DNA of 64,000 bases from an uncultured Candidatus Bathyarchaeia archaeon (GTDB taxonomy: Archaea; Thermoproteota; CALKCG01; B24). How positions within the stretch are numbered: position 1 is the first letter of the stretch; every line of letters starts with the position of its first letter. The stretch is from positions 4,236 through 68,235 of the forward strand of contig CAYWZZ010000006.1 of NCBI GenBank assembly GCA_964463005.1, given 5' to 3'. Below, in pieces: positions 1 to 64,000 of the stretch. A program made the position numbers and the translations under genes. Below the pieces are notes generated by a model that worked only from the letters and a program-made list of their open reading frames with translations, did not search any database and had not been told where the DNA came from.

Positions 1-8
1 CGACGAAA

Positions 9-668
9 GTGAAGCTTGCAGAGTATATCGTTTCAGATGATGCTTCTGAAATTGAGAAGTTTTTCCACAAGGCCGTTCAAGAAGGTAGTGAAGGACTGCT
101 GTGTAAATCCCCCCATAGCCTCTACGAGGCTGGTAAAAGGGGATGGGCTTGGATAAAGTGGAAGAGAAGCTATAGGTCTGAGATGACGGATACTGTAGAC
201 TTAACGGTTGTTGGGGCTTTCGCGGGTAAAGGTAAGAGAGCTGGAACCTACGGTGCCCTCCTCATGGCTGCATATAACCCAGATGAAGACGTATTTGAAA
301 CCGTGTGTAAACTGGGTAGTGGATTCACAGATGAAGATTTAGCCAAGCTTCCAGAAATATTCAAACCTTACTTGAGAAGAGAACCGCATCCTAGAGTTAA
401 AACTATAATGAAGGCGGACTACTGGTTTACACCAGCCGTCGTGTTAGAAGTGATAGGGGATGAAATTACTTTAAGTCCTATGCACACCTGCGGTATGAAT
501 GCTATAAGACCCGGCTCAGGCCTAGCCATAAGATTCCCAAGGCTTGTAAAATTTAGAGATGATAAATCTCCCGAAGATTCTACAACAGTCTCTGAAATAA
601 TCGAAATGTACAAGCGTCAGCTTAAAAAGATAGAGCAAACTCAAATTCCTCCTGAGGAAAAGGAGTGA
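9..668 (+). CDS. lig: ATP-dependent DNA ligase, C-terminal part (OB-fold domain); 5' end lies outside the window
   Basis: [20 protein letters not shown] and [13 protein letters not shown] fit the ATP-dependent ligase adenylation/OB-fold region. The ORF runs from the window edge. Confidence 0.75.
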
Positions 669-1495
669 GCAAAATCCCCATAGAATACGGATATATCAAA
701 TGTAAAACAGCTCTTTCAAAAAGTATGCTTCCAGGCTTAGACTATAGTTTAAACCCGTATGTCGGTTGCGGTCACGGATGCATATACTGCTACGCTAAAG
801 CCACACTCAGAGATGAAGCTAAAGCTCTAAAATGGGGAAAATTTGTCCTAATTAAAAGGGGTTTAATCGAAACACTTGCAAAAGAAGTTTTAAGAAAACC
901 TAAAGGCGTAGTGGGTTTAAGCACTGTTACAGACCCATATCAGCCTATTGAAGAGGCGATGAAACTCAGTAGAAGATGTTTAGAGGTTCTCATTAGAAGA
1001 GGTTTCTACGTTTCAATACAGACAAAGTCTAAACTAGTGCTTAGAGATTTAGATTTAATCAAGCTTGGGAAATTAGACGTTGGATTAACCATCACGACCA
1101 TGGACGATTATCTAGCTTCATTGATAGAACCTGGAGCTTCTAAACCATCTGAGCGGGCTGAAGCGTTGAGAAAACTCTCTGAAGAAGGCGTTGAGACTTG
1201 GCTTTTCCTAGGACCTATAATCCCTGAGTTGAATGATTCAGAAGAGAGTATACGTGAAGTCATAGAAGTCGCCTACGAGACGAAGAGCGAGCTTATAGTG
1301 GATAAATTAAATCTTAGAAGATGGGTTTTAAATTGTATGAAACCTTTTCTAGATGAGTATAAGCCAAAGCTTGCCGAGAAACTTCCCGTTATACTTAAAC
1401 CCAATTCGCAGTATTTGAAGGCGTTGCATGATAAAGTTAAACGTATATGCGATGAATATGGCTTGAAATACAGCTTGTTTGATTTTACAAAATAG
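665..1495 (+). CDS. Radical SAM protein, SplB/DNA-repair-photolyase-like family
   Basis: [10 protein letters not shown] is a CxxxCxxC radical SAM cluster near the N-terminus. The apparent GTG start overlaps the ligase stop by 4 nt. Confidence 0.6.
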
Positions 1496-1535
1496 TTATT
1501 AATAGTTATTATAGAGTTTGATGTAGAATCACCAC

Positions 1536-1883
1536 GTGGAGCAAATTCCAAAGCATTCCGTAAGAGTTCTGGATATAGATGGATTAAAAATCTACATCTA
1601 CGTAGAGAAGTTTGATAATGCACTACTTGTATTCATATCGGAGCAAGGTTTCAAGTTGGGAACTCTCATATTTTCTATGATAGGATTGGAGGGGGCTTCC
1701 AGAAGTACAGTATTACTCGGCTGGAGGGGAAGCATTCAGGCTAGAGTATTCGCTGAGAAGGCGTCTTCTGAAACTGGTTTAATGACTCTACTATCTATAA
1801 ATCTGGAGGAGGAGCATATCCAGAAGCAATTTAGAAGTATTTTAGAGACTTTAAATCAATGCATCAAAGAAGTTGCCGTATGA
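1536..1883 (+). CDS. hypothetical protein (possibly roadblock/LC7-like)
   Basis: Called from the ORF alone; no diagnostic motif. Confidence 0.3.
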   Translation: MEQIPKHSVRVLDIDGLKIYIYVEKFDNALLVFISEQGFKLGTLIFSMIGLEGASRSTVLLGWRGSIQARVFAEKASSETGLMTLLSINLEEEHIQKQFRSILETLNQCIKEVAV

Positions 1884-1979
1884 GATGCTGCAAATGAAGA
1901 TTTGAAATTTCCGCTTTCAAGCTTATACTTACGGTAAACTGAAAACCTAGTTAACTTTTAAGATGACGTTTTCTTTTAC

Positions 1980-2534
1980 TTAAAGCCCCAGCTGGGTTGC
2001 AACTTCTTTTAACGCATCCAAAGCCTCTTTAAGGAAGTTTTCTAAACTTAACCCTATCTCTTCGCACAACATTATACGGCTTCTATTCACACCTCTTGCG
2101 AAGTCTTTCGATTTAAACTTTCTGAGAACTGTTTGAAGCTGGACCTCCTGCATCTTCTTAGAAGGCATCACTAGAGCACATGCTACTAGTAACCCTGAAG
2201 TAGCATCAGCCGCTATTAAAGCCTTATCGAGTTTAGATTTAGGTTTAAAACCAGTATTCTCGTAGTTGTGGGCTCTTATAGCATTCAAAACCTCTTCAGG
2301 AACCATTCCACATAAAAGAGCTTCAGCTATTAAACCATGTTTAGCAGGTTCTCTTTGAGTAAGTTCATAATCCACGTCATGTAGAAGTCCTGTTAAACCC
2401 CAAATGAGTTCATCCTCACCCAAAACTTTAGCTATTTTACGTATGATCGCTTCAACAGCGATACAGTGTTTAACTATGTTCTCATTCCTAACATGTTTCC
2501 TTAAAATTTTCAGAGCTTCTTCACGATCGATCAT
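1980..2534 (-). CDS. HD-domain phosphohydrolase (HDIG-like)
   Basis: An H...HD metal-binding motif (LLHDVDYE) with an upstream conserved His. Confidence 0.65.
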   Translation of the reverse strand: MIDREEALKILRKHVRNENIVKHCIAVEAIIRKIAKVLGEDELIWGLTGLLHDVDYELTQREPAKHGLIAEALLCGMVPEEVLNAIRAHNYENTGFKPKSKLDKALIAADATSGLLVACALVMPSKKMQEVQLQTVLRKFKSKDFARGVNRSRIMLCEEIGLSLENFLKEALDALKEVATQLGL

Positions 2535-2584
2535 TAGGAGTACCTCTAACTTTAAAGATTGAATATGATATAAACTTGACGAAG

Positions 2585-3859
2585 CTAATATGAAATGATG
2601 TCTGAAAGTGTCGGTTTACCGAATATCCTCTCAGCGGCTTTAGCTACGGGCTTCCTATACTCCTCCTTAGAATACACCCTGACTATATTCATAACGTTTC
2701 TCATTACGTCTAAAAGCCTAGAGAGCATACCGAGTCTTTGAGGGATTTTCTCACCGTTTTCACCCCTCTTAAAACACGGTATGTCCATGACATCAGAGCC
2801 TGAAGAATAACGATGCGATACTGATGGAAGGCTGGGGGAGTCTATGAAAACATCATCACGTGATACTTTAGCTTCAGAAGCTATCTCCTCTTCAAGCTTA
2901 ATTTTCACGGATTCATTCATCAGTAGAGAACTCACGAGGGAGGATTCCATGAAAAGCGTCTTCTCATATACGCATTTTAAAAGCCTACGCTCCACAATAT
3001 CGTTCATTATCTGCTTAGCCTCTTCAGAGTTTATGAGGGCTGTCCAAACATTATAATCGTCCATAACTAGATATTCTTCAGGAGAATTGAAGTCTAAAAG
3101 TCCAATGCTGTCTTTAGCCATATCCATAGCTTTAAGAAGCATTATTTGAACCGCTCTTGAAGTTTTGTGAAAATATATAGACCTAAAGGACTCCACTCTA
3201 GCCACTATGAATGTTTCAAGCGCGGAAATCGCCGTTGCATCTACAGCAAGTTCACCGTTTAAAACGTCCATAGTGTAGAGTATTCTGAAGACATCTACAA
3301 ACCCGTACCCCGCTCCCGTATGGTAGTTATCCCTCACTATGAAGTCCATCTTATCGATATCTACGGGTCCTCTAATAAGCTGGCTTAAATACGGTTTATC
3401 GCCCACGGGTTCTCCCACAGCTAAAGCAGCCACCTTCTTAACGTCATATGACAGGTTTTTTAAAACGTCCGTTAACGCTGAGCCTTCTATTATCCACTTA
3501 GTCATATCTTCATGCGTCTTACCCTTGTATTTCATCAATAAACCCTCGTAGACGTGTGAGAAGGGGCCGTGACCTACATCGTGAAGTAGAGCGGCTACGC
3601 GTAGAAGCTCGCGGTCTTCCTCAGATAGCTCGATCATAGAATTTTCTCCGAAGAAGCCTGCCAGATACATAACTCCCAGGCTGTGCTCAAACCTAGTGTG
3701 GTTTGCAGCGGGGTAGACGTACTCTGAACCAGCTAACTGTCTTATCCTTCTAAGCCTCTGGAAGACTTTAGTATCTATGATTGACTTCTCAGACTCGGAA
3801 ATCTTTATATAACCATATATTGGGTCTTTAATGAAGCCCCAGTACTTTCGAAGAGACAA
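2585..3859 (-). CDS. HD-domain dNTP triphosphohydrolase-like protein (dGTPase/SAMHD1-like)
   Basis: RFEHSLGV and LLHDVGHGPFSH, typical of dGTPase-type HD hydrolases; 424 aa. Confidence 0.7.
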   Translation of the reverse strand: MSLRKYWGFIKDPIYGYIKISESEKSIIDTKVFQRLRRIRQLAGSEYVYPAANHTRFEHSLGVMYLAGFFGENSMIELSEEDRELLRVAALLHDVGHGPFSHVYEGLLMKYKGKTHEDMTKWIIEGSALTDVLKNLSYDVKKVAALAVGEPVGDKPYLSQLIRGPVDIDKMDFIVRDNYHTGAGYGFVDVFRILYTMDVLNGELAVDATAISALETFIVARVESFRSIYFHKTSRAVQIMLLKAMDMAKDSIGLLDFNSPEEYLVMDDYNVWTALINSEEAKQIMNDIVERRLLKCVYEKTLFMESSLVSSLLMNESVKIKLEEEIASEAKVSRDDVFIDSPSLPSVSHRYSSGSDVMDIPCFKRGENGEKIPQRLGMLSRLLDVMRNVMNIVRVYSKEEYRKPVAKAAERIFGKPTLSDIISY

Positions 3860-3933
3860 AACTCAAACCCGAAGTATATACTAGAAAAACAGCCATATAT
3901 ATGTTCAACCTAGTAACATTTGGAGGTTGAAAT

Positions 3934-4761
3934 TTGATTTTCAACGCAACTACGATCAACGAAACACTTAGAAAAATTGAACGGCTAGTAGATTTAAATG
4001 ACGTTTTCAACGTTGAAGTTGAAAGGGAAGTTAAATGTATGGAGATTCCGGCAAATTTGAAAAATGAATTATTAAAGGCTTTAAGAGGGCTTTTAAACCC
4101 AATTAAAATTTCTAGAAAAGGCTTCTTCATAGTTGTAACAGGCATTGATAAAGCAGGTAAAGAAACGCAGTGCTTCAACCCCAAGAAAAAACCGAACGTT
4201 AAATCCATAAGAGACTTCTTAGTCGAGCTTAAAGGTGAAGTATTATCTATATCTCTACCCAGCTATGAAACTCTCCTAGGGTCGCTGGTAGGGGCATATC
4301 TAGGGGTCAGAGAAGTTGACGTCAAATTAAGCGGAGAGATTTCAGAGGAGTATGCGTGGATTCTATGGAGCCTAGATAGAGCCCAGTACAATGATTCCGT
4401 TAAAAGCTGGCTTAGCCGTAGAAACCACTTCGTACTGGCTAGAAGGTGGATTGAAAGTAACATATGCTATCAAACAGTTAGGGGGATATCTGAAGAGAGA
4501 ATATTGAGATTTGAGAGGAATATAGAGAAGCCTGACCTGATACTAGTCATTGATATAACTGCGGAAGAGGCTTTGATAAGAGCTAGGGAGAAAGACAAAT
4601 ATGAAAAACTGGATTTTCTGAAAAAGGTTAGAGAGAAGCTTCTTGAGATATCTTTTAGAGGGATTGTCGGTCAAGCGGTTGTCGTCAACGGTTTCGGCTC
4701 TCCGTCAGAGGTTAATAGTAGACTGCTCAAAACCCTCAGCTTATACTTGAAGAGGAGCTAA
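3934..4761 (+). CDS. thymidylate kinase-like protein with a 60-aa N-terminal extension and an atypical P-loop
   Basis: FFIVVTGIDKAGKETQ compares with the dTMP kinase P-loop GIDGAGKTT. LWSLDRAQY matches the DR(A/Y) motif. PDLILVIDITAEEALIRAREKD matches the lid/C-terminal region. Confidence 0.5.
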   Translation: MIFNATTINETLRKIERLVDLNDVFNVEVEREVKCMEIPANLKNELLKALRGLLNPIKISRKGFFIVVTGIDKAGKETQCFNPKKKPNVKSIRDFLVELKGEVLSISLPSYETLLGSLVGAYLGVREVDVKLSGEISEEYAWILWSLDRAQYNDSVKSWLSRRNHFVLARRWIESNICYQTVRGISEERILRFERNIEKPDLILVIDITAEEALIRAREKDKYEKLDFLKKVREKLLEISFRGIVGQAVVVNGFGSPSEVNSRLLKTLSLYLKRS

Positions 4762-4805
4762 GCTTATATATTCCTTATCCATCCACTTAATGGAGGTTTA
4801 AGAGT

Positions 4806-5081
4806 TTGAAGGCCCCAAAAATCATTAATACGTATTGCCCTAAATGTAATGCTAAGACAGAGCACACAGTGTCAATATACCGTAAGGGTAAAGAGAGCTC
4901 TCTACGTCGTGGGGCTAGGCATCATGAATGGGAGCTTCATGGATATGGTGGTCAAAAATTCCCAGAACAGAGGAGGAAGGCGAAGACGACGACGAAACAA
5001 CTTCTTAAATTGAAGTGTAGAAATTGCGGTTATACGTTGGATAGACTTGGAGTTAGACTTAGAAAAATTGAACTTGTTTAA
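4806..5081 (+). CDS. rpl44e: 50S ribosomal protein L44e (eL42)
   Basis: KIINTYCPKC..TEHTV..YRKGK....GYGGQ.....KAKTT.K..L..C..CGY has the eL42 zinc-ribbon architecture. Confidence 0.88.
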   Translation: MKAPKIINTYCPKCNAKTEHTVSIYRKGKESSLRRGARHHEWELHGYGGQKFPEQRRKAKTTTKQLLKLKCRNCGYTLDRLGVRLRKIELV

Positions 5082-5277
5082 TATTCAGCCTAGTTAGATT
5101 TGAAAAACCTCTGTTTTCAATCTTATGTCATAATGTGCTGAATTTAACTGAAAATCTTTAAATATAATCGGCGAGCTAGAAGTCTTCCCTATAAGAGATT
5201 AGTGAAATCCCCCATGATTTTGAGGAAAAACTCTTTTTAGTATCTTCGAAGTTATAATTATTTTGGTGATAGAGTTT

Positions 5278-5529
5278 ATGCCTCAGGCATTTGTACTCAT
5301 AAATTCTGAGATAGGGGCCGAAGAAGAGGTCTTAAATGCTCTCAAGAATATGGAGAATGTTAAAGAGGCGTACATCGTTTACGGAGTTTACGATATAGTT
5401 GCTCGGGTGGAAAGGGTTATGTAACCCCCACATGCCGACTCTATGGAGGAGCTTAGGGAAATAGTGACTGTGAAAATACGTAGGATAAATAAGGTTAGAA
5501 GCACTTTAACCATGATAGTTGCTAAGTAG
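5278..5529 (+). pseudogene. Lrp/AsnC-type RAM-domain small protein (about 83 aa) interrupted by an in-frame TAA at 5422-5424
   Basis: Manual translation gives MPQAFVLINSEIGAEEEVLNALKNMENVKEAYIVYGVYDIVARVERVM, then a stop, then PPHADSMEELREIVTVKIRRINKVRSTLTMIVAK. Together these form a full beta-alpha-beta-beta-alpha-beta RAM fold. It is absent from the ORF track because both halves are under 60 aa. Confidence 0.4.
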
Positions 5530-5586
5530 ATTAGCCCCACCTTTCATTTTTAAATATCGACGGCTTACAGCAAACGCTTATATTGT

Positions 5587-7245
5587 GTGGTGTTAAATAA
5601 TCATTTTGTGAAGCAGGTATATGTAGTTCCCGAACCAAAGAAGTTGGAGTTCACAGGTAGATGGTTTAAATTTGACGGTTTTGAAAACTTTCCAAAGTTT
5701 ATAGCTGAAGAGTTTAAAGTACCCACAGGCGGATGGAGGATAGTTAAAGTCGACCGCAATGGGACTGGCGTTAAAATCAAAGAGGGGGTTGTTGAAATTT
5801 GGGGGGATGAAAAGGTATGCTACGCTACACTCATACAGTTGATAACTCAGGGTGATGAGCAGATCCCGGAAGCCACTATTGAGGAGGAGTTCTCGTTTAA
5901 ATTTAGAGGGTTCCACTTAGACATAGCTAGAGGGGGAGTCCCTAAACTTGAGACGTTTAAGTCGATCATAAGATGGCTCTACCTACTTAAATACAACTAT
6001 TTTGCAGTTTACGTGGAGGACTTATTTCCTTGGAAAAGCTACCCTCAAATAGGTGTATCGAGGGGGAGGCTAACAGAGGAAGAGTGGAGTGCAGTAGTCG
6101 ACTACGGTGAGAAGTTGGGGGTTGAAGTTTTCCCATCACTTGAACTATGTGGACATATGGAGCATATACTATCGATGCCTGAGTTTAGACGGTTCAGCGA
6201 GTGGCATAGGCCTATGGAGGGGTGTTTAGACGTCAGCAACGAAGAAGCTAGAGAGTTCGCATATAGACTTTTAAGCGACGCCCTAGAGCTTACACGTTCA
6301 AATTATGTGCACATAGGTGGAGATGAGACTTGGGCGCTTGGAAGAGGAGCTAGTTTAAATAAAACGTGGAGATTTGAGGGGCCAAGCCTATATGAGAAAC
6401 ACCATAGAAGGCTTGTTGAAATCGTTAGAAGCCGAGGAAAGACTCCCCTACTATGGGGTGACATGATATCTGGAATGTACTTAGTTGGCGATAGGGAGAA
6501 GTGGGCTGAAGTGCTTCAAAGCGATATATGGAGGGAAAGTATAATAGCCAACTGGGACTACAGCCCAGAATCCATAGACCACTTTAGAAGGAAAATAGAC
6601 ATCTTCAAGAATAGAGGGCTTGAACAGATAGTTTGCCCAGGGTTTTCAAACTGGGATAGATTTTACCCGAACTTCGAAGTAGCTATTACAAACCTTAGAA
6701 ACTTCCTCACAGCAGCCAAGGAAAAGGGCGTATTAGGTTTCATGGTGACGGCTTGGGGAGACGATGGAGAAGAGTGTCTATTCTCATTCCTAACACCTTT
6801 AATACTTGCGTCTATGGAGATAGCTGAAGGCTCTGGAGATTGGGAGAAGAAGTGGATGGCGTTATCTAAGGAGAGCGAGGCTGTTTTGAAAGCTAGGTTA
6901 ATATTCGGACGTGGAGAAGTTTCAGATGTTCTTAAACACGTCTTATACTCTACGCCCATTTTTAAGAGGATTGGAAGTGAAAGATTAGAGAAAATTGCTG
7001 AAAACTGGAGAACAGCTTTAGAAACTTTAAAAGATACCGTTCTACCTAAAGACCTTGAATTTATAAGGAAATGTCTTGAAGTCGGCCTTAATAGACTTAA
7101 GGGAAGGGTGAAGGTTTCAGATTATATAACTTTAGCCCACTTATACTCTGAACTATGGCTTTCTGAGAGGAAGCCTGAAGGGTTAGAGTTGATAGTTACG
7201 AGACTCTGGGGAGCTGCTGGAAGAATAGATTTAAACTTACAATGA
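5587..7245 (+). CDS. GH20-like beta-N-acetylhexosaminidase family protein
   Basis: RGFHLDIARGG and YVHIGGDET correspond to the GH20 R-x-D and H-x-G-G-D-E catalytic motifs. Confidence 0.55.
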   Translation: MVLNNHFVKQVYVVPEPKKLEFTGRWFKFDGFENFPKFIAEEFKVPTGGWRIVKVDRNGTGVKIKEGVVEIWGDEKVCYATLIQLITQGDEQIPEATIEEEFSFKFRGFHLDIARGGVPKLETFKSIIRWLYLLKYNYFAVYVEDLFPWKSYPQIGVSRGRLTEEEWSAVVDYGEKLGVEVFPSLELCGHMEHILSMPEFRRFSEWHRPMEGCLDVSNEEAREFAYRLLSDALELTRSNYVHIGGDETWALGRGASLNKTWRFEGPSLYEKHHRRLVEIVRSRGKTPLLWGDMISGMYLVGDREKWAEVLQSDIWRESIIANWDYSPESIDHFRRKIDIFKNRGLEQIVCPGFSNWDRFYPNFEVAITNLRNFLTAAKEKGVLGFMVTAWGDDGEECLFSFLTPLILASMEIAEGSGDWEKKWMALSKESEAVLKARLIFGRGEVSDVLKHVLYSTPIFKRIGSERLEKIAENWRTALETLKDTVLPKDLEFIRKCLEVGLNRLKGRVKVSDYITLAHLYSELWLSERKPEGLELIVTRLWGAAGRIDLNLQ

Positions 7246-7262
7246 CGGTTGATTCTAACGAT

Positions 7263-8339
7263 TTAGAAACACCCCCTCCCGTATTTTTCCACAATTTTTA
7301 AAACCCTTTGCGCCTCCTCTTCACTACGACACCAAGTTTGAAGGAATAAACCTTCATGTTTAAGCTTAGATAGCAAGAGCTCAACCTCCCAAGGTTCACA
7401 GGATATTTGAAGACATTTACCAGCATCCAATATTTTCCGGCATACATTCACCCATTTAGACATCGGTAATGCTCCGGCTCCCGGAACCCATTGAATACCA
7501 TCTATGGAGTCTACTTCAAGCAGTATGTCTAAGTTGTTTAACGCCATTGGTCCGTCTAAGTGGAATATCGAATTATCTAAATGCCTCGATAGGATTATCT
7601 GCTCTTCTAAAAAGAACTCTTTAAACATTTTTGGGGAAACAAGCCCCGAGAAGTCGTCCTGCAACGGGAAAAACTTTCCTCTAGAGTAAGCAGGTATCCA
7701 GCTTATAGAACCCTTCTGAACCTGTGATATCTTCCCATAGTATACTTCAAATACCTGAATACATATTTCCGTTAATCTCCCGATAAGCCTCTTGACCTTA
7801 TTCGGCTGATTATACAATGCTCTTACAAGCCTCTGCGTACCAACAGCGGCTGCTAAGGAGTCCCCACCATAATGTAGATCTGGAATACCGACTAAGAAAT
7901 TCCCCTTCGCTACTTCACACACGGCATCTAAGATCTTATTCATAGTTCTCCACCACACGTTAGATTCATCTAAAACGGGGTTATAGCTTTCTAAGTCCTC
8001 TATGAAAGGCTTCACCCAAGATGTTTCCTCGTCGAGAAAAACCAACTCACCTCCTAGAAAGGCCGTTAGAGAGTTTGGACCTAAGTTTGGCCAATATTGT
8101 GGAATTGCATCTCCTAGGAAAATAGTGTTTTCAAAGTAGTGCTCAAGCCGTTTAAGAATATAGTTTACGTTGGTCCACTTATCTTCAAGCTTTTCAACTG
8201 TTGGAATTTCCACCTCAACTCGACGTTTTCTAGGCGCAGTTATATGGATTAGAGGTCTATCTAAAACCTCGCGTTCCCAAAATGCGTCGAAACGTTGTTT
8301 AATTGTTTCAAAATCCACGTCGTTTATGTACGAGCGCAT
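7263..8339 (-). CDS. hypothetical protein (possibly URO-D/MtaA-like fold)
   Basis: 358-aa ORF inside a glycoside-hydrolase neighbourhood; no firm motif. Confidence 0.3.
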   Translation of the reverse strand: MRSYINDVDFETIKQRFDAFWEREVLDRPLIHITAPRKRRVEVEIPTVEKLEDKWTNVNYILKRLEHYFENTIFLGDAIPQYWPNLGPNSLTAFLGGELVFLDEETSWVKPFIEDLESYNPVLDESNVWWRTMNKILDAVCEVAKGNFLVGIPDLHYGGDSLAAAVGTQRLVRALYNQPNKVKRLIGRLTEICIQVFEVYYGKISQVQKGSISWIPAYSRGKFFPLQDDFSGLVSPKMFKEFFLEEQIILSRHLDNSIFHLDGPMALNNLDILLEVDSIDGIQWVPGAGALPMSKWVNVCRKILDAGKCLQISCEPWEVELLLSKLKHEGLFLQTWCRSEEEAQRVLKIVEKYGRGCF

Positions 8340-8390
8340 AGTTGGACACTACCTGCAATTGGTATATAGGTCTATGTTTACCTCAGATCT

Positions 8391-10355
8391 TTAAAACTTA
8401 ATCTTTACGGCTAAGTGAACTTTAATCTCTTCAAGCATAGCTTCTAAGACGCCGTCCCGGTAAACCCATCTGATTGAAGATTCTGGGGGAATTAGCTTCA
8501 ATTCCATCGGCTTCTTCTCAAGCTTGAGTTTAAACTCTACATTTCTTATCGGGGGTGTGCACTCTACATAGAAGGAATTTCCTGAAAGGTCTTTGTAAAC
8601 AGATAAGTTGCAGAAGTGAAGAATAATAGAATCCGCCCGTCTTCTCAAGACAACTTCAACTGTTGGAGGGGCTTTCAATTCCAGCGATTTAGCCATTACA
8701 GAGTCTAAAATAAACCCTATGATCTCTCTTATCTTAGGATATTGCTCAAACCAGTAAGCTCCAAAAACATCCGAGGCTATGTATACCGTTCTCCCAGATC
8801 CATACTTGTTCATTGAAACCGCAACTGCTCCCTCTTCATCTAAAGACTCCTTCTCAGACATTGATAGGGGAAGTATTTTACAAGCTTCTTTAAGTGAAAT
8901 CTTATGCCAAGGCTTATTTATCAGTATCTTCTCTCCTCTAAATGGAATCCAACCCTTAGGTATCGCATCAAATTCTAAATGTTTTAAACCGAATATCTCT
9001 ACGAATTCGTCCCGGTAATTGATCAGGGATTTTCCAGTAGCTATTAAAACCCCTCCCCTTTGAGCAAAACCCATTAAATTCTCCAATGTCGTTTTAGATA
9101 TGATTGATTGCTCAGCCAAGATTACAGCCTTACACTTGTCCAATCTACTTAGCAAGGTTTCCTCATCGACTATGTCAAACAGATAGTGTAACTCCTGCAA
9201 CGCTTTATGTGCACCCCTCAGCGGATCTAAAACTCTTCCATAATCGTAGAGGCCATTACCTACCTCGTAGAAATTTAAGGCGGAGTGTAGCAAAGCGACT
9301 TCATGGAAGGGTTCAGACTCTTCAAAAGCCTCAACCCTAGCACACACAAATTCCGCGCATTCAGCTACTATACGCATATGTGAAGGTTGAAGAGAATCGT
9401 CTTCAAGAGGGTTAACCCATATGAACCATTTACCACCATTAGCCATAATTACAGCTCCCTCTTGAAATAAGTGTACCGGATACTTAGGATAAGGTGTAGT
9501 ATTGCTCCAAGTAAAAGTCTGTAAAGCCGTCATTAAATCGAACGGTTTACCTCTAGTCGATAGAAACCTTGCCTCAAAGCTTGCTTGAAGAGGGCCGTGT
9601 GTTGGAGATATGTCTGCCGATATCCAATCTATGAAATCGGGGGGCGGATCTGGCATCCTGATCGTAAAAGACCAGTTACTTGTAAACAGACAGTTTGGAT
9701 TAAGCTTATGTATGAAGTCCGCGCACTTCTTCAAATACTTTACAAAACTTTCCCTGTGGAAGCTCATCCACGTCTTCCACAGTGGATCTTGTGGATTTTC
9801 AGGCGGTTCTCTACCATAATTTGCCATAAATGCCCTTTTACAGGAGTTACAATAGCATGGAGCTACGCTCCAACAATCTCCATCAAACCAGAAGCCGTCG
9901 GGATTATAAGCTTCAATTATTTCCTTAAGCTGTGGTAAAACTCTAGCCTCAACATAGTCGCTATTAGGGCATAAAACATCTTCACCTATGAACTCTCCCT
10001 TAGCATTACGTCTACGCCATTCAGGATGTTCTCTAGCCGCATATTCATCTTTCAAACCACTGTAATATACCGTGAACTTTATGCCGAGTTTTTCAGCAAC
10101 CCTTCTGTATATGGCTAGAGCATCTTTCACTATTGCGGGAGGAGAACCGCCTAGACGCGTTGGATAATTTGTCCATCCGGGATGTCCTTTAGAATGATAC
10201 TGTATAAAACCCGGTTTTATAGGTGCTATTAGAGAAGTTAATTCATCTAAGTCTGCTCCACCTCCTACTGGGGTGTTTGGTCCAACGTGGTGGTCGAAGT
10301 GTATATTGAGAAGCGTCTTCTTATACCATTCGCTTCTCAAATCGACACCAAACAT
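8391..10355 (-). CDS. divergent GH42-like (clan GH-A) glycoside hydrolase
   Basis: APCYCNSCKRAF has the Cx-C-xx-C cluster, and the surrounding region parallels the unambiguous GH42 at 57591..59615 (EYCYCEHC). The GVLIATGKS segment resembles the GH42 trimerisation domain. The N-terminus is not GH42-canonical. Confidence 0.5.
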   Translation of the reverse strand: MFGVDLRSEWYKKTLLNIHFDHHVGPNTPVGGGADLDELTSLIAPIKPGFIQYHSKGHPGWTNYPTRLGGSPPAIVKDALAIYRRVAEKLGIKFTVYYSGLKDEYAAREHPEWRRRNAKGEFIGEDVLCPNSDYVEARVLPQLKEIIEAYNPDGFWFDGDCWSVAPCYCNSCKRAFMANYGREPPENPQDPLWKTWMSFHRESFVKYLKKCADFIHKLNPNCLFTSNWSFTIRMPDPPPDFIDWISADISPTHGPLQASFEARFLSTRGKPFDLMTALQTFTWSNTTPYPKYPVHLFQEGAVIMANGGKWFIWVNPLEDDSLQPSHMRIVAECAEFVCARVEAFEESEPFHEVALLHSALNFYEVGNGLYDYGRVLDPLRGAHKALQELHYLFDIVDEETLLSRLDKCKAVILAEQSIISKTTLENLMGFAQRGGVLIATGKSLINYRDEFVEIFGLKHLEFDAIPKGWIPFRGEKILINKPWHKISLKEACKILPLSMSEKESLDEEGAVAVSMNKYGSGRTVYIASDVFGAYWFEQYPKIREIIGFILDSVMAKSLELKAPPTVEVVLRRRADSIILHFCNLSVYKDLSGNSFYVECTPPIRNVEFKLKLEKKPMELKLIPPESSIRWVYRDGVLEAMLEEIKVHLAVKIKF

Positions 10356-10487
10356 TTTTTATCATTTAAGTTTAAATTTAAAAATACAGCTATCGACTCT
10401 TTCCGTGAAATCTCTAATAGGTGCAAAAGGCGGATAGTTTAACTGAAGTTTAAAGCACGTATGTTGACACGATCGAGGCATTGGATA

Positions 10488-11240
10488 CTAGTTGGATTTA
10501 GATGGATGTGTAGGTATTTTATCGTCATCTGCAGTCTTTGGAATTATGTTTTTAAGCGTTGAAATTAGCGGCACACCTATGATTGTGGATATCGCCGTGA
10601 ATGTGAGTCTTTCAAAGGTGGCAATAGGAATCAACATGGTGAAGAGTGATGGAAGGTCTGAAGTGCTTACGATTAGGCGCTCAGCCGCCAGTATGAAAGC
10701 TAAACAGCCATACATGTGACTGGTTACAGTTGCAACATAACTGCATAGCAGTATTGAAAGCGTCAGATTTCTTTTAAGGTCGCTATAGAATAGTTTGGCA
10801 AGTTTTGAACGCAGTAATAGGATGTTTATGAGGCCAGCCCAATGCAGTATTGCGAACAGTGGAACGGCTCGACCTACATATGTTGCATACCAAGTAGCTA
10901 TTAGAATCGCTAAAATTACTGCTGAAATTTTCCAGCCTGACAAGCCGTTTAAACGACCTCTTGAGAGTGCACCAGCAATGAAGGCTGAAATGGGCATAGA
11001 GGGTAAGGTAAGCCATTCAAATAAACTGGCTCCCGTTAAAATACGGTTTATGAGGGCTCCGAGAAACGTAATCGACATACCGAGCATTGGACCTAATATG
11101 AAGCCGTAGAGTGGAGCTATTCCAGAAATTATTCCAATTCTAGCACCGCTTACTCCTATAACTGGAAAACCGGGTAAATAGCTTAACACTACGTACATAG
11201 CGGTCATAATGGAAATTAAAGCCACTTTTTTCGTATCCAT
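10488..11240 (-). CDS. ECF-transporter S-component-like membrane protein
   Basis: Six or more predicted TM helices, with a SYLPGFPVIGVSGARIGIISGIAPLYGFILGPMLG pattern typical of ECF S components. Confidence 0.5.
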   Translation of the reverse strand: MDTKKVALISIMTAMYVVLSYLPGFPVIGVSGARIGIISGIAPLYGFILGPMLGMSITFLGALINRILTGASLFEWLTLPSMPISAFIAGALSRGRLNGLSGWKISAVILAILIATWYATYVGRAVPLFAILHWAGLINILLLRSKLAKLFYSDLKRNLTLSILLCSYVATVTSHMYGCLAFILAAERLIVSTSDLPSLFTMLIPIATFERLTFTAISTIIGVPLISTLKNIIPKTADDDKIPTHPSKSN

Positions 11241-11268
11241 ATCGATTCAATCTCCTAGACCATTATAT

Positions 11269-12273
11269 TTAGAAGCGTAAACCATTTAAAATGGCTAGCA
11301 TTAGAGAAGCTGCTGTCAAGTCGGCGGTAGTACCTGGATTCAGCCTTCTCCTTTTCAACTCGCCATCGAATTTAAAGAGCGCCCTACGTCCTTCTGGAGT
11401 TTTAAGACCGCCAAGTTGAAGTATTTCACGCGCCTTCTCTGAAACCTCTTCAGCCGTCTTCATGCCTATTTTCACAGCTTCCAATATATCAGATGTGTAC
11501 TTTAATCCAACGTTTCTAGCTATGAAACTATCAGGATACATGGATAATAGTTTCAAATATGTGTGAACCGTTGCGACATTTATATCGTAGTTTTCAAAGT
11601 ACAGCTTTTCCACTGTTGGAAATCCTACATTGCAAGTTATCTGTAGAGCTGTGACGAGCTCTCTAGCTATAGTATCCCATTCAGCTGCAACTTTCATAAC
11701 ATTATAAAGTGTTAAATTGTTTTCCAAAATCATTTTCTTCGCCTCACTACTCGTTAAATCCGGCGCTTTCTTGCTCACAACTTTACCCATCCCTCCTGGA
11801 CTTGCCAAGCCAATAGCCTCATATGTTTCAACGGCGTCTTCGCATGTCGTAGACTTCATGACCTCTGCGAAGTTTTCACGTAAAACGGAAATATTCATGC
11901 CGTTTATCGTTGCAAATGTCATACTAGCTGCGGCAGCCATCGGTATGAATAGAAGCACTACGCCTAGGTGTGTGTTCCCACCTTTATGCCAAGCTTTTAC
12001 GTTTAAAACAACCTGTTTAATCAGGCTTCCAATCTTCAACTCACGTACTTCACCGAACTTCAGAGAAAAAGTATTCAAAACAGTCTCCCGGAGGATTGGC
12101 CCAAGTGATATTGAACCGGCTACGAAGTGTTCAAACCTAGTATCTTGAAAGTCTGAGGTTCTATGAACGTTTCCAGGCTTGGGCCAACCGCAGACTTCAA
12201 GCGCCGTTGCCAGTTGTCCTGCCACCGAGATGTAGTCGGCTATTTCTACCCTACGTTTAAGCGTTAGAGACAT
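11269..12273 (-). CDS. triphosphoribosyl-dephospho-CoA synthase (CitG/MdcB)-like protein
   Basis: CGWPKPGNVHRT resembles the CitG KPGLVD motif; 334 aa. Confidence 0.5.
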   Translation of the reverse strand: MSLTLKRRVEIADYISVAGQLATALEVCGWPKPGNVHRTSDFQDTRFEHFVAGSISLGPILRETVLNTFSLKFGEVRELKIGSLIKQVVLNVKAWHKGGNTHLGVVLLFIPMAAAASMTFATINGMNISVLRENFAEVMKSTTCEDAVETYEAIGLASPGGMGKVVSKKAPDLTSSEAKKMILENNLTLYNVMKVAAEWDTIARELVTALQITCNVGFPTVEKLYFENYDINVATVHTYLKLLSMYPDSFIARNVGLKYTSDILEAVKIGMKTAEEVSEKAREILQLGGLKTPEGRRALFKFDGELKRRRLNPGTTADLTAASLMLAILNGLRF

Positions 12274-12402
12274 ATCAATCAGACTCCGAAGCCATCCTTA
12301 TTAAATGCCTTTAAGACTATAACCTTGCTAAAAGGATTTCCATATTTAAGCGGCTGAAAACCTTCATGTATGCTATGAAAGATTTATCTTTCTAACACGT
12401 AT

Positions 12403-12942
12403 GTGATTTATGGTGTAGACGTGGATTTTTACGAAGTCATTAGAACGCGTAGGAGTATAAGGTCTTATAAGCCTGATCCAATACCGGATGACGTTTTGAA
12501 GAGAATTTTAGAGGCCGCTAGAATAGCGCCTTCAGGCTCGAACCGTCAACCGTGGAAGTTCATAATAGTGAAAAATGAAGAGTTAAAGAGAAAATTGGCA
12601 GAGGCATGTCATAATCAAATGTTTATTGCAGAAGCACCGATAGTCATAGTAGCTTGCGGATACAACATTCACTGGAATAGAGGTGAATACATGGGCGATT
12701 TAAGCATGCTCATCGACGTTTCTATAGCTTTTACACATCTCATTTTAGCGGCTAGAGCTGAGGGTTTAGGAACATGTTGGATAGGCTCCTTCAGCAATAA
12801 GAAAGTTAAAGAAATTCTAAAAATACCAGAGGATGTAAACGTCGTTGCAATAACACCACTCGGCTATCCTAAAGATGAATACTTTAGAGAACCTGGACCA
12901 AGAAAACCGCTATCAGAAATATTATCCATAGATAAATTTTAA
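12403..12942 (+). CDS. nitroreductase family protein
   Basis: RRSIRSYKPDPIPDDVLKRILEAARIAPSGSNRQPWKFIIV is the classic nitroreductase signature. Confidence 0.85.
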   Translation: MIYGVDVDFYEVIRTRRSIRSYKPDPIPDDVLKRILEAARIAPSGSNRQPWKFIIVKNEELKRKLAEACHNQMFIAEAPIVIVACGYNIHWNRGEYMGDLSMLIDVSIAFTHLILAARAEGLGTCWIGSFSNKKVKEILKIPEDVNVVAITPLGYPKDEYFREPGPRKPLSEILSIDKF

Positions 12943-13167
12943 CAATTCAAAGATTTTATTCCATCTGTAGACCCACGTTCAGTTTCACTAATACCATCCA
13001 TTTCATATACTCTGACGGAAATATGGAATTTTCAGACACACAGACCTTGGGGAAAGTTACAACGTAAGCATTAACGGAGGAAAAGGTTAGAGCTGGTTTT
13101 GAATAGTTAAGGCGTTTAACAGAGTAGAGTAATGCTTTTTAGTTTAAACTAATAAAAAGTGTTTAGA

Positions 13168-13241
13168 GGGCCGGTCGTCTAGTCTGGTAGGATACCACCC
13201 TTACGAGGTGGTGGTCGTCGGTTCAAGTCCGACCCGGCCCA
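13168..13241 (+). tRNA. tRNA-Val (anticodon TAC)
   Basis: Hand-folded cloverleaf. Acceptor GGGCCGG pairs with CCGGCCC. The anticodon stem CCACC/GGTGG closes a loop CTTACGA. The T-arm is GTCGG-TTCAAGT-CCGAC. Discriminator A. No CCA is encoded. Confidence 0.85.
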
Positions 13242-13483
13242 CTACTTTTAGGTTCAAGTCCTTTATTGTTTCCTTACGATCTAGCGAATACGGACTTTCT
13301 ACTCACTGAATACCCTTATACATACCGATAATCTTCCAAGCTTGCCGTAAATGCTGAACTTAGACGGTATTCTAATTGCTCTTTACAACCAACAGTTAAC
13401 TGTACGCACTATTGAGCCAAAATTGGGGATGATCTTGTAATTTAGTGATCTTGAGGGATTAAGTGGTGAAGATTACGGTAAAA

Positions 13484-14956
13484 CTATCTTAAGAATTCGG
13501 CAAGGAAGGCGTCTTTAGCTAGCTCATTCTTTAAGTATTCTACGGATTCTCTAGTGTCTATGAATATTGACCTGGCACGCTCTATATGCTTAGGCTCTAC
13601 AATGCTGTCGCCCATAGTTTCAGCAATAACCTTAGCTGGTAGCATTAGCTGGGCTGCATGTCTTAAAGAGTACTTCTCACCTATATCTGCAAGCGCTTCA
13701 ATGGCCTCTCTAGAAATCTTCAAGTCTTCAGCCTCAGCTCTAATATCAAGTATCTTTATGATTTCGTCTCTAGTTGGGAATCTCGTTCTAGCAATGAGCA
13801 ACCTATCAAGCATATCTATCGGTATACCGTGCGGTGACTTAATATCAGTACCCTTAACAGTTGTTATGGCTCTATTTGTCGCCAATACGAGGACTGGAGC
13901 AAACTCCTCCTCTAAAGCTCTACCTAAGAATGCAAATGACTCAATATCGAGCATGTGAACTTCATCGATGAAGAGGACACCTGGGACTAGCTCAGCCTTA
14001 CGATCTTTAATAAGCTCATTCACGTACTCATCAACCTTCTGCCTAATCTCGTCTGAAATCTCCTCTTCTCTGAATAGCAGGCTTCTATGGAGCCTTATGT
14101 TTGCAATATCTATATCATGTAGAGTAACTGTGTGGGTTATAGTCTTTGTCTTCCTAACTGAACCACTCGGTCTCTCAACAATCTTTGCAACCCTATATTC
14201 ACCAGTCCTACCCTTAGTGGTTACACCTTTGCTAGCAACTCTACCGAGCTTAGTTATCCAGCCGGTCTCTGCGTCAATCTCGATAACATCACCAACTCTA
14301 ATCGGCAACTCTAAGAGCTTATTGGCTATGCTCTCACCAACTTCAAGCGTCTTAGTCTCATCCTTAGTCGCCAACGTTATTATTGCACCAGTAGCAATTT
14401 GAATATATGGATTGTACGGGTATGGTTCTTTCTCAATATCCAGCTCTACAACCTCGCCTTCATAAACTTCTTTAGTCTCCTTTATCCTAACGCCGATAGC
14501 CCTTCTAATAGCCTGCCTAAGAAATTCAGACTTTCTAATGGTTAATCCATAAATTTCCGAACCGGACAATGCAACGAAGGGGACATCCTGACCTAGCTCT
14601 CTAGCCATGCCAATAGCGATAGCAGTCTTACCAGTCCCCGGAGGGCCGACTAGGAGCAAACCATGTCCCGGCCTTCTACCCTGCTTAATAAGTTGAACTA
14701 TTATTCCAGCAGCTTCCCTAGCCTCCTTCTGACCCACAAGCCCATCTGCAACATCAATAGCCCTCAAATTCTTGTCAAGCCCAAGGCCAGTAACATGGCT
14801 ATGAATACCGAGGTGTTTAGCTTCAGCTCTTCTCGCCTCAACTTCTTTAATTTTAATCTCTCTAGACATAGCAGAGATATTAATAAGGACGCGGGGTAAA
14901 AAATTTACCGCCAAAAACGAATTAGAACTTCCATTAAAGGGTATGTTAATGCACAA
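13484..14956 (-). CDS. RuvB-like/TIP49 AAA+ ATPase (TBP-interacting protein homologue)
   Basis: LVGQKEAREAAG, the Walker A motif GPPGTGKTA, and FVALSGSEIYG. The true start is probably the internal MSREIKIKE near 14869. Confidence 0.85.
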   Translation of the reverse strand: MCINIPFNGSSNSFLAVNFLPRVLINISAMSREIKIKEVEARRAEAKHLGIHSHVTGLGLDKNLRAIDVADGLVGQKEAREAAGIIVQLIKQGRRPGHGLLLVGPPGTGKTAIAIGMARELGQDVPFVALSGSEIYGLTIRKSEFLRQAIRRAIGVRIKETKEVYEGEVVELDIEKEPYPYNPYIQIATGAIITLATKDETKTLEVGESIANKLLELPIRVGDVIEIDAETGWITKLGRVASKGVTTKGRTGEYRVAKIVERPSGSVRKTKTITHTVTLHDIDIANIRLHRSLLFREEEISDEIRQKVDEYVNELIKDRKAELVPGVLFIDEVHMLDIESFAFLGRALEEEFAPVLVLATNRAITTVKGTDIKSPHGIPIDMLDRLLIARTRFPTRDEIIKILDIRAEAEDLKISREAIEALADIGEKYSLRHAAQLMLPAKVIAETMGDSIVEPKHIERARSIFIDTRESVEYLKNELAKDAFLAEFLR

Positions 14957-14980
14957 GGTAGTACATAGTCGTGGAGGTTG

Positions 14981-15244
14981 TCATACCACATCCTTCTTGG
15001 ATTTACGGATGTAGCTCCATATGACGGATTTTAGTTTAGACATCCAAGTCTTTGATCGTGCGATAAAAACAATTAACGCAGTTAAAAACTTAGCCTCACC
15101 GTCTTTGCCAGACGTATCAGACTCATACTCTAGAAAATCATAGATCCCCAAGTTGTAACCCACGGTAGAACCCCACGGGTAGAAGTACACATATCTCCAC
15201 GTTATTCTGCTATTCATCTTAATTCCGTAAATAAAGCTTCCCAT
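14981..15244 (-). CDS. hypothetical small aromatic-rich protein (87 aa)
   Basis: ORF only. W/Y/F-rich core. Lies immediately downstream of the radical SAM gene on the same strand. Confidence 0.2.
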   Translation of the reverse strand: MGSFIYGIKMNSRITWRYVYFYPWGSTVGYNLGIYDFLEYESDTSGKDGEAKFLTALIVFIARSKTWMSKLKSVIWSYIRKSKKDVV

Positions 15245-15271
15245 AATTAATTATTTATTCATTAGAATATC

Positions 15272-16504
15272 TCACTCCAGAGTGGGTTTATTCGGTCCTA
15301 TATGCCCATAAATTGTTTGACAAATCACCGTTTTAAGACCTATATTCTTTAATATGTTCCAGACGTTAACCATCTCTTTGAAACTAGGTCTTGAAATGTC
15401 TCTTCTCCTAAACTCTGGTCTATAGTCTAATACGCAAACTTGGACTTCTGGGTCTATTTTAAATATTTCATCGCCGATTTTAGATATTTCATCAAGGGAT
15501 ATTAGACTTCTATTGTACGGTATTCCAACACCGATGAATACTTTACCCTTATAATTGTCTACGAGGTACTTGAATGCTTCCCAAGCCGTTGAGTGGTACT
15601 TAATAGCTAAATCTCTATCCCTTACTCCAGTTATCCTCATAAAAGTTTCCACGTATAGGCCTTTCAAATCTGGACCGATATCCGTTACACCCGCCTCTAT
15701 CAGCTCATCAATATAGTCTCTCGTCAATAGTGTTGCATTTGTATCTACATGAAATCTTGCTTTAGCATCAGTATTAAGCCTCCGCAACTCTCTAATGTAT
15801 TGGATTAGCCATGGCCGATTCAATGTGCATTCACCTCCGGAAATCGCCATCCTATCCACACCATAGTGTAGTCTAGTCTCCGTCATTATAATGGCCGCTT
15901 CTCTAGGCGTGTACGCACATTCTCTACCATTATATGTTGTAGTCCAATTTTGACATTGAGGACAGCGAAGGTTGCAACCGCATGCGAAAACCGCGGCTTC
16001 AACGTAACGTCTACCTTTAAGCCACCAAGGTGTTCCAACACCTCCGACTGGATGGCCCATCCAACCGTGGATAAGCCTCTTTGGGATATAGTCCTCTGGA
16101 AGGCTTGTTTCAATTTCCATATGATCTCTTACAGCGGTAATGCAACTAGGTTTTACAATACCATCGACTTCAACTATGCAACTGTAACAACCCCCAACCT
16201 CACATAAAACTAGTAGATCCCCTTCTCCCGGAAATCTACCAATTCTATAACCGAGTAGTTCAAGAGCCTTTCTAACTGTTATGTTTTCCGGAACGAAGAA
16301 GCTTTCACCATTAACTTTGATTTTAACATCTCTCCCTTGAGGTCTCCCCCTCATAACTACGGCTTCATTTGGACATGCTAGGTAACAGGCCCCACACCCC
16401 ACACACCTCTCAACTTGACCTACTCCACCGCCAGGACATGCTACGATCTCGTCGCAAACACCGCATCTGGTACATTTACTTAGAATCCTCTCAGCATACA
16501 ACAT
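15272..16504 (-). CDS. radical SAM enzyme, PflA/activase-like, with two N-terminal ferredoxin-type 4Fe-4S motifs
   Basis: CTRCGVCDEIVACP and CVGCGACYLACP are ferredoxin motifs. CGCNLRCPQCQNW is a PflA-type CxxxCxxC motif. An additional CYSC motif is present. Confidence 0.7.
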   Translation of the reverse strand: MLYAERILSKCTRCGVCDEIVACPGGGVGQVERCVGCGACYLACPNEAVVMRGRPQGRDVKIKVNGESFFVPENITVRKALELLGYRIGRFPGEGDLLVLCEVGGCYSCIVEVDGIVKPSCITAVRDHMEIETSLPEDYIPKRLIHGWMGHPVGGVGTPWWLKGRRYVEAAVFACGCNLRCPQCQNWTTTYNGRECAYTPREAAIIMTETRLHYGVDRMAISGGECTLNRPWLIQYIRELRRLNTDAKARFHVDTNATLLTRDYIDELIEAGVTDIGPDLKGLYVETFMRITGVRDRDLAIKYHSTAWEAFKYLVDNYKGKVFIGVGIPYNRSLISLDEISKIGDEIFKIDPEVQVCVLDYRPEFRRRDISRPSFKEMVNVWNILKNIGLKTVICQTIYGHIGPNKPTLE

Positions 16505-16717
16505 ATAGATCAGCCTTCAAACTAAGCGTATGAGTTTAATCAAGTTTGGAGCTGTCTCCTCCGCTCTTATAAGCATGTTAGATTAACCGACTACATGGTC
16601 TATCATTACTCTCTTACTTACTGAGTTGGGGACTATGAATCGTGCGTAGATGGGTTTATTCCCGCCTTACACATCTGATGCGACTTTATTCAACTCCTCC
16701 GTACTTTCCAATATGAA

Positions 16718-17506
16718 TCAACCAAGTAGGAGCGAATAGACTTCAAGCATGGTCATGCCTTTAGCTGAAACAGTTCTTCCGTTTAATCTGACAACGCCCT
16801 TTCTATGAGATAACTGTTCGGCTCTTTCAGCATCGTGGAATTCTACTTTAAGCTCGATCGGTTTTTCAGGCTTAAATGGGGCAAATTCTCCAACTCTTCT
16901 AATGGCTGTGGCTGCCGCTTCTTTTATCAACTTTTGAGAAACTTTTGGATGTAGACACTTAACTGCAAACCTACTCGTAGCTTTCTTTACGGCGACAGTA
17001 CATACATTCTTCAGAAGATTTTCAGCTTCACGGACGGCGGTGTAATCACCAGTTACTAAGCCTACTGGAACATTATAATCTCCAGCTAGAGCAGCCCACA
17101 ATCCTATCTCTCCAACTGGAATACCGTTCAACCAAACGTTGTCTATGGCTGTGGATAGTGTATGTGTAAGAAGCCCTTCTGGATTACCAGCCATGGAGTA
17201 GGCACCTATAGCAAACATCAGATTGAAACTCTCATCTAAACCTTCAAGTTCAAGAACTCTTCGACCCCTTATCAATTGAGCCCTTGGATCAAGCTCTTCT
17301 ATTAGAATGGTTGATGCACCTCCATGACCATCTAAAACAACAACCTCATCAACACCAGCTTCGAAAGCTCCTTCAATAGCCGCGTTAACATCGCCAGTTA
17401 AAAGTCTCCTAGCAGTTTCATAGTCTTTACCGCCGAAGTCTATGTCTGACCAGCGTCCGGTCACTCCCGATGCTCCCTCAAGGTCGGTCATAATGAATAC
17501 TTTCAT
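16718..17506 (-). CDS. D-aminopeptidase DppA-like (peptidase family M55)
   Basis: MKVFIMTDLEGASGV at the N-terminus and SRFAVKCLHP parallel B. subtilis DppA along the full length. Confidence 0.75.
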   Translation of the reverse strand: MKVFIMTDLEGASGVTGRWSDIDFGGKDYETARRLLTGDVNAAIEGAFEAGVDEVVVLDGHGGASTILIEELDPRAQLIRGRRVLELEGLDESFNLMFAIGAYSMAGNPEGLLTHTLSTAIDNVWLNGIPVGEIGLWAALAGDYNVPVGLVTGDYTAVREAENLLKNVCTVAVKKATSRFAVKCLHPKVSQKLIKEAAATAIRRVGEFAPFKPEKPIELKVEFHDAERAEQLSHRKGVVRLNGRTVSAKGMTMLEVYSLLLG

Positions 17507-17863
17507 TGTAAGATCCCAGACTATCTTTAGGGACGGTATATACTTAAAAGTATTTTTAGCCTAACTGGATGACCCTCTAGTTGAAATACTATGATGAAGG
17601 CTCATTTATATGCAAAGTTAGGACGACGTTTTATGTTCGATTATGCTCTTAACAGGGCTCCATAAAGTTGGTGAAGATAACATATACTGGATATGTAGGT
17701 GTCAGAATCATCCTCAAATCAAATTGAAGGATGATTGATCAGTCTACCGTATTCGCATTACAATACTTCGTAATGATATTTAGGACTATTGAGCATCTTA
17801 GAGATCACTAATACGTAGACATATGAGTTGACATTTACGATTAAACTCATCTTAAACAGGTGA

Positions 17864-18250
17864 CTACTCTTGTATCTGTACTCCTCTAAGTTTTTCCTGG
17901 AGCTTTTCCCTAGCTTCCTTAAGTTGAGCTCTAGCCCTAGTCTCCTGCTTATTCAAAATAGTCAATCGGGCGTTTAAAAGTTCTTTCTGATCTTTAAGCT
18001 CATCTATAAGCTTTCGACGGTCTGCCTTAATAAGTAGGCTTCCGACAGACTTATAGACTATTGTATTATCGTCGGCTTTCTCAAGCTCTTCTAAAGCTTT
18101 CTCAACGCCCATAAGCTCCATTTCAACTTGTTGCCTCTGAGCTACTACTGCTTGAAGAGTCTGCTGAATCTGCTGAAACCTAATGAGTTGTTCTTGAACA
18201 GCTGGGGGAATTTCAGTATCACTCAAATTTAGACACCTGAATTTCTTCAC
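17864..18250 (-). CDS. pfdB: prefoldin beta subunit
   Basis: Coiled coil-hairpin-coiled coil layout: PPAVQEQLIRFQQIQQTLQAVVAQRQQVE ... IVYKSVGSLLIK ... coiled coil. Confidence 0.8.
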   Translation of the reverse strand: MKKFRCLNLSDTEIPPAVQEQLIRFQQIQQTLQAVVAQRQQVEMELMGVEKALEELEKADDNTIVYKSVGSLLIKADRRKLIDELKDQKELLNARLTILNKQETRARAQLKEAREKLQEKLRGVQIQE

Positions 18251-18275
18251 TCAGTCCTCCCAATAAATCTTCCTA

Positions 18276-18824
18276 CTAAAGGTAGAGTTTTAAACCCCAG
18301 CTTTTCAAAAGCTTTCTTAAAGCTTCACGTTTAAACAATGTTAGAATAGCGTAACCTAAAACGGCTATTGATATTAAACTGCTCAAGCTTACGCTAGCCA
18401 TCACGTACAACCAAGCGGGTAATCCAGGCGTTAGTTCAGGCGTTGGAAATATCAACCATAGGTAGCTTCCGACGATAACGCCGATTTCCAACGCCGCCAG
18501 TAGACAGGCTATTTTAACCCTTTTCCTAAACTTGAACAACGTTAAGGAGGCTGCTAAGTTAGCTAACGGTCCGAGTGTAACATCAAACACTAGGCCTAAA
18601 GACATGGTAAATGCGCCACCTGAAACATAAAAAAGTAGGTTTCCAATGAAACAGCCTACTGTGACTCCAATTATAACCGGTGGACCTAAGAGGGCGGATA
18701 GTGTTATTAAGCAGTCAGATATTCTAAGTTGGATTGGACCAAAGGATACGGGTGCTAAAGCTAAAGTCAAAGCGGCGTATAAACTTGCCACTGAAACCAT
18801 TAAAGCCGATTCTTGGGTTCGCAT
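18276..18824 (-). CDS. ECF S-component/QueT-like membrane protein
   Basis: Five or six TM helices with S-component-like glycine-rich helices. Confidence 0.4.
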   Translation of the reverse strand: MRTQESALMVSVASLYAALTLALAPVSFGPIQLRISDCLITLSALLGPPVIIGVTVGCFIGNLLFYVSGGAFTMSLGLVFDVTLGPLANLAASLTLFKFRKRVKIACLLAALEIGVIVGSYLWLIFPTPELTPGLPAWLYVMASVSLSSLISIAVLGYAILTLFKREALRKLLKSWGLKLYL

Positions 18825-18942
18825 AGTGACTATTAACTTGTTGCTAAGAGTAGAATTAATAGCATTATCTTTCAGCTAACCGTTAAAAGCATATGTATAC
18901 GTTACTACTTATATTCTTGAAAAGTTTACTAAATTTTAAGGC

Positions 18943-19527
18943 TTGAATGTTGAACGTTTAATCGTTGGAGTATTGAAGACGAATTGTTACGTAGTTGAGG
19001 ATAACAGTGAAGGTTTAATAATAGACCCAGGCGGTTCTCCAGACGCTATAATTAACTATGTATTAAAACGTAGATTAGCAGTAAGGGCGATTTTAGTAAC
19101 CCACGGGCATCCAGACCACTATTCAGCCTATTTAGACGTTAAAGAGGCTTTAAGGTGTAAAGTCATTATGCATGAATTGGATCTGGAAACTGCAAGCCTT
19201 ATGGGTATGCCTATTGAGCCGGATGTTTATGTCGATGAAGGCTCAACCATTGAGGTTGGAAGTTTAAGGTTTAGAGTTTTACATACACCCGGCCACTCAC
19301 CCGGAAGCATTTCCCTATTTGGCTATGGCTTAATTTTCACGGGCGATTTAATGTTTAAAATGGGTTACGGTAGGACGGACTTACCCGGCGGATCTTACAC
19401 CGCGTTGATAAACAGTCTTAGGAGGATTTTAAGTTTTGAAGGCGACTTGAAAGTATACCCTGGACACGGTCCTACAACCAATCTGCAAGATGAAAAGGAT
19501 TTTTATAGACGTTTGCTATTCAAATAG
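18943..19527 (+). CDS. MBL-fold metallo-hydrolase (glyoxalase II-like)
   Basis: The VTHGHPDHY metal-binding motif, with a downstream HTPGHSPG. Confidence 0.8.
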   Translation: MNVERLIVGVLKTNCYVVEDNSEGLIIDPGGSPDAIINYVLKRRLAVRAILVTHGHPDHYSAYLDVKEALRCKVIMHELDLETASLMGMPIEPDVYVDEGSTIEVGSLRFRVLHTPGHSPGSISLFGYGLIFTGDLMFKMGYGRTDLPGGSYTALINSLRRILSFEGDLKVYPGHGPTTNLQDEKDFYRRLLFK

Positions 19528-19596
19528 TAGATTATGTGTTTAAACGCCTCCTACGGCTTTTTAAGTTTAAAAAAAGCCTAGGGATGTGTTTAAAAT

Positions 19597-20721
19597 ATGT
19601 TTAAGTCTATGAAGTCTAGGCCTAGGGCTTTAATAGGCATGATTAAGACGAATCCGCATGATCATAACTTATACTTGCTTAAGCTTACAGAGTTCAAGTC
19701 TCTTGTCGAAGCCGCTGGTTATGAGGTCTGCGGAGTTGTTGTTCAAGTTAGATCCAAGGAGAGTGTAAACTACGCATTTGGTAGAGGAAAGGTTGAGGAG
19801 ATTAAGAATCTTATAGAAGAGAAAGAGGCCAGCGTCTTCGCGGTATATAACATTTTAACTAGTAAGCAGAAGTATAACTTGGAAAGCTACCTCGGAGTTA
19901 GTGTTTTAGACAGGTATGAAGTTACTCTTGAGATATTTGATAAGGCGAGCTCAGATGAGCTTAGTAAGCTTCAGATAGAGCTTGCCAGACTTATTAAAAG
20001 CTACCCATATGAGAAGCTTAAAGCGAGCTTCAAGTATAGAGTTGGAAGAGAGCATCCTTGGAAGAGGTCTAGTGGGGAGTACATATACCATTCCATTGTA
20101 AACACGCTGAGGAGGAGGATGGCTAAAGTCTACGATGAACTTGAGGAGAGGAAGAAGGCTAGGATAGAGCAGATATTTAAGAGGCGTAGAATAGGTTCGC
20201 CAATAATATGTATAACAGGCTACTACAGTAGCGGTAAAACTTCCCTCTTTAATGCTTTAACTGGTTTAAATAAACCAGTTAGCCCCAAGCCTTTTACAAC
20301 CCTTTCAAGTAAATATTACCTTTCTAACAGATATGGAGAAGTCTTCCTCGTAGATACCATAGGGTTTGTACACGATTTAGACCCTAAAATGTTTGAATCT
20401 TTTGAATTAACTCTGAACGACATAAGGTTTTCAGATGCTGTAATTCTGGTCGTAGACTGCTCGGACCCTCAACCTATAATGCTATTCAGGTTATCTACGT
20501 GTTTAGACGTGTTGAAAAACCTTAATGTAGACTTTAATAAAATGGTTATAGCTTTAAACAAGATAGATCTTTTGAATGAAAATGAAGTTCTCAACCGTTT
20601 GAAAATAATATCCGACTACGTAAACCCGACGCCTGTCGTACCCATATCTGCTGAGAAAAAGCTAAACTTAGAAAAGTTAATGTCTACAGTATTCTCTAGA
20701 CTTAATCAATATAGGGCTTGA
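19597..20721 (+). CDS. hflX: GTPase HflX
   Basis: N-terminal HflX domain. G1 motif ITGYYSSGKTSLFNALTG. DTIGF switch region. Confidence 0.75.
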   Translation: MFKSMKSRPRALIGMIKTNPHDHNLYLLKLTEFKSLVEAAGYEVCGVVVQVRSKESVNYAFGRGKVEEIKNLIEEKEASVFAVYNILTSKQKYNLESYLGVSVLDRYEVTLEIFDKASSDELSKLQIELARLIKSYPYEKLKASFKYRVGREHPWKRSSGEYIYHSIVNTLRRRMAKVYDELEERKKARIEQIFKRRRIGSPIICITGYYSSGKTSLFNALTGLNKPVSPKPFTTLSSKYYLSNRYGEVFLVDTIGFVHDLDPKMFESFELTLNDIRFSDAVILVVDCSDPQPIMLFRLSTCLDVLKNLNVDFNKMVIALNKIDLLNENEVLNRLKIISDYVNPTPVVPISAEKKLNLEKLMSTVFSRLNQYRA

Positions 20722-20877
20722 TTGTTAAAAACGCATTAGTGGATAATTTCAAGAGTAATCACTGATTTCAGAGACGTTTGAGAGACCATATCTACGGAAT
20801 AGCGTAAGGTGGATATGGAGTTTAGACTGCCATCCTCATGTTAAAATTCTTATAGTAAAATTTGGAATTTTTGAATA

Positions 20878-21964
20878 ATGATGATTGGTGAAAGCTTTTT
20901 CACACTTAGGACGATACTGTGGGAGGACGGAGCCATAGTTGCAGTAGATCAAAGGCTATTACCTAAAAGGTTCAAGTACGTTAAGATACGTAGTGTAGAC
21001 CAACTTTCTGAAGCCATTAAAAAACTCACCATAAGGGGGGCACCTGCCATAGGTGTTGCGGCAGCTCTTGGATTGGCATTGGTTGCATATAGATCTAAAG
21101 CGGAAAATCTAAGCGATTTTAAAAGGGAAGTTATGGATGCATACGAGAAGCTTAAATCTACTAGGCCTACAGCTGTAAACCTATTTTGGGCTCTTGACAG
21201 GGTTGTAGCGAAGATTTCTGAGGCAAAAGACCTTAAAGAGGCTAAGAAAATGATTATAGAAGAGGCTAAGACGATATGGATGGAGGATTATGAGGTAAAT
21301 AGACGCATAGGAGAGCATGGAGCTACACTACTTGAAAATGGGGATATGGTGCTCACGCACTGTAAATGGCTTAAGCCAGCAGAATGCGGGAGCACTAGCC
21401 ACTACTGGCTATGGAACCGCATTGGCAGTAATAAGGTCAGCTATAGCTAGGGGTTTACACATAGAAGTGTATGTAACTGAAACTAGACCAGTACTCCAAG
21501 GTGCTAGGTTAACGGCTTTCGAACTCCTTATGGATAGAATACCATTTAAACTCATAACAGATAATGCTGTCGGATTTCTGATGAGTAGGGGGCTTATAGA
21601 TAAGGTTGTAGTTGGCGCCGATAGAATAGCTTTAAACGGCGATGTTATAAATAAGATAGGGACTTACGGCTTGGCTGTTCTTGCAAGCCACCATGCGGTA
21701 CCATTCTACGTAGCAGCTCCAATGTCTACTATAGACCCTAATCTCAAATGCGGCGATAATGCCCCTATAGAGTTTAGAAGTGAAGAGGAAGTGGTTAAAA
21801 TTCACGGTCATAGGATAGCTCCTGAAGGCGTTGAAGCATTAAATCCAGCTTTTGACGTAACTCCTTCAAAGCTTGTAACGGCTATAATAACTGAGATGGG
21901 TGTGTTTAAGATACCGGAAGACTTAGATAGATTGAGGAGTATTAGGCTTGAGAAAAGCATTTAA
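20878..21964 (+). pseudogene. eIF-2B/MtnA family isomerase (methylthioribose-1-P isomerase or ribose-1,5-bisphosphate isomerase), with the reading frame broken at 21364-21382
   Basis: ORF 20878..21450 carries ...IRGAPAIGVAAALGLA...LTHC. ORF 21317..21964, in a different frame, carries [20 protein letters not shown]...[13 protein letters not shown]. The two halves are separated by 19 nt (aaatggcttaagccagcag) relative to the canonical THCNAGALAT. Confidence 0.6.
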
Positions 21965-21982
21965 TTCTACCGAAGAACATAT

Positions 21983-22768
21983 TTGAGGTTTAAGGCTATG
22001 GACTTATCCATCTTAAGGCTACTATCGTCCTTCGCCATCCTAGCACCATCTACAATTCTAGATGTAAAGTTTAGAGAAGTTCCCGATGAGTTTTGGATTG
22101 TTGGATTGATTTTAGGATTAACTATAAACATTGTAGAGGTTTTAACTGGTCATCTTGAAATTTTGAAACTTCTGACATCTTTAGCTATAGGCTGTATAGT
22201 GGGCTTCTCACTATTCTACATCGGTTTTTTTGGAGGAGCTGATTCAAAGGCTTTAATTTTCCTCAGCTTCATATTGCCTGAAAATCCAACATTAATTAGA
22301 CAGCTCGGAGCATCCCTAAACATACCGGTGATTACGGTATTCAATAACGCCATTACGCTATCTCTATGCTACCCATTAGCTATAGCCATTCTAAACGTTA
22401 AAGAGTTTGTTGAAGGAAGAGATCCTCTGCGGGGTTTGCATATTAGAGGAGTGTTTCAGAGGATTGCGCTATTTTTAACTGTTAGACGCACGTCTTTCGA
22501 AGAGCTTAGAAGAAAGGTTGGATATTACCCCGCTGAGCAACCTCATGAAGAAAACGGAAGAGTTTTCAGACGCCCAATATACTTCATGAAGGCTGAAACA
22601 GATAAAGAAGAGTTACTTCGAAAATTGGAACCTTATGCTAGCAAAGGGCTCTATCAAGATGGAATTCTTGTTTCACCTACGATACCGTTTATAACGTTCA
22701 TAATGCTGGGTTTAGCCTTCCTTCCGATAGGAGACTTTATTTTAACTTTGGTTTCGCTCATCAAGTGA
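21983..22768 (+). CDS. A24-family prepilin/preflagellin peptidase (PibD/FlaK-like)
   Basis: LDVKFREVPDE carries the first catalytic Asp context. GFFGGADSKAL carries the second (GxGD/GGAD). Polytopic membrane protein. Confidence 0.65.
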   Translation: MRFKAMDLSILRLLSSFAILAPSTILDVKFREVPDEFWIVGLILGLTINIVEVLTGHLEILKLLTSLAIGCIVGFSLFYIGFFGGADSKALIFLSFILPENPTLIRQLGASLNIPVITVFNNAITLSLCYPLAIAILNVKEFVEGRDPLRGLHIRGVFQRIALFLTVRRTSFEELRRKVGYYPAEQPHEENGRVFRRPIYFMKAETDKEELLRKLEPYASKGLYQDGILVSPTIPFITFIMLGLAFLPIGDFILTLVSLIK

Positions 22769-22777
22769 ACGTTTAAA

Positions 22778-23023
22778 TTGAACAGCTTTATGAGGTATCT
22801 TGTGGGTAAAGTAGCTAAAGGTAAACAATGTGATGTTAAAGGATGCGATAGACCCGCTGTAAGATCCCTACAAAAAACTGTAGCCGCAGGTTCAGGTCTA
22901 GAGTTAACGAGCCAGGATAGAGTCTATGTTTGCAAAGAGCATTATAAGATTATAAAGAAGAGTCTTAAGAAGGAGCGCATCATTACAAAGTGGCGTCACA
23001 TGGCCGGTAGCTTCAAACTATAG
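22778..23023 (+). CDS. hypothetical small basic Cys-containing protein
   Basis: ORF only; CDVKGC....CKEH suggests a possible zinc ribbon. Confidence 0.25.
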   Translation: MNSFMRYLVGKVAKGKQCDVKGCDRPAVRSLQKTVAAGSGLELTSQDRVYVCKEHYKIIKKSLKKERIITKWRHMAGSFKL

Positions 23024-23030
23024 TGATATT

Positions 23031-24104
23031 TTAAGTCATAAAACCTATTCCTTTACATTCTATTTCGCTTGGTTTACCTAAGCCTCCGTTGATTTTAAAA
23101 TCAGCCTTCAGAATCATTCTGCTAAGCTCTATACAGGTGAGGGCGTGCATTGTAAGCTCTACGGTTTTAAATCTGCTTACTCCATCTGCTAGACTAGCCC
23201 ATATAATGAGCTGGTCGCAGAGGTGTTTATCTACAGGATAGCCGCCTCTAATTATGTTGATGAGCTCTTCAGCCGCCTCCGAGCCTATAAGCTCAGCCCG
23301 TTTACCTATGACACCCAATCGATCTACACCTAGATATCCGTAAGTGTGTTTAACCGTTATGATTAATCCGCAACCCGGGTCTAAGCTACACTTGGGGTTT
23401 AGAGGATGGAGGATTTCTTTCTCAAAAATCGGCTTTAAACCAATTGCATTAAGTTTTTCTGAAGCGCTTAAAGCCATTCTATTGGCTATATGATCTGGAA
23501 GTCTACAACTATATGCTAATCCTCTAACTTCCGATATCTCACCTAACTTATCAAGAGTTATAGGTTCAAGCTTTCTAATAGGCTCTGTTGAGAATTCCAC
23601 TTCTCCACCACCTCTAGGATAGAATCCCCTCCTGTTCAGCTTCAGATTGGCTTTAACTCCTATGAGTCTAAGATTCGGCAATAAAACACTGTCGATGTAG
23701 TCTACTGGAGGGGCCATGGGGTTGTTCGTACCTCCTATGAGCGTAAGCTTTGTGTAACCTGGTGTAAAGGCCATGACTGGCATGGCGGCTTGAAGGATTA
23801 AAGTTACGCTTCCAGCCGTTCCTACGTCGAACTTATAAGACCCAGGTTTAAGCTTTCCAGGGTTAAAAGTAACCTCCGTAGAGCCTAATTGTAAACCTTC
23901 AACGTAACCGTTGCATAGGGAGGATAGGACTTTTAAAGCCGTCATATGTTGCCTCGCTAAACCAGGCGGTTTGCGTTTACCTCTAACATTTACTACTCTA
24001 ACAGGTTCACCCAGTAAGGCTGACAAAGCCATAGACATTCTGAGTATCTGACCGCCACCTTCAAGCATATCTCCCGGTATAGTTATCATAGTACTCAACT
24101 CCAT
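23031..24104 (-). CDS. rtcA: RNA 3'-terminal phosphate cyclase
   Basis: GDMLEGGGQILRMSMALSALLGEPVRVVNVRGKRKPPGL is an RtcA N-terminal signature; 357 aa. Confidence 0.85.
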   Translation of the reverse strand: MELSTMITIPGDMLEGGGQILRMSMALSALLGEPVRVVNVRGKRKPPGLARQHMTALKVLSSLCNGYVEGLQLGSTEVTFNPGKLKPGSYKFDVGTAGSVTLILQAAMPVMAFTPGYTKLTLIGGTNNPMAPPVDYIDSVLLPNLRLIGVKANLKLNRRGFYPRGGGEVEFSTEPIRKLEPITLDKLGEISEVRGLAYSCRLPDHIANRMALSASEKLNAIGLKPIFEKEILHPLNPKCSLDPGCGLIITVKHTYGYLGVDRLGVIGKRAELIGSEAAEELINIIRGGYPVDKHLCDQLIIWASLADGVSRFKTVELTMHALTCIELSRMILKADFKINGGLGKPSEIECKGIGFMT

Positions 24105-24194
24105 AATTAGAAGATGGGGGTTTTAAACGTCACTAAAGATTAAGTAACCTACTAGTAGCGTAATGCTTTTTAGTAAATGTCTAAGTAAGAGTTA

Positions 24195-25076
24195 TTGAGC
24201 GGTATGTTTCTAGCCATAAGGGACTTTACTGTTAAATGGGTAGGCTATGACACGGTATTTGGAGGCTTGAAGGCTTTAGGCATAGCGAGCTTCGAACTTT
24301 TCGTGAGTAGAGAACTGAAGGTTGAATCCTACTTAGACATGGGCTATACTACTGAACTCGGTTTTGACGTATCATCTAGAGAAGCTAGAGAAGATTTGAA
24401 AAAGCGGCTTAAAGATGAGGGATTAAATGTATGCGCGATCCTTGTGGAAAACGACTTCTCCTCAGAAGACTTAAACAAGGAAGTTGACTACGTAATTTCA
24501 GCTATAAAAGTCGCTTCAGAACTTGAAGTGGACGTTGTCAGGATAAACGCAGTAATGCGTCCAATACCGGGCTACGATTTGGAGAAACATGTTAAAAGAG
24601 TTGCAGACGCTATTGGAAGTTGTATGAAGATCTGCCACGACCTTGAAGTTAATCTAGCCGTTGAAAACCACGGGGTTATCGCGAATAAGCGTGAGTTTCT
24701 GAGGATGCTTTTCCATACGGTTGATGATGAACATTTAGGCCTAACTTTAGATACTGGAAACTTTTACTGGTTCGGCTATCCATTAAGTGAAGTATATGAT
24801 ATTGTGAAAGAGTTCGCCTCCAGAGTAAAACATACGCATGTTAAAAACGCGGTTGTTGAAGCAAGTAAACGTGAAATATTTAGGAAGCCTGGGGACGTTA
24901 AAATGGCTCCCCTCTATCAAGGAGATATAGACCTTAAAAGTATTGTGGAAATTTTGAGAAAAGCGGGATACAATTATGACCTAACGATAGAGGACGAATC
25001 CTTAGACATGTTTAAAGGCAATGAGAGGCTGGAAGTCTTAAAGAGAGATATAGAGTTTATTAAGAAACTAATATGA
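24195..25076 (+). CDS. sugar phosphate isomerase/epimerase (xylose-isomerase-like TIM barrel)
   Basis: AVENHG and the DTGNF metal-binding-region pattern; about 290 aa. Confidence 0.6.
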   Translation: MSGMFLAIRDFTVKWVGYDTVFGGLKALGIASFELFVSRELKVESYLDMGYTTELGFDVSSREAREDLKKRLKDEGLNVCAILVENDFSSEDLNKEVDYVISAIKVASELEVDVVRINAVMRPIPGYDLEKHVKRVADAIGSCMKICHDLEVNLAVENHGVIANKREFLRMLFHTVDDEHLGLTLDTGNFYWFGYPLSEVYDIVKEFASRVKHTHVKNAVVEASKREIFRKPGDVKMAPLYQGDIDLKSIVEILRKAGYNYDLTIEDESLDMFKGNERLEVLKRDIEFIKKLI

Positions 25077-25102
25077 GCGCTCTACCGTTTAACCCTCCAT
25101 TT

Positions 25103-25885
25103 TTATTTAAGCTTCTCTAGAGGTTTTACATTTCCAAACGTAGGTTTCGGTCCTTTTGCCGGCGCAGCCCAACGTATAGCATTATATATCACTTTAAGCA
25201 CGTTGGGATCATGGTAGATCGGCAGAGTTTCATGGCCTGGCCTAAAGTAGAAGATTTTTCCAAGCCCTCTGTAGAAGCAACACCCACTTCTAAAGACTTC
25301 ACCCCCTTCAAACCAACTTATGAAAATGAGCTCATCTGGGGGAGGTATGTCAAAGAATTCGCCGTACATTTCGGTATGTTCAAGTTCGAAGTATTCGCCG
25401 AGCCCTTCAGCTATTGGATGGTTGGGCATTACAACCCATATTCTCTCTTTTTCACCAGCTTCTCTCCATTTTAAGTTGCAAGAAGTACCCATAAGTCTTC
25501 TGAAGATTTTCGAGAAATGTGCTGAGTGTAAGACTATAAGTCCCATACTCTCTAACACTATACGCTTGTACAGTTTATCGACTACCTTATCGCTAACTCT
25601 ATCATGAGCCATGTGACCCCACCATATGAGGACATCCGTACTGTTAATTACGTCGTCGGTTAATCCATGTTCCGGTTCCTCTAAAGTTGCCGTTCTAACT
25701 TCTAGGCCTGGCTGTTTTTTAAGGTACTCTGCAATAGCATTATGTATGCCTTTCGGATAGATTTCAGCTACTCTGGGGTCCATCTTTTCATGGAGATATT
25801 CATTCCAAACCGTTACTCTTATCACATCACACAAATTGAGCCACCTCCTCCTATTTAGAGGAAACCTGCTTATATGCTCTTCCAC
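25103..25885 (-). CDS. ThuA-like (trehalose-utilisation) class-I glutamine-amidotransferase-like protein
   Basis: DVLIWWGH....GLIVLHSA matches the ThuA pattern. Confidence 0.5.
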
Positions 25886-25948
25886 TACTTGCAGATATGG
25901 AGTTTAAAAGGATACGTTGAGTTTTAACGACCTCACAATTTACTTTAA

Positions 25949-26713
25949 CTACTTTGTAAGCTCCTCCCATAGGGCTTTATAGTATCTCATTATCCTCTCA
26001 GGATCCGGACTTTCATCTATCTCAGCCAGACAGTATCTGTTGTAATTTGCATCTTTCAGGAGTCGAAACAGCTCCCTATAGGGATAGTTTTTATCGTATA
26101 GTTCATGTATGTGGACTGATTTTATCCAATTTTTAAGCATGTTGAAGCTTTCCCTAATAGAGCCGTTTATCAAATCCGTTTCATTAGAATTCCAGCAGAC
26201 GCCTACGTAGGGATGGTTTGAGAGTTCCATAATATCCCGTATACAACGTGGGTCGCTTGTTCCATATCCATGTACTTCAAGCCATACCTCAACGCCGTAC
26301 TGCTCAGCATAATCTCCACATTGTCTAAGAGCTTCAGCTATCTGTTTAATGGTCTTCTCCTTCGGAATGCCATAATCCTCCATAAGTCTATTCGGCCTGA
26401 CTTTTACGCCTAAAGCTCCGACATCGTACGCTAGTCTAATGAATGCCTTAGTGGTCTCTATATTTCTATCGACTTCAGCTTTACTGGGCGAATGATATTC
26501 GCAAGTTGTCCCCAAGCTTAAGAGTCTAACTGGAGACTTCTCAAAAACCTCTCTAACCCTACGTCTTTCTTCGAGCTTCATAGTCGGTTCAACTCCGTGC
26601 GCGTGCGTAGTTCTAAGTTCAACAGCTTCAAAACCAGTCTTGCTGCACATTTCAATTATCTTCTCGATGCTCCAACTCCTAGCTAGATTATAAGTTACAA
26701 GACCCAGCTTCAA
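25949..26713 (-). CDS. sugar phosphate isomerase/epimerase (xylose-isomerase-like TIM barrel)
   Basis: MKLGLVTYNL...GFEAVEL at the N-terminus and WLEVHG motifs. Confidence 0.65.
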   Translation of the reverse strand: MKLGLVTYNLARSWSIEKIIEMCSKTGFEAVELRTTHAHGVEPTMKLEERRRVREVFEKSPVRLLSLGTTCEYHSPSKAEVDRNIETTKAFIRLAYDVGALGVKVRPNRLMEDYGIPKEKTIKQIAEALRQCGDYAEQYGVEVWLEVHGYGTSDPRCIRDIMELSNHPYVGVCWNSNETDLINGSIRESFNMLKNWIKSVHIHELYDKNYPYRELFRLLKDANYNRYCLAEIDESPDPERIMRYYKALWEELTK

Positions 26714-26874
26714 AGGAAGCTCACGGTTTCCACCTTACATGATGGACAATATAAGCTTTACCCAATAACCCTGAATGAGCGCAATAGACTTTATCAATGA
26801 ATAAAATGAATACTACTGAGTCTTCACAGTTAAAGTTAAGTTAAATAAACTAGATATTTTACCTTGGTCTTTTC

Positions 26875-29154
26875 ATGAGCGAAATTCCGTATTTAAATCC
26901 ATCTCTTCCAGTAGAGAAGCGGGTTGAAGACCTTCTTAAAAGGATGACTTTAAAAGAGAAGGTTGCTCAGCTGTGTTCGATACCTGCTAATGCTCTGTTT
27001 GAGGGAAGACGCTTCTCCCTTGAGAAGGCTCGTAGCATTCTCGTAGATGGTATTGGGCAGATAACCCGTTTAGCCGGAGACCACGTGCTTAAATTAAAAC
27101 CTAGAGAAGTTGCCGAAGCGGCAAATGCCATACAGCGTTTTCTAATCGAAGAGAGTAGGCTTCACATACCAGCCATAATACATGAGGAATGTCTAAGTGG
27201 TTTTATGGCTTGGGGAGGCACTACGTTTCCACAAGCCATAGGTTTAGCTAGTACATGGAATCCAGACTTAGTTGAGAAGATTGCTTCAACAATAAGACGC
27301 CAGATGAGAGCCGTAGGTGCACATCAAGGTCTTGCACCAGTTTTAGATGTTGCAAGAGACCCGAGGTGGGGTAGGGTTGAGGAAACGTATGGGGAAGACC
27401 CGTATCTTGTAGCGTCCATGGGCGTCTCATACGTTAGGGGATTACAGGGTGAAGATTGGAAGTCTAGAGTTTTAGCTACACCGAAGCACTTTGCAGCTCA
27501 CGGTTTTCCAGAAGGTGGGAGAAACTGCGCACCAGTACACGTCGGTGTTAGAGAGCTTAGGGAAGTTTTCCTACTACCGTTTGAGGCAGCCGTTAGAGTG
27601 GCCGGAGCACTGTCTATAATGAGCGCTTACCACGATATTGATGGAGTACCATGTACAGCATCTAAAGCTCTTCTGACTGATACTCTTAGAAGTGAGTGGG
27701 GTTTTCAGGGAATAGTCGTTTCAGATTATGGAGCTATACATATGCTTCATAGCTTCCACATGATAGCTTCTGATTTGAGGCAGGCTGCTGTTAAAGCTTT
27801 AGAGGCTGGTGTAGACGTTGAGCTACCAATGGCTCAGTGCTACATGGAGCCTTTACTGGAGGCTTTGAAGGATGGATTGATATCTGAAGCCACTGTAGAT
27901 ACCGCTGTTTCAAGGGTTTTAAGGATTAAATTCTTACTTGGGCTGTTTGAAAGCCCATATGTAGATATTGAAGAGGCGTCTAAAGTCTTTGATACAGTTC
28001 AGGATAGAAGCTTAGCCCTTCAAGCAGCGAGAGAATCAATAGTCCTCCTTAAAAATAATGGCGTCCTCCCGCTGAGCAAATCCATAGATTCCATAGCAGT
28101 CATTGGGCCTAATGCAGCTGAAGCTAGAAATCTCCTCGGAGATTACAGCTACACGGCTCACTTATCTCTTGAAAAACCCGCAGTCGAAGTCGTCAGTATA
28201 CTTGAAGGTATTAGGGCTAAAGTTTCAGCTACAACTAAAGTTTACTATGTTCAAGGATGCGGTATTTCAGACTACTCGAAAGTCGGGTTTAAGGAGGCTT
28301 TGGAAGTTGCTGGAAAATCCAGCGTTATCGTAGCGGTCATGGGTGAGAGGTCTGGGCTTTCGAAGTTCGATGTTTCAGGTGAAGGGCGTGATAGAGATGA
28401 CATAAGTCTGCCAGGCGTTCAGGAAGAGCTTTTAGAGGCTTTACTTGAGCTCGGTAAACCCCTCGTTCTAGTCCTCGTAAACGGTAGACCTCTAACCTTG
28501 AGTAGAATTGTCGATAGGTGTGCAGCTATTGTCGAGGCATGGCTTCCAGGAGAAGAGGGCGGAAGGGCTGTTACAGACGTATTGTTCGGCGACTACAATC
28601 CAAGTGGAAGATTGCCCGTGACATTTCCAAGAAGTTCGGGGCAGATCCCTCTATACTCTGCTATGAAGCCATCCTCTATTAGAAACTATGTTTTTACGGA
28701 AGCTAAGCCGCTATTCCCGTTTGGACATGGGTTAAGCTACACGGAGTTCGAGTACAGCTCGCTTAAGATAACTCCTGAGAGAGTTGAACCGGATGGTGAA
28801 GTATCCATAAGCTGTAGCATTAAGAATATTGGCCGTTTGAAAGGCGATGAAGTAGTACAAGTCTACGTGAGAGATGAATACGCTAGTGTAGCGAGGCCTG
28901 CGAAAGAGCTTAAAGGTTTTAAGAAGATCACACTTGAACCGGGTGAAGTGAAGAGGGTCAACTTTAAGATTTCAATGGATCAGTTGGCTTTCTACGACGA
29001 TCGGATGAGGCTTGTAGTAGAGCCTGGCTTCTTCAAAGTTATGGTGGGTAGGTCTTCCGAGGATATAAGGCTGACTGGGAGGTTTGAAGTGATTGGATGG
29101 AGGGAAGTCTCCTCCAGTACTAGAAGACTATTCAGTTCTACAATCGTCGAATAA
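26875..29154 (+). CDS. GH3 beta-glucosidase/beta-xylosidase
   Basis: KHFAAHG, GFQGIVVSDYGAI (the nucleophile region), and a C-terminal FnIII-like domain; 759 aa. Confidence 0.85.
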   Translation: MSEIPYLNPSLPVEKRVEDLLKRMTLKEKVAQLCSIPANALFEGRRFSLEKARSILVDGIGQITRLAGDHVLKLKPREVAEAANAIQRFLIEESRLHIPAIIHEECLSGFMAWGGTTFPQAIGLASTWNPDLVEKIASTIRRQMRAVGAHQGLAPVLDVARDPRWGRVEETYGEDPYLVASMGVSYVRGLQGEDWKSRVLATPKHFAAHGFPEGGRNCAPVHVGVRELREVFLLPFEAAVRVAGALSIMSAYHDIDGVPCTASKALLTDTLRSEWGFQGIVVSDYGAIHMLHSFHMIASDLRQAAVKALEAGVDVELPMAQCYMEPLLEALKDGLISEATVDTAVSRVLRIKFLLGLFESPYVDIEEASKVFDTVQDRSLALQAARESIVLLKNNGVLPLSKSIDSIAVIGPNAAEARNLLGDYSYTAHLSLEKPAVEVVSILEGIRAKVSATTKVYYVQGCGISDYSKVGFKEALEVAGKSSVIVAVMGERSGLSKFDVSGEGRDRDDISLPGVQEELLEALLELGKPLVLVLVNGRPLTLSRIVDRCAAIVEAWLPGEEGGRAVTDVLFGDYNPSGRLPVTFPRSSGQIPLYSAMKPSSIRNYVFTEAKPLFPFGHGLSYTEFEYSSLKITPERVEPDGEVSISCSIKNIGRLKGDEVVQVYVRDEYASVARPAKELKGFKKITLEPGEVKRVNFKISMDQLAFYDDRMRLVVEPGFFKVMVGRSSEDIRLTGRFEVIGWREVSSSTRRLFSSTIVE

Positions 29155-29375
29155 TCGATTAAAACATTGGAAAATCGTAGAAGAACAATCCTCCTTTTTA
29201 ACTTAATTATGTGGGTTCTATCATTATAGTTGAAATTTCAGCAGACATCTTTAACCGTAACGAATCTTTAAGAGAGTAGAGGCAAAAAAGTAAAGATTTA
29301 AGCCGTGTTTTTAAAGCTCTAAGTGTTTAAAATTCTTATCAGATTTACCTTCCTTAAAATTCTTTTGAGATACTC

Positions 29376-29690
29376 TTGAATAGAGTAGTCGCTGCGATAG
29401 GTTTAGGAGTAACCGTGATGGGGGTTATAGCCGCTCTTACAACACTGCAACCTGAGCTTTTAAATGTGCTCATCCCGATAATCCTCATAACGATTGGAGG
29501 TGTGGTAGCGGCGTCTTATAAGCTAAGTGAAGATTGGGGCTTCTACATGCTCTTATGGGGCTCTATGGTTGTCGTGTTGGGGGTTTTCTGGGCTATAGCC
29601 CAATACTATCCAATGTATATGAATACCTTAGCCTTCTTATACATCGCTTTAATAGGATTGGCTGTATTTTTAACTGGAGTGCGGAGTTAA
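29376..29690 (+). CDS. small membrane protein
   Basis: Three hydrophobic helices; ORF only. Confidence 0.3.
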   Translation: MNRVVAAIGLGVTVMGVIAALTTLQPELLNVLIPIILITIGGVVAASYKLSEDWGFYMLLWGSMVVVLGVFWAIAQYYPMYMNTLAFLYIALIGLAVFLTGVRS

Positions 29691-29783
29691 AAGGGGGTGT
29701 TAGCACACTCAAGATCCCGCTCATTAAATCGCCAGGGCCAGAGCTGCCATCCACCCCCATAAAATATGGGGGTTTAGAAGTAT

Positions 29784-30833
29784 TTAGGGTTTATGTTTTA
29801 ACGACTCTCTGAGGGCTTTTAGAGCGAAGTTCTCCCCCATATTGCTTAGGAAGTTTTCGGCTTTCTCGACGTTTAAACGTTTGGGAGAGCTACCAAATAT
29901 CCTCTTAAAGTTTTCAGAGTATATGTTTTTTAGGGCTTCATCTGGAAGTTTGAGGCCCATGAATGGTTCCTTATACCTGGTTAAGAGTTCGTCGGCAGAG
30001 TCTGGTGTGTAGAACTCCTCATCTGATTCCAAGAAGAGTCTTATCATCCAAACCCTTGTAGTAGCTTCCTCAACGGTCTGCCAATCCATTATATCCGTTC
30101 CAAATAATATACGGTTGCTGTATTTTATGAAGAGTTCTCTCCAATCATCCCTTCTACGAGAAATATTGTACATAAGCTCTATACCTAAGGAGAGGTCTAA
30201 GTTTGCATTCCCATATCTTTTAAGGAAGTCTTCGGTACGTTCAATGTCCGCCGTTAGAAAGTACATGTGAGCGAACACTATTTTAAGCTTGGGATGTTTT
30301 TCTAGAACATTATCCATCTCCTTGTACAGCTCCTCTTTAGCTGGGTAGTCAGCTCCGTAGGGTCCCCAGCCCCTCTTCTTAGCCCAATCCGGACATGTTT
30401 CCTCACACCAAAACTCTTCAGGGTCCGCAACGTGACATAGAACTGGGAAATTAAACTCTTCACATGCAGACCAGAAGCCTTCGAAAAGTGGGCTATCTAA
30501 TGGAGTTCTTCGAGCTCTAGGAGCTGGTTTAGAACCCATTTCTCCAACGCCGTCAAAACCCGCCTCCAATGCGTCTTCTACAAACTTATACCAGTTTGGC
30601 TTAGTCTTAGGATCCGGTGGCTCAGCACCAGCGTAGAAGACTTCGGAATTGACGGCTTTAAGATAGAGGCCTAGCCCATCAGCTGAGGCGTAAATCCGAT
30701 TAAGCTTTGAGATTTCAACGATCTTGAGGTATTTATCAGTCAAACGTTTAAGCTGATTTAAATCTTCTCCAGATCTAAAGTGGACGTGACAATCCCAAAC
30801 CTCAAAAGGTTTAAACCTTGTAAAATCTAACAA
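29784..30833 (-). CDS. amidohydrolase-2 family TIM-barrel metal-dependent hydrolase
   Basis: The CHVHF HxH motif, with downstream conserved His and Asp positions. Confidence 0.5.
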   Translation of the reverse strand: MLDFTRFKPFEVWDCHVHFRSGEDLNQLKRLTDKYLKIVEISKLNRIYASADGLGLYLKAVNSEVFYAGAEPPDPKTKPNWYKFVEDALEAGFDGVGEMGSKPAPRARRTPLDSPLFEGFWSACEEFNFPVLCHVADPEEFWCEETCPDWAKKRGWGPYGADYPAKEELYKEMDNVLEKHPKLKIVFAHMYFLTADIERTEDFLKRYGNANLDLSLGIELMYNISRRRDDWRELFIKYSNRILFGTDIMDWQTVEEATTRVWMIRLFLESDEEFYTPDSADELLTRYKEPFMGLKLPDEALKNIYSENFKRIFGSSPKRLNVEKAENFLSNMGENFALKALRESLKHKP

Positions 30834-31029
30834 CTAGACACCGAATAACAAATCTACATGCAACCTTTTTAAATGTACTTATAGCCTTTGAAGACCAATG
30901 TATCGGTTTAAACATATAACTGGCATGGAAAACGGTTTAACCGCTCTTCTCTCGTGAATAGTACGATGTAACGTTAGATGTTAAAGCTTAAAACTTGATG
31001 TCTCTCATGATGAATTTAGGTGAGCATTT

Positions 31030-31536
31030 TTGCTGAGAGAGGTTTCGGTAGAAGAGGCTTGGATGAGGAAATATCCTGAGAGAACTGTTTTAGTGGTTTC
31101 AGTGGATAGAGACGGTAGACCCAACATTATGACGCTCGGTTGGAATATGCCGACCTCTGTAAGACCTCCCATGGTGGCAATATCCGTTGGAAACTCAAGG
31201 TATAGTCACAAACTCATAAGTGAAAGTGGAGAGTTTGTCTTAGCTTTTCCAAGTGAAGGCATGGAAGATGCCGTCTTATTCTGTGGAACACACTCTGGAA
31301 GAAACGTAGATAAATTTAAAGCGACAGGTTTAACACCCGTTAAGGCTAAGTACGTAAAGCCTCCGCTGATAGGTGAAGCTACAGTGAATATGGAGTGTAG
31401 AGTCGTCAATGCTATTAAAACAGGAGATCATACAATTTTCGTAGGTGAAATATTAACAGCCTATGTTTCTGAAGACGATAAACCAGTGCTTTTCAACATG
31501 GGCAATTGCGTGTTTAAAGGATTCAAATACTGGTAA
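31030..31536 (+). CDS. flavin reductase-like FMN-binding domain protein
   Basis: RTVLVVSVDRDGRPNIMTLGWNMPTS...MVAISVGNSRYSH. Confidence 0.8.
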   Translation: MLREVSVEEAWMRKYPERTVLVVSVDRDGRPNIMTLGWNMPTSVRPPMVAISVGNSRYSHKLISESGEFVLAFPSEGMEDAVLFCGTHSGRNVDKFKATGLTPVKAKYVKPPLIGEATVNMECRVVNAIKTGDHTIFVGEILTAYVSEDDKPVLFNMGNCVFKGFKYW

Positions 31537-31596
31537 ACTATACAAAGTGATTTTCTTCCATCTACTAACGATTTAAAGGTAAAGTTTAAAATAATC

Positions 31597-31612
31597 GGTT
31601 TTAAACAATAAC
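31597..31612 (+). promoter_or_regulatory. candidate archaeal TATA box for tRNA-Asn
   Basis: TTTTAAACAATAA is centred about 26 nt upstream of the tRNA 5' end. Confidence 0.35.
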
Positions 31613-31629
31613 TGGGCAGAGGATCTATT

Positions 31630-31706
31630 GCCGCCGTAGCTCAGCGCGGTAGAGCAGCGGGCTGTTAACCCGTTGGTCGGCGGTTCAAGTCCGCCCGGCG
31701 GCGCCA
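31630..31706 (+). tRNA. tRNA-Asn (anticodon GTT), CCA encoded
   Basis: Acceptor GCCGCCG pairs with CGGCGGC. The anticodon stem GCGGG/CCCGT closes a loop CTGTTAA. The T-arm is GGCGG-TTCAAGT-CCGCC. Discriminator G, followed by CCA. Confidence 0.85.
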
Positions 31707-31779
31707 ACTTCTATTATTCATTACATAGACGTTAGAGACTTAAAGATGAGCAAGTATTTTCACCATTCTTTCAATGGTT

Positions 31780-32884
31780 TTAATTGGAAGTCTGTTTTAA
31801 GGTGTTGGGTTTTCTCTGTTTTGCGGATAAATATGCTTTCTCGATTATTTCTATTACGTGTCTAGCGTGTTCGCCTGATATCACTGGTTCTTTATCGTTG
31901 AGTATGCAGTCTACTAGATGCATTATATCTGAGTATATGTGTGCTTCAGGTAGTTTTACGTGAATTCCTGAAACGTATGGAAGTCTATTGGGGACTTCTT
32001 CAATGTAATGCCAACCGTCTATTTTACGACTCCAAACTTCTATACGGCCATACTCTAACTTTAACGCGCCTTCACTACCAGCTACGTGTAATCCTGAGAA
32101 GGATTCTCCATTGCCTATGCAGAAGGCTGAGTGTAGAAGGGCGAAAGTTGAATCTCCGAAGTCTAACAGTATAACAGTATTATCGTCTACTTCGACTTCA
32201 ACCTCTCTACCTAAGATCACTCTACGTTTAAGCCCTATACCAGACATAGCTGCAACCCTCTTAGCCGGACCCCCAATACTCCAGTTACTAGATGTAGAGC
32301 ATACACGCCCATGTCGTAAACGGGCCCCCGCCTCTCCGATAGTACCAGGAGGGGTCGATTTCTACGACAACATCTCCGGGTCTACGGAAGTCTTCAAACT
32401 CATGTCCTTCAGCTGTTGCGCCTGTTCTAGCCCAATAGACTTTACCTACAATACCGTCTTCCAACATGCTTCGAACCCTTTGAACGTCTCTTCTGAAGGC
32501 TATTCCAGGTGAAGCTACAAGCTTAACCTTGGCTCTATCTCTTTCACTTAGAAGATTATCGGCTTCTTCAACTGTTAAAGCCATAGGCTTGTTCAAGTGG
32601 ACGTGTATTCCAGCTTTAACGGCTTTTAAAGCCTGCTCGTAGTGTAGCTGTATTGGAGTGGCTATGGTAACGGCGTCTAAACCAGCTTTGGAAATCATAT
32701 CTTCATAGCTACTGTACCATTCATCAGCTTTAAAGCGTTCTCTACAGGCTTTAGCTCTCTCTTCAACCACGTCGCAGACCGCTGCGAGCTCAACCTTATC
32801 CTTTATGTCTTCCGCCGAGAGATGTGGAAGTATACCCCTCTGAGATACGCTTCCACAACCGACTACGCCTATTCTAACAGGCAT
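31780..32884 (-). pseudogene. Gfo/Idh/MocA family oxidoreductase with two frame disruptions at C5 homopolymers (32325-32329 and 32270-32274)
   Basis: The N-terminal Rossmann ORF is 32288..32884 (MPVRIGVVGCGSVSQRG...). The C-terminal ORF is 31780..32247. The bridging segment YDMGVYALHLVTGVLG is found only in the third frame, by manual translation. Confidence 0.6.
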
Positions 32885-32895
32885 GGGAACCTCCT

Positions 32896-33683
32896 CTACC
32901 AGTATTTCTTCATGAGTTCTCTTAGAAGGTTTAGATTCTCTTCCACTTTACTCCACTCATCTATCTCAAACATCCAGTACCAGTCGTAGTACTTCTTCAA
33001 CGCTTTAAACATAGCCTCATAGTCTACGTTCTCCAAATCCATCCTACCTGAGTGTAAAGCCACTATACGACGTTCGACAAGCTCTATCTCCTCGTGAGGC
33101 TTCATCGTCCCCCTAGGCCAGTAACAGTGCTCATAAACGCCTAAATGGTCGCTGGCTATCTCATCAACCATTCTACAGAGCTCTAAAAGCCCACCTAAAC
33201 CTAAACGAGCCCAAATCCCCCTTCAAGACCAAGCTTTACATCATAGGCTTCAGCAACATCTACTAGAGACAATAGCATGCTTTTAGCTTCATCCCAATTC
33301 TCAGCCTTACTCACACCAAAGTGTATAAGTAGAACCCTCCCACCTAGGTCAGCCGTTAACTTTATATCTTCCTTTAGAATCTCCAAGCCTCTACTCCAAT
33401 GTTTAAGCTTAGGGCAATATCGAGAGTAGCCCCAAGTCCGGTCAGAAGATAAACTAGCCAATTCAACACCGTAACTTCTACAAAGCTCAACAATCCTGCG
33501 TCTATCTTCAGTAGATAAGTCTTCAGACCAAGCTCCGAAATCATCACCCCACGGAGATCTAGGGTCTAGGCAAAGCTCAACACCATCCAATCCAAGCCTA
33601 GATACAAACTTTAAAGCCGGCTCAAAAGGATGTTCTCCGCCCCGTTCAGGCTTTGAGAAACTAACTCTTAAACCAATCTTCAT
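32896..33683 (-). pseudogene. xylose-isomerase-like TIM-barrel protein split by a -1 shift at the C5 run 33217-33221
   Basis: The N-terminal ORF is 33201..33683 and the C-terminal ORF is 32896..33171. Adding one base in the run gives a continuous ...DVKLGLEGGIWARLGLGGLLELCRMVDEIASDHLGVYEH... Confidence 0.5.
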
Positions 33684-33803
33684 AATTCCACAACCTCTAA
33701 TGTAGATAAGTAGTTAAGCTTTAACGTTAAAGTTAAGCGAAGCCCAACCATCAAGCCAGCTGAAAAGTTTAAGAGAAACCAGTGTAAGTAAAAACTTACA
33801 GAT

Positions 33804-33878
33804 GGGCCGGTAGATCAGCCTGGTATGATCGCCCCCTTGGCATGGGGGAGGCCGAGGGTTCAAATCCCTCCCGGTCCA
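33804..33878 (+). tRNA. tRNA-Ala (anticodon GGC)
   Basis: Acceptor GGGCCGG pairs with CCGGTCC, with the G3:U70 Ala identity pair. The anticodon stem CCCCC/GGGGG closes a loop TTGGCAT. The T-arm is GAGGG-TTCAAAT-CCCTC. Confidence 0.85.
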
Positions 33879-34365
33879 CTCCTAATTGAGTGAGAAAGAC
33901 TAAGAACATCATGACGACAATACTCAGATTTCTCCACAACCAGAATGAGAAAGTATAATGAAATCAAGCCTTCCATTTACAAGTTCTTTAGCAATTATGG
34001 CGACAAAAGATTCATCCTTAGCTTGAGAAAATACGAAACATAAATTCTCTCGCTACTCTTAATATCATCCAATTCCCCCTTTGACCTTTAAAACTTTTAC
34101 TTGCATAAAAGATTGACTCAAAAATTAAAGTTAACCAACAGGTAAATTAATAGAGGGATCAAAAAGCCGAGTAAAACTTTCGAAAATTTCCTCTTTACAA
34201 GGAAGATTAGAGGATTCCATCTAGCCTTGAATATATTTAAAAAAATAGCTTGAAAGTGGGAATAATGTACCATTCTAAGTCTCAATTTTAAAGGAGGTTT
34301 GAACATTTCTCCACCATCAACTTGAGCCTTGGAGCTAACTCCTTAGGTAGGTTTTCATCTTTCAA

Positions 34366-34626
34366 TCATTCCCTCATATGTGCCAACCTAAGTCTAACGT
34401 ACGCCAGGTCTTCCTTGTTTAGGGTATGTTTAATTTCGTATTCCACGGCTACAATGTGTGCTTCATAGGTAGTCTTTAAGTGACGGCTGACAATGGTCAT
34501 CTCGTTGATGGGTATACCTTTCTTCTTCAATTCACTTATCTCAATAACTTCATGTAGCATTAGAAAATCGCTACGTAAAACTTCTTTTAGTGTTATTCTA
34601 TCGCCACTGATGGCTTCACTGGTCAT
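34366..34626 (-). CDS. hypothetical protein
   Basis: ORF only; sits in an AT-rich, low-coding stretch after tRNA-Ala. Confidence 0.25.
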   Translation of the reverse strand: MTSEAISGDRITLKEVLRSDFLMLHEVIEISELKKKGIPINEMTIVSRHLKTTYEAHIVAVEYEIKHTLNKEDLAYVRLRLAHMRE

Positions 34627-34894
34627 GTAGTCGTAAAAATCTCTTGGAGATATATCTTCATAGTCGTAACCAAGGCTTCTAGCAATTTCGCCGCCCTTTT
34701 CAATTTAAGGGAGATCCCATCAGACGTGTGTAAACACTTACAGTAGAATTAAACTTGGGAGAATATTTAACATCTTTCATAATATGGAGACGAATTCATC
34801 GAACTGAGTCTATTATATAGGTTTTAGGTCTTCGTAAGATAGAGCCATACGTAGATTTAAATACAGGCGTGATTTAAAGTAAATTCGAGGAAAT

Positions 34895-35164
34895 ATGTCG
34901 GAAATCGAAAAGAAGATAGATGAATGTATAGAAGAGGTGAGCCAGTATAGGTTTTTCTCAGCTGAAGCTGAGATGGCTATAAAAAACTTTGAAGAGCTTA
35001 AAAAGCAGATAAAAAACTTGTCTAGGGAAAATATCGATGATCTTATAAGAGGAGTGGAGATGGGGTACCAAGCAGCCCTACCATATTCGGGTTTTCTCCC
35101 CACGACTGTGGCGAATTTAAAATTCATCAAAGAATGGCTTGAAAAGAAGAAGGAAGAACTATAG
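34895..35164 (+). CDS. hypothetical small charged protein
   Basis: ORF only. Preferred over the overlapping low-complexity minus-strand ORF 34813..35190. Confidence 0.3.
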   Translation: MSEIEKKIDECIEEVSQYRFFSAEAEMAIKNFEELKKQIKNLSRENIDDLIRGVEMGYQAALPYSGFLPTTVANLKFIKEWLEKKKEEL

Positions 35165-35225
35165 CTTTCAAAGAATCCATATTTTTCCATGCTAAGACTG
35201 TACGTTTAAATATCAATGTTAGGTT

Positions 35226-36134
35226 TTACGAGTTTCTATCGAGTAGATGGCCGCTACTGATGTATCGATCTCCTGAGTCTGGAAGTATGACGACTATAGT
35301 TTTACCTCTCCCCAGTTCCCTCGCTTTTTCAACCGCGACATGCACCGCCGCTCCTGAAGATATACCGACGAAAAGCCCCTCCTCTCTTATAAGCCTCCTA
35401 GTCATTTTAACAGCTTCCTTAAGGCTTATGTTAACCTTCTCATCTATAATCGATGGGTCGAATATTGGAGGGGTGTACTCTTTCAAGTTCGTCAAGCCTA
35501 GAATTGTTTCCCCCTCTAAAGGCTCTACTGCCACTATTCTTATGCTCGGATTGAATTCTTTCAGCCTCTTCCCAACCCCAACGATTGTCCCGGTTGTTCC
35601 AATACCAGCAACCAACATGTCTACTCTACCGCCAGTTTGCTCAATTATCTCACGCCCAGTAGTTTCGTAGTGCGTTAAGGGATTTAAAATTCTGTCAAAT
35701 TGACCAAGTAGAACGTACTTTCCGGGATTTTCTTCAACAATTCTACGTGCAAGTTTAATGGCTTCAACTTCGTCTTTAGTAAGTATAAGTTCTGCACCGA
35801 ACGCCTTCACCATAACTTTACGCTCCTCGCCAACGTATTCAGGCATCACTATCAAAGCCCCATAGCCTTTAACGGAAGCAACCATTGCTAAAGCTATTCC
35901 AGTATTGCCGGATGTAGCTTCAACAATCGTCATACCTTTAGTCAGTATCCCCTCTTCCTCCAATTTCTCAACCATGAATTTTACCATTCTATCTTTTATA
36001 GAACCTGCCGGGTTAAACTTCTCCAACTTCGCTAAGATGCAAGCGTCTCCTTCTCTAGTCAACTTTCTTATCCTCACCATAGGAGTGTTTCCAATTAAAT
36101 CTAAAATGCTGTCTACGACCTTCAAAACCTCCAC
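35226..36134 (-). CDS. cysteine synthase / O-acetyl(phospho)serine sulfhydrylase (PLP fold type II)
   Basis: GNTPMVRI...KLEKFNPAGSIKDR carries the PLP-lysine motif; 302 aa. Confidence 0.8.
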   Translation of the reverse strand: MEVLKVVDSILDLIGNTPMVRIRKLTREGDACILAKLEKFNPAGSIKDRMVKFMVEKLEEEGILTKGMTIVEATSGNTGIALAMVASVKGYGALIVMPEYVGEERKVMVKAFGAELILTKDEVEAIKLARRIVEENPGKYVLLGQFDRILNPLTHYETTGREIIEQTGGRVDMLVAGIGTTGTIVGVGKRLKEFNPSIRIVAVEPLEGETILGLTNLKEYTPPIFDPSIIDEKVNISLKEAVKMTRRLIREEGLFVGISSGAAVHVAVEKARELGRGKTIVVILPDSGDRYISSGHLLDRNS

Positions 36135-36266
36135 CTCGACTGCTTAATGATTATTCGGCTGTGCAATAATCCTAATCACCTGAAATATTAGTCTTATCCA
36201 TTCAACCTCTTTTTCAAAAACATAAAATTTTAAGTTTTAAAAGGATTTGTTTAAAAGGTTAACGCA

Positions 36267-36956
36267 TTGGTTTTCTTGAAAATCGACGTACACATTCACA
36301 CCTTTTACTCAGATGGGCGTGGAACGGTTAGAGAAGTTCTTAAAATCGCTAAGCTTAAAGGTTTAAATGGACTAGCTATAACAGACCACAATAGCCTTAA
36401 AGGGTATTTTGAAGCTAAGCTCTATGATAGCAGTTTACTGGTAATACCTGGATATGAAGTTGATACTGATGCGGGGCATGTACTTGTCTTGGGATTGGAA
36501 TTCCTACCCTCCGAAACGGAACGTATATGTTATGAAAGTCTAATAGAGTGGGTTAGACGTGTAAATGGGTTAATTATTCTAGCACATCCAGCCGCTGGAA
36601 GAGCCTCAATAAACAGGTGGATGCACTGTAAGCCGGATGCCATTGAAGTATTAAATGCTCTATATCCACTATATGGATATTTCGTCCGGAGAAGTTTGAA
36701 TATCGCTTCAAAACTCGGTATTCCAATGATAGGAGGAAGTGACGCCCATTATCCTCAGAGCGTTGGAGACTCCTACACAATCGTTAAGTTGGATAGCTTA
36801 AGCTTCGAAGACCTTATAGAAGCTTTTAAAAAGGGAGATGTATATTTCGGCGGAGGCTTATCGCCTTTTCCGTCAAGGCTTAAAACAGGTTTAGAATACA
36901 TAGTCTCCGCGGTAGTCGGCAGCGTAGGAGAAAGGTCAAAATACCTACGACTATGA
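36267..36956 (+). CDS. PHP-domain metal-dependent phosphoesterase
   Basis: IDVHIHTFYSDGRG ... ITDHN ... GGSDAHYP are PHP His/Asp motifs. Confidence 0.75.
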   Translation: MVFLKIDVHIHTFYSDGRGTVREVLKIAKLKGLNGLAITDHNSLKGYFEAKLYDSSLLVIPGYEVDTDAGHVLVLGLEFLPSETERICYESLIEWVRRVNGLIILAHPAAGRASINRWMHCKPDAIEVLNALYPLYGYFVRRSLNIASKLGIPMIGGSDAHYPQSVGDSYTIVKLDSLSFEDLIEAFKKGDVYFGGGLSPFPSRLKTGLEYIVSAVVGSVGERSKYLRL

Positions 36957-37169
36957 AGTCTTAAAAGAAATGGAAGATTAATGGAGAGTTATCCATCCAA
37001 TTTAACACCTTCAACGGCAGAAATCAGGAGGCTTTTCAGTCCGTTAAAATGGATATAAATATATGCCGTATACGAGAAGCCTGTTCGAAATCGTATATGA
37101 GAGGCTTCACCCTTAACTAAGATTGGAGAGCCTTCTTGCCAGTTTTAAGGTGAAAGCTTAAATCAGTAG

Positions 37170-37499
37170 TTACTCCGCTCCACTATTTACTTTAATCCAA
37201 TCGAATCGCGGTGAGAGACCTATGAGCATTAAACCCTCTAGAACTTCCTTAAACATCCAGTAGGGGTCTTCCTTTTCAATGATTAAAACTCTGCCTTTTT
37301 TAAGACCATTAAAGTGCTTCCTGTCCCTTGTTATAAGGACTGCTTCATTCGATTCTACAAATTGTCGAATGTGATTATCTTCTACATTTGGAGGATATAT
37401 GTCGTTTAAATGGTAAACGTTAACGTATCCTAGGACTTTAAGGTAAGCCTTAATATAGTATGGTATCATAGCATCGAGGACTATTACTGGCTCCTCCAT
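37170..37499 (-). CDS. hypothetical protein, possibly PIN-like/DUF5615-like
   Basis: ORF only; VLITRDRKHF is weakly reminiscent of Mut7-C/DUF5615. Confidence 0.25.
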   Translation of the reverse strand: MEEPVIVLDAMIPYYIKAYLKVLGYVNVYHLNDIYPPNVEDNHIRQFVESNEAVLITRDRKHFNGLKKGRVLIIEKEDPYWMFKEVLEGLMLIGLSPRFDWIKVNSGAE

Positions 37500-37575
37500 T
37501 CTTAAGTGGAAAGATGGAATACGGGTAAATAAATTTTGTACACTTTTTTATATAAAAAAATCTATTGATTTATAC

Positions 37576-39390
37576 TTAGCTCGAGCCGATTGAAGGCTGA
37601 ACTAGAACGCCGAACTGTGTTTCATAGAGCTTTGCATAAAGTCCTCCTCTCCTTAGAAGCTGTTTATGAGTACCCTCTTCAACGATTCTACCGTTATCTA
37701 AGACTATTATCCTGTTTGCAAGTTTAACGGTTGCAAGTCTATGGGCGATTATTATGCAGGTTCTCCCCTTTAGAAGTTTAACCATAGCTTCTTGAATCAT
37801 AGACTCTGTTCTTGAATCCAAACTGCTAGTAGCTTCATCGAGAATGAGAATTTTCGGATTCTTAAGCATAGCTCTTGCAAAACTTATAAGTTGCCTCTGA
37901 CCTACTGAAAGGTTCTCACCACCAGGGGCTACTACTGTATCGTAACCTTGGGGAAGGCTTTCTATAAGTTTTTCAAGACCCAGCGACTTAATAACGCCTT
38001 CAACTTGTTCTCTAGACGCTTCTGGAAATCCAGCTCTAATATTTTCGAGAACCGTATCGTTGAAAAGTATCGGCTCCTGAGGCACTAAAGCTGTAGCCTT
38101 ACGTAGAGACTTAAGGGTGAATTCTCTAAGGTCGTGACCATCAATCAATATACGGCCTTTCTGGGGGTCGTAAAGCCTCATTATGAGGTTTGCCAGCGTT
38201 GTCTTACCTGCACCTGTAGGGCCGACAATCGCTAGGATCTCCCCAGCTTTAACTTTAAAGCTTATGTTTTCAAACACGTTGTTTGAACCATAACTGAAAC
38301 TGACGTTTTCGACAACTATCTCACCATCATGGATTTCCAAATCTTTAGCGTAAGGGGTGTCTTTAACGGCCGGCTCTGAATTTAGGAAAGTGTAAACTCT
38401 TTCAGCAGCAGCTAGAGCAGACTGAAGAGTAGTATAGAACATTACAACCATCATTATAGGCCTGAAGAATGACTCAGTGTAACCGTAAAACGCTAAAAGC
38501 CCACCTATAGTAAACTCGTGTGAAACTATCAGTAAACCACCATAACCTACCAGTATTGCAAAAGATAGAGCTCTAATGGAGTCTAAAGATGGACGTATGA
38601 GTGAAGATATCAATATTGCCTTCACCCTCGTAGCCATCGTCTCACGACTTATACGTTCAAACGATTGAGCATCAATATGCCTACGCTCTGTAAATGCTTG
38701 AGCCACCCTGACGCCAGATACGCTCTGTTCAACACTACTGGTCAGTTGGCTTACCTTAACCCTAGTTTCTCTGAATACTTCACGAGCTTTCTTTGCGAAG
38801 AACTTTGTAAGAAGGAACATTATAGGTATTGTCGATGTAACGGCTAGTGTAAGTGTCAGATGCATAATTGCCATCATGTATATAGCACCAACTATCGTAG
38901 ATGCACTTACTAGGAATTCTATAGCACCCATTGAGACAACTTCACCTATCGCCGCTATATCGTTAGTGACTAAGGATATTATCCTACCAGATGGTCTTTG
39001 AGTTACATAGTGTACATCGATCTCCATTAAATGCTGAAAAGTCCTACGTCTTAAATCGAATAAAAGTCTCTGGTTTAGGTAAGCCGTTAAATATCTTCTA
39101 AGTGCCGTTAGAAGAGCCCCTGCGGCGATGGCTAAAATTGCTAAAATAGTATAGAAGACCAATGCGTTAACATCCATAGCTATAATTCCCTTATCTACTA
39201 TTAACTTACTAAGATACGGTGTTACTACGTTTAAACCTATGGTGACTATTGAAATTGCAACTATTGCTAAAACTGTAAATTTCATCGGTGCTAAAATCCT
39301 GAGAAGCCATTTAATTAGGGTGGGTGTTGGAACTTCAACTGGCTTCTCATCCGTAGCCCTTTCAGCATGATGCATAATATGCCAGACCAT
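37576..39390 (-). CDS. ABC exporter, fused permease-ATPase (MsbA/MdlB-like), subunit 2
   Basis: Six-TM domain followed by Walker A GPTGAGKTT, the signature LSVGQRQ and Walker B ILILDEATS. Confidence 0.85.
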   Translation of the reverse strand: MVWHIMHHAERATDEKPVEVPTPTLIKWLLRILAPMKFTVLAIVAISIVTIGLNVVTPYLSKLIVDKGIIAMDVNALVFYTILAILAIAAGALLTALRRYLTAYLNQRLLFDLRRRTFQHLMEIDVHYVTQRPSGRIISLVTNDIAAIGEVVSMGAIEFLVSASTIVGAIYMMAIMHLTLTLAVTSTIPIMFLLTKFFAKKAREVFRETRVKVSQLTSSVEQSVSGVRVAQAFTERRHIDAQSFERISRETMATRVKAILISSLIRPSLDSIRALSFAILVGYGGLLIVSHEFTIGGLLAFYGYTESFFRPIMMVVMFYTTLQSALAAAERVYTFLNSEPAVKDTPYAKDLEIHDGEIVVENVSFSYGSNNVFENISFKVKAGEILAIVGPTGAGKTTLANLIMRLYDPQKGRILIDGHDLREFTLKSLRKATALVPQEPILFNDTVLENIRAGFPEASREQVEGVIKSLGLEKLIESLPQGYDTVVAPGGENLSVGQRQLISFARAMLKNPKILILDEATSSLDSRTESMIQEAMVKLLKGRTCIIIAHRLATVKLANRIIVLDNGRIVEEGTHKQLLRRGGLYAKLYETQFGVLVQPSIGSS

Positions 39391-39394
39391 TGTT

Positions 39395-41161
39395 CTACAC
39401 CCCCCTAGACCCGAGTATTTGGGATTCGTAAATCTTAGCGTATAATCCGTTTTTAGCTATCAGTTCATCGTGAGTGCCGTCTTCAACTACGCGTCCATCA
39501 TCAAGGACCACTATTCTATCAGCAAGTTTTAAAGTAGATAAACGCTGAGTTACTATGAAAACGGTCTTATCTTTTATGAGCTCTTTTAAAGCTTCACATA
39601 TCTCTTTCTCCGTTTCAGAGTCCACACTCGATGTGGAATCGTCAAGTATTAGAATCTTTGGGTTTAAGATTAAAGCTCTAGCGATAGCTAATCTCTGCCT
39701 TTGACCACCTGATAACGTTACACCACGCTCCCCTATTATGGTGTCGTATTTTTCAGGCAGACTCATTATAAAGTCATGGATACGTGCAATTTTAGCCGCT
39801 TTCTCAATCTCCTCGTATGTAGCATCGGGTTTACCGTATGCTATGTTCTCCCGTATGCTTATTGGAAATAGGAAAATATCTTGGTGTACAACACCTATCT
39901 GTCTACGTAGAGAATCTATTTTAACGTCTCTTATATCGTAACCGTCTATCAGAATACGGCCTTTCTGGGGATCGTAAAACCTAGGTATAAGCTTTATCAA
40001 AGTGCTTTTACCAGAGCCTGTAACCCCTACCAGAGCAACCTTCTCACCAGGTCGGACTTCCAAGTTTATACCTTTAAGTACTGGCTTATTAGGGTCATAA
40101 CCGAAAACGACGTTTTCAAAGACTACATGCCCTTTAATATTTGGAAGCTCTATAGCGTTGGGCTTTTCTTTAACCTCAGGCTCAGCATCCAGTGCTTCAA
40201 AAACCCTTCCAGCGGATACACTTGTCCTTTGATAGTCTGCATATAGGAAGCCGAAGGACATTATAGGCCAGACGAGGTAACCTAAGTACATGGAGAAGGC
40301 TATTAGATCTCCTATCGTTATCTCATTGTTGAAAAACCGCAACCCTCCGTATAGGTATACGATCGCAGACGCTACACCAATAACGAGGTTTAGAAATGGC
40401 CATGTCCGAGCGGCGAGCTTTTCAGAACGCATACTAAGGTCGTAAACCTGCTTATTTATGGATTGGAATTTTGTAAAAGCCCAATTTTCAATTCCAAGTG
40501 CTTTGATTACTCGGAAGCCGGAAACGGATTCTGCAACCACGGTGTTTAATCTACTCTGTTCGACCCATCTACGGTCGAATATGGGTTTTACGAATTTTGC
40601 GAAAACCATGGATATTACCACTATGAAGGGTACTGTAATGGATATTGATATTAAGGCCATTGAAACATTTATTGAAATAAGTATCGCGGAAATTAGTAGA
40701 ATCATCAGAATAGAGCTTAACAATTGCGTTACACTAGAGCTTATGAAGTTACCGATCGTATCTATGTCGCTTGTGATACGGTTTATTATCTGTCCAACGT
40801 CAACTTTATCGAAGAAGCTATAGGATAGATCTTGTAAATGCCTGTAAAGCTGTAACCTCATATTATGGCTGATCTTCTGAGACATTAGACCCGATATGTA
40901 GTCTCTTAGGAAGAAGATAGCACCATGTAGGACTGTTAAACCCAGTATTGCTGCAGCATAAAGCCATATGTTTGAGACGAACCCTATGAAGATGTTATTT
41001 ACAATACCTCTACTGATCCAGGGTAGGAGGAGGTCTACCACAACCCCCACTACTACGAGCGTCATCGAGATCGTAAAGAGAAGTTTATGTGCTATGAGAT
41101 ACTTGAAAAGCCTAGGTAGAATTCTTTTAGCAGATTTACCCCCATAAGCCATATATATCAC
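39395..41161 (-). CDS. ABC exporter, fused permease-ATPase, subunit 1
   Basis: Walker A GVTGSGKST, signature LSGGQRQR and Walker B ILILDDSTS. Lies 4 nt from subunit 2. Confidence 0.85.
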   Translation of the reverse strand: MIYMAYGGKSAKRILPRLFKYLIAHKLLFTISMTLVVVGVVVDLLLPWISRGIVNNIFIGFVSNIWLYAAAILGLTVLHGAIFFLRDYISGLMSQKISHNMRLQLYRHLQDLSYSFFDKVDVGQIINRITSDIDTIGNFISSSVTQLLSSILMILLISAILISINVSMALISISITVPFIVVISMVFAKFVKPIFDRRWVEQSRLNTVVAESVSGFRVIKALGIENWAFTKFQSINKQVYDLSMRSEKLAARTWPFLNLVIGVASAIVYLYGGLRFFNNEITIGDLIAFSMYLGYLVWPIMSFGFLYADYQRTSVSAGRVFEALDAEPEVKEKPNAIELPNIKGHVVFENVVFGYDPNKPVLKGINLEVRPGEKVALVGVTGSGKSTLIKLIPRFYDPQKGRILIDGYDIRDVKIDSLRRQIGVVHQDIFLFPISIRENIAYGKPDATYEEIEKAAKIARIHDFIMSLPEKYDTIIGERGVTLSGGQRQRLAIARALILNPKILILDDSTSSVDSETEKEICEALKELIKDKTVFIVTQRLSTLKLADRIVVLDDGRVVEDGTHDELIAKNGLYAKIYESQILGSRGV

Positions 41162-41733
41162 CTCGAGATTATGGAGAGAAGCTCATCCATAAGCCTACGG
41201 TATTTTTCACTTCTGTAGAGCTCTATATGGGTTAAAATATCCATTAGTAGGAAGGATGTCGGAGGTTTTAAAGCAGAGGGATTTACATCCTTACTGGCTA
41301 AGTTCTCTAAAACCATTCTTTTAGAAGCATTAAATTCTTCAATCAGCTTAGTAAGCTTAGTCATATCCGATACCTTATAGCCAAAGCTTTCTATGAGCGA
41401 TGCAACCTCTCCACAGAGCTTTTCATTCCAATCCTTAACCGAAGACTCGGCTTTCTCACTTAAACTGTAACTTACGATATAATGTCTAGCTGAAGCTCTA
41501 TAGAACCGCTCTATTATATTACCCCGTCTACGTTCGTAGGCAAGCTCAATTAAACCAGCAGCCCTCAGGACCTTTAGATGATGGTCGATAGAGGAGGCTG
41601 GCTTATCCAATATTTTAGCAAGTTGATTTATAGACATTTCTCTGATTTTTAAGAGGTTCAATATTTGACGTCTAGTTTCATCAGCTAAGAGCTTAGCGAC
41701 TTCAGCGTCTTTGATCACCATAATCTCTTTCAA
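41158..41733 (-). CDS. ArsR/SmtB-family winged-helix transcriptional regulator with a C-terminal extension
   Basis: LADETRRQILNLL....SINQLAKILDKPASSIDHHLKVLRAAGLI. Its stop overlaps the start of the ABC gene. Confidence 0.65.
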   Translation of the reverse strand: MKEIMVIKDAEVAKLLADETRRQILNLLKIREMSINQLAKILDKPASSIDHHLKVLRAAGLIELAYERRRGNIIERFYRASARHYIVSYSLSEKAESSVKDWNEKLCGEVASLIESFGYKVSDMTKLTKLIEEFNASKRMVLENLASKDVNPSALKPPTSFLLMDILTHIELYRSEKYRRLMDELLSIISR

Positions 41734-41869
41734 GTTTTCACTTCCAATTTTCTGGAACGTTACAATAAATTGTAATGAAAAATATAAACTTTCTGGTTCA
41801 TAGGTAGGTTCAAAAACAAGTTTACCGAAAGACTCAATGTGTAAAATTAAAGGCCTCTACTTTAAGTAG

Positions 41870-42208
41870 ATGTCAATATTTTTACAGCACTTTGATTATA
41901 TGGTTTTAGATGTTATGAGCATAAGAGAATTGCAGAAGCTTATAGGAGACATATATCTTGAGAGGGATAAAAAGATGGGGATTCCCGCAACCTATATATG
42001 GTTTATATCTGAAGTGGGGGAGTTAGCTGACGCTTTGATTAAAGGTGAAGTAGGAGATGTTGCTAAAGAAGCGGCTGATGTGATAGCTTGGCTGTTAAGC
42101 CTCTGCAATCTAATGAGTATAGATTTAGAGAAGGCGGTTTGTGAGAAATATGGTAGAGGGTGTCCGAGATGTCATTGTATACCATGTCGATGTGAACCCT
42201 ACCGATAA
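41870..42208 (+). CDS. MazG-like nucleotide pyrophosphohydrolase domain protein with a Cys-rich C-terminal tail
   Basis: EVGELADALIKGE....EAADVIAWLLSL is the MazG EExxE/D helix pair. The tail is CEKYGRGCPRCHCIPCRC. Confidence 0.65.
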   Translation: MSIFLQHFDYMVLDVMSIRELQKLIGDIYLERDKKMGIPATYIWFISEVGELADALIKGEVGDVAKEAADVIAWLLSLCNLMSIDLEKAVCEKYGRGCPRCHCIPCRCEPYR

Positions 42209-42341
42209 CTTTACACTTCCAATCTATGGCTTAACTTAAATGTCTAGAGGTTAAAGTGCTTAAAAATTAGATGATGGCCTACATTTGAAAACCGCCTCTT
42301 AAAATTTACCAGAAGGTTAAAAGTAACTGTTATAGCCTGAA

Positions 42342-42893
42342 TTACTTATCTAGTTGCGATTCGCTAAAACCTTGGGAAAGCTTATAGTAAACTACTTCTC
42401 CTCTACGATCTACAACAGCCAATAGAAGCTCTTTATCCGAATACACATCAGGTCTGGTAACTCTGATTAAATCTTCTATTTTAACTGGTTTACCTTCCGA
42501 AACCCCTATGACCAAATATTTAGCAGGTTGCTCACCATATGTTCCACGTTCATACATTAGAAAATCCAACCCAATCCCATAACCTCTTCTGACCACATAC
42601 CCCCTATCTCTTAAATCTCTATATATTAAAAATCTAATCCAAACGTCTGGATCAGTAGGGATGAGTCTTTCGGTAACGTCCTTCAATGTAAGCTCACGAT
42701 CAGCTTCAAAAATTCTAAGTTTACCCTCACTCATCAAATAAAGGGCCTCTTCGCCAGCTAAAATGAGAAAATTGCCTTCTTTAACGCCATATCCTTTCTG
42801 AATTAGAAAACTCCTATAATCGCTGTCTTTAACTAAAATTCTACCATTCTCTAAGAAGGCTATACCGCTTGGAGGTTTAGACTCTGAATCCAT
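42342..42893 (-). CDS. endA: tRNA-splicing endonuclease
   Basis: LIYRDLRDRGYVVRRGYGIGLDFLMY is the catalytic C-terminal domain (Y..LR.RG..V..G.K.G.DF..Y). Confidence 0.8.
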   Translation of the reverse strand: MDSESKPPSGIAFLENGRILVKDSDYRSFLIQKGYGVKEGNFLILAGEEALYLMSEGKLRIFEADRELTLKDVTERLIPTDPDVWIRFLIYRDLRDRGYVVRRGYGIGLDFLMYERGTYGEQPAKYLVIGVSEGKPVKIEDLIRVTRPDVYSDKELLLAVVDRRGEVVYYKLSQGFSESQLDK

Positions 42894-43036
42894 CTTCTAA
42901 AAATCTAGAAGAAGACGTTTAATTAAACGTTTAGAGTACGCATCAAGGATGAAGTTCAGTGGAATAAAGAAAGTCTATTAAAAGGAAGGGCCTCAAATTT
43001 CTGACACCCGGTTTCAAATTTACCTCAAATAAGCCA

Positions 43037-45007
43037 TCATCTAAGTCTTATGCTCTCAAGGTTTCTTGGAGCAATAGCTGGGAGCTTGAAGATGTGTGAT
43101 ATTGCTGAGGATAAGTTTTGCGTTTTCTGCGCTTCACCATGACACACGATGACCATTTTAGGCCTAGGTGATAGTCTTTTAACGTAGGAGAGAAGCTGAC
43201 GTCTATCGGAGTGCCCGCTGAAACCTTCAATAGACTTAACATTCATCTGGACTTTAATAATATCTGCTTTACCATCCTTAGACATCAGAGGAACTTCTTT
43301 TAAACCATTTTTAATTCTACGACCTAAAGTACCTTCGATTTGATAACTGACGAATATGAGGGTGTTTCTTGGATCTTCAGACATAAGTCTAAAGTATTCA
43401 AGCACAGGCCCACCTTCCATCATACCAGATGGAGCCAGAATTATGGATGGCTCACTTTCAGCTATTTCAAACCTCTGATTTGGATTTGAAATAGGAGTGA
43501 AGCGCTCAGACTGAAATACGTTCACGTCTTCACGTAGAATAAGATCTCTAAGCTCTTGGGATAGATATTCAGGGTAGGCTGTGTGAATAGCTGTGGCTTC
43601 ATTCAACATACCATCTATGTATATTGGAACTTCTTTAAGCAAACCCTTCCTCATATAAGAGTCTAAGACTATCATTATTTCCTGGCCTCTGCCTATGGCT
43701 GGGGTAGGTATTAGAACCTTTCCACCATTCTCAATTGTCTCATTTACCGTAGAGATGAGCGATTTTTCCACTTCCTGTCTAGGAGGCATAACATCTTCTT
43801 CACCGCCGTATGTAGATTCCATTACTAAAGCTTCAACTCTTGGAAAGTTTGTCGAGGACGCATCTAGGAGCATTGTTTTACCGTTTTTGAAGTCTCCTGT
43901 TATTACAATGTTATAGTGGCCCTCACCTATATGTAGGTGGGCTATTGAAGAGCCGAGTATGTGTCCAGCATTCCATAGGGTGAGCTTAATATCTGGAGCT
44001 ATATCTACTACATAGCCATATCTGAGCGTTACAGTATGTAGAATCATTTCTCTAACGTCTCTCTGACTATATGGAGGAATTACGCCCTCCTTAGCAGCAA
44101 CGTCTAAATAATCGAGTTGAACAAGAACCATGAGACTTAAAGTGGGTTCAGAACAGTAGACTGGACCTTTATACCCATATTTATATAATAGCGGGATGGC
44201 GCCGCAGTGGTCTAAGTGGCTATGCGTTACAACTACGGCGTCGAGAGAATCGAAGTCTAAACAGTCAAAGTCTAAATATGGAAACATCTGATTCGGCTTA
44301 GATGCACCCGGATTTATACCACAATCTACCAATATAGAGCTTTCTTTAGTTTTAACTAATATTGCAGATCTACCGACTTCTCTAAATCCTCCGAGAGGTA
44401 TCAGTAGAACCTCATCTACAGGAAAAATTAAGGGTCTGAATATCCGCTCACCATCCTCTCTTAAAGCCCTCTCCCTCTCCTTTGTATCAGTGTAGAGTAC
44501 ATGTCTAATGTTGGCGATTATCTTTGAAGGTGTCGACGGCGTTCTAAGAACTCTAGGTATCCATTTCGTCTTTCTTAAGATTTCTTGTAGGAGAGAGCCA
44601 TCCTTACCTATGGCTAAACCAGTCTTCTTGGCCTCTATTATAACCTCGCCTAGTACATCGTCGAAAATGATGTTTTCTACGCCTGCTTCTTCGGGAATCA
44701 CTTGACTTATGACTGCTTTAACCTCTTCTTTAGGTGCTCTAACAGATGGGTCGGATCTAACTACAATCCGCCTCTTCATAGTTTCAACGATGTCGGAAAT
44801 TATGTAGCTTTTATCTACTAGTAGAACCTCAGGCTTCTTAACGTAGATTGCGAGCTTGGAACCTTCAAAGTTTATCCTAGTTACTGCAACATCCTCCGGA
44901 ATTTTAGATAGAACTATTTCCCTTATTTTAGATAACGGGTCTTGAAACTGCTTTTTCACAATTAAACACCTAAATTTTCCATCGTCTATTAAATTGCAAC
45001 TAAACAC
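43037..45007 (-). CDS. aCPSF1/FttA: KH-domain beta-CASP MBL ribonuclease
   Basis: N-terminal KH repeats. VVTHSHLDHCG MBL motif. Beta-CASP region. 656 aa. Confidence 0.85.
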   Translation of the reverse strand: MFSCNLIDDGKFRCLIVKKQFQDPLSKIREIVLSKIPEDVAVTRINFEGSKLAIYVKKPEVLLVDKSYIISDIVETMKRRIVVRSDPSVRAPKEEVKAVISQVIPEEAGVENIIFDDVLGEVIIEAKKTGLAIGKDGSLLQEILRKTKWIPRVLRTPSTPSKIIANIRHVLYTDTKERERALREDGERIFRPLIFPVDEVLLIPLGGFREVGRSAILVKTKESSILVDCGINPGASKPNQMFPYLDFDCLDFDSLDAVVVTHSHLDHCGAIPLLYKYGYKGPVYCSEPTLSLMVLVQLDYLDVAAKEGVIPPYSQRDVREMILHTVTLRYGYVVDIAPDIKLTLWNAGHILGSSIAHLHIGEGHYNIVITGDFKNGKTMLLDASSTNFPRVEALVMESTYGGEEDVMPPRQEVEKSLISTVNETIENGGKVLIPTPAIGRGQEIMIVLDSYMRKGLLKEVPIYIDGMLNEATAIHTAYPEYLSQELRDLILREDVNVFQSERFTPISNPNQRFEIAESEPSIILAPSGMMEGGPVLEYFRLMSEDPRNTLIFVSYQIEGTLGRRIKNGLKEVPLMSKDGKADIIKVQMNVKSIEGFSGHSDRRQLLSYVKRLSPRPKMVIVCHGEAQKTQNLSSAISHIFKLPAIAPRNLESIRLR

Positions 45008-45632
45008 TGGCCATAAGTTTAGCTTTATCGTCTTCAGAGAGTTCTTTAAAGCCTTTAGAGTCCACTATGATAATATCTATATTATCCCCGGTGGCAATAT
45101 CTCTACGCATAGCAGCTTTAAGAGATTTAACTACTAGAGGAAGTGCTTCTTCAACCGTCAAACCATCTTTAATATTCGTCTCAAGCTCACCCATAGCTAT
45201 TGGAGAGCCCGATCCAGTTGCAAAGTACTTCTCCTCCGTAACACCTCCAAATGGGTCTAAAGCATATATGTGTGGGCCAGTTTCATCCACTCCTCCAACT
45301 ATCGCCTGAACGGAAAGGGGCATGAACCTATTACTATAGAGTATCTGTGAAGCTAATCTTGATGCAGTACTTACGGGCATAGGTCTATTGCGTTCAACCT
45401 TATACAATTTAGCGTAGAACCTAAGCATGTCCACAACGTTCTGGCCTTCAGCTACAGTTCCAGCTATAGTCATGGCTAAATGGTCGTCTATTTGATATAT
45501 TTTACGGCCTCTCTTATGGGCTACTGTGAACCCCATCGTAACCCTCGTATCCGAAGCTAAGACAACCCCATCTTTGCAAACTAAACCTATGGTTGTCGTA
45601 CCAGTTTTCAATACTTTGAAACCATCATACAA
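45000..45632 (-). CDS. psmB: proteasome beta subunit
   Basis: GTTTIGLVCKDGVVLASDTRVTMG, with the catalytic Thr exposed after the propeptide. Overlaps the aCPSF1 start by 8 nt. Confidence 0.9.
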   Translation of the reverse strand: MYDGFKVLKTGTTTIGLVCKDGVVLASDTRVTMGFTVAHKRGRKIYQIDDHLAMTIAGTVAEGQNVVDMLRFYAKLYKVERNRPMPVSTASRLASQILYSNRFMPLSVQAIVGGVDETGPHIYALDPFGGVTEEKYFATGSGSPIAMGELETNIKDGLTVEEALPLVVKSLKAAMRRDIATGDNIDIIIVDSKGFKELSEDDKAKLMASV

Positions 45633-45892
45633 GCTGAGAACCCCCAGTGCTTACTTAAAACGCTGAAAACGTTTCATATATGAAAGACGATTGGCAGTAT
45701 TTTAACCTTACTATTTAGATTAAGTATTTAAGTTATGTGGTTTCTGACAAACGTATGAAATTCTAGTCTATTTGAAGAGCTTTCAAGGTAGAGCACGCTT
45801 TACACGAGGATTCAATGCACTAAGTCTTATTTAGAAGACCTAGATAGGTAAAGTTATATTTTTTATCGAGTAGATCATATTATGGTGATAGT

Positions 45893-46504
45893 GTGAAGAT
45901 TAAGTACCTCAGCCATGCGTGTTTTGAAATATCAGATGGTAAGAGAATACTTATAGACCCCTACTTTACGGGTAATAATCTAGCTCCTAAGTATGAGGGA
46001 GAGCCGGATATAATTTTGGTGACACATGAACACTTTGACCACTTTGACAAGTCTTTCATAGATAGATTTCCGAGGGCTAAAATCATCGTTACACCAGTAT
46101 GTGGGTATCCTAGGGCAATAGTAATGCGGGTGGGAGAGAAGAGGGAAATAGATGGAGTCAACGTTGAAATGATCCCTGCAAGCCACTATCAGAGTAAGTA
46201 CCCTACGGGTTATATCGTAGAGTTTGAGGGGAAGAGGATCGTACATTTAGGAGATTGCTACCTCAACGGTGTTAAACCCATAGAGCGTATAGACGTATTA
46301 CTGATACCTATAGGTGGAACGTACACCATGAACATAAATGAGGCTTTAAAGGCTTTAGACATATTAAAGCCTAAGCTTGCAATACCCATGCATTATGATA
46401 CTTTTCCACAGGTAAGGGTAAATCCTGAGATATTTAAGAGAGAGGCTGAGAAGAGGGGGTATAACGTTAAAGTCCTAAGAATAGGTGAAGAGGTAACTGT
46501 ATAA
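45893..46504 (+). CDS. MBL-fold metal-dependent hydrolase (UPF0173-like)
   Basis: MKIKYLSHACFEI...ILVTHEHFDHFD. Confidence 0.75.
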   Translation: MKIKYLSHACFEISDGKRILIDPYFTGNNLAPKYEGEPDIILVTHEHFDHFDKSFIDRFPRAKIIVTPVCGYPRAIVMRVGEKREIDGVNVEMIPASHYQSKYPTGYIVEFEGKRIVHLGDCYLNGVKPIERIDVLLIPIGGTYTMNINEALKALDILKPKLAIPMHYDTFPQVRVNPEIFKREAEKRGYNVKVLRIGEEVTV

Positions 46505-47010
46505 TGACAATTGAGGTAGATGATGCTGGGTGGGGAGATTTAGTAGGAGGATGTGTAGTAGTAGTCAGAAGAGTTGAAACAGACGAGTACTATGCGGGTG
46601 AAATACCCGTAGAATTTTTTAAAGAGCCTAAGTTTAAAACCAAACAGTACTTAGATAAGGCTGTAGAGATTGTAGAGAATGGTTTAAAGAACCTCAACGT
46701 CCGCAAAGACGAGGAGATACGTATTTGTACGGGCTTTTTACTTTCCAAAGCTAGGAGAAGCCTTTCTCAACAAGGATACTTGATTACTCCAGCTAAAATA
46801 GTCGGGGAAACGCAGAAACTTGCGGAGCAGATGTTCTTAAAAACACTTGGGAAAATAGGGTTAAAGCTTGATGAAGAAGACCCTAGAAGGAGGTTTCACT
46901 TTCTTTTAGAATGGGTTAGAGAAAAACCAGAGTTAAGGGAGAAGTACGTTAAAACGGGATGGAGGAGTTGGAAGAATAAATGGTGTGCTAAGGTGTTTGA
47001 AAGCGTTTAA
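46504..47010 (+). CDS. hypothetical protein, overlaps the MBL stop (ATGA)
   Basis: ORF only. Confidence 0.3.
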   Translation: MTIEVDDAGWGDLVGGCVVVVRRVETDEYYAGEIPVEFFKEPKFKTKQYLDKAVEIVENGLKNLNVRKDEEIRICTGFLLSKARRSLSQQGYLITPAKIVGETQKLAEQMFLKTLGKIGLKLDEEDPRRRFHFLLEWVREKPELREKYVKTGWRSWKNKWCAKVFESV

Positions 47011-47017
47011 ATTTCAC

Positions 47018-48109
47018 TTAAGCGAGGTTTGAAAGCCCTATTGATTTAGCATATTCTAAAGCCTCATTATATTCTTCATGCGTAAGGCGTCTACGGAGCT
47101 CTGGGACTTCATTAGCTCTCCAGTGCGGTCTATACTGGTCCATGATGTTAACCCTAACGTACTCACCTAAGTTATCTCTAATCCACTTGAGAATCGGTTT
47201 TCCACAACATTCTATGTGGTTTGGAAGCAGGAGAACTCTTATTATGAGTTCACCGCTCTCTGAAGCTATTAAATGGTTTCTACTGCAAACCTCTACATAA
47301 TTTGGAGCATTTGATATTCTAACGGCACAATCATCTCGGCCATACTTATAATCCAGAAGGTACACGTCTATGAAACCCTTTAAAAGCTTAGCCGTTTCAA
47401 CACTATAGTAGCTGTTACTATTCCAGACAGTTGGAACATTCAGTTTAACGTATTTAAACGCTTCAAGCCATGCGTGCAACCAAGGGGTTGGAGAGCCACC
47501 GACCATATTGCAGTTTCTACAGCCTTCACGCCTAAGCCGGGTGATGATTTCAGCAAGCTCTTCAGATGTTATGGGTTCACCAGGCTCCATGTGCTGAGAG
47601 ATCGTCCAATTCTGACAGTGTAAACAGGTGAGGTTGCATCCCAGCGAGAAGATGGTCCCACTTGGAACAAGCTCCGGCTCTTCACCTAGATGATGGAAAG
47701 CTGAAGACAGTAGAAACATATATCCACATCTACAATAGCCAAGTCTACCTTCCAGACGGTTAACCTTACATTTTCTTTCGCAGAATATGCAAGACTTTAA
47801 AAGCCTCTTAGCGATCTCAACTTTAAGGTCTAGGTAACTTCGTTTAGGTTCTCCAAGGTCTTCAAGAGATATATCCCCTTTATCTATCTTAGATTCAACG
47901 CGGTAGTATTCAACGGTTAATTTATCATGTAGCGCCCAAAGCCTATCCAATGAATCGCTTTCATCGAAAACCGCTTCTATTCTCTTAGCTATTAAAAATT
48001 TGGCTGGAAGCTTGTCTCTGAAAACCTTAAAATATCTATTTAACGACCGTAGAACCTTTTCGTCTTTAAGAACTGTTAACGCATCTGGTCTTACGAGGTA
48101 CCAGCTCAT
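47018..48109 (-). CDS. radical SAM enzyme, PflA-like (AmrS-like?), with an N-terminal Cys4 zinc-ribbon-like motif
   Basis: The radical SAM cluster is GCNLTCLHCQNW. The upstream motif is CIFCERKC....GYCRCG. Confidence 0.65.
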   Translation of the reverse strand: MSWYLVRPDALTVLKDEKVLRSLNRYFKVFRDKLPAKFLIAKRIEAVFDESDSLDRLWALHDKLTVEYYRVESKIDKGDISLEDLGEPKRSYLDLKVEIAKRLLKSCIFCERKCKVNRLEGRLGYCRCGYMFLLSSAFHHLGEEPELVPSGTIFSLGCNLTCLHCQNWTISQHMEPGEPITSEELAEIITRLRREGCRNCNMVGGSPTPWLHAWLEAFKYVKLNVPTVWNSNSYYSVETAKLLKGFIDVYLLDYKYGRDDCAVRISNAPNYVEVCSRNHLIASESGELIIRVLLLPNHIECCGKPILKWIRDNLGEYVRVNIMDQYRPHWRANEVPELRRRLTHEEYNEALEYAKSIGLSNLA

Positions 48110-48148
48110 CTTCTAGTAAATTCTTAGATACTCTTAAGGAATAAATGT

Positions 48149-48946
48149 TTACTCATTCTTCTTTTGATCCAAATCTTCTTTAAATATTTCTTCAAGTTCT
48201 TTTCTAGCTTCTTCTTGAAGTTCCCTAATCTTATGAAGCCTTTCTTGGACTCTATTGAGCCAATCTCTACTGGCTTCAATACCTTTATGTGCAAAATAAG
48301 CTAAAGCTTCATTTCTACTTCTAAATATACCTGCATCTACTAGGAGCTTTATAAGTTTGGCATCAGGTTCGGGAATTCTAATCGAGGAAACAACTTCAGT
48401 AGCTTTAGATATTATTTTCTCCGTCGATGAAAAGACTTCTTTTAAAGCATCCTCCAAAGCTTCAGTTAAAGTGTCTATCTTTACGAAGACTGATGGAGCT
48501 AGAGGAGGGGTTTCCGTGATCAGGAAGCCTTTAATACGGGATTCAAATTCTTTAAAGGATGCTTCTAGATCTCGGAATAAGTGTAAGTATACCTCAAGGT
48601 CATCAGCCGCTTCTGCAAGCATGCTTTTAATCTCATAAACTCTTTCAGCGTATTCTTTCGGAAGAGTATGGACAAGTTCTCTAAGACTTCTCCTAAAATT
48701 GTGGATGGTTTCTCTGAAGTCTGTGTAGAGGTTTTGAAGCTCATGTCTAAAGTTTATCCTCAATCTTTTAACGTCTAAGTAAAGGTCTATGAGTTTATCC
48801 TTAGAAACGTTTAGATCTGCTTTTTTAAACCCCTCCAAAGACTTTTCATACCTCTTAAGGACATTTTCACATCTATCTTTCATCTCTTTCCTAAATTCTT
48901 CAATTTTCTTCTTGAAGTCGTCTAAACTGCTCATACAAAAATACAA
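48149..48946 (-). CDS. hypothetical coiled-coil protein
   Basis: ORF only; Glu/Lys-rich heptad-like sequence. Confidence 0.3.
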   Translation of the reverse strand: MYFCMSSLDDFKKKIEEFRKEMKDRCENVLKRYEKSLEGFKKADLNVSKDKLIDLYLDVKRLRINFRHELQNLYTDFRETIHNFRRSLRELVHTLPKEYAERVYEIKSMLAEAADDLEVYLHLFRDLEASFKEFESRIKGFLITETPPLAPSVFVKIDTLTEALEDALKEVFSSTEKIISKATEVVSSIRIPEPDAKLIKLLVDAGIFRSRNEALAYFAHKGIEASRDWLNRVQERLHKIRELQEEARKELEEIFKEDLDQKKNE

Positions 48947-48979
48947 GAATACAGAAATACATATAAACTTTTATTACTG

Positions 48980-50059
48980 CTAAGGTTTAACCACTACCTT
49001 TAAAGCACCATACTTTTCCTTGTTTAAAGCTATATGGAAGGCCTCTTCGATTTCAGTAAGCCGCAATACATGTGTTATGATGGGTTTAACCTTAACTCTG
49101 CCAGTTTTAAGTAAGTTTAAAGCCAAGTGGTATTCAGGATATAGATTATTGGAGGAGACCGTTAGAACCCGCTCGCCAGCTAGAAGCCGAAGGTCTAATT
49201 GAACGACTTCAGTAGAGACTGCCAGTAAAACCTGTACTCCTCCTCTAGCAAGCATTTTCAAACCCTGTAGAACGGTTTCAGGTGAGCCTACAGTGTTGAT
49301 CACGGCTTCAACGCCAAATCCGCCAGTTTTGGAAAGTACATAATCGACTACGTCTACTTTAGAAGAATTTACAACATAATCGGCATTAAGGCTCTCTGCT
49401 ACACTTAAAGGAGTATCCCATACATCTATACAGAAGGCTTCAGAAGCACCGAAAGCTTTAGCCGTCTGAAAAGCCATGAGACCTATAGGTCCCGAACCTA
49501 TAACTGCTACCCTATAGCCCGGTTTAATCCCAGCCCTATAAGAGGCGTGAACTGCAACGGCTAAACCATCTAATTGGGAGGCTTCTTCTGAGCTTACAGG
49601 CCAATCTAGCGTAACTGCCTTATCCTCCCATACTGTACAATATTCAGCCATACCTCCAGGTGAAGGGCTGAAACCCCAAGCTTCATCATGACCGATGTGT
49701 AAAACGTCTGCGCAAATGTTATGCCTCCCCTCATTGCAGAACCTACACCTACCACAGGCTTTATAGGCTATCACACCCACCCGTTCACCTATCCTATAGT
49801 TGAAACGCTCATCACCCGCATCTACAATGGTACCTGAGATTTCATGCCCCAATATCATGTCAGGCGGATTTGCCTTATCGACGCCTAATGTATGTAATGC
49901 CCAGGGATTTCTACCTTGGAAGTAGTGTATATCGCTTCCACATATACCGCATGCGTCAACTTTTATAAGGACTTCATCTGGTTTAGGCTCGGGTTTTGGA
50001 ACATCCATAAGCTCGATTTTAAACGGCCTCCTCAAAACGGCGGCGAGCAAACTATACAC
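48980..50059 (-). CDS. zinc-dependent alcohol/polyol dehydrogenase (MDR family)
   Basis: CGICGSDIHYF, GHEISGTIV, and the structural-zinc cluster CGRCRFCNEGRHNIC. Confidence 0.8.
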   Translation of the reverse strand: MYSLLAAVLRRPFKIELMDVPKPEPKPDEVLIKVDACGICGSDIHYFQGRNPWALHTLGVDKANPPDMILGHEISGTIVDAGDERFNYRIGERVGVIAYKACGRCRFCNEGRHNICADVLHIGHDEAWGFSPSPGGMAEYCTVWEDKAVTLDWPVSSEEASQLDGLAVAVHASYRAGIKPGYRVAVIGSGPIGLMAFQTAKAFGASEAFCIDVWDTPLSVAESLNADYVVNSSKVDVVDYVLSKTGGFGVEAVINTVGSPETVLQGLKMLARGGVQVLLAVSTEVVQLDLRLLAGERVLTVSSNNLYPEYHLALNLLKTGRVKVKPIITHVLRLTEIEEAFHIALNKEKYGALKVVVKP

Positions 50060-50168
50060 CCAAACAAAATAGTTGATATTAGAATTTAATTTTATCTTTA
50101 AGGAAGTTATTTCTCAATGAAATGTTACATATAATGGGTGGGAAGGCTTAACTGCGTGAGAAGTCTAG

Positions 50169-50975
50169 TTATAGTTTAATGCACATACGGTCATAGGCTG
50201 GGATGATATCATACGGCTTAAGTTTCTCTTCAAGTTCATGATGTAGAAGTTCACCATTATGTGAAAAATGAGTAGCTATGAAAATGGTGTCCCCGTTTGC
50301 TATACCCTCATTAATCATACGGTTTCTAGCTTTAACCATCGTCTCAACACCCATGTGGTAGTTTACGCAGTTTTTGATTATGCATGTGCAATCCATTATG
50401 ATCAGGGAAAACTTTCTACGTTTAAGTGCTTTCCAAGTCTCATCGGGATACCAGCCTGAGTCATGCCCATAGAAAACGGAAACGTCACCAGTGGATATTA
50501 CATAGAGTAAACACTCCTCAGAATGTACGTGGTTAGCAAGTAAAGCTTCAACTTCATAGTAGTCGAGCTTTAAAGGTTTAAAGGGTTTAACGATTTCAGG
50601 CGATACGGCTTCGGGATGAGCCACTTTAATCGTTTTCTCGTAGACGATTTCATTACCATAAACTTTCAACGGGACTCCGTGTTTAACATAAGCAAATGGA
50701 CTTCTTCTAGTCTCAAGGTCATCAGCGTAGAAGTGGTCTCTATGAGAATGTGTCACCAAGAGAAATTTTAATGCTCCCAAATCCAACCCGTACTTTAATA
50801 CGTGCATGTATGTATCTGGGGGAAAATCTACTTTAAGATAATCATTAAATAGAACTGAAGCACGAGACCGTAGGTTTTTGCCGCCAATCTCTCTGGCTTT
50901 GATACAGTATTGGCATTGGCAGAAAACGGCTGGCCAACCCTCAGATACAGCTGTTCCAAGAAACATAACCCTCAA
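50169..50975 (-). CDS. MBL-fold metallo-hydrolase (PhnP/RNase Z-like)
   Basis: LLVTHSHRDHF, with an N-terminal CQCQYC motif. Confidence 0.6.
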   Translation of the reverse strand: MRVMFLGTAVSEGWPAVFCQCQYCIKAREIGGKNLRSRASVLFNDYLKVDFPPDTYMHVLKYGLDLGALKFLLVTHSHRDHFYADDLETRRSPFAYVKHGVPLKVYGNEIVYEKTIKVAHPEAVSPEIVKPFKPLKLDYYEVEALLANHVHSEECLLYVISTGDVSVFYGHDSGWYPDETWKALKRRKFSLIIMDCTCIIKNCVNYHMGVETMVKARNRMINEGIANGDTIFIATHFSHNGELLHHELEEKLKPYDIIPAYDRMCIKL

Positions 50976-51043
50976 GTTAGGTCTAAAGTTGAGAGATAGT
51001 TACAACTATTTTAAAGTTAAACTATTTCTGACATCATAATATA

Positions 51044-52193
51044 TCATAAGTAGTTTAATCCATAATTAAAAGATGGTATTGGAAACGCTTTTCTAAACGC
51101 TTTAGGGATCGATGTATAGTCGAACTCAATAGTATCTTGATTGTGGACGGTCTCAGGTCTACCGAATACAAGCGTAGTAAATGCTTTAGGATCTCTAAGT
51201 CTTGCACACTCCCCAAACATGTAAACTTCAAGCCCACCGTCATTATGAGTAACAACTTTAAAATTGGCTTTAACGCCAAGCCTCTCCTCAATATAGGGTC
51301 GTATTTTATTCGCGAAAATAGCTGGATTTAATATGGCTAGGCTTGCAGGAGCTTGAGAAATTTTAGGTTTTAAACCTGAGCCTTCTAAAAGAGTTATGAG
51401 CTCCCAGTCTCCATATGGAATAGGAAATCTAACGTACTCAACTTTAAGGTCTTTAGATGCATCGTAGAGCGTTTTAAGAACGTCAATTCTAGATCCTGCA
51501 TACTCAACAACCGTTAAATTGTTAAAAAATCCTTTAACGAGCGCCACATAGGAAGTTGGTTTATTCATTCTATACGACACGGATATACTTAATGCCTCAA
51601 CTTCAGCTAAAAAGACTCTATCCGCAAACAACTTAAACTCTTCAAAGCTTCTCCTAAACCTGATGGGCTCCCTTTGATATAGTTCAATTAAATCTGAAGT
51701 TTTATCCTCACTGTAAGATTCGACTTTCAATTCGTCCAAACTTGTAGCCAAGTCTTTAAGCGTATTGAGTGGAACATAGTAGTTGTAGATTATGCCAGCC
51801 TCTACGCAACCAGCTCTACTGTAAAGCGACCTAGCACCTGAAACCATGACGAAGTCCACATGGTCTCTGTATAACTTTGCAAAAGCATCTTTAACCAAGG
51901 ATGAGGCATAACCCTTCATCCTGTAGTCTGGGTGAGTACACACGCATCCAATAAGACCTACTTTAAGCCAAATACCGTAAAAGTGAAGCCACCCCTCCCA
52001 GATGGCTAGGTGAGAGACTACTTTTCCATCAGATACAATGACTCTTAAATTTTCAATATTCTCTTCACAGAGGACGTGGGGGGAAAACCTTATCCAAGTA
52101 GACGCTGTGCTTTTTAAACCCAAAGATCCAACTCGTAAGCTCAACTATCTGTGGAAGCTCCTCTACTCTAGCGGCTCTAGGGCCTTCGATCAT
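51044..52193 (-). pseudogene. GNAT-family (Eis-like) acetyltransferase with a +1 shift at the G6 run 52079-52084
   Basis: The N-terminus MIEGPRAARVEELPQIVELTSWIFGFKKHSVYLDKVFP, from ATG 52193, is in a different frame from the ORF 51044..52144 (..HVLCEENIENLRVIV..THPDYRMKGYASSLV). Removing one G joins them. Confidence 0.45.
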
Positions 52194-52359
52194 AGCCTAC
52201 ATCCTAAGACTCAACAATACTCCCACCTAGTATTTAAATTTCAAAGCCTCAACGTAATGGCGCGTTGGAAAGTTAGAGCCTATTAAATACCCGTAACATC
52301 CAATGCTCTTAAAATCCGTAGACGGTTTAAGCCTAATAAGACCTAAGTCTATTGACCAT

Positions 52360-52899
52360 TTAACCCAAACCTCTTATGTGTAGGACTATATGAGCCGCCT
52401 CTGGAATTATGAGACGTTCAAAGGCCAGTTTAACAGCTTTAGACGAACCCGGTAGAATGAATACAGCTTTTCCCTTACAGACTCCTGCTGTAGCCCTCGA
52501 CAATAGGGCTATTGACCCTTCTTCTTGGAACGTTAAAATGCGGAAGATTTCTCCAAATCCAGGGATTTCTTTTTCAAACATAGGTTTAACTACATCAACC
52601 GTCAAATCCTTCGGCGTTAAACCTGTACCTCCAGATAAGACTATTACGTCTACATCCGGCTTAGAACATAGCTCTTCAACGATTCGTCTGATTGTAGTAG
52701 GATCATCTGAGACGAGGGTTCTATAGGATATGGAGAAACCAGCTGATTTAACCATCTGTTCAGCTAGGTCTCCAGATTCATCTTTAAAGGGTTTGCCTTG
52801 TTTAAGGGATTCAAACCTAGAGCTACTACAGGTGACTAGAGCAAACCTGATCTTTTTAGGAGCTTTAAGTTTATGCTCTTCTGAACTCATCAAAAACAC
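52360..52899 (-). CDS. moaB: molybdenum cofactor biosynthesis protein MoaB/MogA
   Basis: FALVTCSSSR.....DESGD ... VIVLSGGTGLTPKDLT. Confidence 0.8.
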   Translation of the reverse strand: MFLMSSEEHKLKAPKKIRFALVTCSSSRFESLKQGKPFKDESGDLAEQMVKSAGFSISYRTLVSDDPTTIRRIVEELCSKPDVDVIVLSGGTGLTPKDLTVDVVKPMFEKEIPGFGEIFRILTFQEEGSIALLSRATAGVCKGKAVFILPGSSKAVKLAFERLIIPEAAHIVLHIRGLG

Positions 52900-53010
52900 T
52901 TTAGAGCATAGTGTGTCATAAACTTTTGGAGCTTACGTCAATTGTTCAACAACTATGCTATTGTCTAAAAGTTAAATGAAAGTTGAGGTAAGAGTAAATC
53001 TAGATTATGC

Positions 53011-53541
53011 ATGTCAACCGAAGGATGGGTTATGTGGATCACAGGTCTGCCGTCTAGTGGGAAATCCACACTAGCTAACGGTGTTGTTCAGAAGCTTAAA
53101 GTGATGGGTTTAAACGTTGAAGTGTTGGAATCTGACGAGCTTAGAAAAATTTTAACACCTAAACCAGTCTATAGTGAGGAGGAGAGAGACTGGTTTTATA
53201 GCGTTATAGTTTACATAGCTAAATTGCTCGCTAGAAACGGTGTTAACGTGATTATAGATGCTACTGGCAATAAGAGGACTTACAGGGATAACGCTAGAAA
53301 ACAAATACCGAAGTTTTTAGAGGTTTACGTTAAATGTCCTTTAGACGTTTGTATGAAGAGAGACTCTAAAGGACTCTATAAGAAGACCTTGCAAGGCGTC
53401 GTCAAAACCTTGCCGGGGGTTCAGACATTCTATGAAGAACCTCTAAAACCCGAAGTAACGGTTGAAACCGATAGACTGACCGTACATGAGTCCGTTGAAC
53501 TAGTGCTAGATAAGCTTAGGGAGATGGGTTACATAAGTTAG
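53011..53541 (+). CDS. adenylyl-sulfate (APS) kinase-like P-loop kinase
   Basis: The P-loop ITGLPSSGKSTLA, then LESDELRKIL (where CysC has LDGDNVR), and CMKRDSKGLYKK matching the C-terminal RDPKGLYKK. Confidence 0.65.
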   Translation: MSTEGWVMWITGLPSSGKSTLANGVVQKLKVMGLNVEVLESDELRKILTPKPVYSEEERDWFYSVIVYIAKLLARNGVNVIIDATGNKRTYRDNARKQIPKFLEVYVKCPLDVCMKRDSKGLYKKTLQGVVKTLPGVQTFYEEPLKPEVTVETDRLTVHESVELVLDKLREMGYIS

Positions 53542-53751
53542 ACTATATTATTTTTCCAAGGTATCCTAGGCTTGTTTAAGATAAGCCGGCTGAAGCATTT
53601 AATCAAGAGGCCTTTATTGAAATAGAGGTTTCATAGATGGGCGACTGAGCCATCACTCAATTTACCTTACTAGTCTGATTAACTATCTTCAGTAATAAAG
53701 TAAAATAAAGTAAAAAAAAGTAAAAATAGGTGAATTGTTTGAAAACTCATT

Positions 53752-54666
53752 GTGAAAAACTCTAATGGTAAAGCACTTTTAGCCGTCTTTCTCATAGTGA
53801 GCGTTGTTTTAAACGTTTATCTAGCGGTAATGATCGTAAACTTCAAGTCCTATATTGCAAGACTTGAAAAAGAGCTTAACAATCTTGCTACTCAAAATGA
53901 AAACCTATCTAGGGAAGTTCAAAACCTTAGAAACATTTTAGATATCACTAGGAGACAACTTGAATATTACAAAAACCAAACGTATTATCAAGGTCCCGTC
54001 TCCACCGGAGGTTTAATCGGAGAGGCGGACGTAAACATAGTCGCCGTTAAAGTGGTCTATAAAGACTTCTTCACGGCGTACTATGAGGGTGTGACGCTTA
54101 AAGCTGAAATTGAGCTTAGGGATGGGAAGGGGCGAATATTGGTCAATACAGAGCCTAGAATAGGTATAGATCTTCAGACGAGTACCCGTATAGCAGTGGC
54201 AGTGGCTGAAGCATATACCGGGTTGAATTTAACGGCTGTAGATGTTATAGTTACGATTAAAGGTGAGGAAGAGGTGGAAGTTGTAGACGGACCGAGTGCC
54301 GGATTACCTATAACGGTAGCTATTATAGCCGCCCTTAGACATGAAGACATTTCAAATAGAGTCTACGCTACCGGAACTATAAATCCAGATGGTTCCATAG
54401 GGGCGGTTGGAGGTATAGCTGAAAAAGCTTTAGCGGTTGCTAAGAAGGGGGCTAAACTCTTCATAGTGCCGAGGGGACAGAGTAGAATAGTCATCTACGA
54501 AAGGAAAGAGGAGGAGATTCTACCAGGTTTCAAGATAATTCGCTATGTGCCTAAAGAAGTATCGTTAAAAGATTATCTTAAAAGCCAAGGATTCGACGTA
54601 GAGGTTTTCGAAGTATCAAATATAGTAGAAGCCTACAAGCTCTATACAACTAGAAGCCCAACTTAA
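53752..54666 (+). CDS. membrane-anchored S16 (Lon-like) peptidase domain protein
   Basis: N-terminal TM helix plus coiled coil. DGPSAGLPITVAII carries the catalytic Ser. GGIAEKALAVAKKGAK carries the catalytic Lys. Confidence 0.7.
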   Translation: MKNSNGKALLAVFLIVSVVLNVYLAVMIVNFKSYIARLEKELNNLATQNENLSREVQNLRNILDITRRQLEYYKNQTYYQGPVSTGGLIGEADVNIVAVKVVYKDFFTAYYEGVTLKAEIELRDGKGRILVNTEPRIGIDLQTSTRIAVAVAEAYTGLNLTAVDVIVTIKGEEEVEVVDGPSAGLPITVAIIAALRHEDISNRVYATGTINPDGSIGAVGGIAEKALAVAKKGAKLFIVPRGQSRIVIYERKEEEILPGFKIIRYVPKEVSLKDYLKSQGFDVEVFEVSNIVEAYKLYTTRSPT

Positions 54667-54892
54667 ATACTGCTTTTTAACGGCTAATAATGTAGGCTTT
54701 TTGCTTCAATTGTTAATTTTTCCACGATTTCGCTATGGAAATTTTCCATGAAATAGCTCCAATTTATTCATTTGAACTGGTAGTTTAACGGCTTAAATAG
54801 ATTGCTACATCTAACTAACGTCTTATTTTACAAGCTTCCTACGCGGCTTGTTAGGGTAAAGGTTTATACCTACTAAGATGTAGTAATTTTAG

Positions 54893-55132
54893 GTGGTCTT
54901 TATGAGTAGTTATATAACGGTCTCTACAAAAGTCAGGAAAGAACTCGTTGAAAGGGCTCGGGCTTTAGGCGTGAACATTTCTGAGGTCTTGAGGAAGTCT
55001 CTTGAGGAGTGGGTTATGAAGAGAGAGTTAGAGGAGTTGGAGAAGAAACTGAAGGAGATGAGCGAAACTCTTGAGAAGATAGATTTAGATGAAGTTACGA
55101 GAATTATAAGGGAGGATCGGGAGACTAGGTGA
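54893..55132 (+). CDS. vapB: VapB-like ribbon-helix-helix antitoxin
   Basis: 79 aa; ISEVLRKSLEEWV is an RHH-like N-terminal motif. Overlaps the downstream PIN gene by 4 nt. Confidence 0.55.
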   Translation: MVFMSSYITVSTKVRKELVERARALGVNISEVLRKSLEEWVMKRELEELEKKLKEMSETLEKIDLDEVTRIIREDRETR

Positions 55133-55539
55133 GACTTTTGACCTATCTATTCGACGCATCCTCTATAATTCTCGCTATGAAGCTTAAGAAGATCAGTGTT
55201 CTGGCGGGGAATTATATACAAAGTTTAACCATATATGAAGTATTGAATGCCTTGTGGAAGGAATCAAACGTCTTAAAAAAGATAAGTAGTAGGGAGGCAG
55301 AGAATCTAGTAGACGTATTCGCTCAGCTTCTAAGATATCTGAACACCATAGATGTCAAGGGAATAGAGGGTAGAGTGTTTAGAACAGCTATGGAAACAGG
55401 CTTAACAGTATATGATGCCTCCTACCTCGTCTTAGCGCAGAGAGAAAACCTTACTCTAGTAACTGAAGATGCTAAGCTGAGAAAAATGGCAGGCGAAACT
55501 GTAGAGGCAGTAAGCCTCATAAAGTTGATTCAACCATAA
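55129..55539 (+). CDS. vapC: VapC PIN-domain toxin
   Basis: The PIN acidic residues lie in YLFDASSII, TVYDASYLVLA and LVTEDAKL. Confidence 0.75.
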   Translation: MRLLTYLFDASSIILAMKLKKISVLAGNYIQSLTIYEVLNALWKESNVLKKISSREAENLVDVFAQLLRYLNTIDVKGIEGRVFRTAMETGLTVYDASYLVLAQRENLTLVTEDAKLRKMAGETVEAVSLIKLIQP

Positions 55540-55985
55540 AACAGGGCTCAATAGAGAATGTGCAGTAAGGGTTGGGATGTATATGAAGCGTAACAGCTAA
55601 GCTATGCAAGCTGTATTTCTAAGTAAATGTTTGAAAGCCAGCTCCGGTATTTATGGTTAGTTTAACGATGAAAAAGTGGGTATTTTATTGCGATTTGAAG
55701 CGTCTTCCTCTGTATTTTTCCCACAGCTTTAAAATATGTTTCTACTGATAGTTATCTGATGTCGACCCCAACGTGTTTATAAAATATCTTGAGCTCAGTT
55801 CGGGTTCTGGGTTAAGTAGGGGATTCGTAGCGTTTCATCCCCTATTCAACCCTCAATTACTCCATCGAGGAATCTTTGGGGACAGGCTTCCACATCTGAA
55901 GGTTTAATACCGCTACGACTTCTCCGTTCATTGCTACGTTGCATCTTCCCATTGCTGTTGGAGTTTTTGTGAGCGGAGGCTTTTA

Positions 55986-57524
55986 TTACATGCTTTCAGC
56001 CGTGGATAGTTCGGCTAGTATTTTGAAGCATTCCCTGTAGTGTTCATACACCTTTTGGTATGCTTTAATTAGTTTAGCGTATTCACTATGAGCCTTTGGA
56101 TTTGGATTATAGGTTTTAGATATTCTAACCATTTTAGCTACCGCTGTTTTGAAGTCCGCGTATACTTTTACGCCTACACTGGCGAGTATACAGGACCCTA
56201 GAGCTGCAGCATCGAGCACTTCAGGAACGTGTAGACTCATACCTAGAACGTCGGTCTTTATCTGATTCCATAGGTTGCTCTTAGCTTCACCACCAGTCAT
56301 GGTAATTCTTCTAACATCTACTCCAAGTCCTCTAACAAGCTGTAGGGTTTCAGAATATTGAAAAGCAACACCTTCGAGTATTGCTCTTATAAAGTCAGAT
56401 TTTCTATGGGCGTGTGTAAACCCTATGAACGCTGACCTAGCTAAGGGGTCAAATTTAGGAGCTCTAGCACCCCATAGGTATGGATAGTAGAAGAGGCCTC
56501 CGGCTCCTGGAGACACATTTGCTGCAATTCTATCGAAAAGCACGTAAGGCGATATGTTCTCCTCCCTAGCCTTATATGCCTCCTCATAGCCGAAGTTATC
56601 TCTAAACCACCTTAAAGATTCACCTGTAGCATTTATTATTACTTCATACTCCCACGTACTCGGTACAACGTGGCAACAACAGTCAATCAAGCCTTTAGGG
56701 TCAGGCTTAGCCTTGGATAAGGGGACTTCAAAAACAGTTCCAGTACCGGTACCTATATTTACATCGCCTTCCACATACACACCTACACCTAACGCCTCAC
56801 AGGGGCGGTCTCCACCGCCAGAGACGATCGGGACTCCTAGCGGTAGGCCTGTCTGCTCGGAAGCGCTACTGCCGACTTCACCTACCACCTCCCAAGACCC
56901 CTTAACCTCTGGAAGTATATCCATGGGTATTTCTAAGGATTCGCATATTTCGTCAGACCATTTAAGTTTATGGATATCGAATAACATCGTACGCGAAGCC
57001 ATACTGCGATCAGTTGTCTTAGTCCCACATAGCTTAAACGCTATGTAGTCTTTAGCGAATAGAATGACGTTTATTTTTTGAAATACATTTGACAAATTTT
57101 CCTTAAGCCATAGAAGCTTCGCGGCTGAGAAAATATGATCGACTGGAACGCCGGCTATTTTTAGAACTCTCTCCGGGGAGATCAGCTTTTCAATCTCATC
57201 TTTTTGCGGGATAGCCCTCATATCTAGCCATATTATGCTATTGTAAAGTTTTTCTCCAGTTTTATCTATTGGGACAAACGCTTCTCTTTGAGAAGTTAAG
57301 CCGATGCCGATTATATTCTCAGACGGTATTTTAGAAGTGATCTTTTTCAAAGCAAGTTTAGTCGCCTTCCACCATTCTTCAGGGTCTTGTTCAGCCCAGT
57401 TCATTTGAGGATGGTAGACTCGATACTCTTCAAACGCTTCTGCGACTATACGACCGTTAACGTCGAATGCTACCGTTTTACAGCCGCCAGTACCAATATC
57501 CAATCCAATTATGATTTGGCTCAT
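55986..57524 (-). CDS. FGGY-family carbohydrate kinase (xylulokinase/ribulokinase/glycerol-kinase-like)
   Basis: MSQIIIGLDIGTGGCKTV at the N-terminus and the two-domain FGGY layout; 512 aa. Confidence 0.85.
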   Translation of the reverse strand: MSQIIIGLDIGTGGCKTVAFDVNGRIVAEAFEEYRVYHPQMNWAEQDPEEWWKATKLALKKITSKIPSENIIGIGLTSQREAFVPIDKTGEKLYNSIIWLDMRAIPQKDEIEKLISPERVLKIAGVPVDHIFSAAKLLWLKENLSNVFQKINVILFAKDYIAFKLCGTKTTDRSMASRTMLFDIHKLKWSDEICESLEIPMDILPEVKGSWEVVGEVGSSASEQTGLPLGVPIVSGGGDRPCEALGVGVYVEGDVNIGTGTGTVFEVPLSKAKPDPKGLIDCCCHVVPSTWEYEVIINATGESLRWFRDNFGYEEAYKAREENISPYVLFDRIAANVSPGAGGLFYYPYLWGARAPKFDPLARSAFIGFTHAHRKSDFIRAILEGVAFQYSETLQLVRGLGVDVRRITMTGGEAKSNLWNQIKTDVLGMSLHVPEVLDAAALGSCILASVGVKVYADFKTAVAKMVRISKTYNPNPKAHSEYAKLIKAYQKVYEHYRECFKILAELSTAESM

Positions 57525-57590
57525 ACCACTTTAATCATAATTAGGTTACTGAAAAGATAAGGCTTCGCTCTTCGACTACCATGGGTTGCG

Positions 57591-59615
57591 CTAGTCTTTA
57601 AAGTAGAGTATTTCAACATCATGTGGGTTAAGCGTAAGCTTTACGGTTTTACCTTCTACATGAAAATCTCTGAGGAGACTTTTGACATCTAAGACGCCGC
57701 CGAAGTCTAATTCTACTGTTTTACTCCTCGGATCATGGTTTATCAGGAACAGTACTCTGTAATCACGGCCTTTCTTAGACACTAGTTCAACTGGTTCACC
57801 TCTAAGTCCAACGGGAGGTTTAACAAACCCTCTTTCAACGATTTTACCAGCTATAAGTTCAGACGCATCTTGAGTTAGAAAGCAACCAATGTATACAGCG
57901 TAACCCTTACCATAACGGTTGACTGTTAGACCGGGCTTTCCTTTAAACCACTCATAATCATGAACCCCTAAGACTTGGGCGGACGTTACAGTCAACTCTT
58001 CCAGCCAACTTGAGGCAGATATCAACCCATACTGAGTGGATATCTTAGCCTCTCTTCCAGGTGGAATTGAGGTATAATCTGTCACCCGTAGACCGAATAA
58101 ATCTTTAAGTTCACCTGGAAGACCGTTTGAATATACCTGGTTGAACTCGTCCTTAACTGAGGTCCTAGCCGTCGCTATGAGTAAGCCTCCGCCCTCTACG
58201 TAGCTTTTAAGCTTTTCAATAAGACTTTTACTCGTTAAGTATAGGAATGGAGCTAACAATACTCGGTATTTTGTAAATTCTCCATCTGGAGGTACTACAT
58301 CTACATTTACGCCTTGACTCCAGAAGCCCTTATATGCGTTTAGCACCTGTTCATGATAGCTTGTAGTGTAATACTTATCTTCGATTAATGTAGCCCAGAG
58401 AGAATCATATGAAAATATAAGCCCAACTTCACTCTCATATTTAGCATCGACTAAGACTTCGCCGATTTTCCTCAGCTCTTCACCAACTTTCTTCACCTCC
58501 AGATATCTACGATTCACTTCACCATCGTGGTTTAAAATGCCGTGCCAATACTGCTCTTTGCCAAAGCATACCGTTCGATATCTAAAGTAAACGACGCCTT
58601 CAGCTCCATGGGCAATCGACTGATAGAGCCATTTCCTCAGTTCACCTGGATCAGGCGTCACACCTATCGGATTTCCAGCATAACCATCAGTTGGCCCAGC
58701 CTGAAGCTCCATGACCCAAAAGTTTCCCGCACCCATGCATCTAGTAGCGTCGTGAAGTAGGGATATCCAGGCGGGGTCGTAATGTGGTCTAGCAAACTTT
58801 GGATAGCAATCCCACGATGGGAAGTCTAAGTTTTTACTGAGATCGTAGTAGTCTATGCCTGGGAAAAGCCCCATGAGGTTTGTCGTCACCCTCTTATCAG
58901 GGCTTATAGACTTCAGTATATGCACCTGTATTTTGAGGAAATTCACAAAAGACTCTGACCTAAACTTAAACCAGTCTAAGCTTAGTCCCCGGTTACATTC
59001 ATCGAATGGTGGATTGGGGGGATGTATTTCATCCCAATCACTATACTCATGGCTCCAAAATATTGTTCCATAGGCTTTATTGAGTTCGTTTATAGATCCA
59101 TACTTGTCTCTAAGCCAATTTCTGAAAAGTGTAATGCAGTGTTCACAGTAACAGTATTCGTTGCCAAGAGACAGTTCATTATCTATCTGATACCCTATGA
59201 CGTTTGGATTATCCCTGTAGTGTTCAGCCATGGCTTTTACGATTCTTTCAGAAGCTTTAATGTAGTTTGGATTATTTGGACAGTAGTGTCTTCTAGCGAC
59301 AGGGGGCATCCTATAGCCTTTAAAGCTCACTGGCAAAATATCTGGGTGGTTTTTTACAAGCCAAGGCGGAGGAGTTGCTGTTGGAGTACCCAATATCGCT
59401 TTAACGCCTTTAGTTGATAAAAGTTCTATAACATCGTCAAGCCACTGGAAGTTGAACTTACCTGGTGAAGGTTCAAGTCTACACCATGCAAATTCTGCAA
59501 GCCTAACAACATTGAATCCAGCTCCACTGATGAGGCTGGCGTCTAAAACTCTTCTTTCAACAGGCCAGTGTTCAGGGTAATAGTCTACGCCGAACCATAG
59601 TTTAACATCGCTCAT
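57591..59615 (-). CDS. GH42 beta-galactosidase
   Basis: WFGVDYYPEHWP N-terminus. NEYCYCEHC zinc-site cluster. Trimerisation domain. 674 aa. Confidence 0.85.
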   Translation of the reverse strand: MSDVKLWFGVDYYPEHWPVERRVLDASLISGAGFNVVRLAEFAWCRLEPSPGKFNFQWLDDVIELLSTKGVKAILGTPTATPPPWLVKNHPDILPVSFKGYRMPPVARRHYCPNNPNYIKASERIVKAMAEHYRDNPNVIGYQIDNELSLGNEYCYCEHCITLFRNWLRDKYGSINELNKAYGTIFWSHEYSDWDEIHPPNPPFDECNRGLSLDWFKFRSESFVNFLKIQVHILKSISPDKRVTTNLMGLFPGIDYYDLSKNLDFPSWDCYPKFARPHYDPAWISLLHDATRCMGAGNFWVMELQAGPTDGYAGNPIGVTPDPGELRKWLYQSIAHGAEGVVYFRYRTVCFGKEQYWHGILNHDGEVNRRYLEVKKVGEELRKIGEVLVDAKYESEVGLIFSYDSLWATLIEDKYYTTSYHEQVLNAYKGFWSQGVNVDVVPPDGEFTKYRVLLAPFLYLTSKSLIEKLKSYVEGGGLLIATARTSVKDEFNQVYSNGLPGELKDLFGLRVTDYTSIPPGREAKISTQYGLISASSWLEELTVTSAQVLGVHDYEWFKGKPGLTVNRYGKGYAVYIGCFLTQDASELIAGKIVERGFVKPPVGLRGEPVELVSKKGRDYRVLFLINHDPRSKTVELDFGGVLDVKSLLRDFHVEGKTVKLTLNPHDVEILYFKD

Positions 59616-59648
59616 AATTCACATCTCTTGATGAGAGAGCAATAAGCG

Positions 59649-61010
59649 TTATTCTTCTGAGAGGAATTTCGTACCCCAATGTTCTAATGCCTTTCGCAAC
59701 TCAACGTGGTCTTTAGCATACTCTCCTAAGGGGATGTTATTCATAAATGCCTCCATAGCCTGTCGCATAGCCGTTGCGCCAGCTTTAGTCCCCATCGGAT
59801 GCCCATGGATGCCTCCCCCGGCATTCAGCTGAATATCTGGAAAGCCTAGCAGTTGTAGGTTTGCGGGAACTAAAGCTGGATGTATCCCACCGGAGGCTAC
59901 GGGTAATGTCGATTTAAGACCATACCAGTCACTTCTCAGAAAGTCGTTCATATAGCGAATTCCGGCAAGACCGGAAAAACTTTCAAGCTGCTTCAACGCT
60001 CCGCTACCGGGTTTCTCCATCTTACCCTTAGCAGTCCCCGTATGCAGTTGATCACCGCCAGCCAACCTAACGAGCTTAGCTAATACGAGCATGTGAATGC
60101 CGTGCTCGGGGTTTCTCGTCATAGCAGCATGTAGACATCTATGGACGTGAATTGGAACTTTAACAGATGGATCTTCGGCCAACTCCCTTAAAGCAGGGTA
60201 ACCCGTGCAGAGGACATCTATCATTATGCAGTTGGCACCATTACTGAGGGCTATCTCAACGTTCTTCCACAATCTATTCAAATCCGCTGTAACATCAACT
60301 GCATATAACACCGTTCTACCAGTTTCCTCCTTAACTTTATCGAGCACACTCATCACGTGAGAAACTCTTTCTTCCAACTGGTTGAACTTTTGACTTGTAA
60401 GCGTTTCATCGTCCTTTATGAAGTCAACACCACCTATGGCAGCTTCATATGCCACTTTAGCCGTCTCCGCGGGGTTGAGGCCTACTTTAGGTTTGATTAT
60501 CGTACCTAAGTGAGGCCTTGGATTTCCATGAGTGCCTATTATTCTCCTCACACCCTCTATGCCGAATTTCGGTCCTTTAAACATCTTAACGTATTCTTTA
60601 GGTAGGCTTACGTCTAGCAATCTCACATTTTTTAGAGCACCTATTCCAAACAAGTTGCCAGCTATGATTGAAAGCATATGCGAAATGCCAGCTTCTAAAT
60701 CAAATAAATCTAAAGGAAATGCCACTTTTGCCAATCCTCCACCATTTAACTTCTCAACTTGAAAGACTTTACCTGCTAACTTCAATACCCTATCAGTTAT
60801 CGTTACAACTTTTGTCCACGTTCCTATAGATTGTTCAGCAACAAGGTTTATCGCAGCACTTTGAAGGCTGAGATTTTCCCTTGGGGTTATGTAATAGAGA
60901 CATATAACGTGACTATCGGGGTCTATTTCCTCAACACTGGCTGTGAAGGTTTTTATCCAAAATTCCTCCTCAAACCACTCCTTACTCATGCCCATGAAGG
61001 CAACGCCCAC
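59649..61010 (-). CDS. rbcL: RuBisCO large subunit homologue with a complete catalytic residue set (form III-like)
   Basis: AEQSIGTWT (E60/T65/W66), AGNLFG (N123), IIKPKVGL (K175/K177), GGVDFIKDDE (K201/D203/E204), HVHRCLH (H294/R295/H298), GGDQLHTGT (H327), ASGGIH (S379) and NAGGGIHGHP (G403/G404). Confidence 0.8.
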   Translation of the reverse strand: MGVAFMGMSKEWFEEEFWIKTFTASVEEIDPDSHVICLYYITPRENLSLQSAAINLVAEQSIGTWTKVVTITDRVLKLAGKVFQVEKLNGGGLAKVAFPLDLFDLEAGISHMLSIIAGNLFGIGALKNVRLLDVSLPKEYVKMFKGPKFGIEGVRRIIGTHGNPRPHLGTIIKPKVGLNPAETAKVAYEAAIGGVDFIKDDETLTSQKFNQLEERVSHVMSVLDKVKEETGRTVLYAVDVTADLNRLWKNVEIALSNGANCIMIDVLCTGYPALRELAEDPSVKVPIHVHRCLHAAMTRNPEHGIHMLVLAKLVRLAGGDQLHTGTAKGKMEKPGSGALKQLESFSGLAGIRYMNDFLRSDWYGLKSTLPVASGGIHPALVPANLQLLGFPDIQLNAGGGIHGHPMGTKAGATAMRQAMEAFMNNIPLGEYAKDHVELRKALEHWGTKFLSEE

Positions 61011-61152
61011 ATAATATTAGTTTGACTAGTATAAAAACGTGATTTTACAGGCAACCTAATTTAACTGACATCGAATCTCCATCTGCAATGTTGAGGAGAA
61101 ATTATTAATTCTGGATTGGAAGAATGTTACTCTTAGAGGGGTTTGATTTAAA

Positions 61153-62601
61153 ATGAGGTACTTCCTAGGTTTGGATGTAGGTACTAAGAATATTAAAGCA
61201 ACCGTGTTAAGCGATGAAGGAAACATCGAAGAAGAGGTTTCGATTTCAGTTTACGACTTGATAAATCAGCCTAGAGCTGGGTTTGTAGAGCGCGATCCAC
61301 TGGCGCTCTGGAAGAGGGTATGCGATAGTTTAAAGAGGCTTAAACTTAAAGATAAAATTGAAGGTGTTTGCGTTGACGCTACGAGCGGCACGATTGTGCC
61401 AGTAGATGAGGCGGGCATCCCTCTGCACAACCTTATAATGTACAATGATAGTAGAGCTGTAACAGAGGCGGAGGAGCTTAGAAAGTCTAGCTCTAAAGCA
61501 CGTGAATTTGAAAGTTTCCTTCCAATAACACCTCAGCTAGTTCTACCTAAAATAATGTGGATGAAAGAACATTGTGAATTCTACGGAAGGATCTATAAAA
61601 TACTCCATGAAAGCGACTACATAGTCTATAAATTAACTGGATTATTCGCATCTTCTACTAACACTGCCGGAAAATCTCACGCGCTTTTAGACCGTTTAAA
61701 GTACCTTGAAGAGGCATATGAAGATGTAAATGTACCAGTTGACTTTATGCCCGAGTTAAAGCCCATAGGCTCAATAGTAGGTTACGTGACGGAGAATGCA
61801 AGCGTGGAAACTGGCTTACCGAGTGGAATACCTGTGATAAATGGGGTTACAGATGCAAGCGCCGGAGATATAACTTCAGGAGCCATAAAAGCTGGACAAG
61901 CAAATGCAACGATAGGTACAGCTTTGACAGTTCACGTAGTCGTTGATAAACCCGTACCAGACGCATTTCAACGATTCTACTACAAAACATACGTTAACGA
62001 TTTGTTCCTAGCAGGAGGATTTACAAACGCAGGGACAACTGCTTTAGACACTATGAGTAGACTTTTAGGTAAAAATCTCATGGAGCTCACGGATATGGCT
62101 AGGAAGGTTCCACCGGGTTGCGAGGGTCTAATTGCATGTACAGAATGGTATGGCGTAAGAGTGCCGAAGACATATCCTAGTGTCAGAGGATTTTTCATCG
62201 GGCTTTCAGAAATCACGGCAAATCCGGGTGTTATCTTTAGAAGTATGTTGGAGGGGTCTGCTTTAGCGCTTAAACTTATGCTGGATTCTGTAGAGGAGGT
62301 GACGAAGATTAAAGTGTACGATCTTAGGGTGAGTGGGGGTGCTTCTAGAAATGACCTATTTATGAGTATCATAGCTGACGTTTCAGGTAAAGACGTTTAC
62401 GCAGTTGAAGAGCCAAATTCCGCCGTTGGTTCAGCTATATTGGCTATGTGGGGCTGTACAGGGGGAGAAATAGAGAAGATAGTGAGTAAAGTGGTTAAGA
62501 TAAGGGAGCGGTTTAAGCCTAATATGGAAAACCATGTAAAATATTCGAATCTACTGGATAAGTATGTTAAATTGGTTGAAAACCTAGCTAAGATAGTATA
62601 G
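61153..62601 (+). CDS. FGGY-family carbohydrate kinase, second copy
   Basis: MRYFLGLDVGTKNIKATV at the N-terminus; 482 aa. Divergent from the rbcL operon. Confidence 0.8.
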   Translation: MRYFLGLDVGTKNIKATVLSDEGNIEEEVSISVYDLINQPRAGFVERDPLALWKRVCDSLKRLKLKDKIEGVCVDATSGTIVPVDEAGIPLHNLIMYNDSRAVTEAEELRKSSSKAREFESFLPITPQLVLPKIMWMKEHCEFYGRIYKILHESDYIVYKLTGLFASSTNTAGKSHALLDRLKYLEEAYEDVNVPVDFMPELKPIGSIVGYVTENASVETGLPSGIPVINGVTDASAGDITSGAIKAGQANATIGTALTVHVVVDKPVPDAFQRFYYKTYVNDLFLAGGFTNAGTTALDTMSRLLGKNLMELTDMARKVPPGCEGLIACTEWYGVRVPKTYPSVRGFFIGLSEITANPGVIFRSMLEGSALALKLMLDSVEEVTKIKVYDLRVSGGASRNDLFMSIIADVSGKDVYAVEEPNSAVGSAILAMWGCTGGEIEKIVSKVVKIRERFKPNMENHVKYSNLLDKYVKLVENLAKIV

Positions 62602-62694
62602 CTTAGAGTCCTTAATAAGGTTAGGCTTCAAGTGAAGCGATGCATTTATCTCGTACTCAATGGATTTTTATAACCGCGGATATGGTACAATTTC

Positions 62695-63381
62695 ATGGTG
62701 TCAACTTTGAAGTTTAAAGCAATAGTGCTTGATATGGATGGTACTCTTGTAGACTCTTCGGAGGCACATTTGAAAGCATGGTCTAAGGCTGCTGAGAAGC
62801 TGGGCGTTTATGTTCCAGAAAGCAAGATAAAGTCTGAGTTCGGTAAGTCGAGTTACGATATGGCTAAGGCTTTCCTACCACCTGATAGAGTTGAAGATGC
62901 TATTCGATTTGCTGAGCTTAAAGATAGGATATTCATGGAGGATTGTTTAAGCCTAATTAAGCCGATCGTAGGGGTAGCAGAGGCTCTTAAAGGATTTAAA
63001 GAAGTAGGTCTAGATATCGCCGTAGCTTCTTCAAACCCACGGAGGCTTGTAGTTAAAGTTTTAAATCTAACCAACCTGCTAGGCTACGTGGATGTTGTAA
63101 TCGGTTCCGAAGACGTTAGGAGGGGGAAGCCGCATCCAGATATGGTTGAAGAAGCCATTAAAAGACTGAATGTGAAGCCATGTGAAGCCATATACGTGGG
63201 CGATACGGTGTACGATGTAAAAGCAGGCAAAGCAGCTGGCGTATTCACAGTCGCCGTTTTAACAGGAGTAGCATCTAGAGAAGAGCTTGAGAATTCGCAA
63301 CCTGATATGATAGTGGAAAACATAAAAGATCTGTTAAAGAGCTTAACGGGTGGGCGCTATCCATTCGTAGAGAAAACATAA
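62695..63381 (+). CDS. HAD-superfamily hydrolase, subfamily IA (phosphatase/beta-phosphoglucomutase-like)
   Basis: IVLDMDGTLVDS is motif I. Also SSNPRR and VGDTVYDVKAGKAAG. Confidence 0.8.
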   Translation: MVSTLKFKAIVLDMDGTLVDSSEAHLKAWSKAAEKLGVYVPESKIKSEFGKSSYDMAKAFLPPDRVEDAIRFAELKDRIFMEDCLSLIKPIVGVAEALKGFKEVGLDIAVASSNPRRLVVKVLNLTNLLGYVDVVIGSEDVRRGKPHPDMVEEAIKRLNVKPCEAIYVGDTVYDVKAGKAAGVFTVAVLTGVASREELENSQPDMIVENIKDLLKSLTGGRYPFVEKT

Positions 63382-63414
63382 ATTTAGGTTACGTGAATGG
63401 TCTAAACGGTTTAT

Positions 63415-64000
63415 ATGAAGCCAATTAGAGTAATTGACTTAAGTCAAGTACTGTACAACTGTCTGCCTTTATGGCCTACTCAGCCAAACCTTCTATATGA
63501 GATGTTGAGCAATGTTGCACGTGACGGAAGTACTATGCATGTAATTCGACAAATGACTACACATAGCGGCACACGTCGACGTACCTCTGCATTTCATATT
63601 TGATGGAAGATCCGTCGACCAAATGTCGATAGAAGATTTCACTGGCGAAGGTCTAGTAGTAGACCTGTCGTATAAGAGAGCTGGAGAAGCAATAACCATT
63701 AATGACATCAAAGTTTACGAGAGTGAGATAAAGCCTGGAGATGTTTTAATACTTCACACCGGATGGGATAAGAAATTCGGATTTAACCCAGAGTATCTTT
63801 TCGAATGGCCGTATGTAATAGAGGAGACTGCTGAATACTTAGTTGGAAAGAAGATAAAAGCCCTCGGAGTTGATACGTTAAGTGTTGGCGGTTGGGATGG
63901 ACAACTACCAGGACATGGCCCAGTAGCGGTTAAAGGATCGCCAGCTAGAGTCCACCGTATTCTACTCGGTGCTGGTATAGTCCTCATAGAGTCTTTAACG
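63415..64000 (+). pseudogene. cyclase-family protein (kynurenine-formamidase-like); frame broken by loss of an AC dinucleotide at about 63571-63574; the 3' end runs off the window
   Basis: ORF 63415..63603 ends ...MTTHSGTRRRTSAFHI. Restoring acacac gives the canonical HSGTHVDVPLHFIFDG, and the rest of the cyclase domain follows in the shifted frame (...ILHTGWDKKFG...). Confidence 0.5.

What the first reader, a model, noticed from the sequence alone, without database searches (positions are those of the whole stretch)
5422..63574. Window-wide excess of gene-disrupting lesions (at least 7 in 64 kb), mostly at C/G homopolymers
The lesions are the RAM gene TAA, the e2b2/MtnA 19-nt segment, the Gfo/Idh/MocA gene (twice), the TIM-barrel gene, the GNAT gene (G6 at 52079-52084) and the cyclase AC-dinucleotide loss. 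About 10% of the genes in the window are affected. Four of the seven lesions are +/-1 events in runs of five or more C or G. That is the signature of pyrosequencing, Ion-Torrent or nanopore homopolymer errors, or of slippage-prone pseudogenisation in a reducing genome. Any downstream metabolic inference must take this into account. The pattern also means that some apparently truncated or hypothetical ORFs elsewhere may hide further shifts.
Basis: seen in the sequence. Interest (0 to 1): 0.55.

Follow-up and report, generated by a model that had tools for sequence, protein, structure and literature searches.

The report
Two mRNA introns plus real pseudogenes
The seven "gene-breaking lesions" in this archaeal (Bathyarchaeia) window are not sequencing errors: two are short, conserved bulge-helix-bulge introns inside protein-coding genes, a class with one confirmed coding-region case so far, and the rest are real, recent frameshift mutations that have killed four accessory genes.

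Summary
All seven disruptions are present, and each repaired or spliced protein matches its Pfam domain in one unbroken stretch. They are two different things.

(1) The "TAA" in the RAM-domain gene and the "19-nt segment" in mtnA are exact inserts of 21 and 19 nt. Each folds into an archaeal bulge-helix-bulge (BHB) splicing motif. Removing them restores ...ARVE|ADSME... and the conserved ...THC|N|AGALAT... Both inserts are kept at the same site in related Bathyarchaeia species (77-94% nucleotide identity). One relative has a 22-nt version that shifts the frame while both exons stay intact. A tRNA-splicing endonuclease gene lies in the window. These are introns, not damage.

(2) The Gfo/Idh/MocA gene has three indels, not two. 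The TIM-barrel (-1), GNAT (+1) and cyclase (-2) genes carry true mutations. They are identical in at least four distinct independent metagenome assemblies (99.9% identity). The exception is the TIM site, which is intact (G6) in one sample. Every relative examined has intact copies, and dN/dS is close to that of neighbouring genes, so these are recent pseudogenes.

Sequencing error is not supported. The introns are new members of a known but very rare kind.

The parts
5278..5529 (+). Stand-alone RAM (Lrp/AsnC ligand-binding) domain gene, 76 aa after splicing. Exon 1 is 5278-5412, exon 2 is 5434-5529.
   Evidence: The spliced product matches PF01037 positions 2-71/73 in one stretch. Intron-less orthologs at 68-76% identity read ...ARVEADSME... 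exactly at the predicted junction.
5413..5433 (+). 21-nt BHB intron (AGGGTTATGTAACCCCCACAT) containing the in-frame TAA at 5422-5424. Motif: h 5403-5406/5435-5438; H 5407-5410/5428-5431; bulges 5411-5413 and 5432-5434; h' 5414-5418/5423-5427.
   Evidence: The RNAfold minimum-energy structure is the textbook 4 bp / 3-nt bulge / 5-bp hairpin / 4 bp / 3-nt bulge / 4 bp. It is conserved in L096 and L097. L180-182 carry a 22-nt version that shifts the frame while exon 2 stays intact.
20878..21964 (+). mtnA (S-methyl-5-thioribose-1-phosphate isomerase), 355 aa after splicing. Exon 1 is 20878-21365, exon 2 is 21385-21964.
   Evidence: The spliced product passes TIGR00512 (439.6 bits, cut-off 279) in one stretch and does not reach the e2b2 cut-off. 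Pfam IF-2B matches 2-279/280. BLASTP to an intron-less homolog shows no gap across ...LTHCNAGALAT....
21366..21384 (+). 19-nt BHB intron (ATGGCTTAAGCCAGCAGAA; the boundaries can slide within the AA repeats). Motif: H 21360-21363/21379-21382; bulges 21364-21366 and 21383-21385; h' 21367-21370/21375-21378; outer helix 21349-21358/21386-21395 with one A.G mismatch and an unpaired A at 21359.
   Evidence: MFE -26.4 kcal/mol, z = -4.1, 0 of 200 shuffles fold as well. The insert is present at the same site in four related species, L016-L019. All seven members of the 90% cluster of N-terminal fragments read into it as ...[11 protein letters not shown].
42342..42893 (-). tRNA-splicing endonuclease EndA (183 aa), the enzyme expected to cut both introns.
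   Evidence: Passes TIGR00324 endA (75.2 bits, cut-off 59.6). Best solved relative is M. jannaschii 1a79, E = 4e-23. dN/dS 0.034 against a relative.
31760..32884 (-). Gfo/Idh/MocA oxidoreductase pseudogene with three indels: -1 at 32325-32329, +2 at 32270-32274, -1 at 31819-31822.
   Evidence: Alignment with the intact 374-aa genes of relatives L183 and L184. The tblastn match breaks into frames -1/-2/-1. The sequence is identical in all conspecific assemblies.
32896..33683 (-). Xylose-isomerase-like TIM-barrel gene with a -1 deletion in the C-run at 33217-33221 (G6 to G5 on the coding strand). The site is polymorphic.
   Evidence: Sample 3300008019 (L014) has one more C and an intact 262-aa gene. 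Members of the 90% cluster are nearly all 262 aa. Relatives have G6.
51044..52193 (-). Eis-like GNAT acetyltransferase with a +1 insertion in the G-run at 52078-52083 (C5 to C6 on the coding strand).
   Evidence: Relatives L176 and L177 (T4C5) and L178 (T5C4) encode intact 381-382 aa proteins that read ...VFPHV.... The lesion is identical in all conspecific assemblies.
63415..64000 (+). Cyclase / arylformamidase-like gene (it runs on to about 64120, beyond the window) with a 2-nt deletion between 63574 and 63575.
   Evidence: Relatives L185 and L186 and other cluster members are intact at 235-236 aa and read ...THSGTHVDVP....
34291..34790 (-). Probable additional pseudogene (hypothetical protein). 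TGA at 34366-34368 replaces a TGG, with indels near 34690 and 34750.
   Evidence: Alignment with the 165-aa ORF of relative L183. Weaker than the others, because the N-terminal part is not clearly coding in L176.

Best explanation
The window comes from a Bathyarchaeia archaeon whose population recurs almost clonally in several metagenomes. The 'lesions' are two unrelated phenomena.

(A) Introns. The RAM-domain gene and mtnA each carry a short intron (21 nt and 19 nt). In the transcript, each intron folds with its flanking exon bases into a bulge-helix-bulge motif. The tRNA-splicing endonuclease, encoded at 42342-42893, would cut in the two 3-nt bulges, and an RtcB-type ligase would join the exons. 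This gives mRNAs for a 76-aa RAM protein and a 355-aa MtnA. The motif, the exact frame-restoring junctions and the conservation are shown here. Cleavage and ligation are inferred.

(B) Pseudogenes. Gfo/Idh/MocA (-1, +2, -1), the TIM-barrel gene (-1), GNAT (+1) and the cyclase (-2) carry real indel mutations specific to this lineage, mostly in short G/C runs. These have recently inactivated accessory sugar and oxidoreductase genes. One of them (TIM) is still polymorphic in the population.
For: Introns:
- One search gives a textbook hBHBh' fold for RAM. The mtnA site folds to a BHB-like structure at -26.4 kcal/mol, z = -4.1.
- The spliced products match PF01037, PF01008 and TIGR00512 end to end and align to intron-less homologs without a gap.
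- The 19-nt insert is present in four other species with 81-91% protein identity. All spliced CDSs are open, 355 codons.
- The RAM insert is present in three other lineages. One has a 22-nt version that puts exon 2 in another frame while exon 2 stays conserved.
- Only 1 of the 10 exon codons in the mtnA outer helix varies at the third position, against 61% gene-wide. That one change keeps a U.G pair.
- An exon change in L097 turns a G-C pair into G.U.
- A strict BHB motif at a given position and length is expected about 1e-6 of the time.
- EndA is present.

Pseudogenes:
- The lesions are identical in independent assemblies.
- Intact orthologs exist in every relative examined.
- An intact TIM allele occurs in sample 3300008019.
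- dN/dS for TIM is 0.085 and for Gfo 0.082, against 0.06-0.08 for neighbours. GNAT is 0.164 and the cyclase 0.140, against 0.03-0.12.
Against: - There are no RNA data, so splicing is inferred from sequence alone.
- No compensatory double substitutions were seen, because the introns are almost invariant.
- BHB-like motifs by loose criteria are common by chance: 13-24 observed against 5.6-10.8 expected per window. The case therefore rests on the coincidence with exact frame-restoring inserts and on conservation.
- The mtnA motif is slightly irregular, with an extra unpaired A opposite the 3' bulge.
- The RNA ligase gene is not in the window.
- For the frameshifts, the read-level support and sequencing platforms of the public assemblies were not seen.
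- The near-normal dN/dS of TIM and Gfo also fits genes that are still expressed in some way.
Confidence: 0.82

Rival explanations
1. The disruptions are homopolymer sequencing or assembly errors (454, Ion Torrent, nanopore) in the source assembly, and the genes are really intact.
For: Several lesions sit in G/C runs. One run (33217-33221) differs in length between assemblies.
Against: The same indels occur in assemblies from six samples, including MEGAHIT-style k141 contigs, JGI assemblies and a Logan unitig. Only 3 indel differences are seen over 64 kb, and none except TIM falls at a lesion. A related species in the same sample has the intact runs. The Gfo +2, the cyclase -2 and the 19/21-nt inserts are not homopolymer miscalls.
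Confidence: 0.04
2. All seven, including the RAM and mtnA inserts, are pseudogene lesions in a decaying genome.
For: Both inserts break the ORF, and gene callers split or truncate the genes in every assembly.
Against: The inserts are retained at the same site in 4-5 species with dS around 0.3-0.45. Both exons stay open and conserved, and mtnA is 81-91% identical over 355 aa. A 21/22-nt length variant leaves the exons untouched. Each insert is bracketed exactly by a BHB motif.
Confidence: 0.03
3. One or more of the single-indel genes (TIM, GNAT, cyclase) are still expressed by programmed ribosomal frameshifting or transcriptional slippage at the G/C run, as with fucA1 of Saccharolobus solfataricus.
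For: There is an archaeal precedent in which a strain-specific frameshift in a sugar-enzyme gene is decoded by -1 PRF at a low level (PMC8211752). The lesions lie in homopolymers. The dN/dS of TIM equals that of its neighbours.
Against: No X XXY YYZ slippery heptamer is present at any site (sequence). The shifts are absent from all relatives, so they are not a conserved recoding signal. Gfo would need three separate events. G5/C6 runs are short for polymerase slippage (my own knowledge).
Confidence: 0.08
4. The 19-22-nt inserts are decoded at the ribosome (stop-codon read-through, bypassing or hopping) rather than removed from the RNA.
For: The RAM insert in the window is in frame (21 nt) with a single TAA.
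Against: The 22-nt variant in L180-182 and the 19-nt mtnA insert change the frame. There are no matching take-off and landing codons that would regenerate ...HCNAG... (sequence). The insert sequence is nearly invariant, whereas coding third positions vary at 61% of codons.
Confidence: 0.03

Closest known systems
BHB intron in the cbf5 pre-mRNA of Crenarchaeota (Watanabe et al. 2002; Yokobori et al. 2009, PMC2738675)
   Same: A short intron inside an archaeal protein-coding sequence, bracketed by a bulge-helix-bulge motif. It breaks the ORF in the DNA and has been confused with frameshifting or a pseudogene. It has been gained and lost among close relatives, and the tRNA-splicing endonuclease is the presumed enzyme.
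   Different: The genes differ (a stand-alone RAM-domain protein and mtnA, not cbf5), and so does the lineage (Bathyarchaeia, not Desulfurococcales/Sulfolobales). Two occur within 16 kb. Splicing is not yet confirmed experimentally. As of 2020, cbf5 was described as the only coding-region case (PMC7714728).
BHB intron in the 5' UTR of HVO_1309 mRNA, Haloferax volcanii (PMC7714728)
   Same: An mRNA substrate of the archaeal splicing endonuclease.
   Different: That intron lies in the untranslated leader. Those here interrupt the reading frame, so splicing is obligatory to make the protein.
Archaeal tRNA and rRNA BHB introns
   Same: The same hBHBh' geometry: a 4-bp central helix and two 3-nt bulges. 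The sizes (19-22 nt) fall within the range of the small tRNA introns.
   Different: The host RNA is a messenger. No tRNA-like body surrounds the motif.
Unconventional splicing of XBP1/HAC1 mRNA in eukaryotes (from my own knowledge)
   Same: A very short intron (26 nt in XBP1) whose removal changes the reading frame. An endonuclease cuts in stem-loops and an RtcB-type ligase joins the ends, independently of the spliceosome.
   Different: The nuclease (IRE1) and the recognition motif differ, and that system is stress-regulated. No regulation is shown here.
Programmed -1 frameshifting in fucA1 of Saccharolobus solfataricus (PMC8211752)
   Same: A split ORF in an archaeal sugar-metabolism gene that looks like a pseudogene. 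The frameshift is strain-specific.
   Different: fucA1 has an A-AAA-AAT slippery site with a stem-loop. The indels here lack such signals. Gfo has three of them.

Membership tests
Archaeal BHB (bulge-helix-bulge) intron | Two 3-nt bulges on opposite strands, separated by a 4-bp helix | tested here: met
   RAM: GUGG/CCAC with bulges AAA and AUG, which is the MFE structure. mtnA: CUGU/GCAG (one G.U) with bulges AAA and AAU. An extra unpaired A at 21359 faces the 3' bulge, or the bulge becomes 2 nt if that A pairs with U. This is a slight deviation from the canonical form.
Archaeal BHB (bulge-helix-bulge) intron | Flanking helices h and h' on both sides of the motif | tested here: met
   RAM: h UCGG/CCGA and h' GGGUU/AACCC. 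mtnA: a 10-bp outer helix with one mismatch, and h' UGGC/GCCA. 97% of cells are paired across relatives.
Archaeal BHB (bulge-helix-bulge) intron | Excision at the bulges yields the functional (conserved) product | tested here: met
   Cutting after the second bulge nucleotide gives ...VE|AD... and ...HC-N-AG..., identical to intron-less orthologs.
Archaeal BHB (bulge-helix-bulge) intron | Maintained by selection: same site in relatives, with exons intact | tested here: met
   mtnA in L016-L019; RAM in L096, L097 and L180-182, including a 22-nt variant. Synonymous sites in the exon arms are frozen. No compensatory double changes were seen.
Archaeal BHB (bulge-helix-bulge) intron | Splicing endonuclease encoded by the genome | tested here: met
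   EndA at 42342-42893 passes TIGR00324 and matches solved EndA structures. The subunit type (alpha4 or (alpha-beta)2) was not determined.
Archaeal BHB (bulge-helix-bulge) intron | RNA ligase (RtcB) present; spliced mRNA and excised or circular intron observed | not testable with these tools
   No RtcB gene lies in the window (only RtcA at 23031-24104). No transcript data are available.
Pseudogene (recent, by indel) | Reading frame broken relative to intact orthologs in close relatives | tested here: met
   Gfo, TIM, GNAT and cyclase, compared with L183/L184, L176-L178 and L185/L186 and with cluster members.
Pseudogene (recent, by indel) | The lesion is in the DNA, not an artefact of one assembly | tested here: met
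   Identical in at least four distinct consensus sequences from six samples. Raw reads were not inspected.
Pseudogene (recent, by indel) | Relaxed selection after inactivation | tested here: inconclusive
   dN/dS of TIM and Gfo equals that of neighbours. GNAT, cyclase and the outside Gfo2 are modestly higher. This fits very recent inactivation but does not prove loss of function.
Programmed ribosomal frameshift site | Slippery heptamer plus a stimulatory structure, conserved among relatives | tested here: not met
   No X XXY YYZ motif at the five or six indel sites. The indels are absent from all relatives.
Homopolymer sequencing error | Run length varies between independent assemblies or reads of the same strain | tested here: not met
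   Only 33221, 19568/19575 and 48135 vary. Of the lesions, only TIM does, and there the alternative allele is the intact one shared with other species.

The most novel reading that the evidence does not exclude
BHB introns in protein-coding genes are not a cbf5 curiosity. They may be a regular feature of this hot-spring Bathyarchaeia genus. Two were found in 64 kb, which would extrapolate to tens per genome, and in-frame ones would be invisible to gene callers. Because unspliced mRNA gives truncated products, endonuclease-dependent splicing could act as a post-transcriptional switch for a small RAM-domain regulator and for methionine salvage.
Probability: 0.25. Interest if true: 0.8.

Novelty: new member of a known kind. 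Interest (0 to 1): 0.6.

Why it matters
In the papers searched, the only confirmed BHB intron inside an archaeal coding sequence is cbf5 of Crenarchaeota, with one further case in a 5' UTR. No search returned a report of such introns in Bathyarchaeia. Two new, conserved examples in unrelated genes of another lineage have three consequences.

(i) mRNA splicing by the tRNA endonuclease may be broader than thought.

(ii) Automated annotation of these MAGs wrongly splits or truncates functional genes. Every public gene call for these two genes is a fragment, so mtnA would be scored as absent or broken in metabolic reconstructions.

(iii) The introns give a concrete pair of substrates for testing archaeal mRNA splicing.

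The pseudogene part is ordinary. It is still useful to know that four accessory sugar and oxidoreductase genes, plus two more nearby, are really dead in this strain while intact in its sister species.

Tried and rejected
- De novo BHB motif scans of the window. Loose criteria give 13 strict and 24 relaxed hits, against 5.6 and 10.8 in Markov shuffles, so the motif alone does not discriminate. One search timed out.
- A screen for BHB candidates whose removal extends an ORF. It gave mostly gene-boundary artefacts, and my own print thresholds excluded the two true introns. No further convincing intron was found, but the screen was weak.
- A concatenated query of the four repaired proteins in the search for homologous proteins. 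It returned one irrelevant hit and wasted a search.
- Covariation counting. There were no compensatory double changes because the introns are nearly invariant, so it gave only wobble-compatible single changes.
- The idea that the Gfo indels compensate each other (-1, +2, -1 = 0). Rejected, because about 170 codons between them are out of frame.
- A BHB candidate at Gfo site 1 (13 nt). Rejected, because relatives have no insert there.
- Rfam and tRNA scans show only three intron-less tRNAs.
- Most multi-frame tblastn flags from relatives' ORFs were non-coding antisense or upstream ORFs.
Full report
**What the window is.** The 64-kb window (41% GC) encodes typical archaeal core proteins: DNA ligase, TIP49, prefoldin, proteasome beta, aCPSF1, tRNA-splicing endonuclease and a RuBisCO whose best match is the type III model, just below its curated cut-off. 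Exact-protein look-ups found the same region in assemblies from six samples: ENA ERZ27245635 (a 146.7-kb k141 contig), JGI 3300017406, 3300009590, 3300022546 and 3300008019, and Logan SRR7539956. BLASTN gives 99.92-100% identity. A base-by-base list shows 45 variant positions and only three indel sites over 64 kb: an A-run at 19568/19575, the C-run at 33221 and a T-run at 48135. Private SNPs define at least four distinct consensus sequences: the window, ERZ27245635, 3300009590 and 3300008019. The closest named genomes are Bathyarchaeia MAGs, including QZM_A2_bin_24 and DRTY-6 bins_74.

**Checking the observation.** After the minimal repair, each product matches its Pfam family in a single stretch covering nearly the whole model. 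The disruptions are therefore real.

**Two 'lesions' are introns.**

*mtnA.* The universally conserved ...THCNAGALAT... is interrupted after THC by exactly 19 nt.

*RAM gene.* The sequence ...ARVE / ADSMEEL... is interrupted by exactly 21 nt that carry the TAA.

*Structure.* Both inserts contain a perfect small hairpin and, together with the adjoining exon bases, form a bulge-helix-bulge motif.
- RAM: UCGG-GUGG-AAA-[GGGUU AUGU AACCC]-CCAC-AUG-CCGA. This is the RNAfold minimum-energy structure.
- mtnA: CUGU-AAA-[UGGC UUAA GCCA]-GCAG-AAU, enclosed by a 10-bp exon-exon helix. Its energy is -26.4 kcal/mol, z = -4.1, and none of 200 shuffles folds as well.
- By the two-fold symmetry of the motif, the excised length is 3 + hairpin + 4, which gives 21 and 19 nt. 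These are the lengths needed to restore the proteins.
- Cutting after the second nucleotide of each bulge gives GUGGAA|GCCGAC (V-E-A-D) and UGUAA|UGCG (C-N-A).

*Products.* The spliced MtnA passes the equivalog model TIGR00512 (439.6 bits, cut-off 279) but not the e2b2 model. It aligns without a gap to a 60%-identical intron-less MtnA. Intron-less RAM orthologs (68-76% identity) read ...ARVEADSME....

*Chance.* A loose BHB pattern is common by chance: 13 strict and 24 relaxed hits, against 5.6 and 10.8 in shuffles. A strict hit at one given position and length is expected about 1e-6 of the time. Here it coincides with the frame-restoring insert twice.

**Comparative evidence for the introns.**
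- A scan of GTDB species representatives with the spliced MtnA found four related Bathyarchaeia (81-91% protein identity, 77-87% nucleotide identity, collinear gene order). In each, the match spans 1084 = 1065 + 19 nt.
- All four carry the insert AAATGGCTTAA[G/A]CCAGCAG at the same place. All five spliced CDSs are open for 355 codons.
- Across these species 61% of codons vary at the third position. Only 1 of the 10 exon codons in the outer helix varies, and that change (GGA to GGG) turns U-A into U.G.
- The 90%-identity cluster of the N-terminal mtnA fragment has seven members from many contigs, and all read into the intron as ...[11 protein letters not shown].
- For RAM, a metagenome scan found the 21-nt insert in two relatives at 94% and 88% nucleotide identity. 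One has a loop change and an exon change that converts G-C to G.U.
- A third lineage, seen on 21 contigs, has a 22-nt insert with one more loop base. Exon 2 therefore lies in a different frame from exon 1, yet it encodes the conserved ...ADTMEKLREIVTVRIRRINKVRSTLTMIVAK.
- A length change that leaves both exons under selection is what an intron predicts. Read-through, bypassing or a pseudogene do not predict it.
- No compensatory double substitutions were seen, because the elements are almost invariant.
- The window encodes EndA (TIGR00324 above cut-off; best solved relative M. jannaschii 1a79). The ligase gene is not in the window.

**Literature.** Full-text searches found only the cbf5 intron of Crenarchaeota as a confirmed BHB intron inside a coding sequence (PMC2738675). 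A 5' UTR intron is known in Haloferax (PMC7714728), and that 2020 paper states that cbf5 was the only previously reported BHB intron in an mRNA. No search returned a report of Bathyarchaeia mRNA introns.

**The remaining lesions are real, lineage-specific mutations.**
- *GNAT.* Relatives L176 and L177 (GGTTTTCCCCCACG) and L178 (GGTTTTTCCCCACG) encode intact 381-382 aa proteins. The window has C6.
- *Cyclase.* Relatives read GGCACACATGTTGAT and the window reads GGCACAC--GTCGAC. Cluster members are 235-236 aa.
- *TIM barrel.* Relatives and the conspecific sample 3300008019 have G6 and a 262-aa product. The window and the other assemblies have G5.
- *Gfo.* Relatives L183 and L184 encode 374 aa. 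The window differs by -1 (GGAGGA to GGGGG), +2 (G3 to G5) and a third -1 in an A-run near the 3' end, which shifts the last 20 codons.
- L183 comes from the same sample as one of the conspecific assemblies, so the platform did not collapse these runs systematically.
- All other genes compared with relatives over 34.5-52.3 kb and 53.7-63.4 kb are intact.
- Pairwise dN/dS (NG86): TIM 0.085 and Gfo 0.082, against 0.06-0.08 for their neighbours. GNAT is 0.164 and the cyclase 0.140, against 0.03-0.12. Inactivation is therefore recent compared with the species split (dS about 0.3-0.45).
- None of the sites has an X XXY YYZ slippery heptamer. None of the shifts is conserved in relatives. Programmed recoding on the model of fucA1 (PMC8211752) is unlikely, though it cannot be strictly excluded for the single-indel genes.

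**More decay nearby.**
- A hypothetical gene at 34291-34790 has a TGA where the relative has TGG, plus indels.
- A second Gfo gene just beyond the window end is riddled with in-frame stops and has lost about 240 nt. It is intact in L185 and L186.
- The interval from the tRNA-Asn gene (31630) past the tRNA-Ala gene (33804) to about 34.8 kb holds Gfo, TIM and the hypothetical gene. It is also where synteny with L178 breaks and where the L176 and L177 contigs end. It behaves like a variable accessory island.

**Verdict.** The sequencing-error reading is not supported. The pseudogenisation reading holds for four genes in the window, with at least two more candidates. Two of the seven items are conserved BHB introns in protein-coding genes, which is the interesting result. 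The pseudogenes are ordinary. The introns are new members of a very small known class and still need RNA-level confirmation.

Noticed in passing
window 48267-48920: Nine SNPs are clustered in about 650 bp of the gene at 48149-48946 (Pfam Mb1296_C family). Here the window differs from all five other conspecific assemblies, which agree with each other. The gene is absent from the relative L176/L177 but present in L178. This could be a recombination tract or a fast-evolving gene.
   Followed up: no
It shifts the last 20 or so codons, and the ancestral C-terminus ...KTEKTQHLKTDFQLKPLKEW is still readable in another frame.
   Followed up: yes
window 34291-34790 (- strand): A hypothetical gene with TGA at 34366-34368 where relative L183 has TGG, with conserved sequence continuing after the stop, plus indels near 34690 and 34750. 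It is probably another pseudogene.
   Followed up: partly
L001 900-2600 (about 3.3-4.1 kb beyond the window end): A second Gfo/Idh/MocA gene, heavily decayed in this strain (many in-frame stops and an internal deletion of about 240 nt) but intact (335-352 aa) in relatives L185 and L186.
   Followed up: partly
window 19568-19575 and 48135: Run-length polymorphisms among conspecific assemblies. An A-run just upstream of the HflX-like GTPase start is one A longer in 3300009590 and 3300008019, and their gene calls change from 374 to 370 aa. An intergenic T is deleted in 3300009590.
   Followed up: no
window about 31600-34800: The interval from tRNA-Asn (31630-31706) past tRNA-Ala (33804-33879), holding Gfo, TIM and the hypothetical gene, coincides with a synteny break in relative L178 and with contig ends in L176 and L177. 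It looks like a variable accessory island that concentrates the pseudogenes.
   Followed up: partly
window 20878-21964 and 59649-61010: The split IF-2B-family gene is MtnA (TIGR00512 above cut-off), not the ribose-1,5-bisphosphate isomerase e2b2 (below cut-off). It is therefore not the obvious partner of the type III-like RuBisCO at 59649-61010. That RuBisCO sits among FGGY sugar kinases and a GH42 galactosidase.
   Followed up: partly
window 36225-36248: An AT-rich near-perfect palindrome (AAACATAAAATTTTAAGTTTTAAAAGGATTTGTTT) between the divergent PALP and PHP genes. It scores as a BHB-like motif on both strands, and is probably a promoter or operator palindrome.
   Followed up: no
window 54893-55539: A VapB-like (CcdA Pfam in relatives) and PIN-domain VapC toxin-antitoxin pair, conserved in relatives.
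   Followed up: no

Follow-up and report, generated by a model that had tools for sequence, protein, structure and literature searches.

The window analyzed in this study is a 64,000-nt stretch of DNA from an uncultured Candidatus Bathyarchaeia archaeon. Its forward strand carries two overlapping open reading frames (ORFs), located at 20878..21450 (190 amino acids) and 21317..21964 (215 amino acids), that correspond to the halves of a single e2b2-family gene. Where the halves meet, the DNA reads ...ACG CAC TGT (Thr-His-Cys), aaatggcttaagccagcag, and then AAT GCG GGA GCA CTA GCC ACT (Asn-Ala-Gly-Ala-Leu-Ala-Thr)... The frame of the N-terminal half continues beyond this point and reaches a stop 28 codons past Cys162. 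Deletion of 19 nt yields a 355-amino-acid protein with one Pfam IF-2B domain (PF01008, 325.9 bits), which aligns without gaps through LTHCNAGALAT with the solved MtnA 1t9k (E 5.5e-108). The initial annotation had read the two ORFs as the N- and C-terminal parts of a single e2b2/IF-2B-family isomerase, and the ungapped alignment of the joined product to MtnA bears this out. It had also described the THC/NAGALAT motif as interrupted by 19 nt directly after the catalytic Cys, which is correct; the 19-mer that it named is located at 21364-21382.

The joined protein scores 439.6 bits with TIGR00512, the MtnA equivalog model (cutoff 279), with residues 12-338 aligned to positions 2-334 of the 335 in the profile, and 449.1 bits with the MtnA model NF004326 (cutoff 271). 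Its score with TIGR00511, the model for ribose-1,5-bisphosphate (R15P) isomerase, is 232.6 bits and thus below the cutoff of 314.1. When solved structures are compared, MtnA proteins give E values of 1e-108 to 1e-94, whereas R15P isomerases give values of 1e-50 to 1e-46. In addition, the active-site motifs formed when the 19 nt are removed, LTHCNAGALAT and a segment containing GADR, are identical to those of 1t9k. We take the Cys of THCNAG and the Asp of GADR to be the catalytic residues, as in B. subtilis MtnA. Judged by these matches, the protein is MtnA, the S-methyl-5-thioribose-1-phosphate isomerase, and not a ribose-1,5-bisphosphate isomerase.

The initial annotation had raised a metabolic link, in which the gene might encode an R15P isomerase that serves a pentose-bisphosphate route together with a RuBisCO encoded in the same window. 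A RuBisCO gene is indeed present at 59649-61010 on the reverse strand. In a profile scan it is closest to form III, with scores that fall under both curated cutoffs (TIGR03326, 442 versus 497; NF003252, 432 versus 438). It lies 38 kb from mtnA, and its neighbors encode FGGY sugar kinases, a GH42 beta-galactosidase and a HAD hydrolase; no AMP phosphorylase was seen within the window. Because the protein is assigned to MtnA, passing the MtnA cutoff, failing TIGR00511 and lying closer to MtnA structures, the proposed link to this route is unsupported. By tblastn, mtnA is the sole e2b2-family gene of the 64 kb, and none of the ∼45 window ORFs scanned is a methionine-salvage gene of the mtnK/P/B/D type.

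The genomes closest to the window are four independent Bathyarchaeia MAGs (L001-L004; 81-91% protein identity), whose match extends over 1084 nt, or 3 × 355 + 19. The 19 nt recur in all four, with one G-to-A substitution at the top of a hairpin described below. Inserts at the identical codon boundary are also found in the DNA of 12 distant lineages and in two metagenome loci, with lengths of 19, 21, 22, 25, 27, 28, 29, 32 and 39 nt. These homologous inserts of nine lengths come from JGI, ENA, NCBI and Logan contigs. They refute the earlier suggestion of an 18-nt insertion combined with a 1-nt error, given that four independent assemblies share the same 19 nt and that other lineages have inserts of 21 to 39 nt there.

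MAG-type data may contain indels, and one 360-amino-acid protein (P0133) shows an extra 1-nt shift nearby, which could be taken as a sign that the real gene is uninterrupted and that the insert is an artefact of assembly or sequencing. Against this explanation, the insert is shared by the window, the four independent assemblies and metagenome contigs, and it occurs in nine lengths across four sources of data. Furthermore, neither an exact look-up nor a junction-spanning profile search revealed an uninterrupted, near-identical allele; the uninterrupted sequences from the profile search were at most 69% identical to any carrier lineage. An artefact of this kind is so improbable that we give it almost no weight. 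P0133 was also considered as a candidate for an intronless allele and was rejected. It is a read-through of the insert in the frame of the C-half after the extra 1-nt shift, and THC is missing from it.

The RNA that spans the junction is predicted to be highly structured. For positions 21340-21410, the minimum free energy (MFE) is −30.8 kcal/mol (z = −4.4), a value that none of 200 dinucleotide shuffles reaches. From 5′ to 3′, the MFE structure consists of the first strand of an outer helix, CUGU, an AAA bulge, the hairpin UGGC-UUAA-GCCA, GCAG, an AA bulge and the second strand of the outer helix. The whole motif (h-B-H-B-h′) occupies 21347..21397 on the forward strand, as supported by the MFE structure and by the pairing counts and outer-helix enrichment given below. 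Its outer helix joins exon to exon, pairing 21347-21354 with 21390-21397 and 21356-21359 with 21385-21388. The 5′ strand of this helix is formed by UGGUGCUC, a single unpaired A and CGCA, and the 3′ strand by UGCG, a single unpaired G and GAGCACUA. The central helix (H) comprises four base pairs between CUGU (21360-21363) and GCAG (21379-21382). The 5′ bulge AAA is located at 21364-21366, the intron hairpin at 21367-21378, and the 3′ bulge AA(U) at 21383-21384(5), all on the forward strand. As modeled, this fold is the helix-bulge-helix-bulge-helix (BHB) motif that is recognized by the archaeal splicing endonuclease.

All of the inserts from distant lineages fold into the same architecture as that of the window. 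Among 17 distinct junction sequences, the 5′ bulge is invariably 3 nt long (AAA or AAU), whereas the 3′ bulge is AA, AG or AU followed by a U that pairs with an A in 16 of the 17, leaving a 2-nt bulge in the MFE folds. Because this third nucleotide of the 3′ bulge is paired, the predicted motif is a relaxed form of BHB and not a strictly canonical one. The hairpins (h′) range from 3 to 12 bp and have wholly different sequences in different lineages, and the outer helix (h) ranges from 3 to 11 bp.

Covariation was examined in an alignment of the 17 distinct junctions, in which hairpins were trimmed to their outer 4 bp and four loop bases so that the alignment is free of gaps. The central helix is paired in 68 of 68 cells in the 17 sequences, including changes from U·G to C-G and from U-A to U·G. 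All four of the hairpin pairs tested change on both sides, as is evident from arms such as UGGC/GCCA, UGGUU/AACCA, CAGCUC/GAGCUG, UGACUUUC/GAAAGUUA and UAACCUCC/GGGGGUUA. Over the whole motif, 91% of cells are paired, versus 27-45% when the partners are slid by one to three columns, and only 0-1 of 500 column shuffles match the observed pairing values. When no structure is supplied, RNAalifold still predicts the covarying hairpin and the 3-nt bulge, together with three of the four pairs in the central helix.

The same RNAalifold analysis of the 47-nt core draws the exon flanks as short local hairpins (GUGC....GCAC) rather than as a long outer helix, and the case for the outer helix is therefore built on single-sequence folds and on an enrichment test. 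In that test, carriers of the insert form on average 8.6 of 10 outer-helix pairs, compared with 6.1 of 10 in 58 intronless genes for the same VLTHC-NAGAL peptide (Mann-Whitney p ∼9e-8). On the evidence of this comparison, synonymous positions serve to hold the outer helix.

Evidence that the gene is functional and that the insert is maintained comes from substitution patterns. Between the window and its four relatives, at dS values of 0.25-0.99, the N-half has a dN/dS of 0.10-0.20 and the C-half, in the spliced frame, one of 0.06-0.14. The insert differs at 0-1 of its 19 nt among the five genomes, compared with 16-38% of third-codon positions. Because dN/dS is low in both halves and the insert is nearly invariant, these comparisons indicate that the mtnA gene is functional and that the intron sequence is constrained. 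The gene had been described earlier as broken, and a pseudogene in which a frameshifting insertion has inactivated the isomerase would explain both the interruption of the genomic frame and the stop that follows Cys162 in the N-half. However, it would leave unexplained why the C-half has a dN/dS of 0.06-0.14 in the spliced frame at dS values of up to 0.9, why an insert occupies the same site in lineages that are only ∼50% identical, and why this insert is constrained and covaries as an RNA structure. We consider inactivation of the gene highly unlikely. What had seemed to be damage is better described as a conserved, structured insert with the character of a BHB-type intron, which many lineages share at this position. 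Both halves of mtnA, as measured here, experience purifying selection when the spliced frame is used.

The exact ends of the insert cannot be read from the window, where deletion of 21364-21382, 21365-21383 or 21366-21384 gives an identical product. Two relatives (L167 and L168) are informative on this point. The triplet that precedes GCU-GGA is AGU (Ser) in L167 (...GCAG AG↓U GCU, with the arrow marking the predicted cut) and AUU (Ile) in L168 (...GCAG AU↓U GCU), whereas Asn is invariant at the position of residue 163 across the family. The codon AAU is restored in both relatives only if each bulge is cut after its second nucleotide. The predicted splice points are fixed by coding because the Asn codon of L167 and L168 is rebuilt in one register only, in which exon 1 ends two bases past the Cys codon and exon 2 begins with base 3 of the 3′ bulge. 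Judged from these two relatives, the meaningful register in the window is 21366-21384.

With this register, exon 1 of mtnA is predicted to occupy 20878..21365 on the forward strand and to comprise codons 1-162, the last of which spell ...VLTHC, together with the AA that opens the Asn163 codon, as supported by the ORFs, the alignment and dN/dS. The putative BHB-type intron, which is 19 nt long (AUGGCUUAAGCCAGCAGAA) and in phase 2 within the Asn163 codon, lies at 21366..21384 on the same strand, an assignment based on the fold, the register of L167 and L168, and covariation. It begins with the third nucleotide of the 5′ bulge, continues through the hairpin h′ (UGGC-UUAA-GCCA) and GCAG, which is the 3′ strand of the central helix, and ends with AA, nucleotides 1 and 2 of the 3′ bulge. 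Exon 2 (21385..21964, forward strand; alignment and dN/dS) would supply the U that is the third base of the Asn163 codon, followed by codons 164-355 (AGALAT...) and the stop. The two predicted cleavage points are symmetric, each lying 2 nt 3′ of the central helix. When the rule of cutting between the second and third nucleotides is applied in silico to the 17 sequences, every one gives an in-frame THC-N-AGALAT and an uninterrupted protein of 340-358 amino acids. None of these 17 exact predicted spliced proteins occurs in a collection of 15 billion proteins, and the junction-spanning profile search likewise yielded no direct sign of splicing. Both results count against the splicing model, but they are weak negatives given that the collection derives mostly from DNA assemblies.

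The same coding details bear on whether the two halves might be used without joining the RNA. Gene callers report two ORFs in every carrier, and split enzymes occur in archaea. The halves could in principle be translated separately and assemble into an active enzyme, with the insert acting as a spacer. In that case, however, the break would fall between two adjacent residues of the catalytic motif, Cys162 and Asn163. The C-half also lacks a conserved start codon at the junction, and in L167 and L168 its frame places Ser or Ile at the invariant Asn. A true split gene would leave the BHB geometry, the covariation, and an Asn codon that arises only on splicing without explanation, and we regard it as very unlikely.

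Another possibility is translational recoding, in which the ribosome shifts frame or hops over the insert as it does in phage T4 gene 60. The hairpin is positioned directly after the Cys codon, and in several lineages a stop occurs within the first few codons of the insert. A hairpin and an early stop codon resemble bypass signals. However, matching take-off and landing codons are absent. The inserts of 19-39 nt cover all three frames, and the five that are in frame (21, 21, 27, 27 and 39 nt) all contain stop codons, which excludes simple read-through and makes frameshifting or ribosome hopping very improbable. A plain frameshift would place 6-13 foreign residues in the catalytic loop. Moreover, the Asn codon of L167 and L168 is assembled from bases on either side of the insert, and no hop from the Cys codon to the next codon could yield it. 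Recoding is therefore as hard to credit as inactivation of the gene.

We consider it very probable that the 19 nt at 21366-21384 are a BHB intron in the coding sequence of mtnA that is removed by the splicing endonuclease. Both the cleavage and ligation of the mtnA pre-mRNA and the enzymes involved are what we infer from sequence. In the pre-mRNA, the codons for VLTH would pair with those for AGAL to form the outer helix, while CUGU, which comprises the end of the His codon and the Cys codon, would pair with GCAG of the intron to give the 4-bp central helix. The opposite side of the motif would be closed by the hairpin within the intron. The archaeal splicing endonuclease would then cut each strand 2 nt 3′ of the central helix (UGUAA↓A ... 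GCAGAA↓U), excising 21366-21384, or exactly 19 nt. An RNA ligase, which is RtcB in known systems, would join the exons to give the junction ...CACUGUAA↓UGCGGG..., where AA and U together form the codon for Asn163 and THC-NAGALAT is in frame.

The inserts are distributed widely and unevenly. When the N-half was used as a protein query, dozens of clusters ∼50% identical to it were found to end just past THC, with tails of KWL, KQL, KWP or K-stop, and some of these THC-terminated clusters reside on contigs >200 kb. Among the best 120 protein clusters, 53 are split after THC and 66 are intact. Two of the split clusters (P0037 and P0046) carry the source name "Nitrososphaerales archaeon", and the four closest genomes (L001-L004) carry the name "Bathyarchaeia". 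In a metagenome scan, the intron was present in two of 80 loci among the matches listed, the rest being mainly intronless, bacterial-type genes, and this proportion is unusable as an estimate of frequency.

In a crude neighbor-joining tree built from N-halves, the split lineages fall into several large groups interleaved with intact clades, one of which includes sequences with the source names Nitrososphaera or Nitrosopumilaceae. Most introns start with U-G-G, end with C-C-A-GCAG, and have an AAA bulge, even among proteins that are only ∼50% identical. Because these sequences match between such distant proteins, they suggest common descent of the intron with later losses, a question that so weak a tree cannot settle. 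A search of the window for further copies of the intron sequence found no more than chance would give. A loose BHB pattern combined with an ORF-fusion filter likewise gave no convincing second case in the window, with 806-841 structural hits versus ∼770 in shuffled sequence and with the other apparent fusions bridging neighboring genes.

A pre-mRNA intron has been reported in the cbf5 gene of Crenarchaeota (Desulfurococcales and Sulfolobales; Watanabe 2002; Yoshinari 2006; Yokobori 2009, PMC2738675). The cbf5 and mtnA introns are alike in being short interruptions of an archaeal coding sequence that are framed by a (relaxed) BHB motif, and in belonging to TACK hosts with hetero-oligomeric endonucleases. 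Both have a patchy distribution that implies gain and loss, and both are mis-annotated by gene callers as a frameshift or a split gene. The cut rule is the same as well, since each bulge of a cbf5 intron is predicted to be cut after its second residue (PMC2738675). The two cases differ in that cbf5 encodes an RNA-modification enzyme and mtnA a metabolic enzyme, and in that the mtnA carriers are Bathyarchaeia and Nitrososphaerales-type archaea. Furthermore, cbf5 splicing has been confirmed by cDNA and by in vitro cleavage, whereas the case for mtnA splicing is made by sequence comparison only.

Non-canonical tRNA introns range from ∼11 nt upward. Those of Crenarchaeota and Thaumarchaeota (Marck and Grosjean 2003; PMC5829648) share with the mtnA intron the h-B-H-B-h′ element, a small size and a variable intron hairpin, and relaxed variants are processed by (αβ)2 or ε2 endonucleases (PMC5829648). 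In contrast to these, the mtnA substrate is an mRNA whose exon helices are made of codons, so that synonymous sites bear a structural constraint. The mRNA of HVO_1309 in Haloferax volcanii also contains a BHB-flanked intron, one that has been shown to be cleaved by the splicing endonuclease (PMC7714728). That intron differs from the one in mtnA in being 46 nt long and located in the 5′ UTR, where it leaves the reading frame uninterrupted, and in belonging to a euryarchaeon with an α2-type enzyme (PMC7714728). A more distant parallel is provided by the unconventional cytoplasmic splicing of HAC1/XBP1 (PMC13149111), where a short intron defined by stem-loops (26 nt in XBP1) is removed without a spliceosome by a protein endonuclease and a tRNA-type ligase, with ligation of the RtcB type in metazoa. 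There too, removal of the intron shifts the reading frame to give the active protein. The HAC1/XBP1 system is distinguished by the IRE1 kinase/RNase, twin 7-nt loops, and its eukaryotic and stress-regulated nature.

A 2023 review lists two archaeal genes with mRNA introns, in the coding sequence of cbf5 and in the 5′ UTR of HVO_1309, and considers it likely that more will emerge (PMC10485636). Our search of openly accessible full-text literature returned only these two; an mtnA intron, or any further BHB intron in an archaeal coding sequence, is not reported there. The mtnA family would be the second archaeal gene family, after cbf5, with a BHB intron in its coding sequence. The proposed mechanism is familiar; the host gene and the lineages are new. 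A second coding-sequence case, in a metabolic gene and in many uncultured TACK lineages, would mean that the phenomenon is neither specific to one gene nor restricted to Crenarchaeota. The natural variants, of which there are at least 17, form a series from which substrate rules of the endonuclease could be derived, and the apparent use of codon choice to keep an RNA helix is of evolutionary interest. There is also a practical consequence for metabolic reconstructions of Bathyarchaeia and related archaea. Gene callers split or drop mtnA, as reflected in the 53 half-proteins noted above, and such reconstructions will therefore mistakenly list MtnA as missing or as a pseudogene.

Cleavage of a relaxed motif would call for a suitable endonuclease, and the window offers a candidate trans-acting partner. 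An EndA-family (tRNA-intron endonuclease) gene is located at 42342..42893 on the reverse strand, as identified by PF01974 and PF02778 and by a TIGR00324 score of 75.2 (cutoff 59.6). The best match among solved structures is 1a79, the M. jannaschii endonuclease (E 4e-23). When aligned with the enzymes of M. jannaschii and M. kandleri, the protein retains Tyr and Lys of the catalytic triad, whose residues are taken from PMC5829648, but has Pro in place of the His. Because of this replacement, the protein is probably a structural, β-type subunit of an (αβ)2 endonuclease. Enzymes of this type have broad specificity, cut non-canonical motifs and are typical of TACK archaea (PMC5829648). The sole EndA-family gene in the 64 kb is this one, and neither a catalytic EndA subunit nor an RtcB ligase is encoded there. 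Rfam and ARAGORN found three tRNAs only in the window, all of them intron-less.

The window EndA protein is 70% identical to the product of an EndA-family gene that adjoins mtnA in another lineage (L170), and the catalytic His is likewise absent from nine EndA-family proteins encoded beside mtnA in other lineages. Since mtnA recurs near a His-less EndA-family gene and its intron is kept at the catalytic Cys-Asn junction, the splicing machinery might conceivably gate production of MtnA. The full scenario holds that the mtnA intron is ancient, spliced in vivo and shared by descent among Bathyarchaeia and Nitrososphaerales-type archaea, that it was lost in clades such as the ammonia oxidizers, and that the machinery could gate MtnA in this way. 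We put this scenario forward as speculation and consider it unlikely as a whole. If the intron were indeed ancient and spliced in vivo, no other coding-sequence intron known in Archaea would be as widely distributed. If MtnA were gated by the splicing machinery, this would represent a regulatory coupling that is undescribed in archaea.

Adjacency of endA and mtnA was considered as a trait specific to intron carriers and was rejected, since the same arrangement is seen at intronless archaeal loci (L085, L095, L098, L105 and L116). Closer to mtnA in the window, a gene for RtcA, an RNA 3′-phosphate cyclase, is located at 23031-24104, two genes downstream.

The tRNA-intron endonuclease family (EndA) is the candidate trans-acting partner for the proposed BHB-type intron, and a gene of this family directly adjoins mtnA in many archaeal lineages. 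The usual arrangement there is HisRS-endA and, after it on the other strand, mtnA-PRTase. Comparison of locus DNA from relatives placed an EndA-family gene upstream of mtnA, on the opposite strand, at loci L161/L162, L163, L167, L168, L169, L170, L171, L172, L083 and L088. Five intronless loci (L085, L095, L098, L105 and L116) also have endA adjoining mtnA. Because this neighborhood is present at loci with and without the intron, it is not intron-specific.

The window carries its EndA-family gene at 42342-42893 (minus strand). At locus L170, an HTH_5 gene and endA precede mtnA and an A24 peptidase gene on the opposite strand. The pairing of mtnA with the A24 peptidase gene (21983-22768) is retained in the window, but endA and its ArsR-type HTH neighbor (41158-41733, minus strand) are located 21 kb from mtnA, unlike in L170. 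This difference suggests that an ancestral endA-mtnA pair was split by rearrangement in the window lineage.

The catalytic Tyr and Lys are kept in all 10 EndA-family proteins compared (that of the window and those in L161-L172). The catalytic His position is occupied by Pro, Ala, Val or Ser in every one of the 10. The proteins constitute a conserved His-less EndA paralog, which may provide an (alpha-beta)2 enzyme with its structural subunit. The EndA-family gene in the window is directly adjoined by genes for an FttA/aCPSF1-type transcription-termination nuclease (43037-45007, minus strand; KH, beta-CASP and RMMBL domains) and a proteasome subunit (45000-45632, minus strand), and the three form a small RNA-processing gene cluster. 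Downstream of the intron-bearing mtnA, two genes away, is a gene for RtcA, the RNA 3'-terminal phosphate cyclase (23031-24104, minus strand; TIGR03399, 373.8 bits versus a cutoff of 250). A tie between this position and RNA end-processing or ligation is possible, although the placement may be a coincidence.

Exon 1 includes the self-complementary segment GUGC-UCAC-GCAC (21349-21360), which RNAalifold favors over the long exon-exon helix. This predicted local hairpin could act as a competing fold that modulates BHB formation. Two intron-carrier lineages have a changed codon before the catalytic Cys: the His of THC is replaced by Tyr in L169 (TAC), as it is in the MtnA proteins P0010, P0026 and P0115, and by Leu in L174/P0072 (CTC). 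In both lineages, the altered base falls on the exon strand, immediately 5' to the central helix. Another MtnA protein, P0133 (360 amino acids, reading ...[25 protein letters not shown]...), belongs to the 90% cluster of P0002, itself closely related to the window mtnA gene. Its gene has an extra 1-nt shift upstream, after which the C-half frame is continuous across the intron, and THC is missing. P0133 is probably an indel or gene-call artefact of one contig.

The initial annotation had linked the isomerase gene to a pentose-bisphosphate route via R15P isomerase and RuBisCO. The RuBisCO large-subunit homolog (59649-61010, minus strand) is nearest to form III and misses both curated cutoffs (442 < 497 for TIGR03326; 432 < 438 for NF003252). 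Among the surrounding window genes, neither AMP phosphorylase nor R15P isomerase adjoins this homolog; beside it are two FGGY sugar kinase genes (55986-57524 and 61153-62601), a GH42 beta-galactosidase gene (57591-59615) and a HAD hydrolase gene (62695-63381).

Follow-up and report, generated by a model that had tools for sequence, protein, structure and literature searches.

A residue-complete form IIIB-type RuBisCO beside FGGY kinases in Bathyarchaeia suggests a link to pentose catabolism

The window analysed here, a 64,000-nucleotide stretch of DNA from an uncultured Bathyarchaeia archaeon, carries a RuBisCO large-subunit gene (RbcL) flanked by a glycoside hydrolase gene and two FGGY kinase genes (Table 1). 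All six genes named in a preliminary description of this DNA are present at the coordinates and on the strands that it gave, as are the spacers between RbcL and GH42 (33 nt) and between GH42 and FGGY-A (66 nt). The RbcL open reading frame reaches a GTG at 61010 (full frame 59649..61010, minus strand); gene callers start it at the ATG at 60995, which is probably the true start, and the resulting product is identical to P0001. With this start, 157 nt separate RbcL from the divergent FGGY-B, and the TATA-like boxes in between are putative promoters, as judged from the letters. The proposed co-transcription of RbcL, GH42 and FGGY-A is plausible for the first two genes but uncertain for FGGY-A, because the spacer in front of it measures 411 nt at locus L003 and 280 nt at L004. 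No isomerase gene is visible within the window cluster.

Table 1. Features of the RuBisCO cluster, in positions of the window
Feature	Position	Strand	Details
RbcL, form IIIB-type RuBisCO large subunit	59649..60995	-	448 aa from ATG; PF02788 + PF00016
GH42 glycoside hydrolase (beta-galactosidase family)	57591..59615	-	PF02449 437 bits, PF08532, PF08533
FGGY-A, XylB-type pentulose kinase	55986..57524	-	TIGR01312 XylB 385.4 bits, cut-off 380.25
FGGY-B, FGGY kinase of uncharacterised subfamily	61153..62601	+	PF00370 + PF02782; XylB 231 bits, below cut-off
HAD-IA hydrolase, nearest phosphoglycolate/sugar-phosphate phosphatases	62695..63381	+	PF13419
Cyclase/arylformamidase-like gene	63416..64000, cut by window end	+	PF04199; frameshifted near 63570
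Divergent RbcL/FGGY-B intergenic region	60996..61152	.	A/T-rich TATA-like boxes near both ends

The view that this RuBisCO keeps every canonical active-site residue was borne out by alignment. The GTWT, GNLFG, KPK, DFIKDDE, HVHRCLH, HTGT, GKM, SGG and GGG motifs are all present and align with those of solved form III enzymes, and the form IV proteins aligned alongside them as an internal control show the expected losses. The closest solved structures are 2cwx, 8dht, 6hun and 1geh, three of which (2cwx, 8dht and 1geh) are labelled form IIIB in PMC13454268. In profile searches the best model was TIGR03326 (rubisco_III), at 442 bits against a cut-off of 497; relatives encoded beside R15P isomerase and AMP phosphorylase also fall below this cut-off (436–456 bits), and on the window protein the form III models score around 180 bits higher than those for form IV. 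The equivalent of spinach T173 is Ile, and an IIKPK or IVKPK motif also occurs in relatives in the canonical context; the catalytic motifs of the window protein are identical to those of relatives that adjoin R15P isomerase and AMP phosphorylase. The whole FGGY-linked clade retains the residues needed for carbamylation and metal binding, as well as those of the two phosphate sites and loop 6. These data support the identification of a residue-complete RuBisCO rather than a form IV RuBisCO-like protein (RLP), and the enzyme appears to be fully functional. In a neighbour-joining tree the window RbcL falls in a Bathyarchaeia/Thermofilum clade, sister to clades linked to R15P isomerase. It is IIIB-like, not IIIa, since the loci of Methanomicrobiales branch separately.

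The genomic surroundings of this clade differ from those of its sisters. An e2b2 neighbour, found at 29 loci of the sister clades, never accompanies its members; in the sister clades R15P isomerase and AMP phosphorylase adjoin RbcL, and in the window clade sugar genes do so instead. A context other than AMP phosphorylase and R15P isomerase, first described for this contig, is thus a property of the whole RbcL clade. In Thermofilum (L012), RbcL has a ribose-type ABC transporter and FucI/AraA-like isomerases nearby; at L013 its neighbours are a rhamnulokinase-like kinase and a class II aldolase whose best-matching model is Ru1P aldolase; and at L014 they are a XylB-like kinase, a Zn-ADH and a MalK-type sugar transporter. 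A DeoC/DhnA-type aldolase is present in 10 loci.

The most conserved neighbour of the clade is FGGY-B; across many lineages and contigs its orthologues (41–94% identity) adjoin those of RbcL. FGGY-A orthologues (72–94% identity) do the same at L003, L004, L007, L008, L087–L090 and L096, confirming that the kinase context recurs in related genomes. RbcL–FGGY-B adjacency spans around seven lineages, two phyla and three arrangements: a divergent pair whose spacer of 59–360 nt has TATA-like boxes at either side; a convergent pair 2 nt apart, where the gene GHL6 lies upstream of FGGY-B (L005 and L092); and, in Hodarchaeota (L111), a co-directional pair that overlaps and precedes a phosphoglycerate-dehydrogenase-like gene. 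The divergence of FGGY-B parallels that of RbcL. In the set of GTDB species representatives, 4 of 10 clade loci have FGGY-B next to RbcL, against 0 of 70 loci outside the clade (Fisher p = 1.3e-4, to be read as no more than indicative). A search seeded on FGGY-B found RbcL next door in 12 of 23 informative metagenome loci; around half of FGGY-B loci lack a nearby RbcL and are surrounded by unrelated housekeeping genes. The FGGY-B family is discrete: about 60 clusters show at least 38% identity, beyond which the values drop to 31% or less, and its best solved relative scores only 123 bits. All named clusters are archaeal, and the subfamily is apparently restricted to archaea so far. We found no description of a RuBisCO–FGGY pairing in the literature searched.

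The glycosidase link was narrowed: GH42 adjoins RbcL only among relatives with at least 87% RbcL identity, and L005 has a different glycosidase-like gene, GHL6. The best solved relatives of GH42 are all beta-galactosidases (254–418 bits), which weakens the idea that it releases a glycoside-derived pentose, because a hexose product is as likely. The HAD protein had been proposed as a mutase; its best solved relatives are instead the phosphoglycolate phosphatases 2nyv and 2yy6, all model scores are below cut-off (PpaX 122 bits, PGP_bact 111, haloarchaeal RuBP 5-phosphatase 61), and the gene is kept in the cluster only in close relatives. The cyclase gene was recovered by tblastn in two frames, 63415–63573 and 63560–63997, with a 2-nt deletion in the HxGTHxD motif near 63570 (GGCACACGTCGAC in the window, GGCACACATGTTGAT at L088); gene calls give 165 aa at L001 and L002 versus 234 aa at L003. 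Another broken-looking gene in the window, an e2b2 candidate for R15P isomerase, was rejected as such, being of MtnA type. This mtnA carries a conserved 19-nt intron-like insert and is probably spliced rather than dead.

A close relative offers a view of the RuBP supply. The metagenome-assembled genome QZM_A2_bin_24 (L008), which carries the same cluster as the window, is listed by Qi et al. 2021 with AMP phosphorylase, R15P isomerase and APRT and without transketolase, transaldolase and Rpe; PRK is stated to be absent from all Bathyarchaeia genomes of that study. Its value in the genome-statistics table is 86.8, taken as percent completeness, and an incomplete assembly may account for the missing genes. 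With AMP phosphorylase and R15P isomerase encoded elsewhere, a canonical RuBP supply is available that needs no adjacency to RbcL. This tells against the wholly new route that the preliminary description had envisaged.

We favour, at a probability of about one half, a reading in which the RuBisCO is the exit step of pentose or pentulose catabolism, fed by FGGY kinases within carbohydrate-utilisation clusters. The host, a hot-spring archaeon, would be a thermophilic, sugar-degrading member of the Bathyarchaeia with a working form IIIB RuBisCO, an enzyme that its clade may have recruited into such clusters. Glycosidases and transporters would deliver sugars, FGGY-A (XylB-type) and FGGY-B would phosphorylate pentuloses or related ketoses, the pentulose phosphate would be converted to ribulose-1,5-bisphosphate (RuBP), and RuBisCO would combine this with CO2 to give two 3-phosphoglycerate (3-PGA), which would enter glycolysis. 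RuBP might arise directly by a second, novel phosphorylation, for which FGGY-B is the candidate, or through the known RpiA, PRPP synthase, APRT, AMP phosphorylase and R15P isomerase encoded elsewhere. We know of no FGGY kinase that acts on a phosphorylated substrate, so the direct step would be unprecedented. The HAD protein would most simply be a phosphoglycolate or sugar-phosphate phosphatase, and the aldolases, of DeoC type or class II, hint at a second branch that runs in parallel via a ketose-1-phosphate without carboxylation. If correct, this would provide a C5 sugar outlet for an organism reportedly devoid of transketolase, transaldolase, Rpe and PRK, and the recurrence of the kinase pairing in several archaeal lineages points to a so far undescribed way of burning pentose-type sugars via CO2 fixation.

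It is also conceivable, if somewhat unlikely, that the enzyme has the ordinary form III role in the AMP/nucleoside (pentose bisphosphate) pathway, with partners encoded elsewhere and sugar-gene neighbours present by chance or through a shared promoter region. Qi et al. 2021 assigned the RuBisCO of hot-spring Bathyarchaeia to AMP metabolism, and the partner enzymes listed for QZM_A2_bin_24, like those adjoining RbcL in the sister clades, fit such a role. So does the closest FGGY-less relative (L006/L009, 74–75% identity), in which a NUDIX gene lies directly downstream of RbcL and AMP phosphorylase 6.6 kb away. The genes for AMP phosphorylase, R15P isomerase and RuBisCO are unlinked in Thermococcus kodakarensis too. 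What this role leaves unexplained is the retention of RbcL beside FGGY-B over such phylogenetic breadth and in three arrangements, one of them an overlapping operon, and the recurrence of isomerases, aldolases and sugar transporters round RbcL in the window clade only.

We regard as improbable a variant of that pathway in which FGGY-B is a non-homologous kinase of ribose-1-phosphate (R1P), or of something similar, that turns nucleoside-derived ribose into ribose-1,5-bisphosphate; the usual action of R15P isomerase and RuBisCO would follow, and the HAD protein and aldolase would form a haloarchaeal-type non-carboxylating branch. RbcL does cluster here with a kinase, an aldolase and a HAD protein, and the L013 aldolase matches the haloarchaeal Ru1P aldolase model best, but both haloarchaeal models score far below cut-off (HAD 61 versus 330, aldolase 158 versus 300). 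Known R1P kinases, which are of the ribokinase/PfkB type, belong to a different family from FGGY. According to Sato et al. 2022 (PMC9700705), R1P kinases of different lineages are not homologous, and further ones may be hidden among archaeal sugar kinases that lack an assignment; the known ones share 25–37% mutual identity. Moreover, the RbcL cluster contains no nucleoside phosphorylase, and at L005 FGGY-B shares an operon with a glycosidase-like gene, pointing to a free sugar. An RLP-like function, with the protein acting on the monophosphate that the adjacent kinase produces (as an enolase, isomerase, decarboxylase or transcarboxylase) and not on RuBP, seems very improbable. Kinase-plus-RLP modules exist (NCBIfam has the OiaX model for 3-oxo-isoapionate-4-phosphate decarboxylase), and Hodarchaeota L111 also has a true form IV RLP followed directly by another FGGY kinase; however, the residues kept clade-wide here are those that form IV proteins have lost, and the bit-score advantage of the form III models argues in the same direction.

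Among known systems, the AMP/pentose bisphosphate pathway of T. kodakarensis (AMP phosphorylase, R15P isomerase, form III RuBisCO and an ADP-dependent R1P kinase) has the same RuBisCO class, presumably the same end reaction (RuBP and CO2 to two 3-PGA) and a like position as a C5 exit in organisms that lack a pentose phosphate pathway, and its partner enzymes are reported in the genome of the close relative. In the window clade, by contrast, RuBisCO adjoins FGGY kinases, glycosidases, isomerases and aldolases rather than R15P isomerase and AMP phosphorylase, which suggests that the input consists of free sugars and not of nucleotides. The haloarchaeal non-carboxylating pathway (ATP-R1P kinase, R15P isomerase, HAD RuBP 5-phosphatase and FucA-type Ru1P aldolase, encoded in an operon; PMC9700705) likewise clusters a sugar kinase, a HAD-IA protein and an aldolase, and its Ru1P aldolase model is the top match for the class II aldolase beside RbcL at L013, L101 and L102. 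Here, however, RuBisCO is present, the kinase is of FGGY type, R15P isomerase lies outside the cluster, the HAD protein and aldolase are under the curated cut-offs, and the aldolase of the window lineage is of the class I DeoC/DhnA type.

Bacterial FGGY pathways (XylB, AraB/AraD, FucI/FucK/FucA and RhaB/RhaD) share with these clusters XylB-type and rhamnulokinase-like kinases, FucI/AraA-like isomerases, a class II aldolase-family protein, a Zn-dependent polyol-dehydrogenase-like protein and sugar ABC transporters. They drain to the pentose phosphate pathway or to DHAP and an aldehyde, and none involves RuBisCO; FGGY-B also departs from the bacterial kinases in having TSGT in place of the usual QRE/GQ sugar-binding motif and in reaching the cut-off of no curated subfamily model. 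The methanogen reductive hexulose-phosphate pathway (PRK, form IIIa RuBisCO and Hps/Phi; Kono et al. 2017, PMC5241800) differs in that no PRK is reported in the hot-spring Bathyarchaeia of Qi et al. and in that the RbcL here is not of form IIIa. QZM_A2_bin_24 likewise has Fae-Hps and Phi, and in the methanogens a kinase acting on a pentulose phosphate supplies RuBP to an archaeal RuBisCO, a PRK-like role that, as pure conjecture, FGGY-B might fill.

Six genes form the cluster, with the gene for the RuBisCO large subunit (RbcL) at its centre. Their positions and families, together with the gaps of 33 and 66 nt that separate RbcL, GH42 and the XylB-type kinase FGGY-A, had been read from the sequence in the preliminary description and were all recovered by ORF listing, Pfam and NCBIfam searches.

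Genes of the RuBisCO–FGGY kinase cluster, in window coordinates
Gene	Position	Strand	Basis
FGGY-A kinase	55986..57524	-	ORF listing, Pfam/NCBIfam
GH42	57591..59615	-	ORF listing, Pfam
RbcL ORF	59649..61010	-	ORF listing; ATG start gives 59649..60995
FGGY-B kinase	61153..62601	+	ORF listing, Pfam
HAD-IA hydrolase	62695..63381	+	ORF listing, Pfam/NCBIfam
Cyclase-family gene	from 63416, past window end	+	ORF listing

Because an identical 448-aa product (P0001) is recorded from three sources, RbcL probably starts at the ATG at 60995, which leaves a divergent intergenic region of 157 nt between it and the second kinase, FGGY-B. The window sequence has matches in an ENA contig and in a JGI hot-spring contig of 133 kb, and annotations place its relatives among Bathyarchaeota or Thermoproteota MAGs. 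The GH42 protein has catalytic, trimerisation and C-terminal domains (PF02449, 437 bits; PF08532, 162 bits; PF08533, 25 bits), its solved relatives are beta-galactosidases without exception, and its translation contains DNE and VMELQ stretches and a CxCxxC cluster, which we take to be the acid/base, the nucleophile and the zinc site. To judge by gene content, the organism is saccharolytic, because the window also encodes a GH3 enzyme with an Fn3-like domain and a GHL6/alpha-L-fucosidase-like protein (26875..29154 (+) and 8391..10355 (-)), and an AXE1-type esterase is encoded past its end. The GHL6-like protein shares its Pfam family with the gene upstream of FGGY-B in L005, a relative's locus. 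Compared with three close relatives (L087, L088 and L003), 2 nt are missing from a CACACA run within the HxGTHxD motif of the cyclase/arylformamidase-like gene (63560..63575 (+)); gene calls on the JGI and ENA contigs alike give a truncated product of 165 aa, which reflects either a pseudogene or an assembly error common to both. Scanned for tRNAs and Rfam families, the window yielded three ordinary tRNAs and nothing else.

RbcL matches both RuBisCO domains over their full length (PF02788, 104 bits; PF00016, 269 bits). Its active-site motifs (AEQSIGTWT, AGNLFG, IIKPKVGL, GVDFIKDDE, IHVHRCLHAA, QLHTGT, GKM, VASGGIHP and NAGGGIHGHP) are all conserved in HMMER alignments with the solved form III enzymes 2cwx, 8dht and 6hun, and again in an alignment of 90 homologues from the fetched loci that included relatives in canonical contexts and form IV proteins. 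Every catalytic motif listed in the preliminary description is therefore present in both comparisons. In spinach numbering, which we presume to apply by motif equivalence, the active site is complete at E60, T65, W66, N123, K175, K177, K201, D203, E204, H294, R295, H298, H327, K334, S379, G380, G381, G403 and G404. The T173 equivalent is Ile, and canonical-context relatives likewise read IIKPK or IVKPK. The 90-sequence alignment discriminates between forms, because its form IV proteins (Microbacterium, Paenibacillus and Clostridia) show the expected losses, with KPS/KPC, HGHRNGWG, NKF and SSGQ. The concern that the catalytic residues had been mis-assigned was addressed directly: K177, H298, K334 and S379/G380 are all retained, and a form IV RuBisCO-like protein (RLP) was rejected on the motif table together with the model scores.

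Among NCBIfam models, rubisco_III (TIGR03326) scored highest, at 442 bits against an equivalog cut-off of 497, followed by form II (270), MtnW (264/216) and OiaX (215). In Methanomethylicota, RbcLs whose genes lie directly between those for ribose-1,5-bisphosphate (R15P) isomerase and AMP phosphorylase score 436, and 456 is reached by the RbcL of L009, where AMP phosphorylase is encoded nearby. Because RbcLs in canonical contexts score alike, the low value is a trait of this region of the tree rather than a mark of changed function, and neofunctionalisation was rejected as its explanation. On best match, RbcL is accordingly classed as form III with a score under the curated threshold. Its top solved matches are form IIIB structures, a label given to 1GEH, 2CWX and 8DHT in PMC13454268. 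Precomputed Pfam lists of neighbours within 10 kb contained no RuBisCO small-chain domain. Two features are specific to the Bathyarchaeia/Thermofilum clade that includes the window RbcL. One is a Cys at the Ala296 position (HRCLH/HRCMH; about residue 291 in the window), which stands for the usual Ala/Thr in most, but not all, FGGY-linked RbcLs. The other, an insertion of about 10 residues (GKMEKPGSGALKQLESFSGLAG; window RbcL residues about 333–352) lies right behind loop 6 and occurs in all relatives of at least 65% identity, regardless of genomic context; an insertion at residues 340–354 has been described in other deep-branching rubiscos (PMC13454268).

We then asked how far the gene arrangement extends. 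In eight loci whose RbcLs are 87–96% identical (L003, L007, L008, L087–L090 and L096), FGGY-A, GH42 and RbcL are followed by a divergent FGGY-B, with HAD and cyclase genes in all except L090, and with a DeoC-type aldolase and DUF6785 wherever the available sequence extends far enough. At 80% identity FGGY-A directly follows RbcL (L004); at 77% RbcL is accompanied by FGGY-B and a DeoC-type aldolase (L093); and at 76% a GHL6–FGGY-B operon converges on RbcL (L005 and L092). The divergent RbcL–FGGY-B pair persists in seven loci at 57–61% identity (L013, L101, L102, L106, L014, L099 and L110), and in the Hodarchaeota locus L111 the two genes are co-directional with a 20-nt overlap, followed by a phosphoglycerate-dehydrogenase-like gene. 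Recurrence of the synteny was upheld for RbcL with FGGY kinases, which co-occur in many lineages, but not for GH42, which is confined to close relatives and was discarded as a conserved partner beyond them. FGGY-B orthologues are 41–94% identical to the window FGGY-B, compared with about 28% to FGGY-A. In a neighbour-joining tree, these RbcLs form one clade with that of Thermofilum (L012) and those of the FGGY-less loci L009, L010, L011 and L015. Sister clades have IF-2B/e2b2 genes in 29 loci and AMP phosphorylase in 16, and one of these e2b2 proteins qualifies as a genuine R15P isomerase (TIGR00511, 400 bits against a cut-off of 314). FGGY-B adjoins RbcL in 4 of 10 clade loci versus 0 of 70 others, counted over GTDB species representatives that are not phylogenetically independent.

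Starting from FGGY-B instead, RbcL was next door in 12 of 23 informative metagenome loci; the neighbours in the remainder were unrelated housekeeping genes, among which no partner was found. Distant FGGY-B homologues (45–47% identity) showed no linkage to RbcL. The one exception to the housekeeping neighbours is L112 (1774..8440; GCA_037917685.1), in which a 47%-identical homologue, with no RbcL near it, lies beside a complete PTS (EI, HPr, EIIA and EIIC-GAT). Such systems are unusual in archaea, and the presence of this one is a hint that the substrate of that FGGY-B branch may be of the galactitol or ascorbate type. Two further arrangements were noted. In the QZM relatives, L003 (3868..7796) and L008 (5871..9631), two DUF6785-like paralogues, 28–32% identical to a 659-aa DUF6785 protein encoded past the window end, lie between RbcL and FGGY-B, the latter being called in two pieces (412 + 64 aa) in L003. 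L111 (1218..9440; GCA_048886745.1) carries two genes of the RuBisCO family, and behind each lies an FGGY kinase gene. One encodes a form IV RLP that has neither KPK nor HxHRxxH, and it is accompanied by a XylB-like kinase of 522 aa and a saccharopine-dehydrogenase-like gene. The other is the complete form III RbcL that overlaps FGGY-B, with genes for PGDH-like, Ldh-like, aminotransferase and HAD proteins downstream.

The two kinases differ in how well they can be named. FGGY-A has FGGY_N and FGGY_C domains and a GGGD motif, and by profile is a member of the XylB xylulokinase family, by a small margin (TIGR01312, 385.4 bits; cut-off 380.25). FGGY-B has both domains and a catalytic Asp in NGVTDASAGD and reaches no curated FGGY subfamily cut-off (best model XylB, 231 bits versus 380; best solved relative, 123 bits); it represents a family of its own, with members seen so far in archaea only. 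The HAD protein had been put forward as a possible mutase, which found no support, its nearest relatives being phosphoglycolate phosphatases. HAD phosphatases remove the oxygenase by-product in CBB operons, a role that appears to fit this protein better.

Other sugar genes accompany RbcL within the clade. In Thermofilum sp. ex4484_15 (L012, 843..9379; RbcL 65% identical), three FucI/AraA-like isomerase paralogues flank RbcL beside a ribose-type (CUT2) ABC transporter, with no FGGY kinase in the flanks examined. A class II aldolase, with Ru1P aldolase and fuculose-phosphate aldolase as its top models, is encoded in L013, L101 and L102, and L013 has a rhamnulokinase-like kinase as well; L014 and L103 encode a MalK-type transporter, a XylB-like kinase, a Zn-ADH, an Ord-like dehydrogenase and a class III aminotransferase; and the window lineage, L091 and L093 encode a DeoC/DhnA-type class I aldolase. 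Because two non-homologous aldolase types have been recruited beside the same kinase, there is a hint that a ketose-1-phosphate is involved. L005 and L012 also have a purine-PRTase-like gene close to RbcL; the match is weak and probably housekeeping, and it was set aside.

The supply of RuBP (ribulose-1,5-bisphosphate) was sought in the window and in a relative's genome. Neither AMP phosphorylase nor R15P isomerase was found in the 64-kb window, where tblastn detected one MtnA-type e2b2 only, but both are listed for the close relative QZM_A2_bin_24, the MAG recovered by Qi et al. 2021 (PMC8407382) from which L008, with the same cluster, derives. Data Set S2 of that study gives one copy each of AMP phosphorylase, R15P isomerase, APRT, PRPP synthase, RpiA, Fae-Hps and Phi, and none of transketolase, transaldolase or Rpe; PRK was reported in no Bathyarchaeia genome of the study, which assigned RuBisCO to AMP metabolism. 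Canonical RuBP supply therefore exists in this relative, because AMP phosphorylase, R15P isomerase and APRT are all listed for it. Known enzymes alone can carry pentulose-5-phosphate to RuBP (Ru5P, R5P, PRPP, AMP, R15P, RuBP). In an organism with no pentose phosphate pathway (PPP), C5 sugar phosphates would have no obvious exit other than RuBisCO, and the co-location of RuBisCO with pentulose kinases is therefore sensible.

We favour, at a probability of about one half, a model in which RuBisCO is the terminal carboxylating step of pentose or pentulose catabolism. FGGY kinases would feed the sugar toward RuBP, which would be made through the known Ru5P/PRPP/AMP route or directly, by a second phosphorylation through FGGY-B. 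The direct variant, with FGGY-B as a non-homologous PRK replacement or a ribulose-1-phosphate 5-kinase, seems doubtful to us. Were it true, PRK-less archaea (Bathyarchaeia and some Asgard) would possess a two-kinase, carboxylating pentulose pathway and, with Fae-Hps and Phi, the parts for an RHP-like CO2-fixing cycle, and FGGY-B would be the first known FGGY kinase to act on a sugar phosphate.

That RbcL keeps its canonical role among coincidental neighbours is somewhat unlikely: the AMP route listed for QZM_A2_bin_24 is consistent with it, and the recurrence of FGGY-B beside RbcL from Bathyarchaeia to Hodarchaeota is left unexplained by it. We consider it improbable that FGGY-B is an R1P-type kinase in a variant of the pentose bisphosphate pathway; the aldolases beside it would suit such a scheme, and the haloarchaeal-pathway models stay below cut-off. 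An RLP-type function, as the form IV gene with its own kinase in L111 might suggest, is highly improbable for an enzyme with an intact active site.

The e2b2 gene of the window (20878..21964 (+)) looks frameshifted and is MtnA-type once repaired. It is broken by an insert of exactly 19 nt (AAATGGCTTAAGCCAGCAG; 21365..21383), which separates the conserved motifs THC and NAGALAT. In its fold (-31.2 kcal/mol; z = -4.0), the RNA of this region has a 4-bp helix between two bulges located on opposite strands, and cuts in both bulges would take out 19 nt and restore the frame of a 355-aa ORF. The insert looks like a bulge-helix-bulge (BHB) mRNA intron in a protein-coding gene, for which the documented cases that we found are cbf5 genes of some Crenarchaeota (PMC2738675). 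Insert and helix flanks are identical in relatives at 91.5% nucleotide identity, and dN/dS is about 0.09 at a dS of about 0.34 for both mtnA halves. No intact homologue above 60% identity was among the best 120 matches listed from a collection of 5.8 billion proteins. A broken e2b2 as the sign of a dead AMP pathway was ruled out, the gene being MtnA-type with both halves under purifying selection.

Two feeder routes at present account for form III RuBisCO in archaea: AMP/nucleoside salvage and, in some methanogens, PRK. A third, sugar-fed route, if true, would mean rereading the RuBisCO genes of the many sediment and hot-spring genomes of Bathyarchaeia and Asgard archaea as signals of a heterotrophic use of C5 compounds in which CO2 uptake is obligatory, rather than of carbon fixation or nucleotide salvage. 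It would also change the view of pentose catabolism in PPP-less archaea and define a function for an archaeal FGGY subfamily now annotated 'xylulokinase' or 'hypothetical'. In full-text searches, no publication was found that connects form III RuBisCO with FGGY, xylulo-, ribulo- or carbohydrate kinases, and prk is the sole kinase mentioned in a 2026 survey of rubisco-locus contexts (PMC13454268). The cluster also differs from the haloarchaeal non-carboxylating pentose bisphosphate pathway, whose RuBP 5-phosphatase and Ru1P aldolase are not recognised here at curated scores (window HAD, NF053830, 61 versus 330; L013 aldolase, NF053831, 158 versus 300). Set against these systems, the enzyme and its end reaction are known, and what appears to be new is the conserved context that would feed them.
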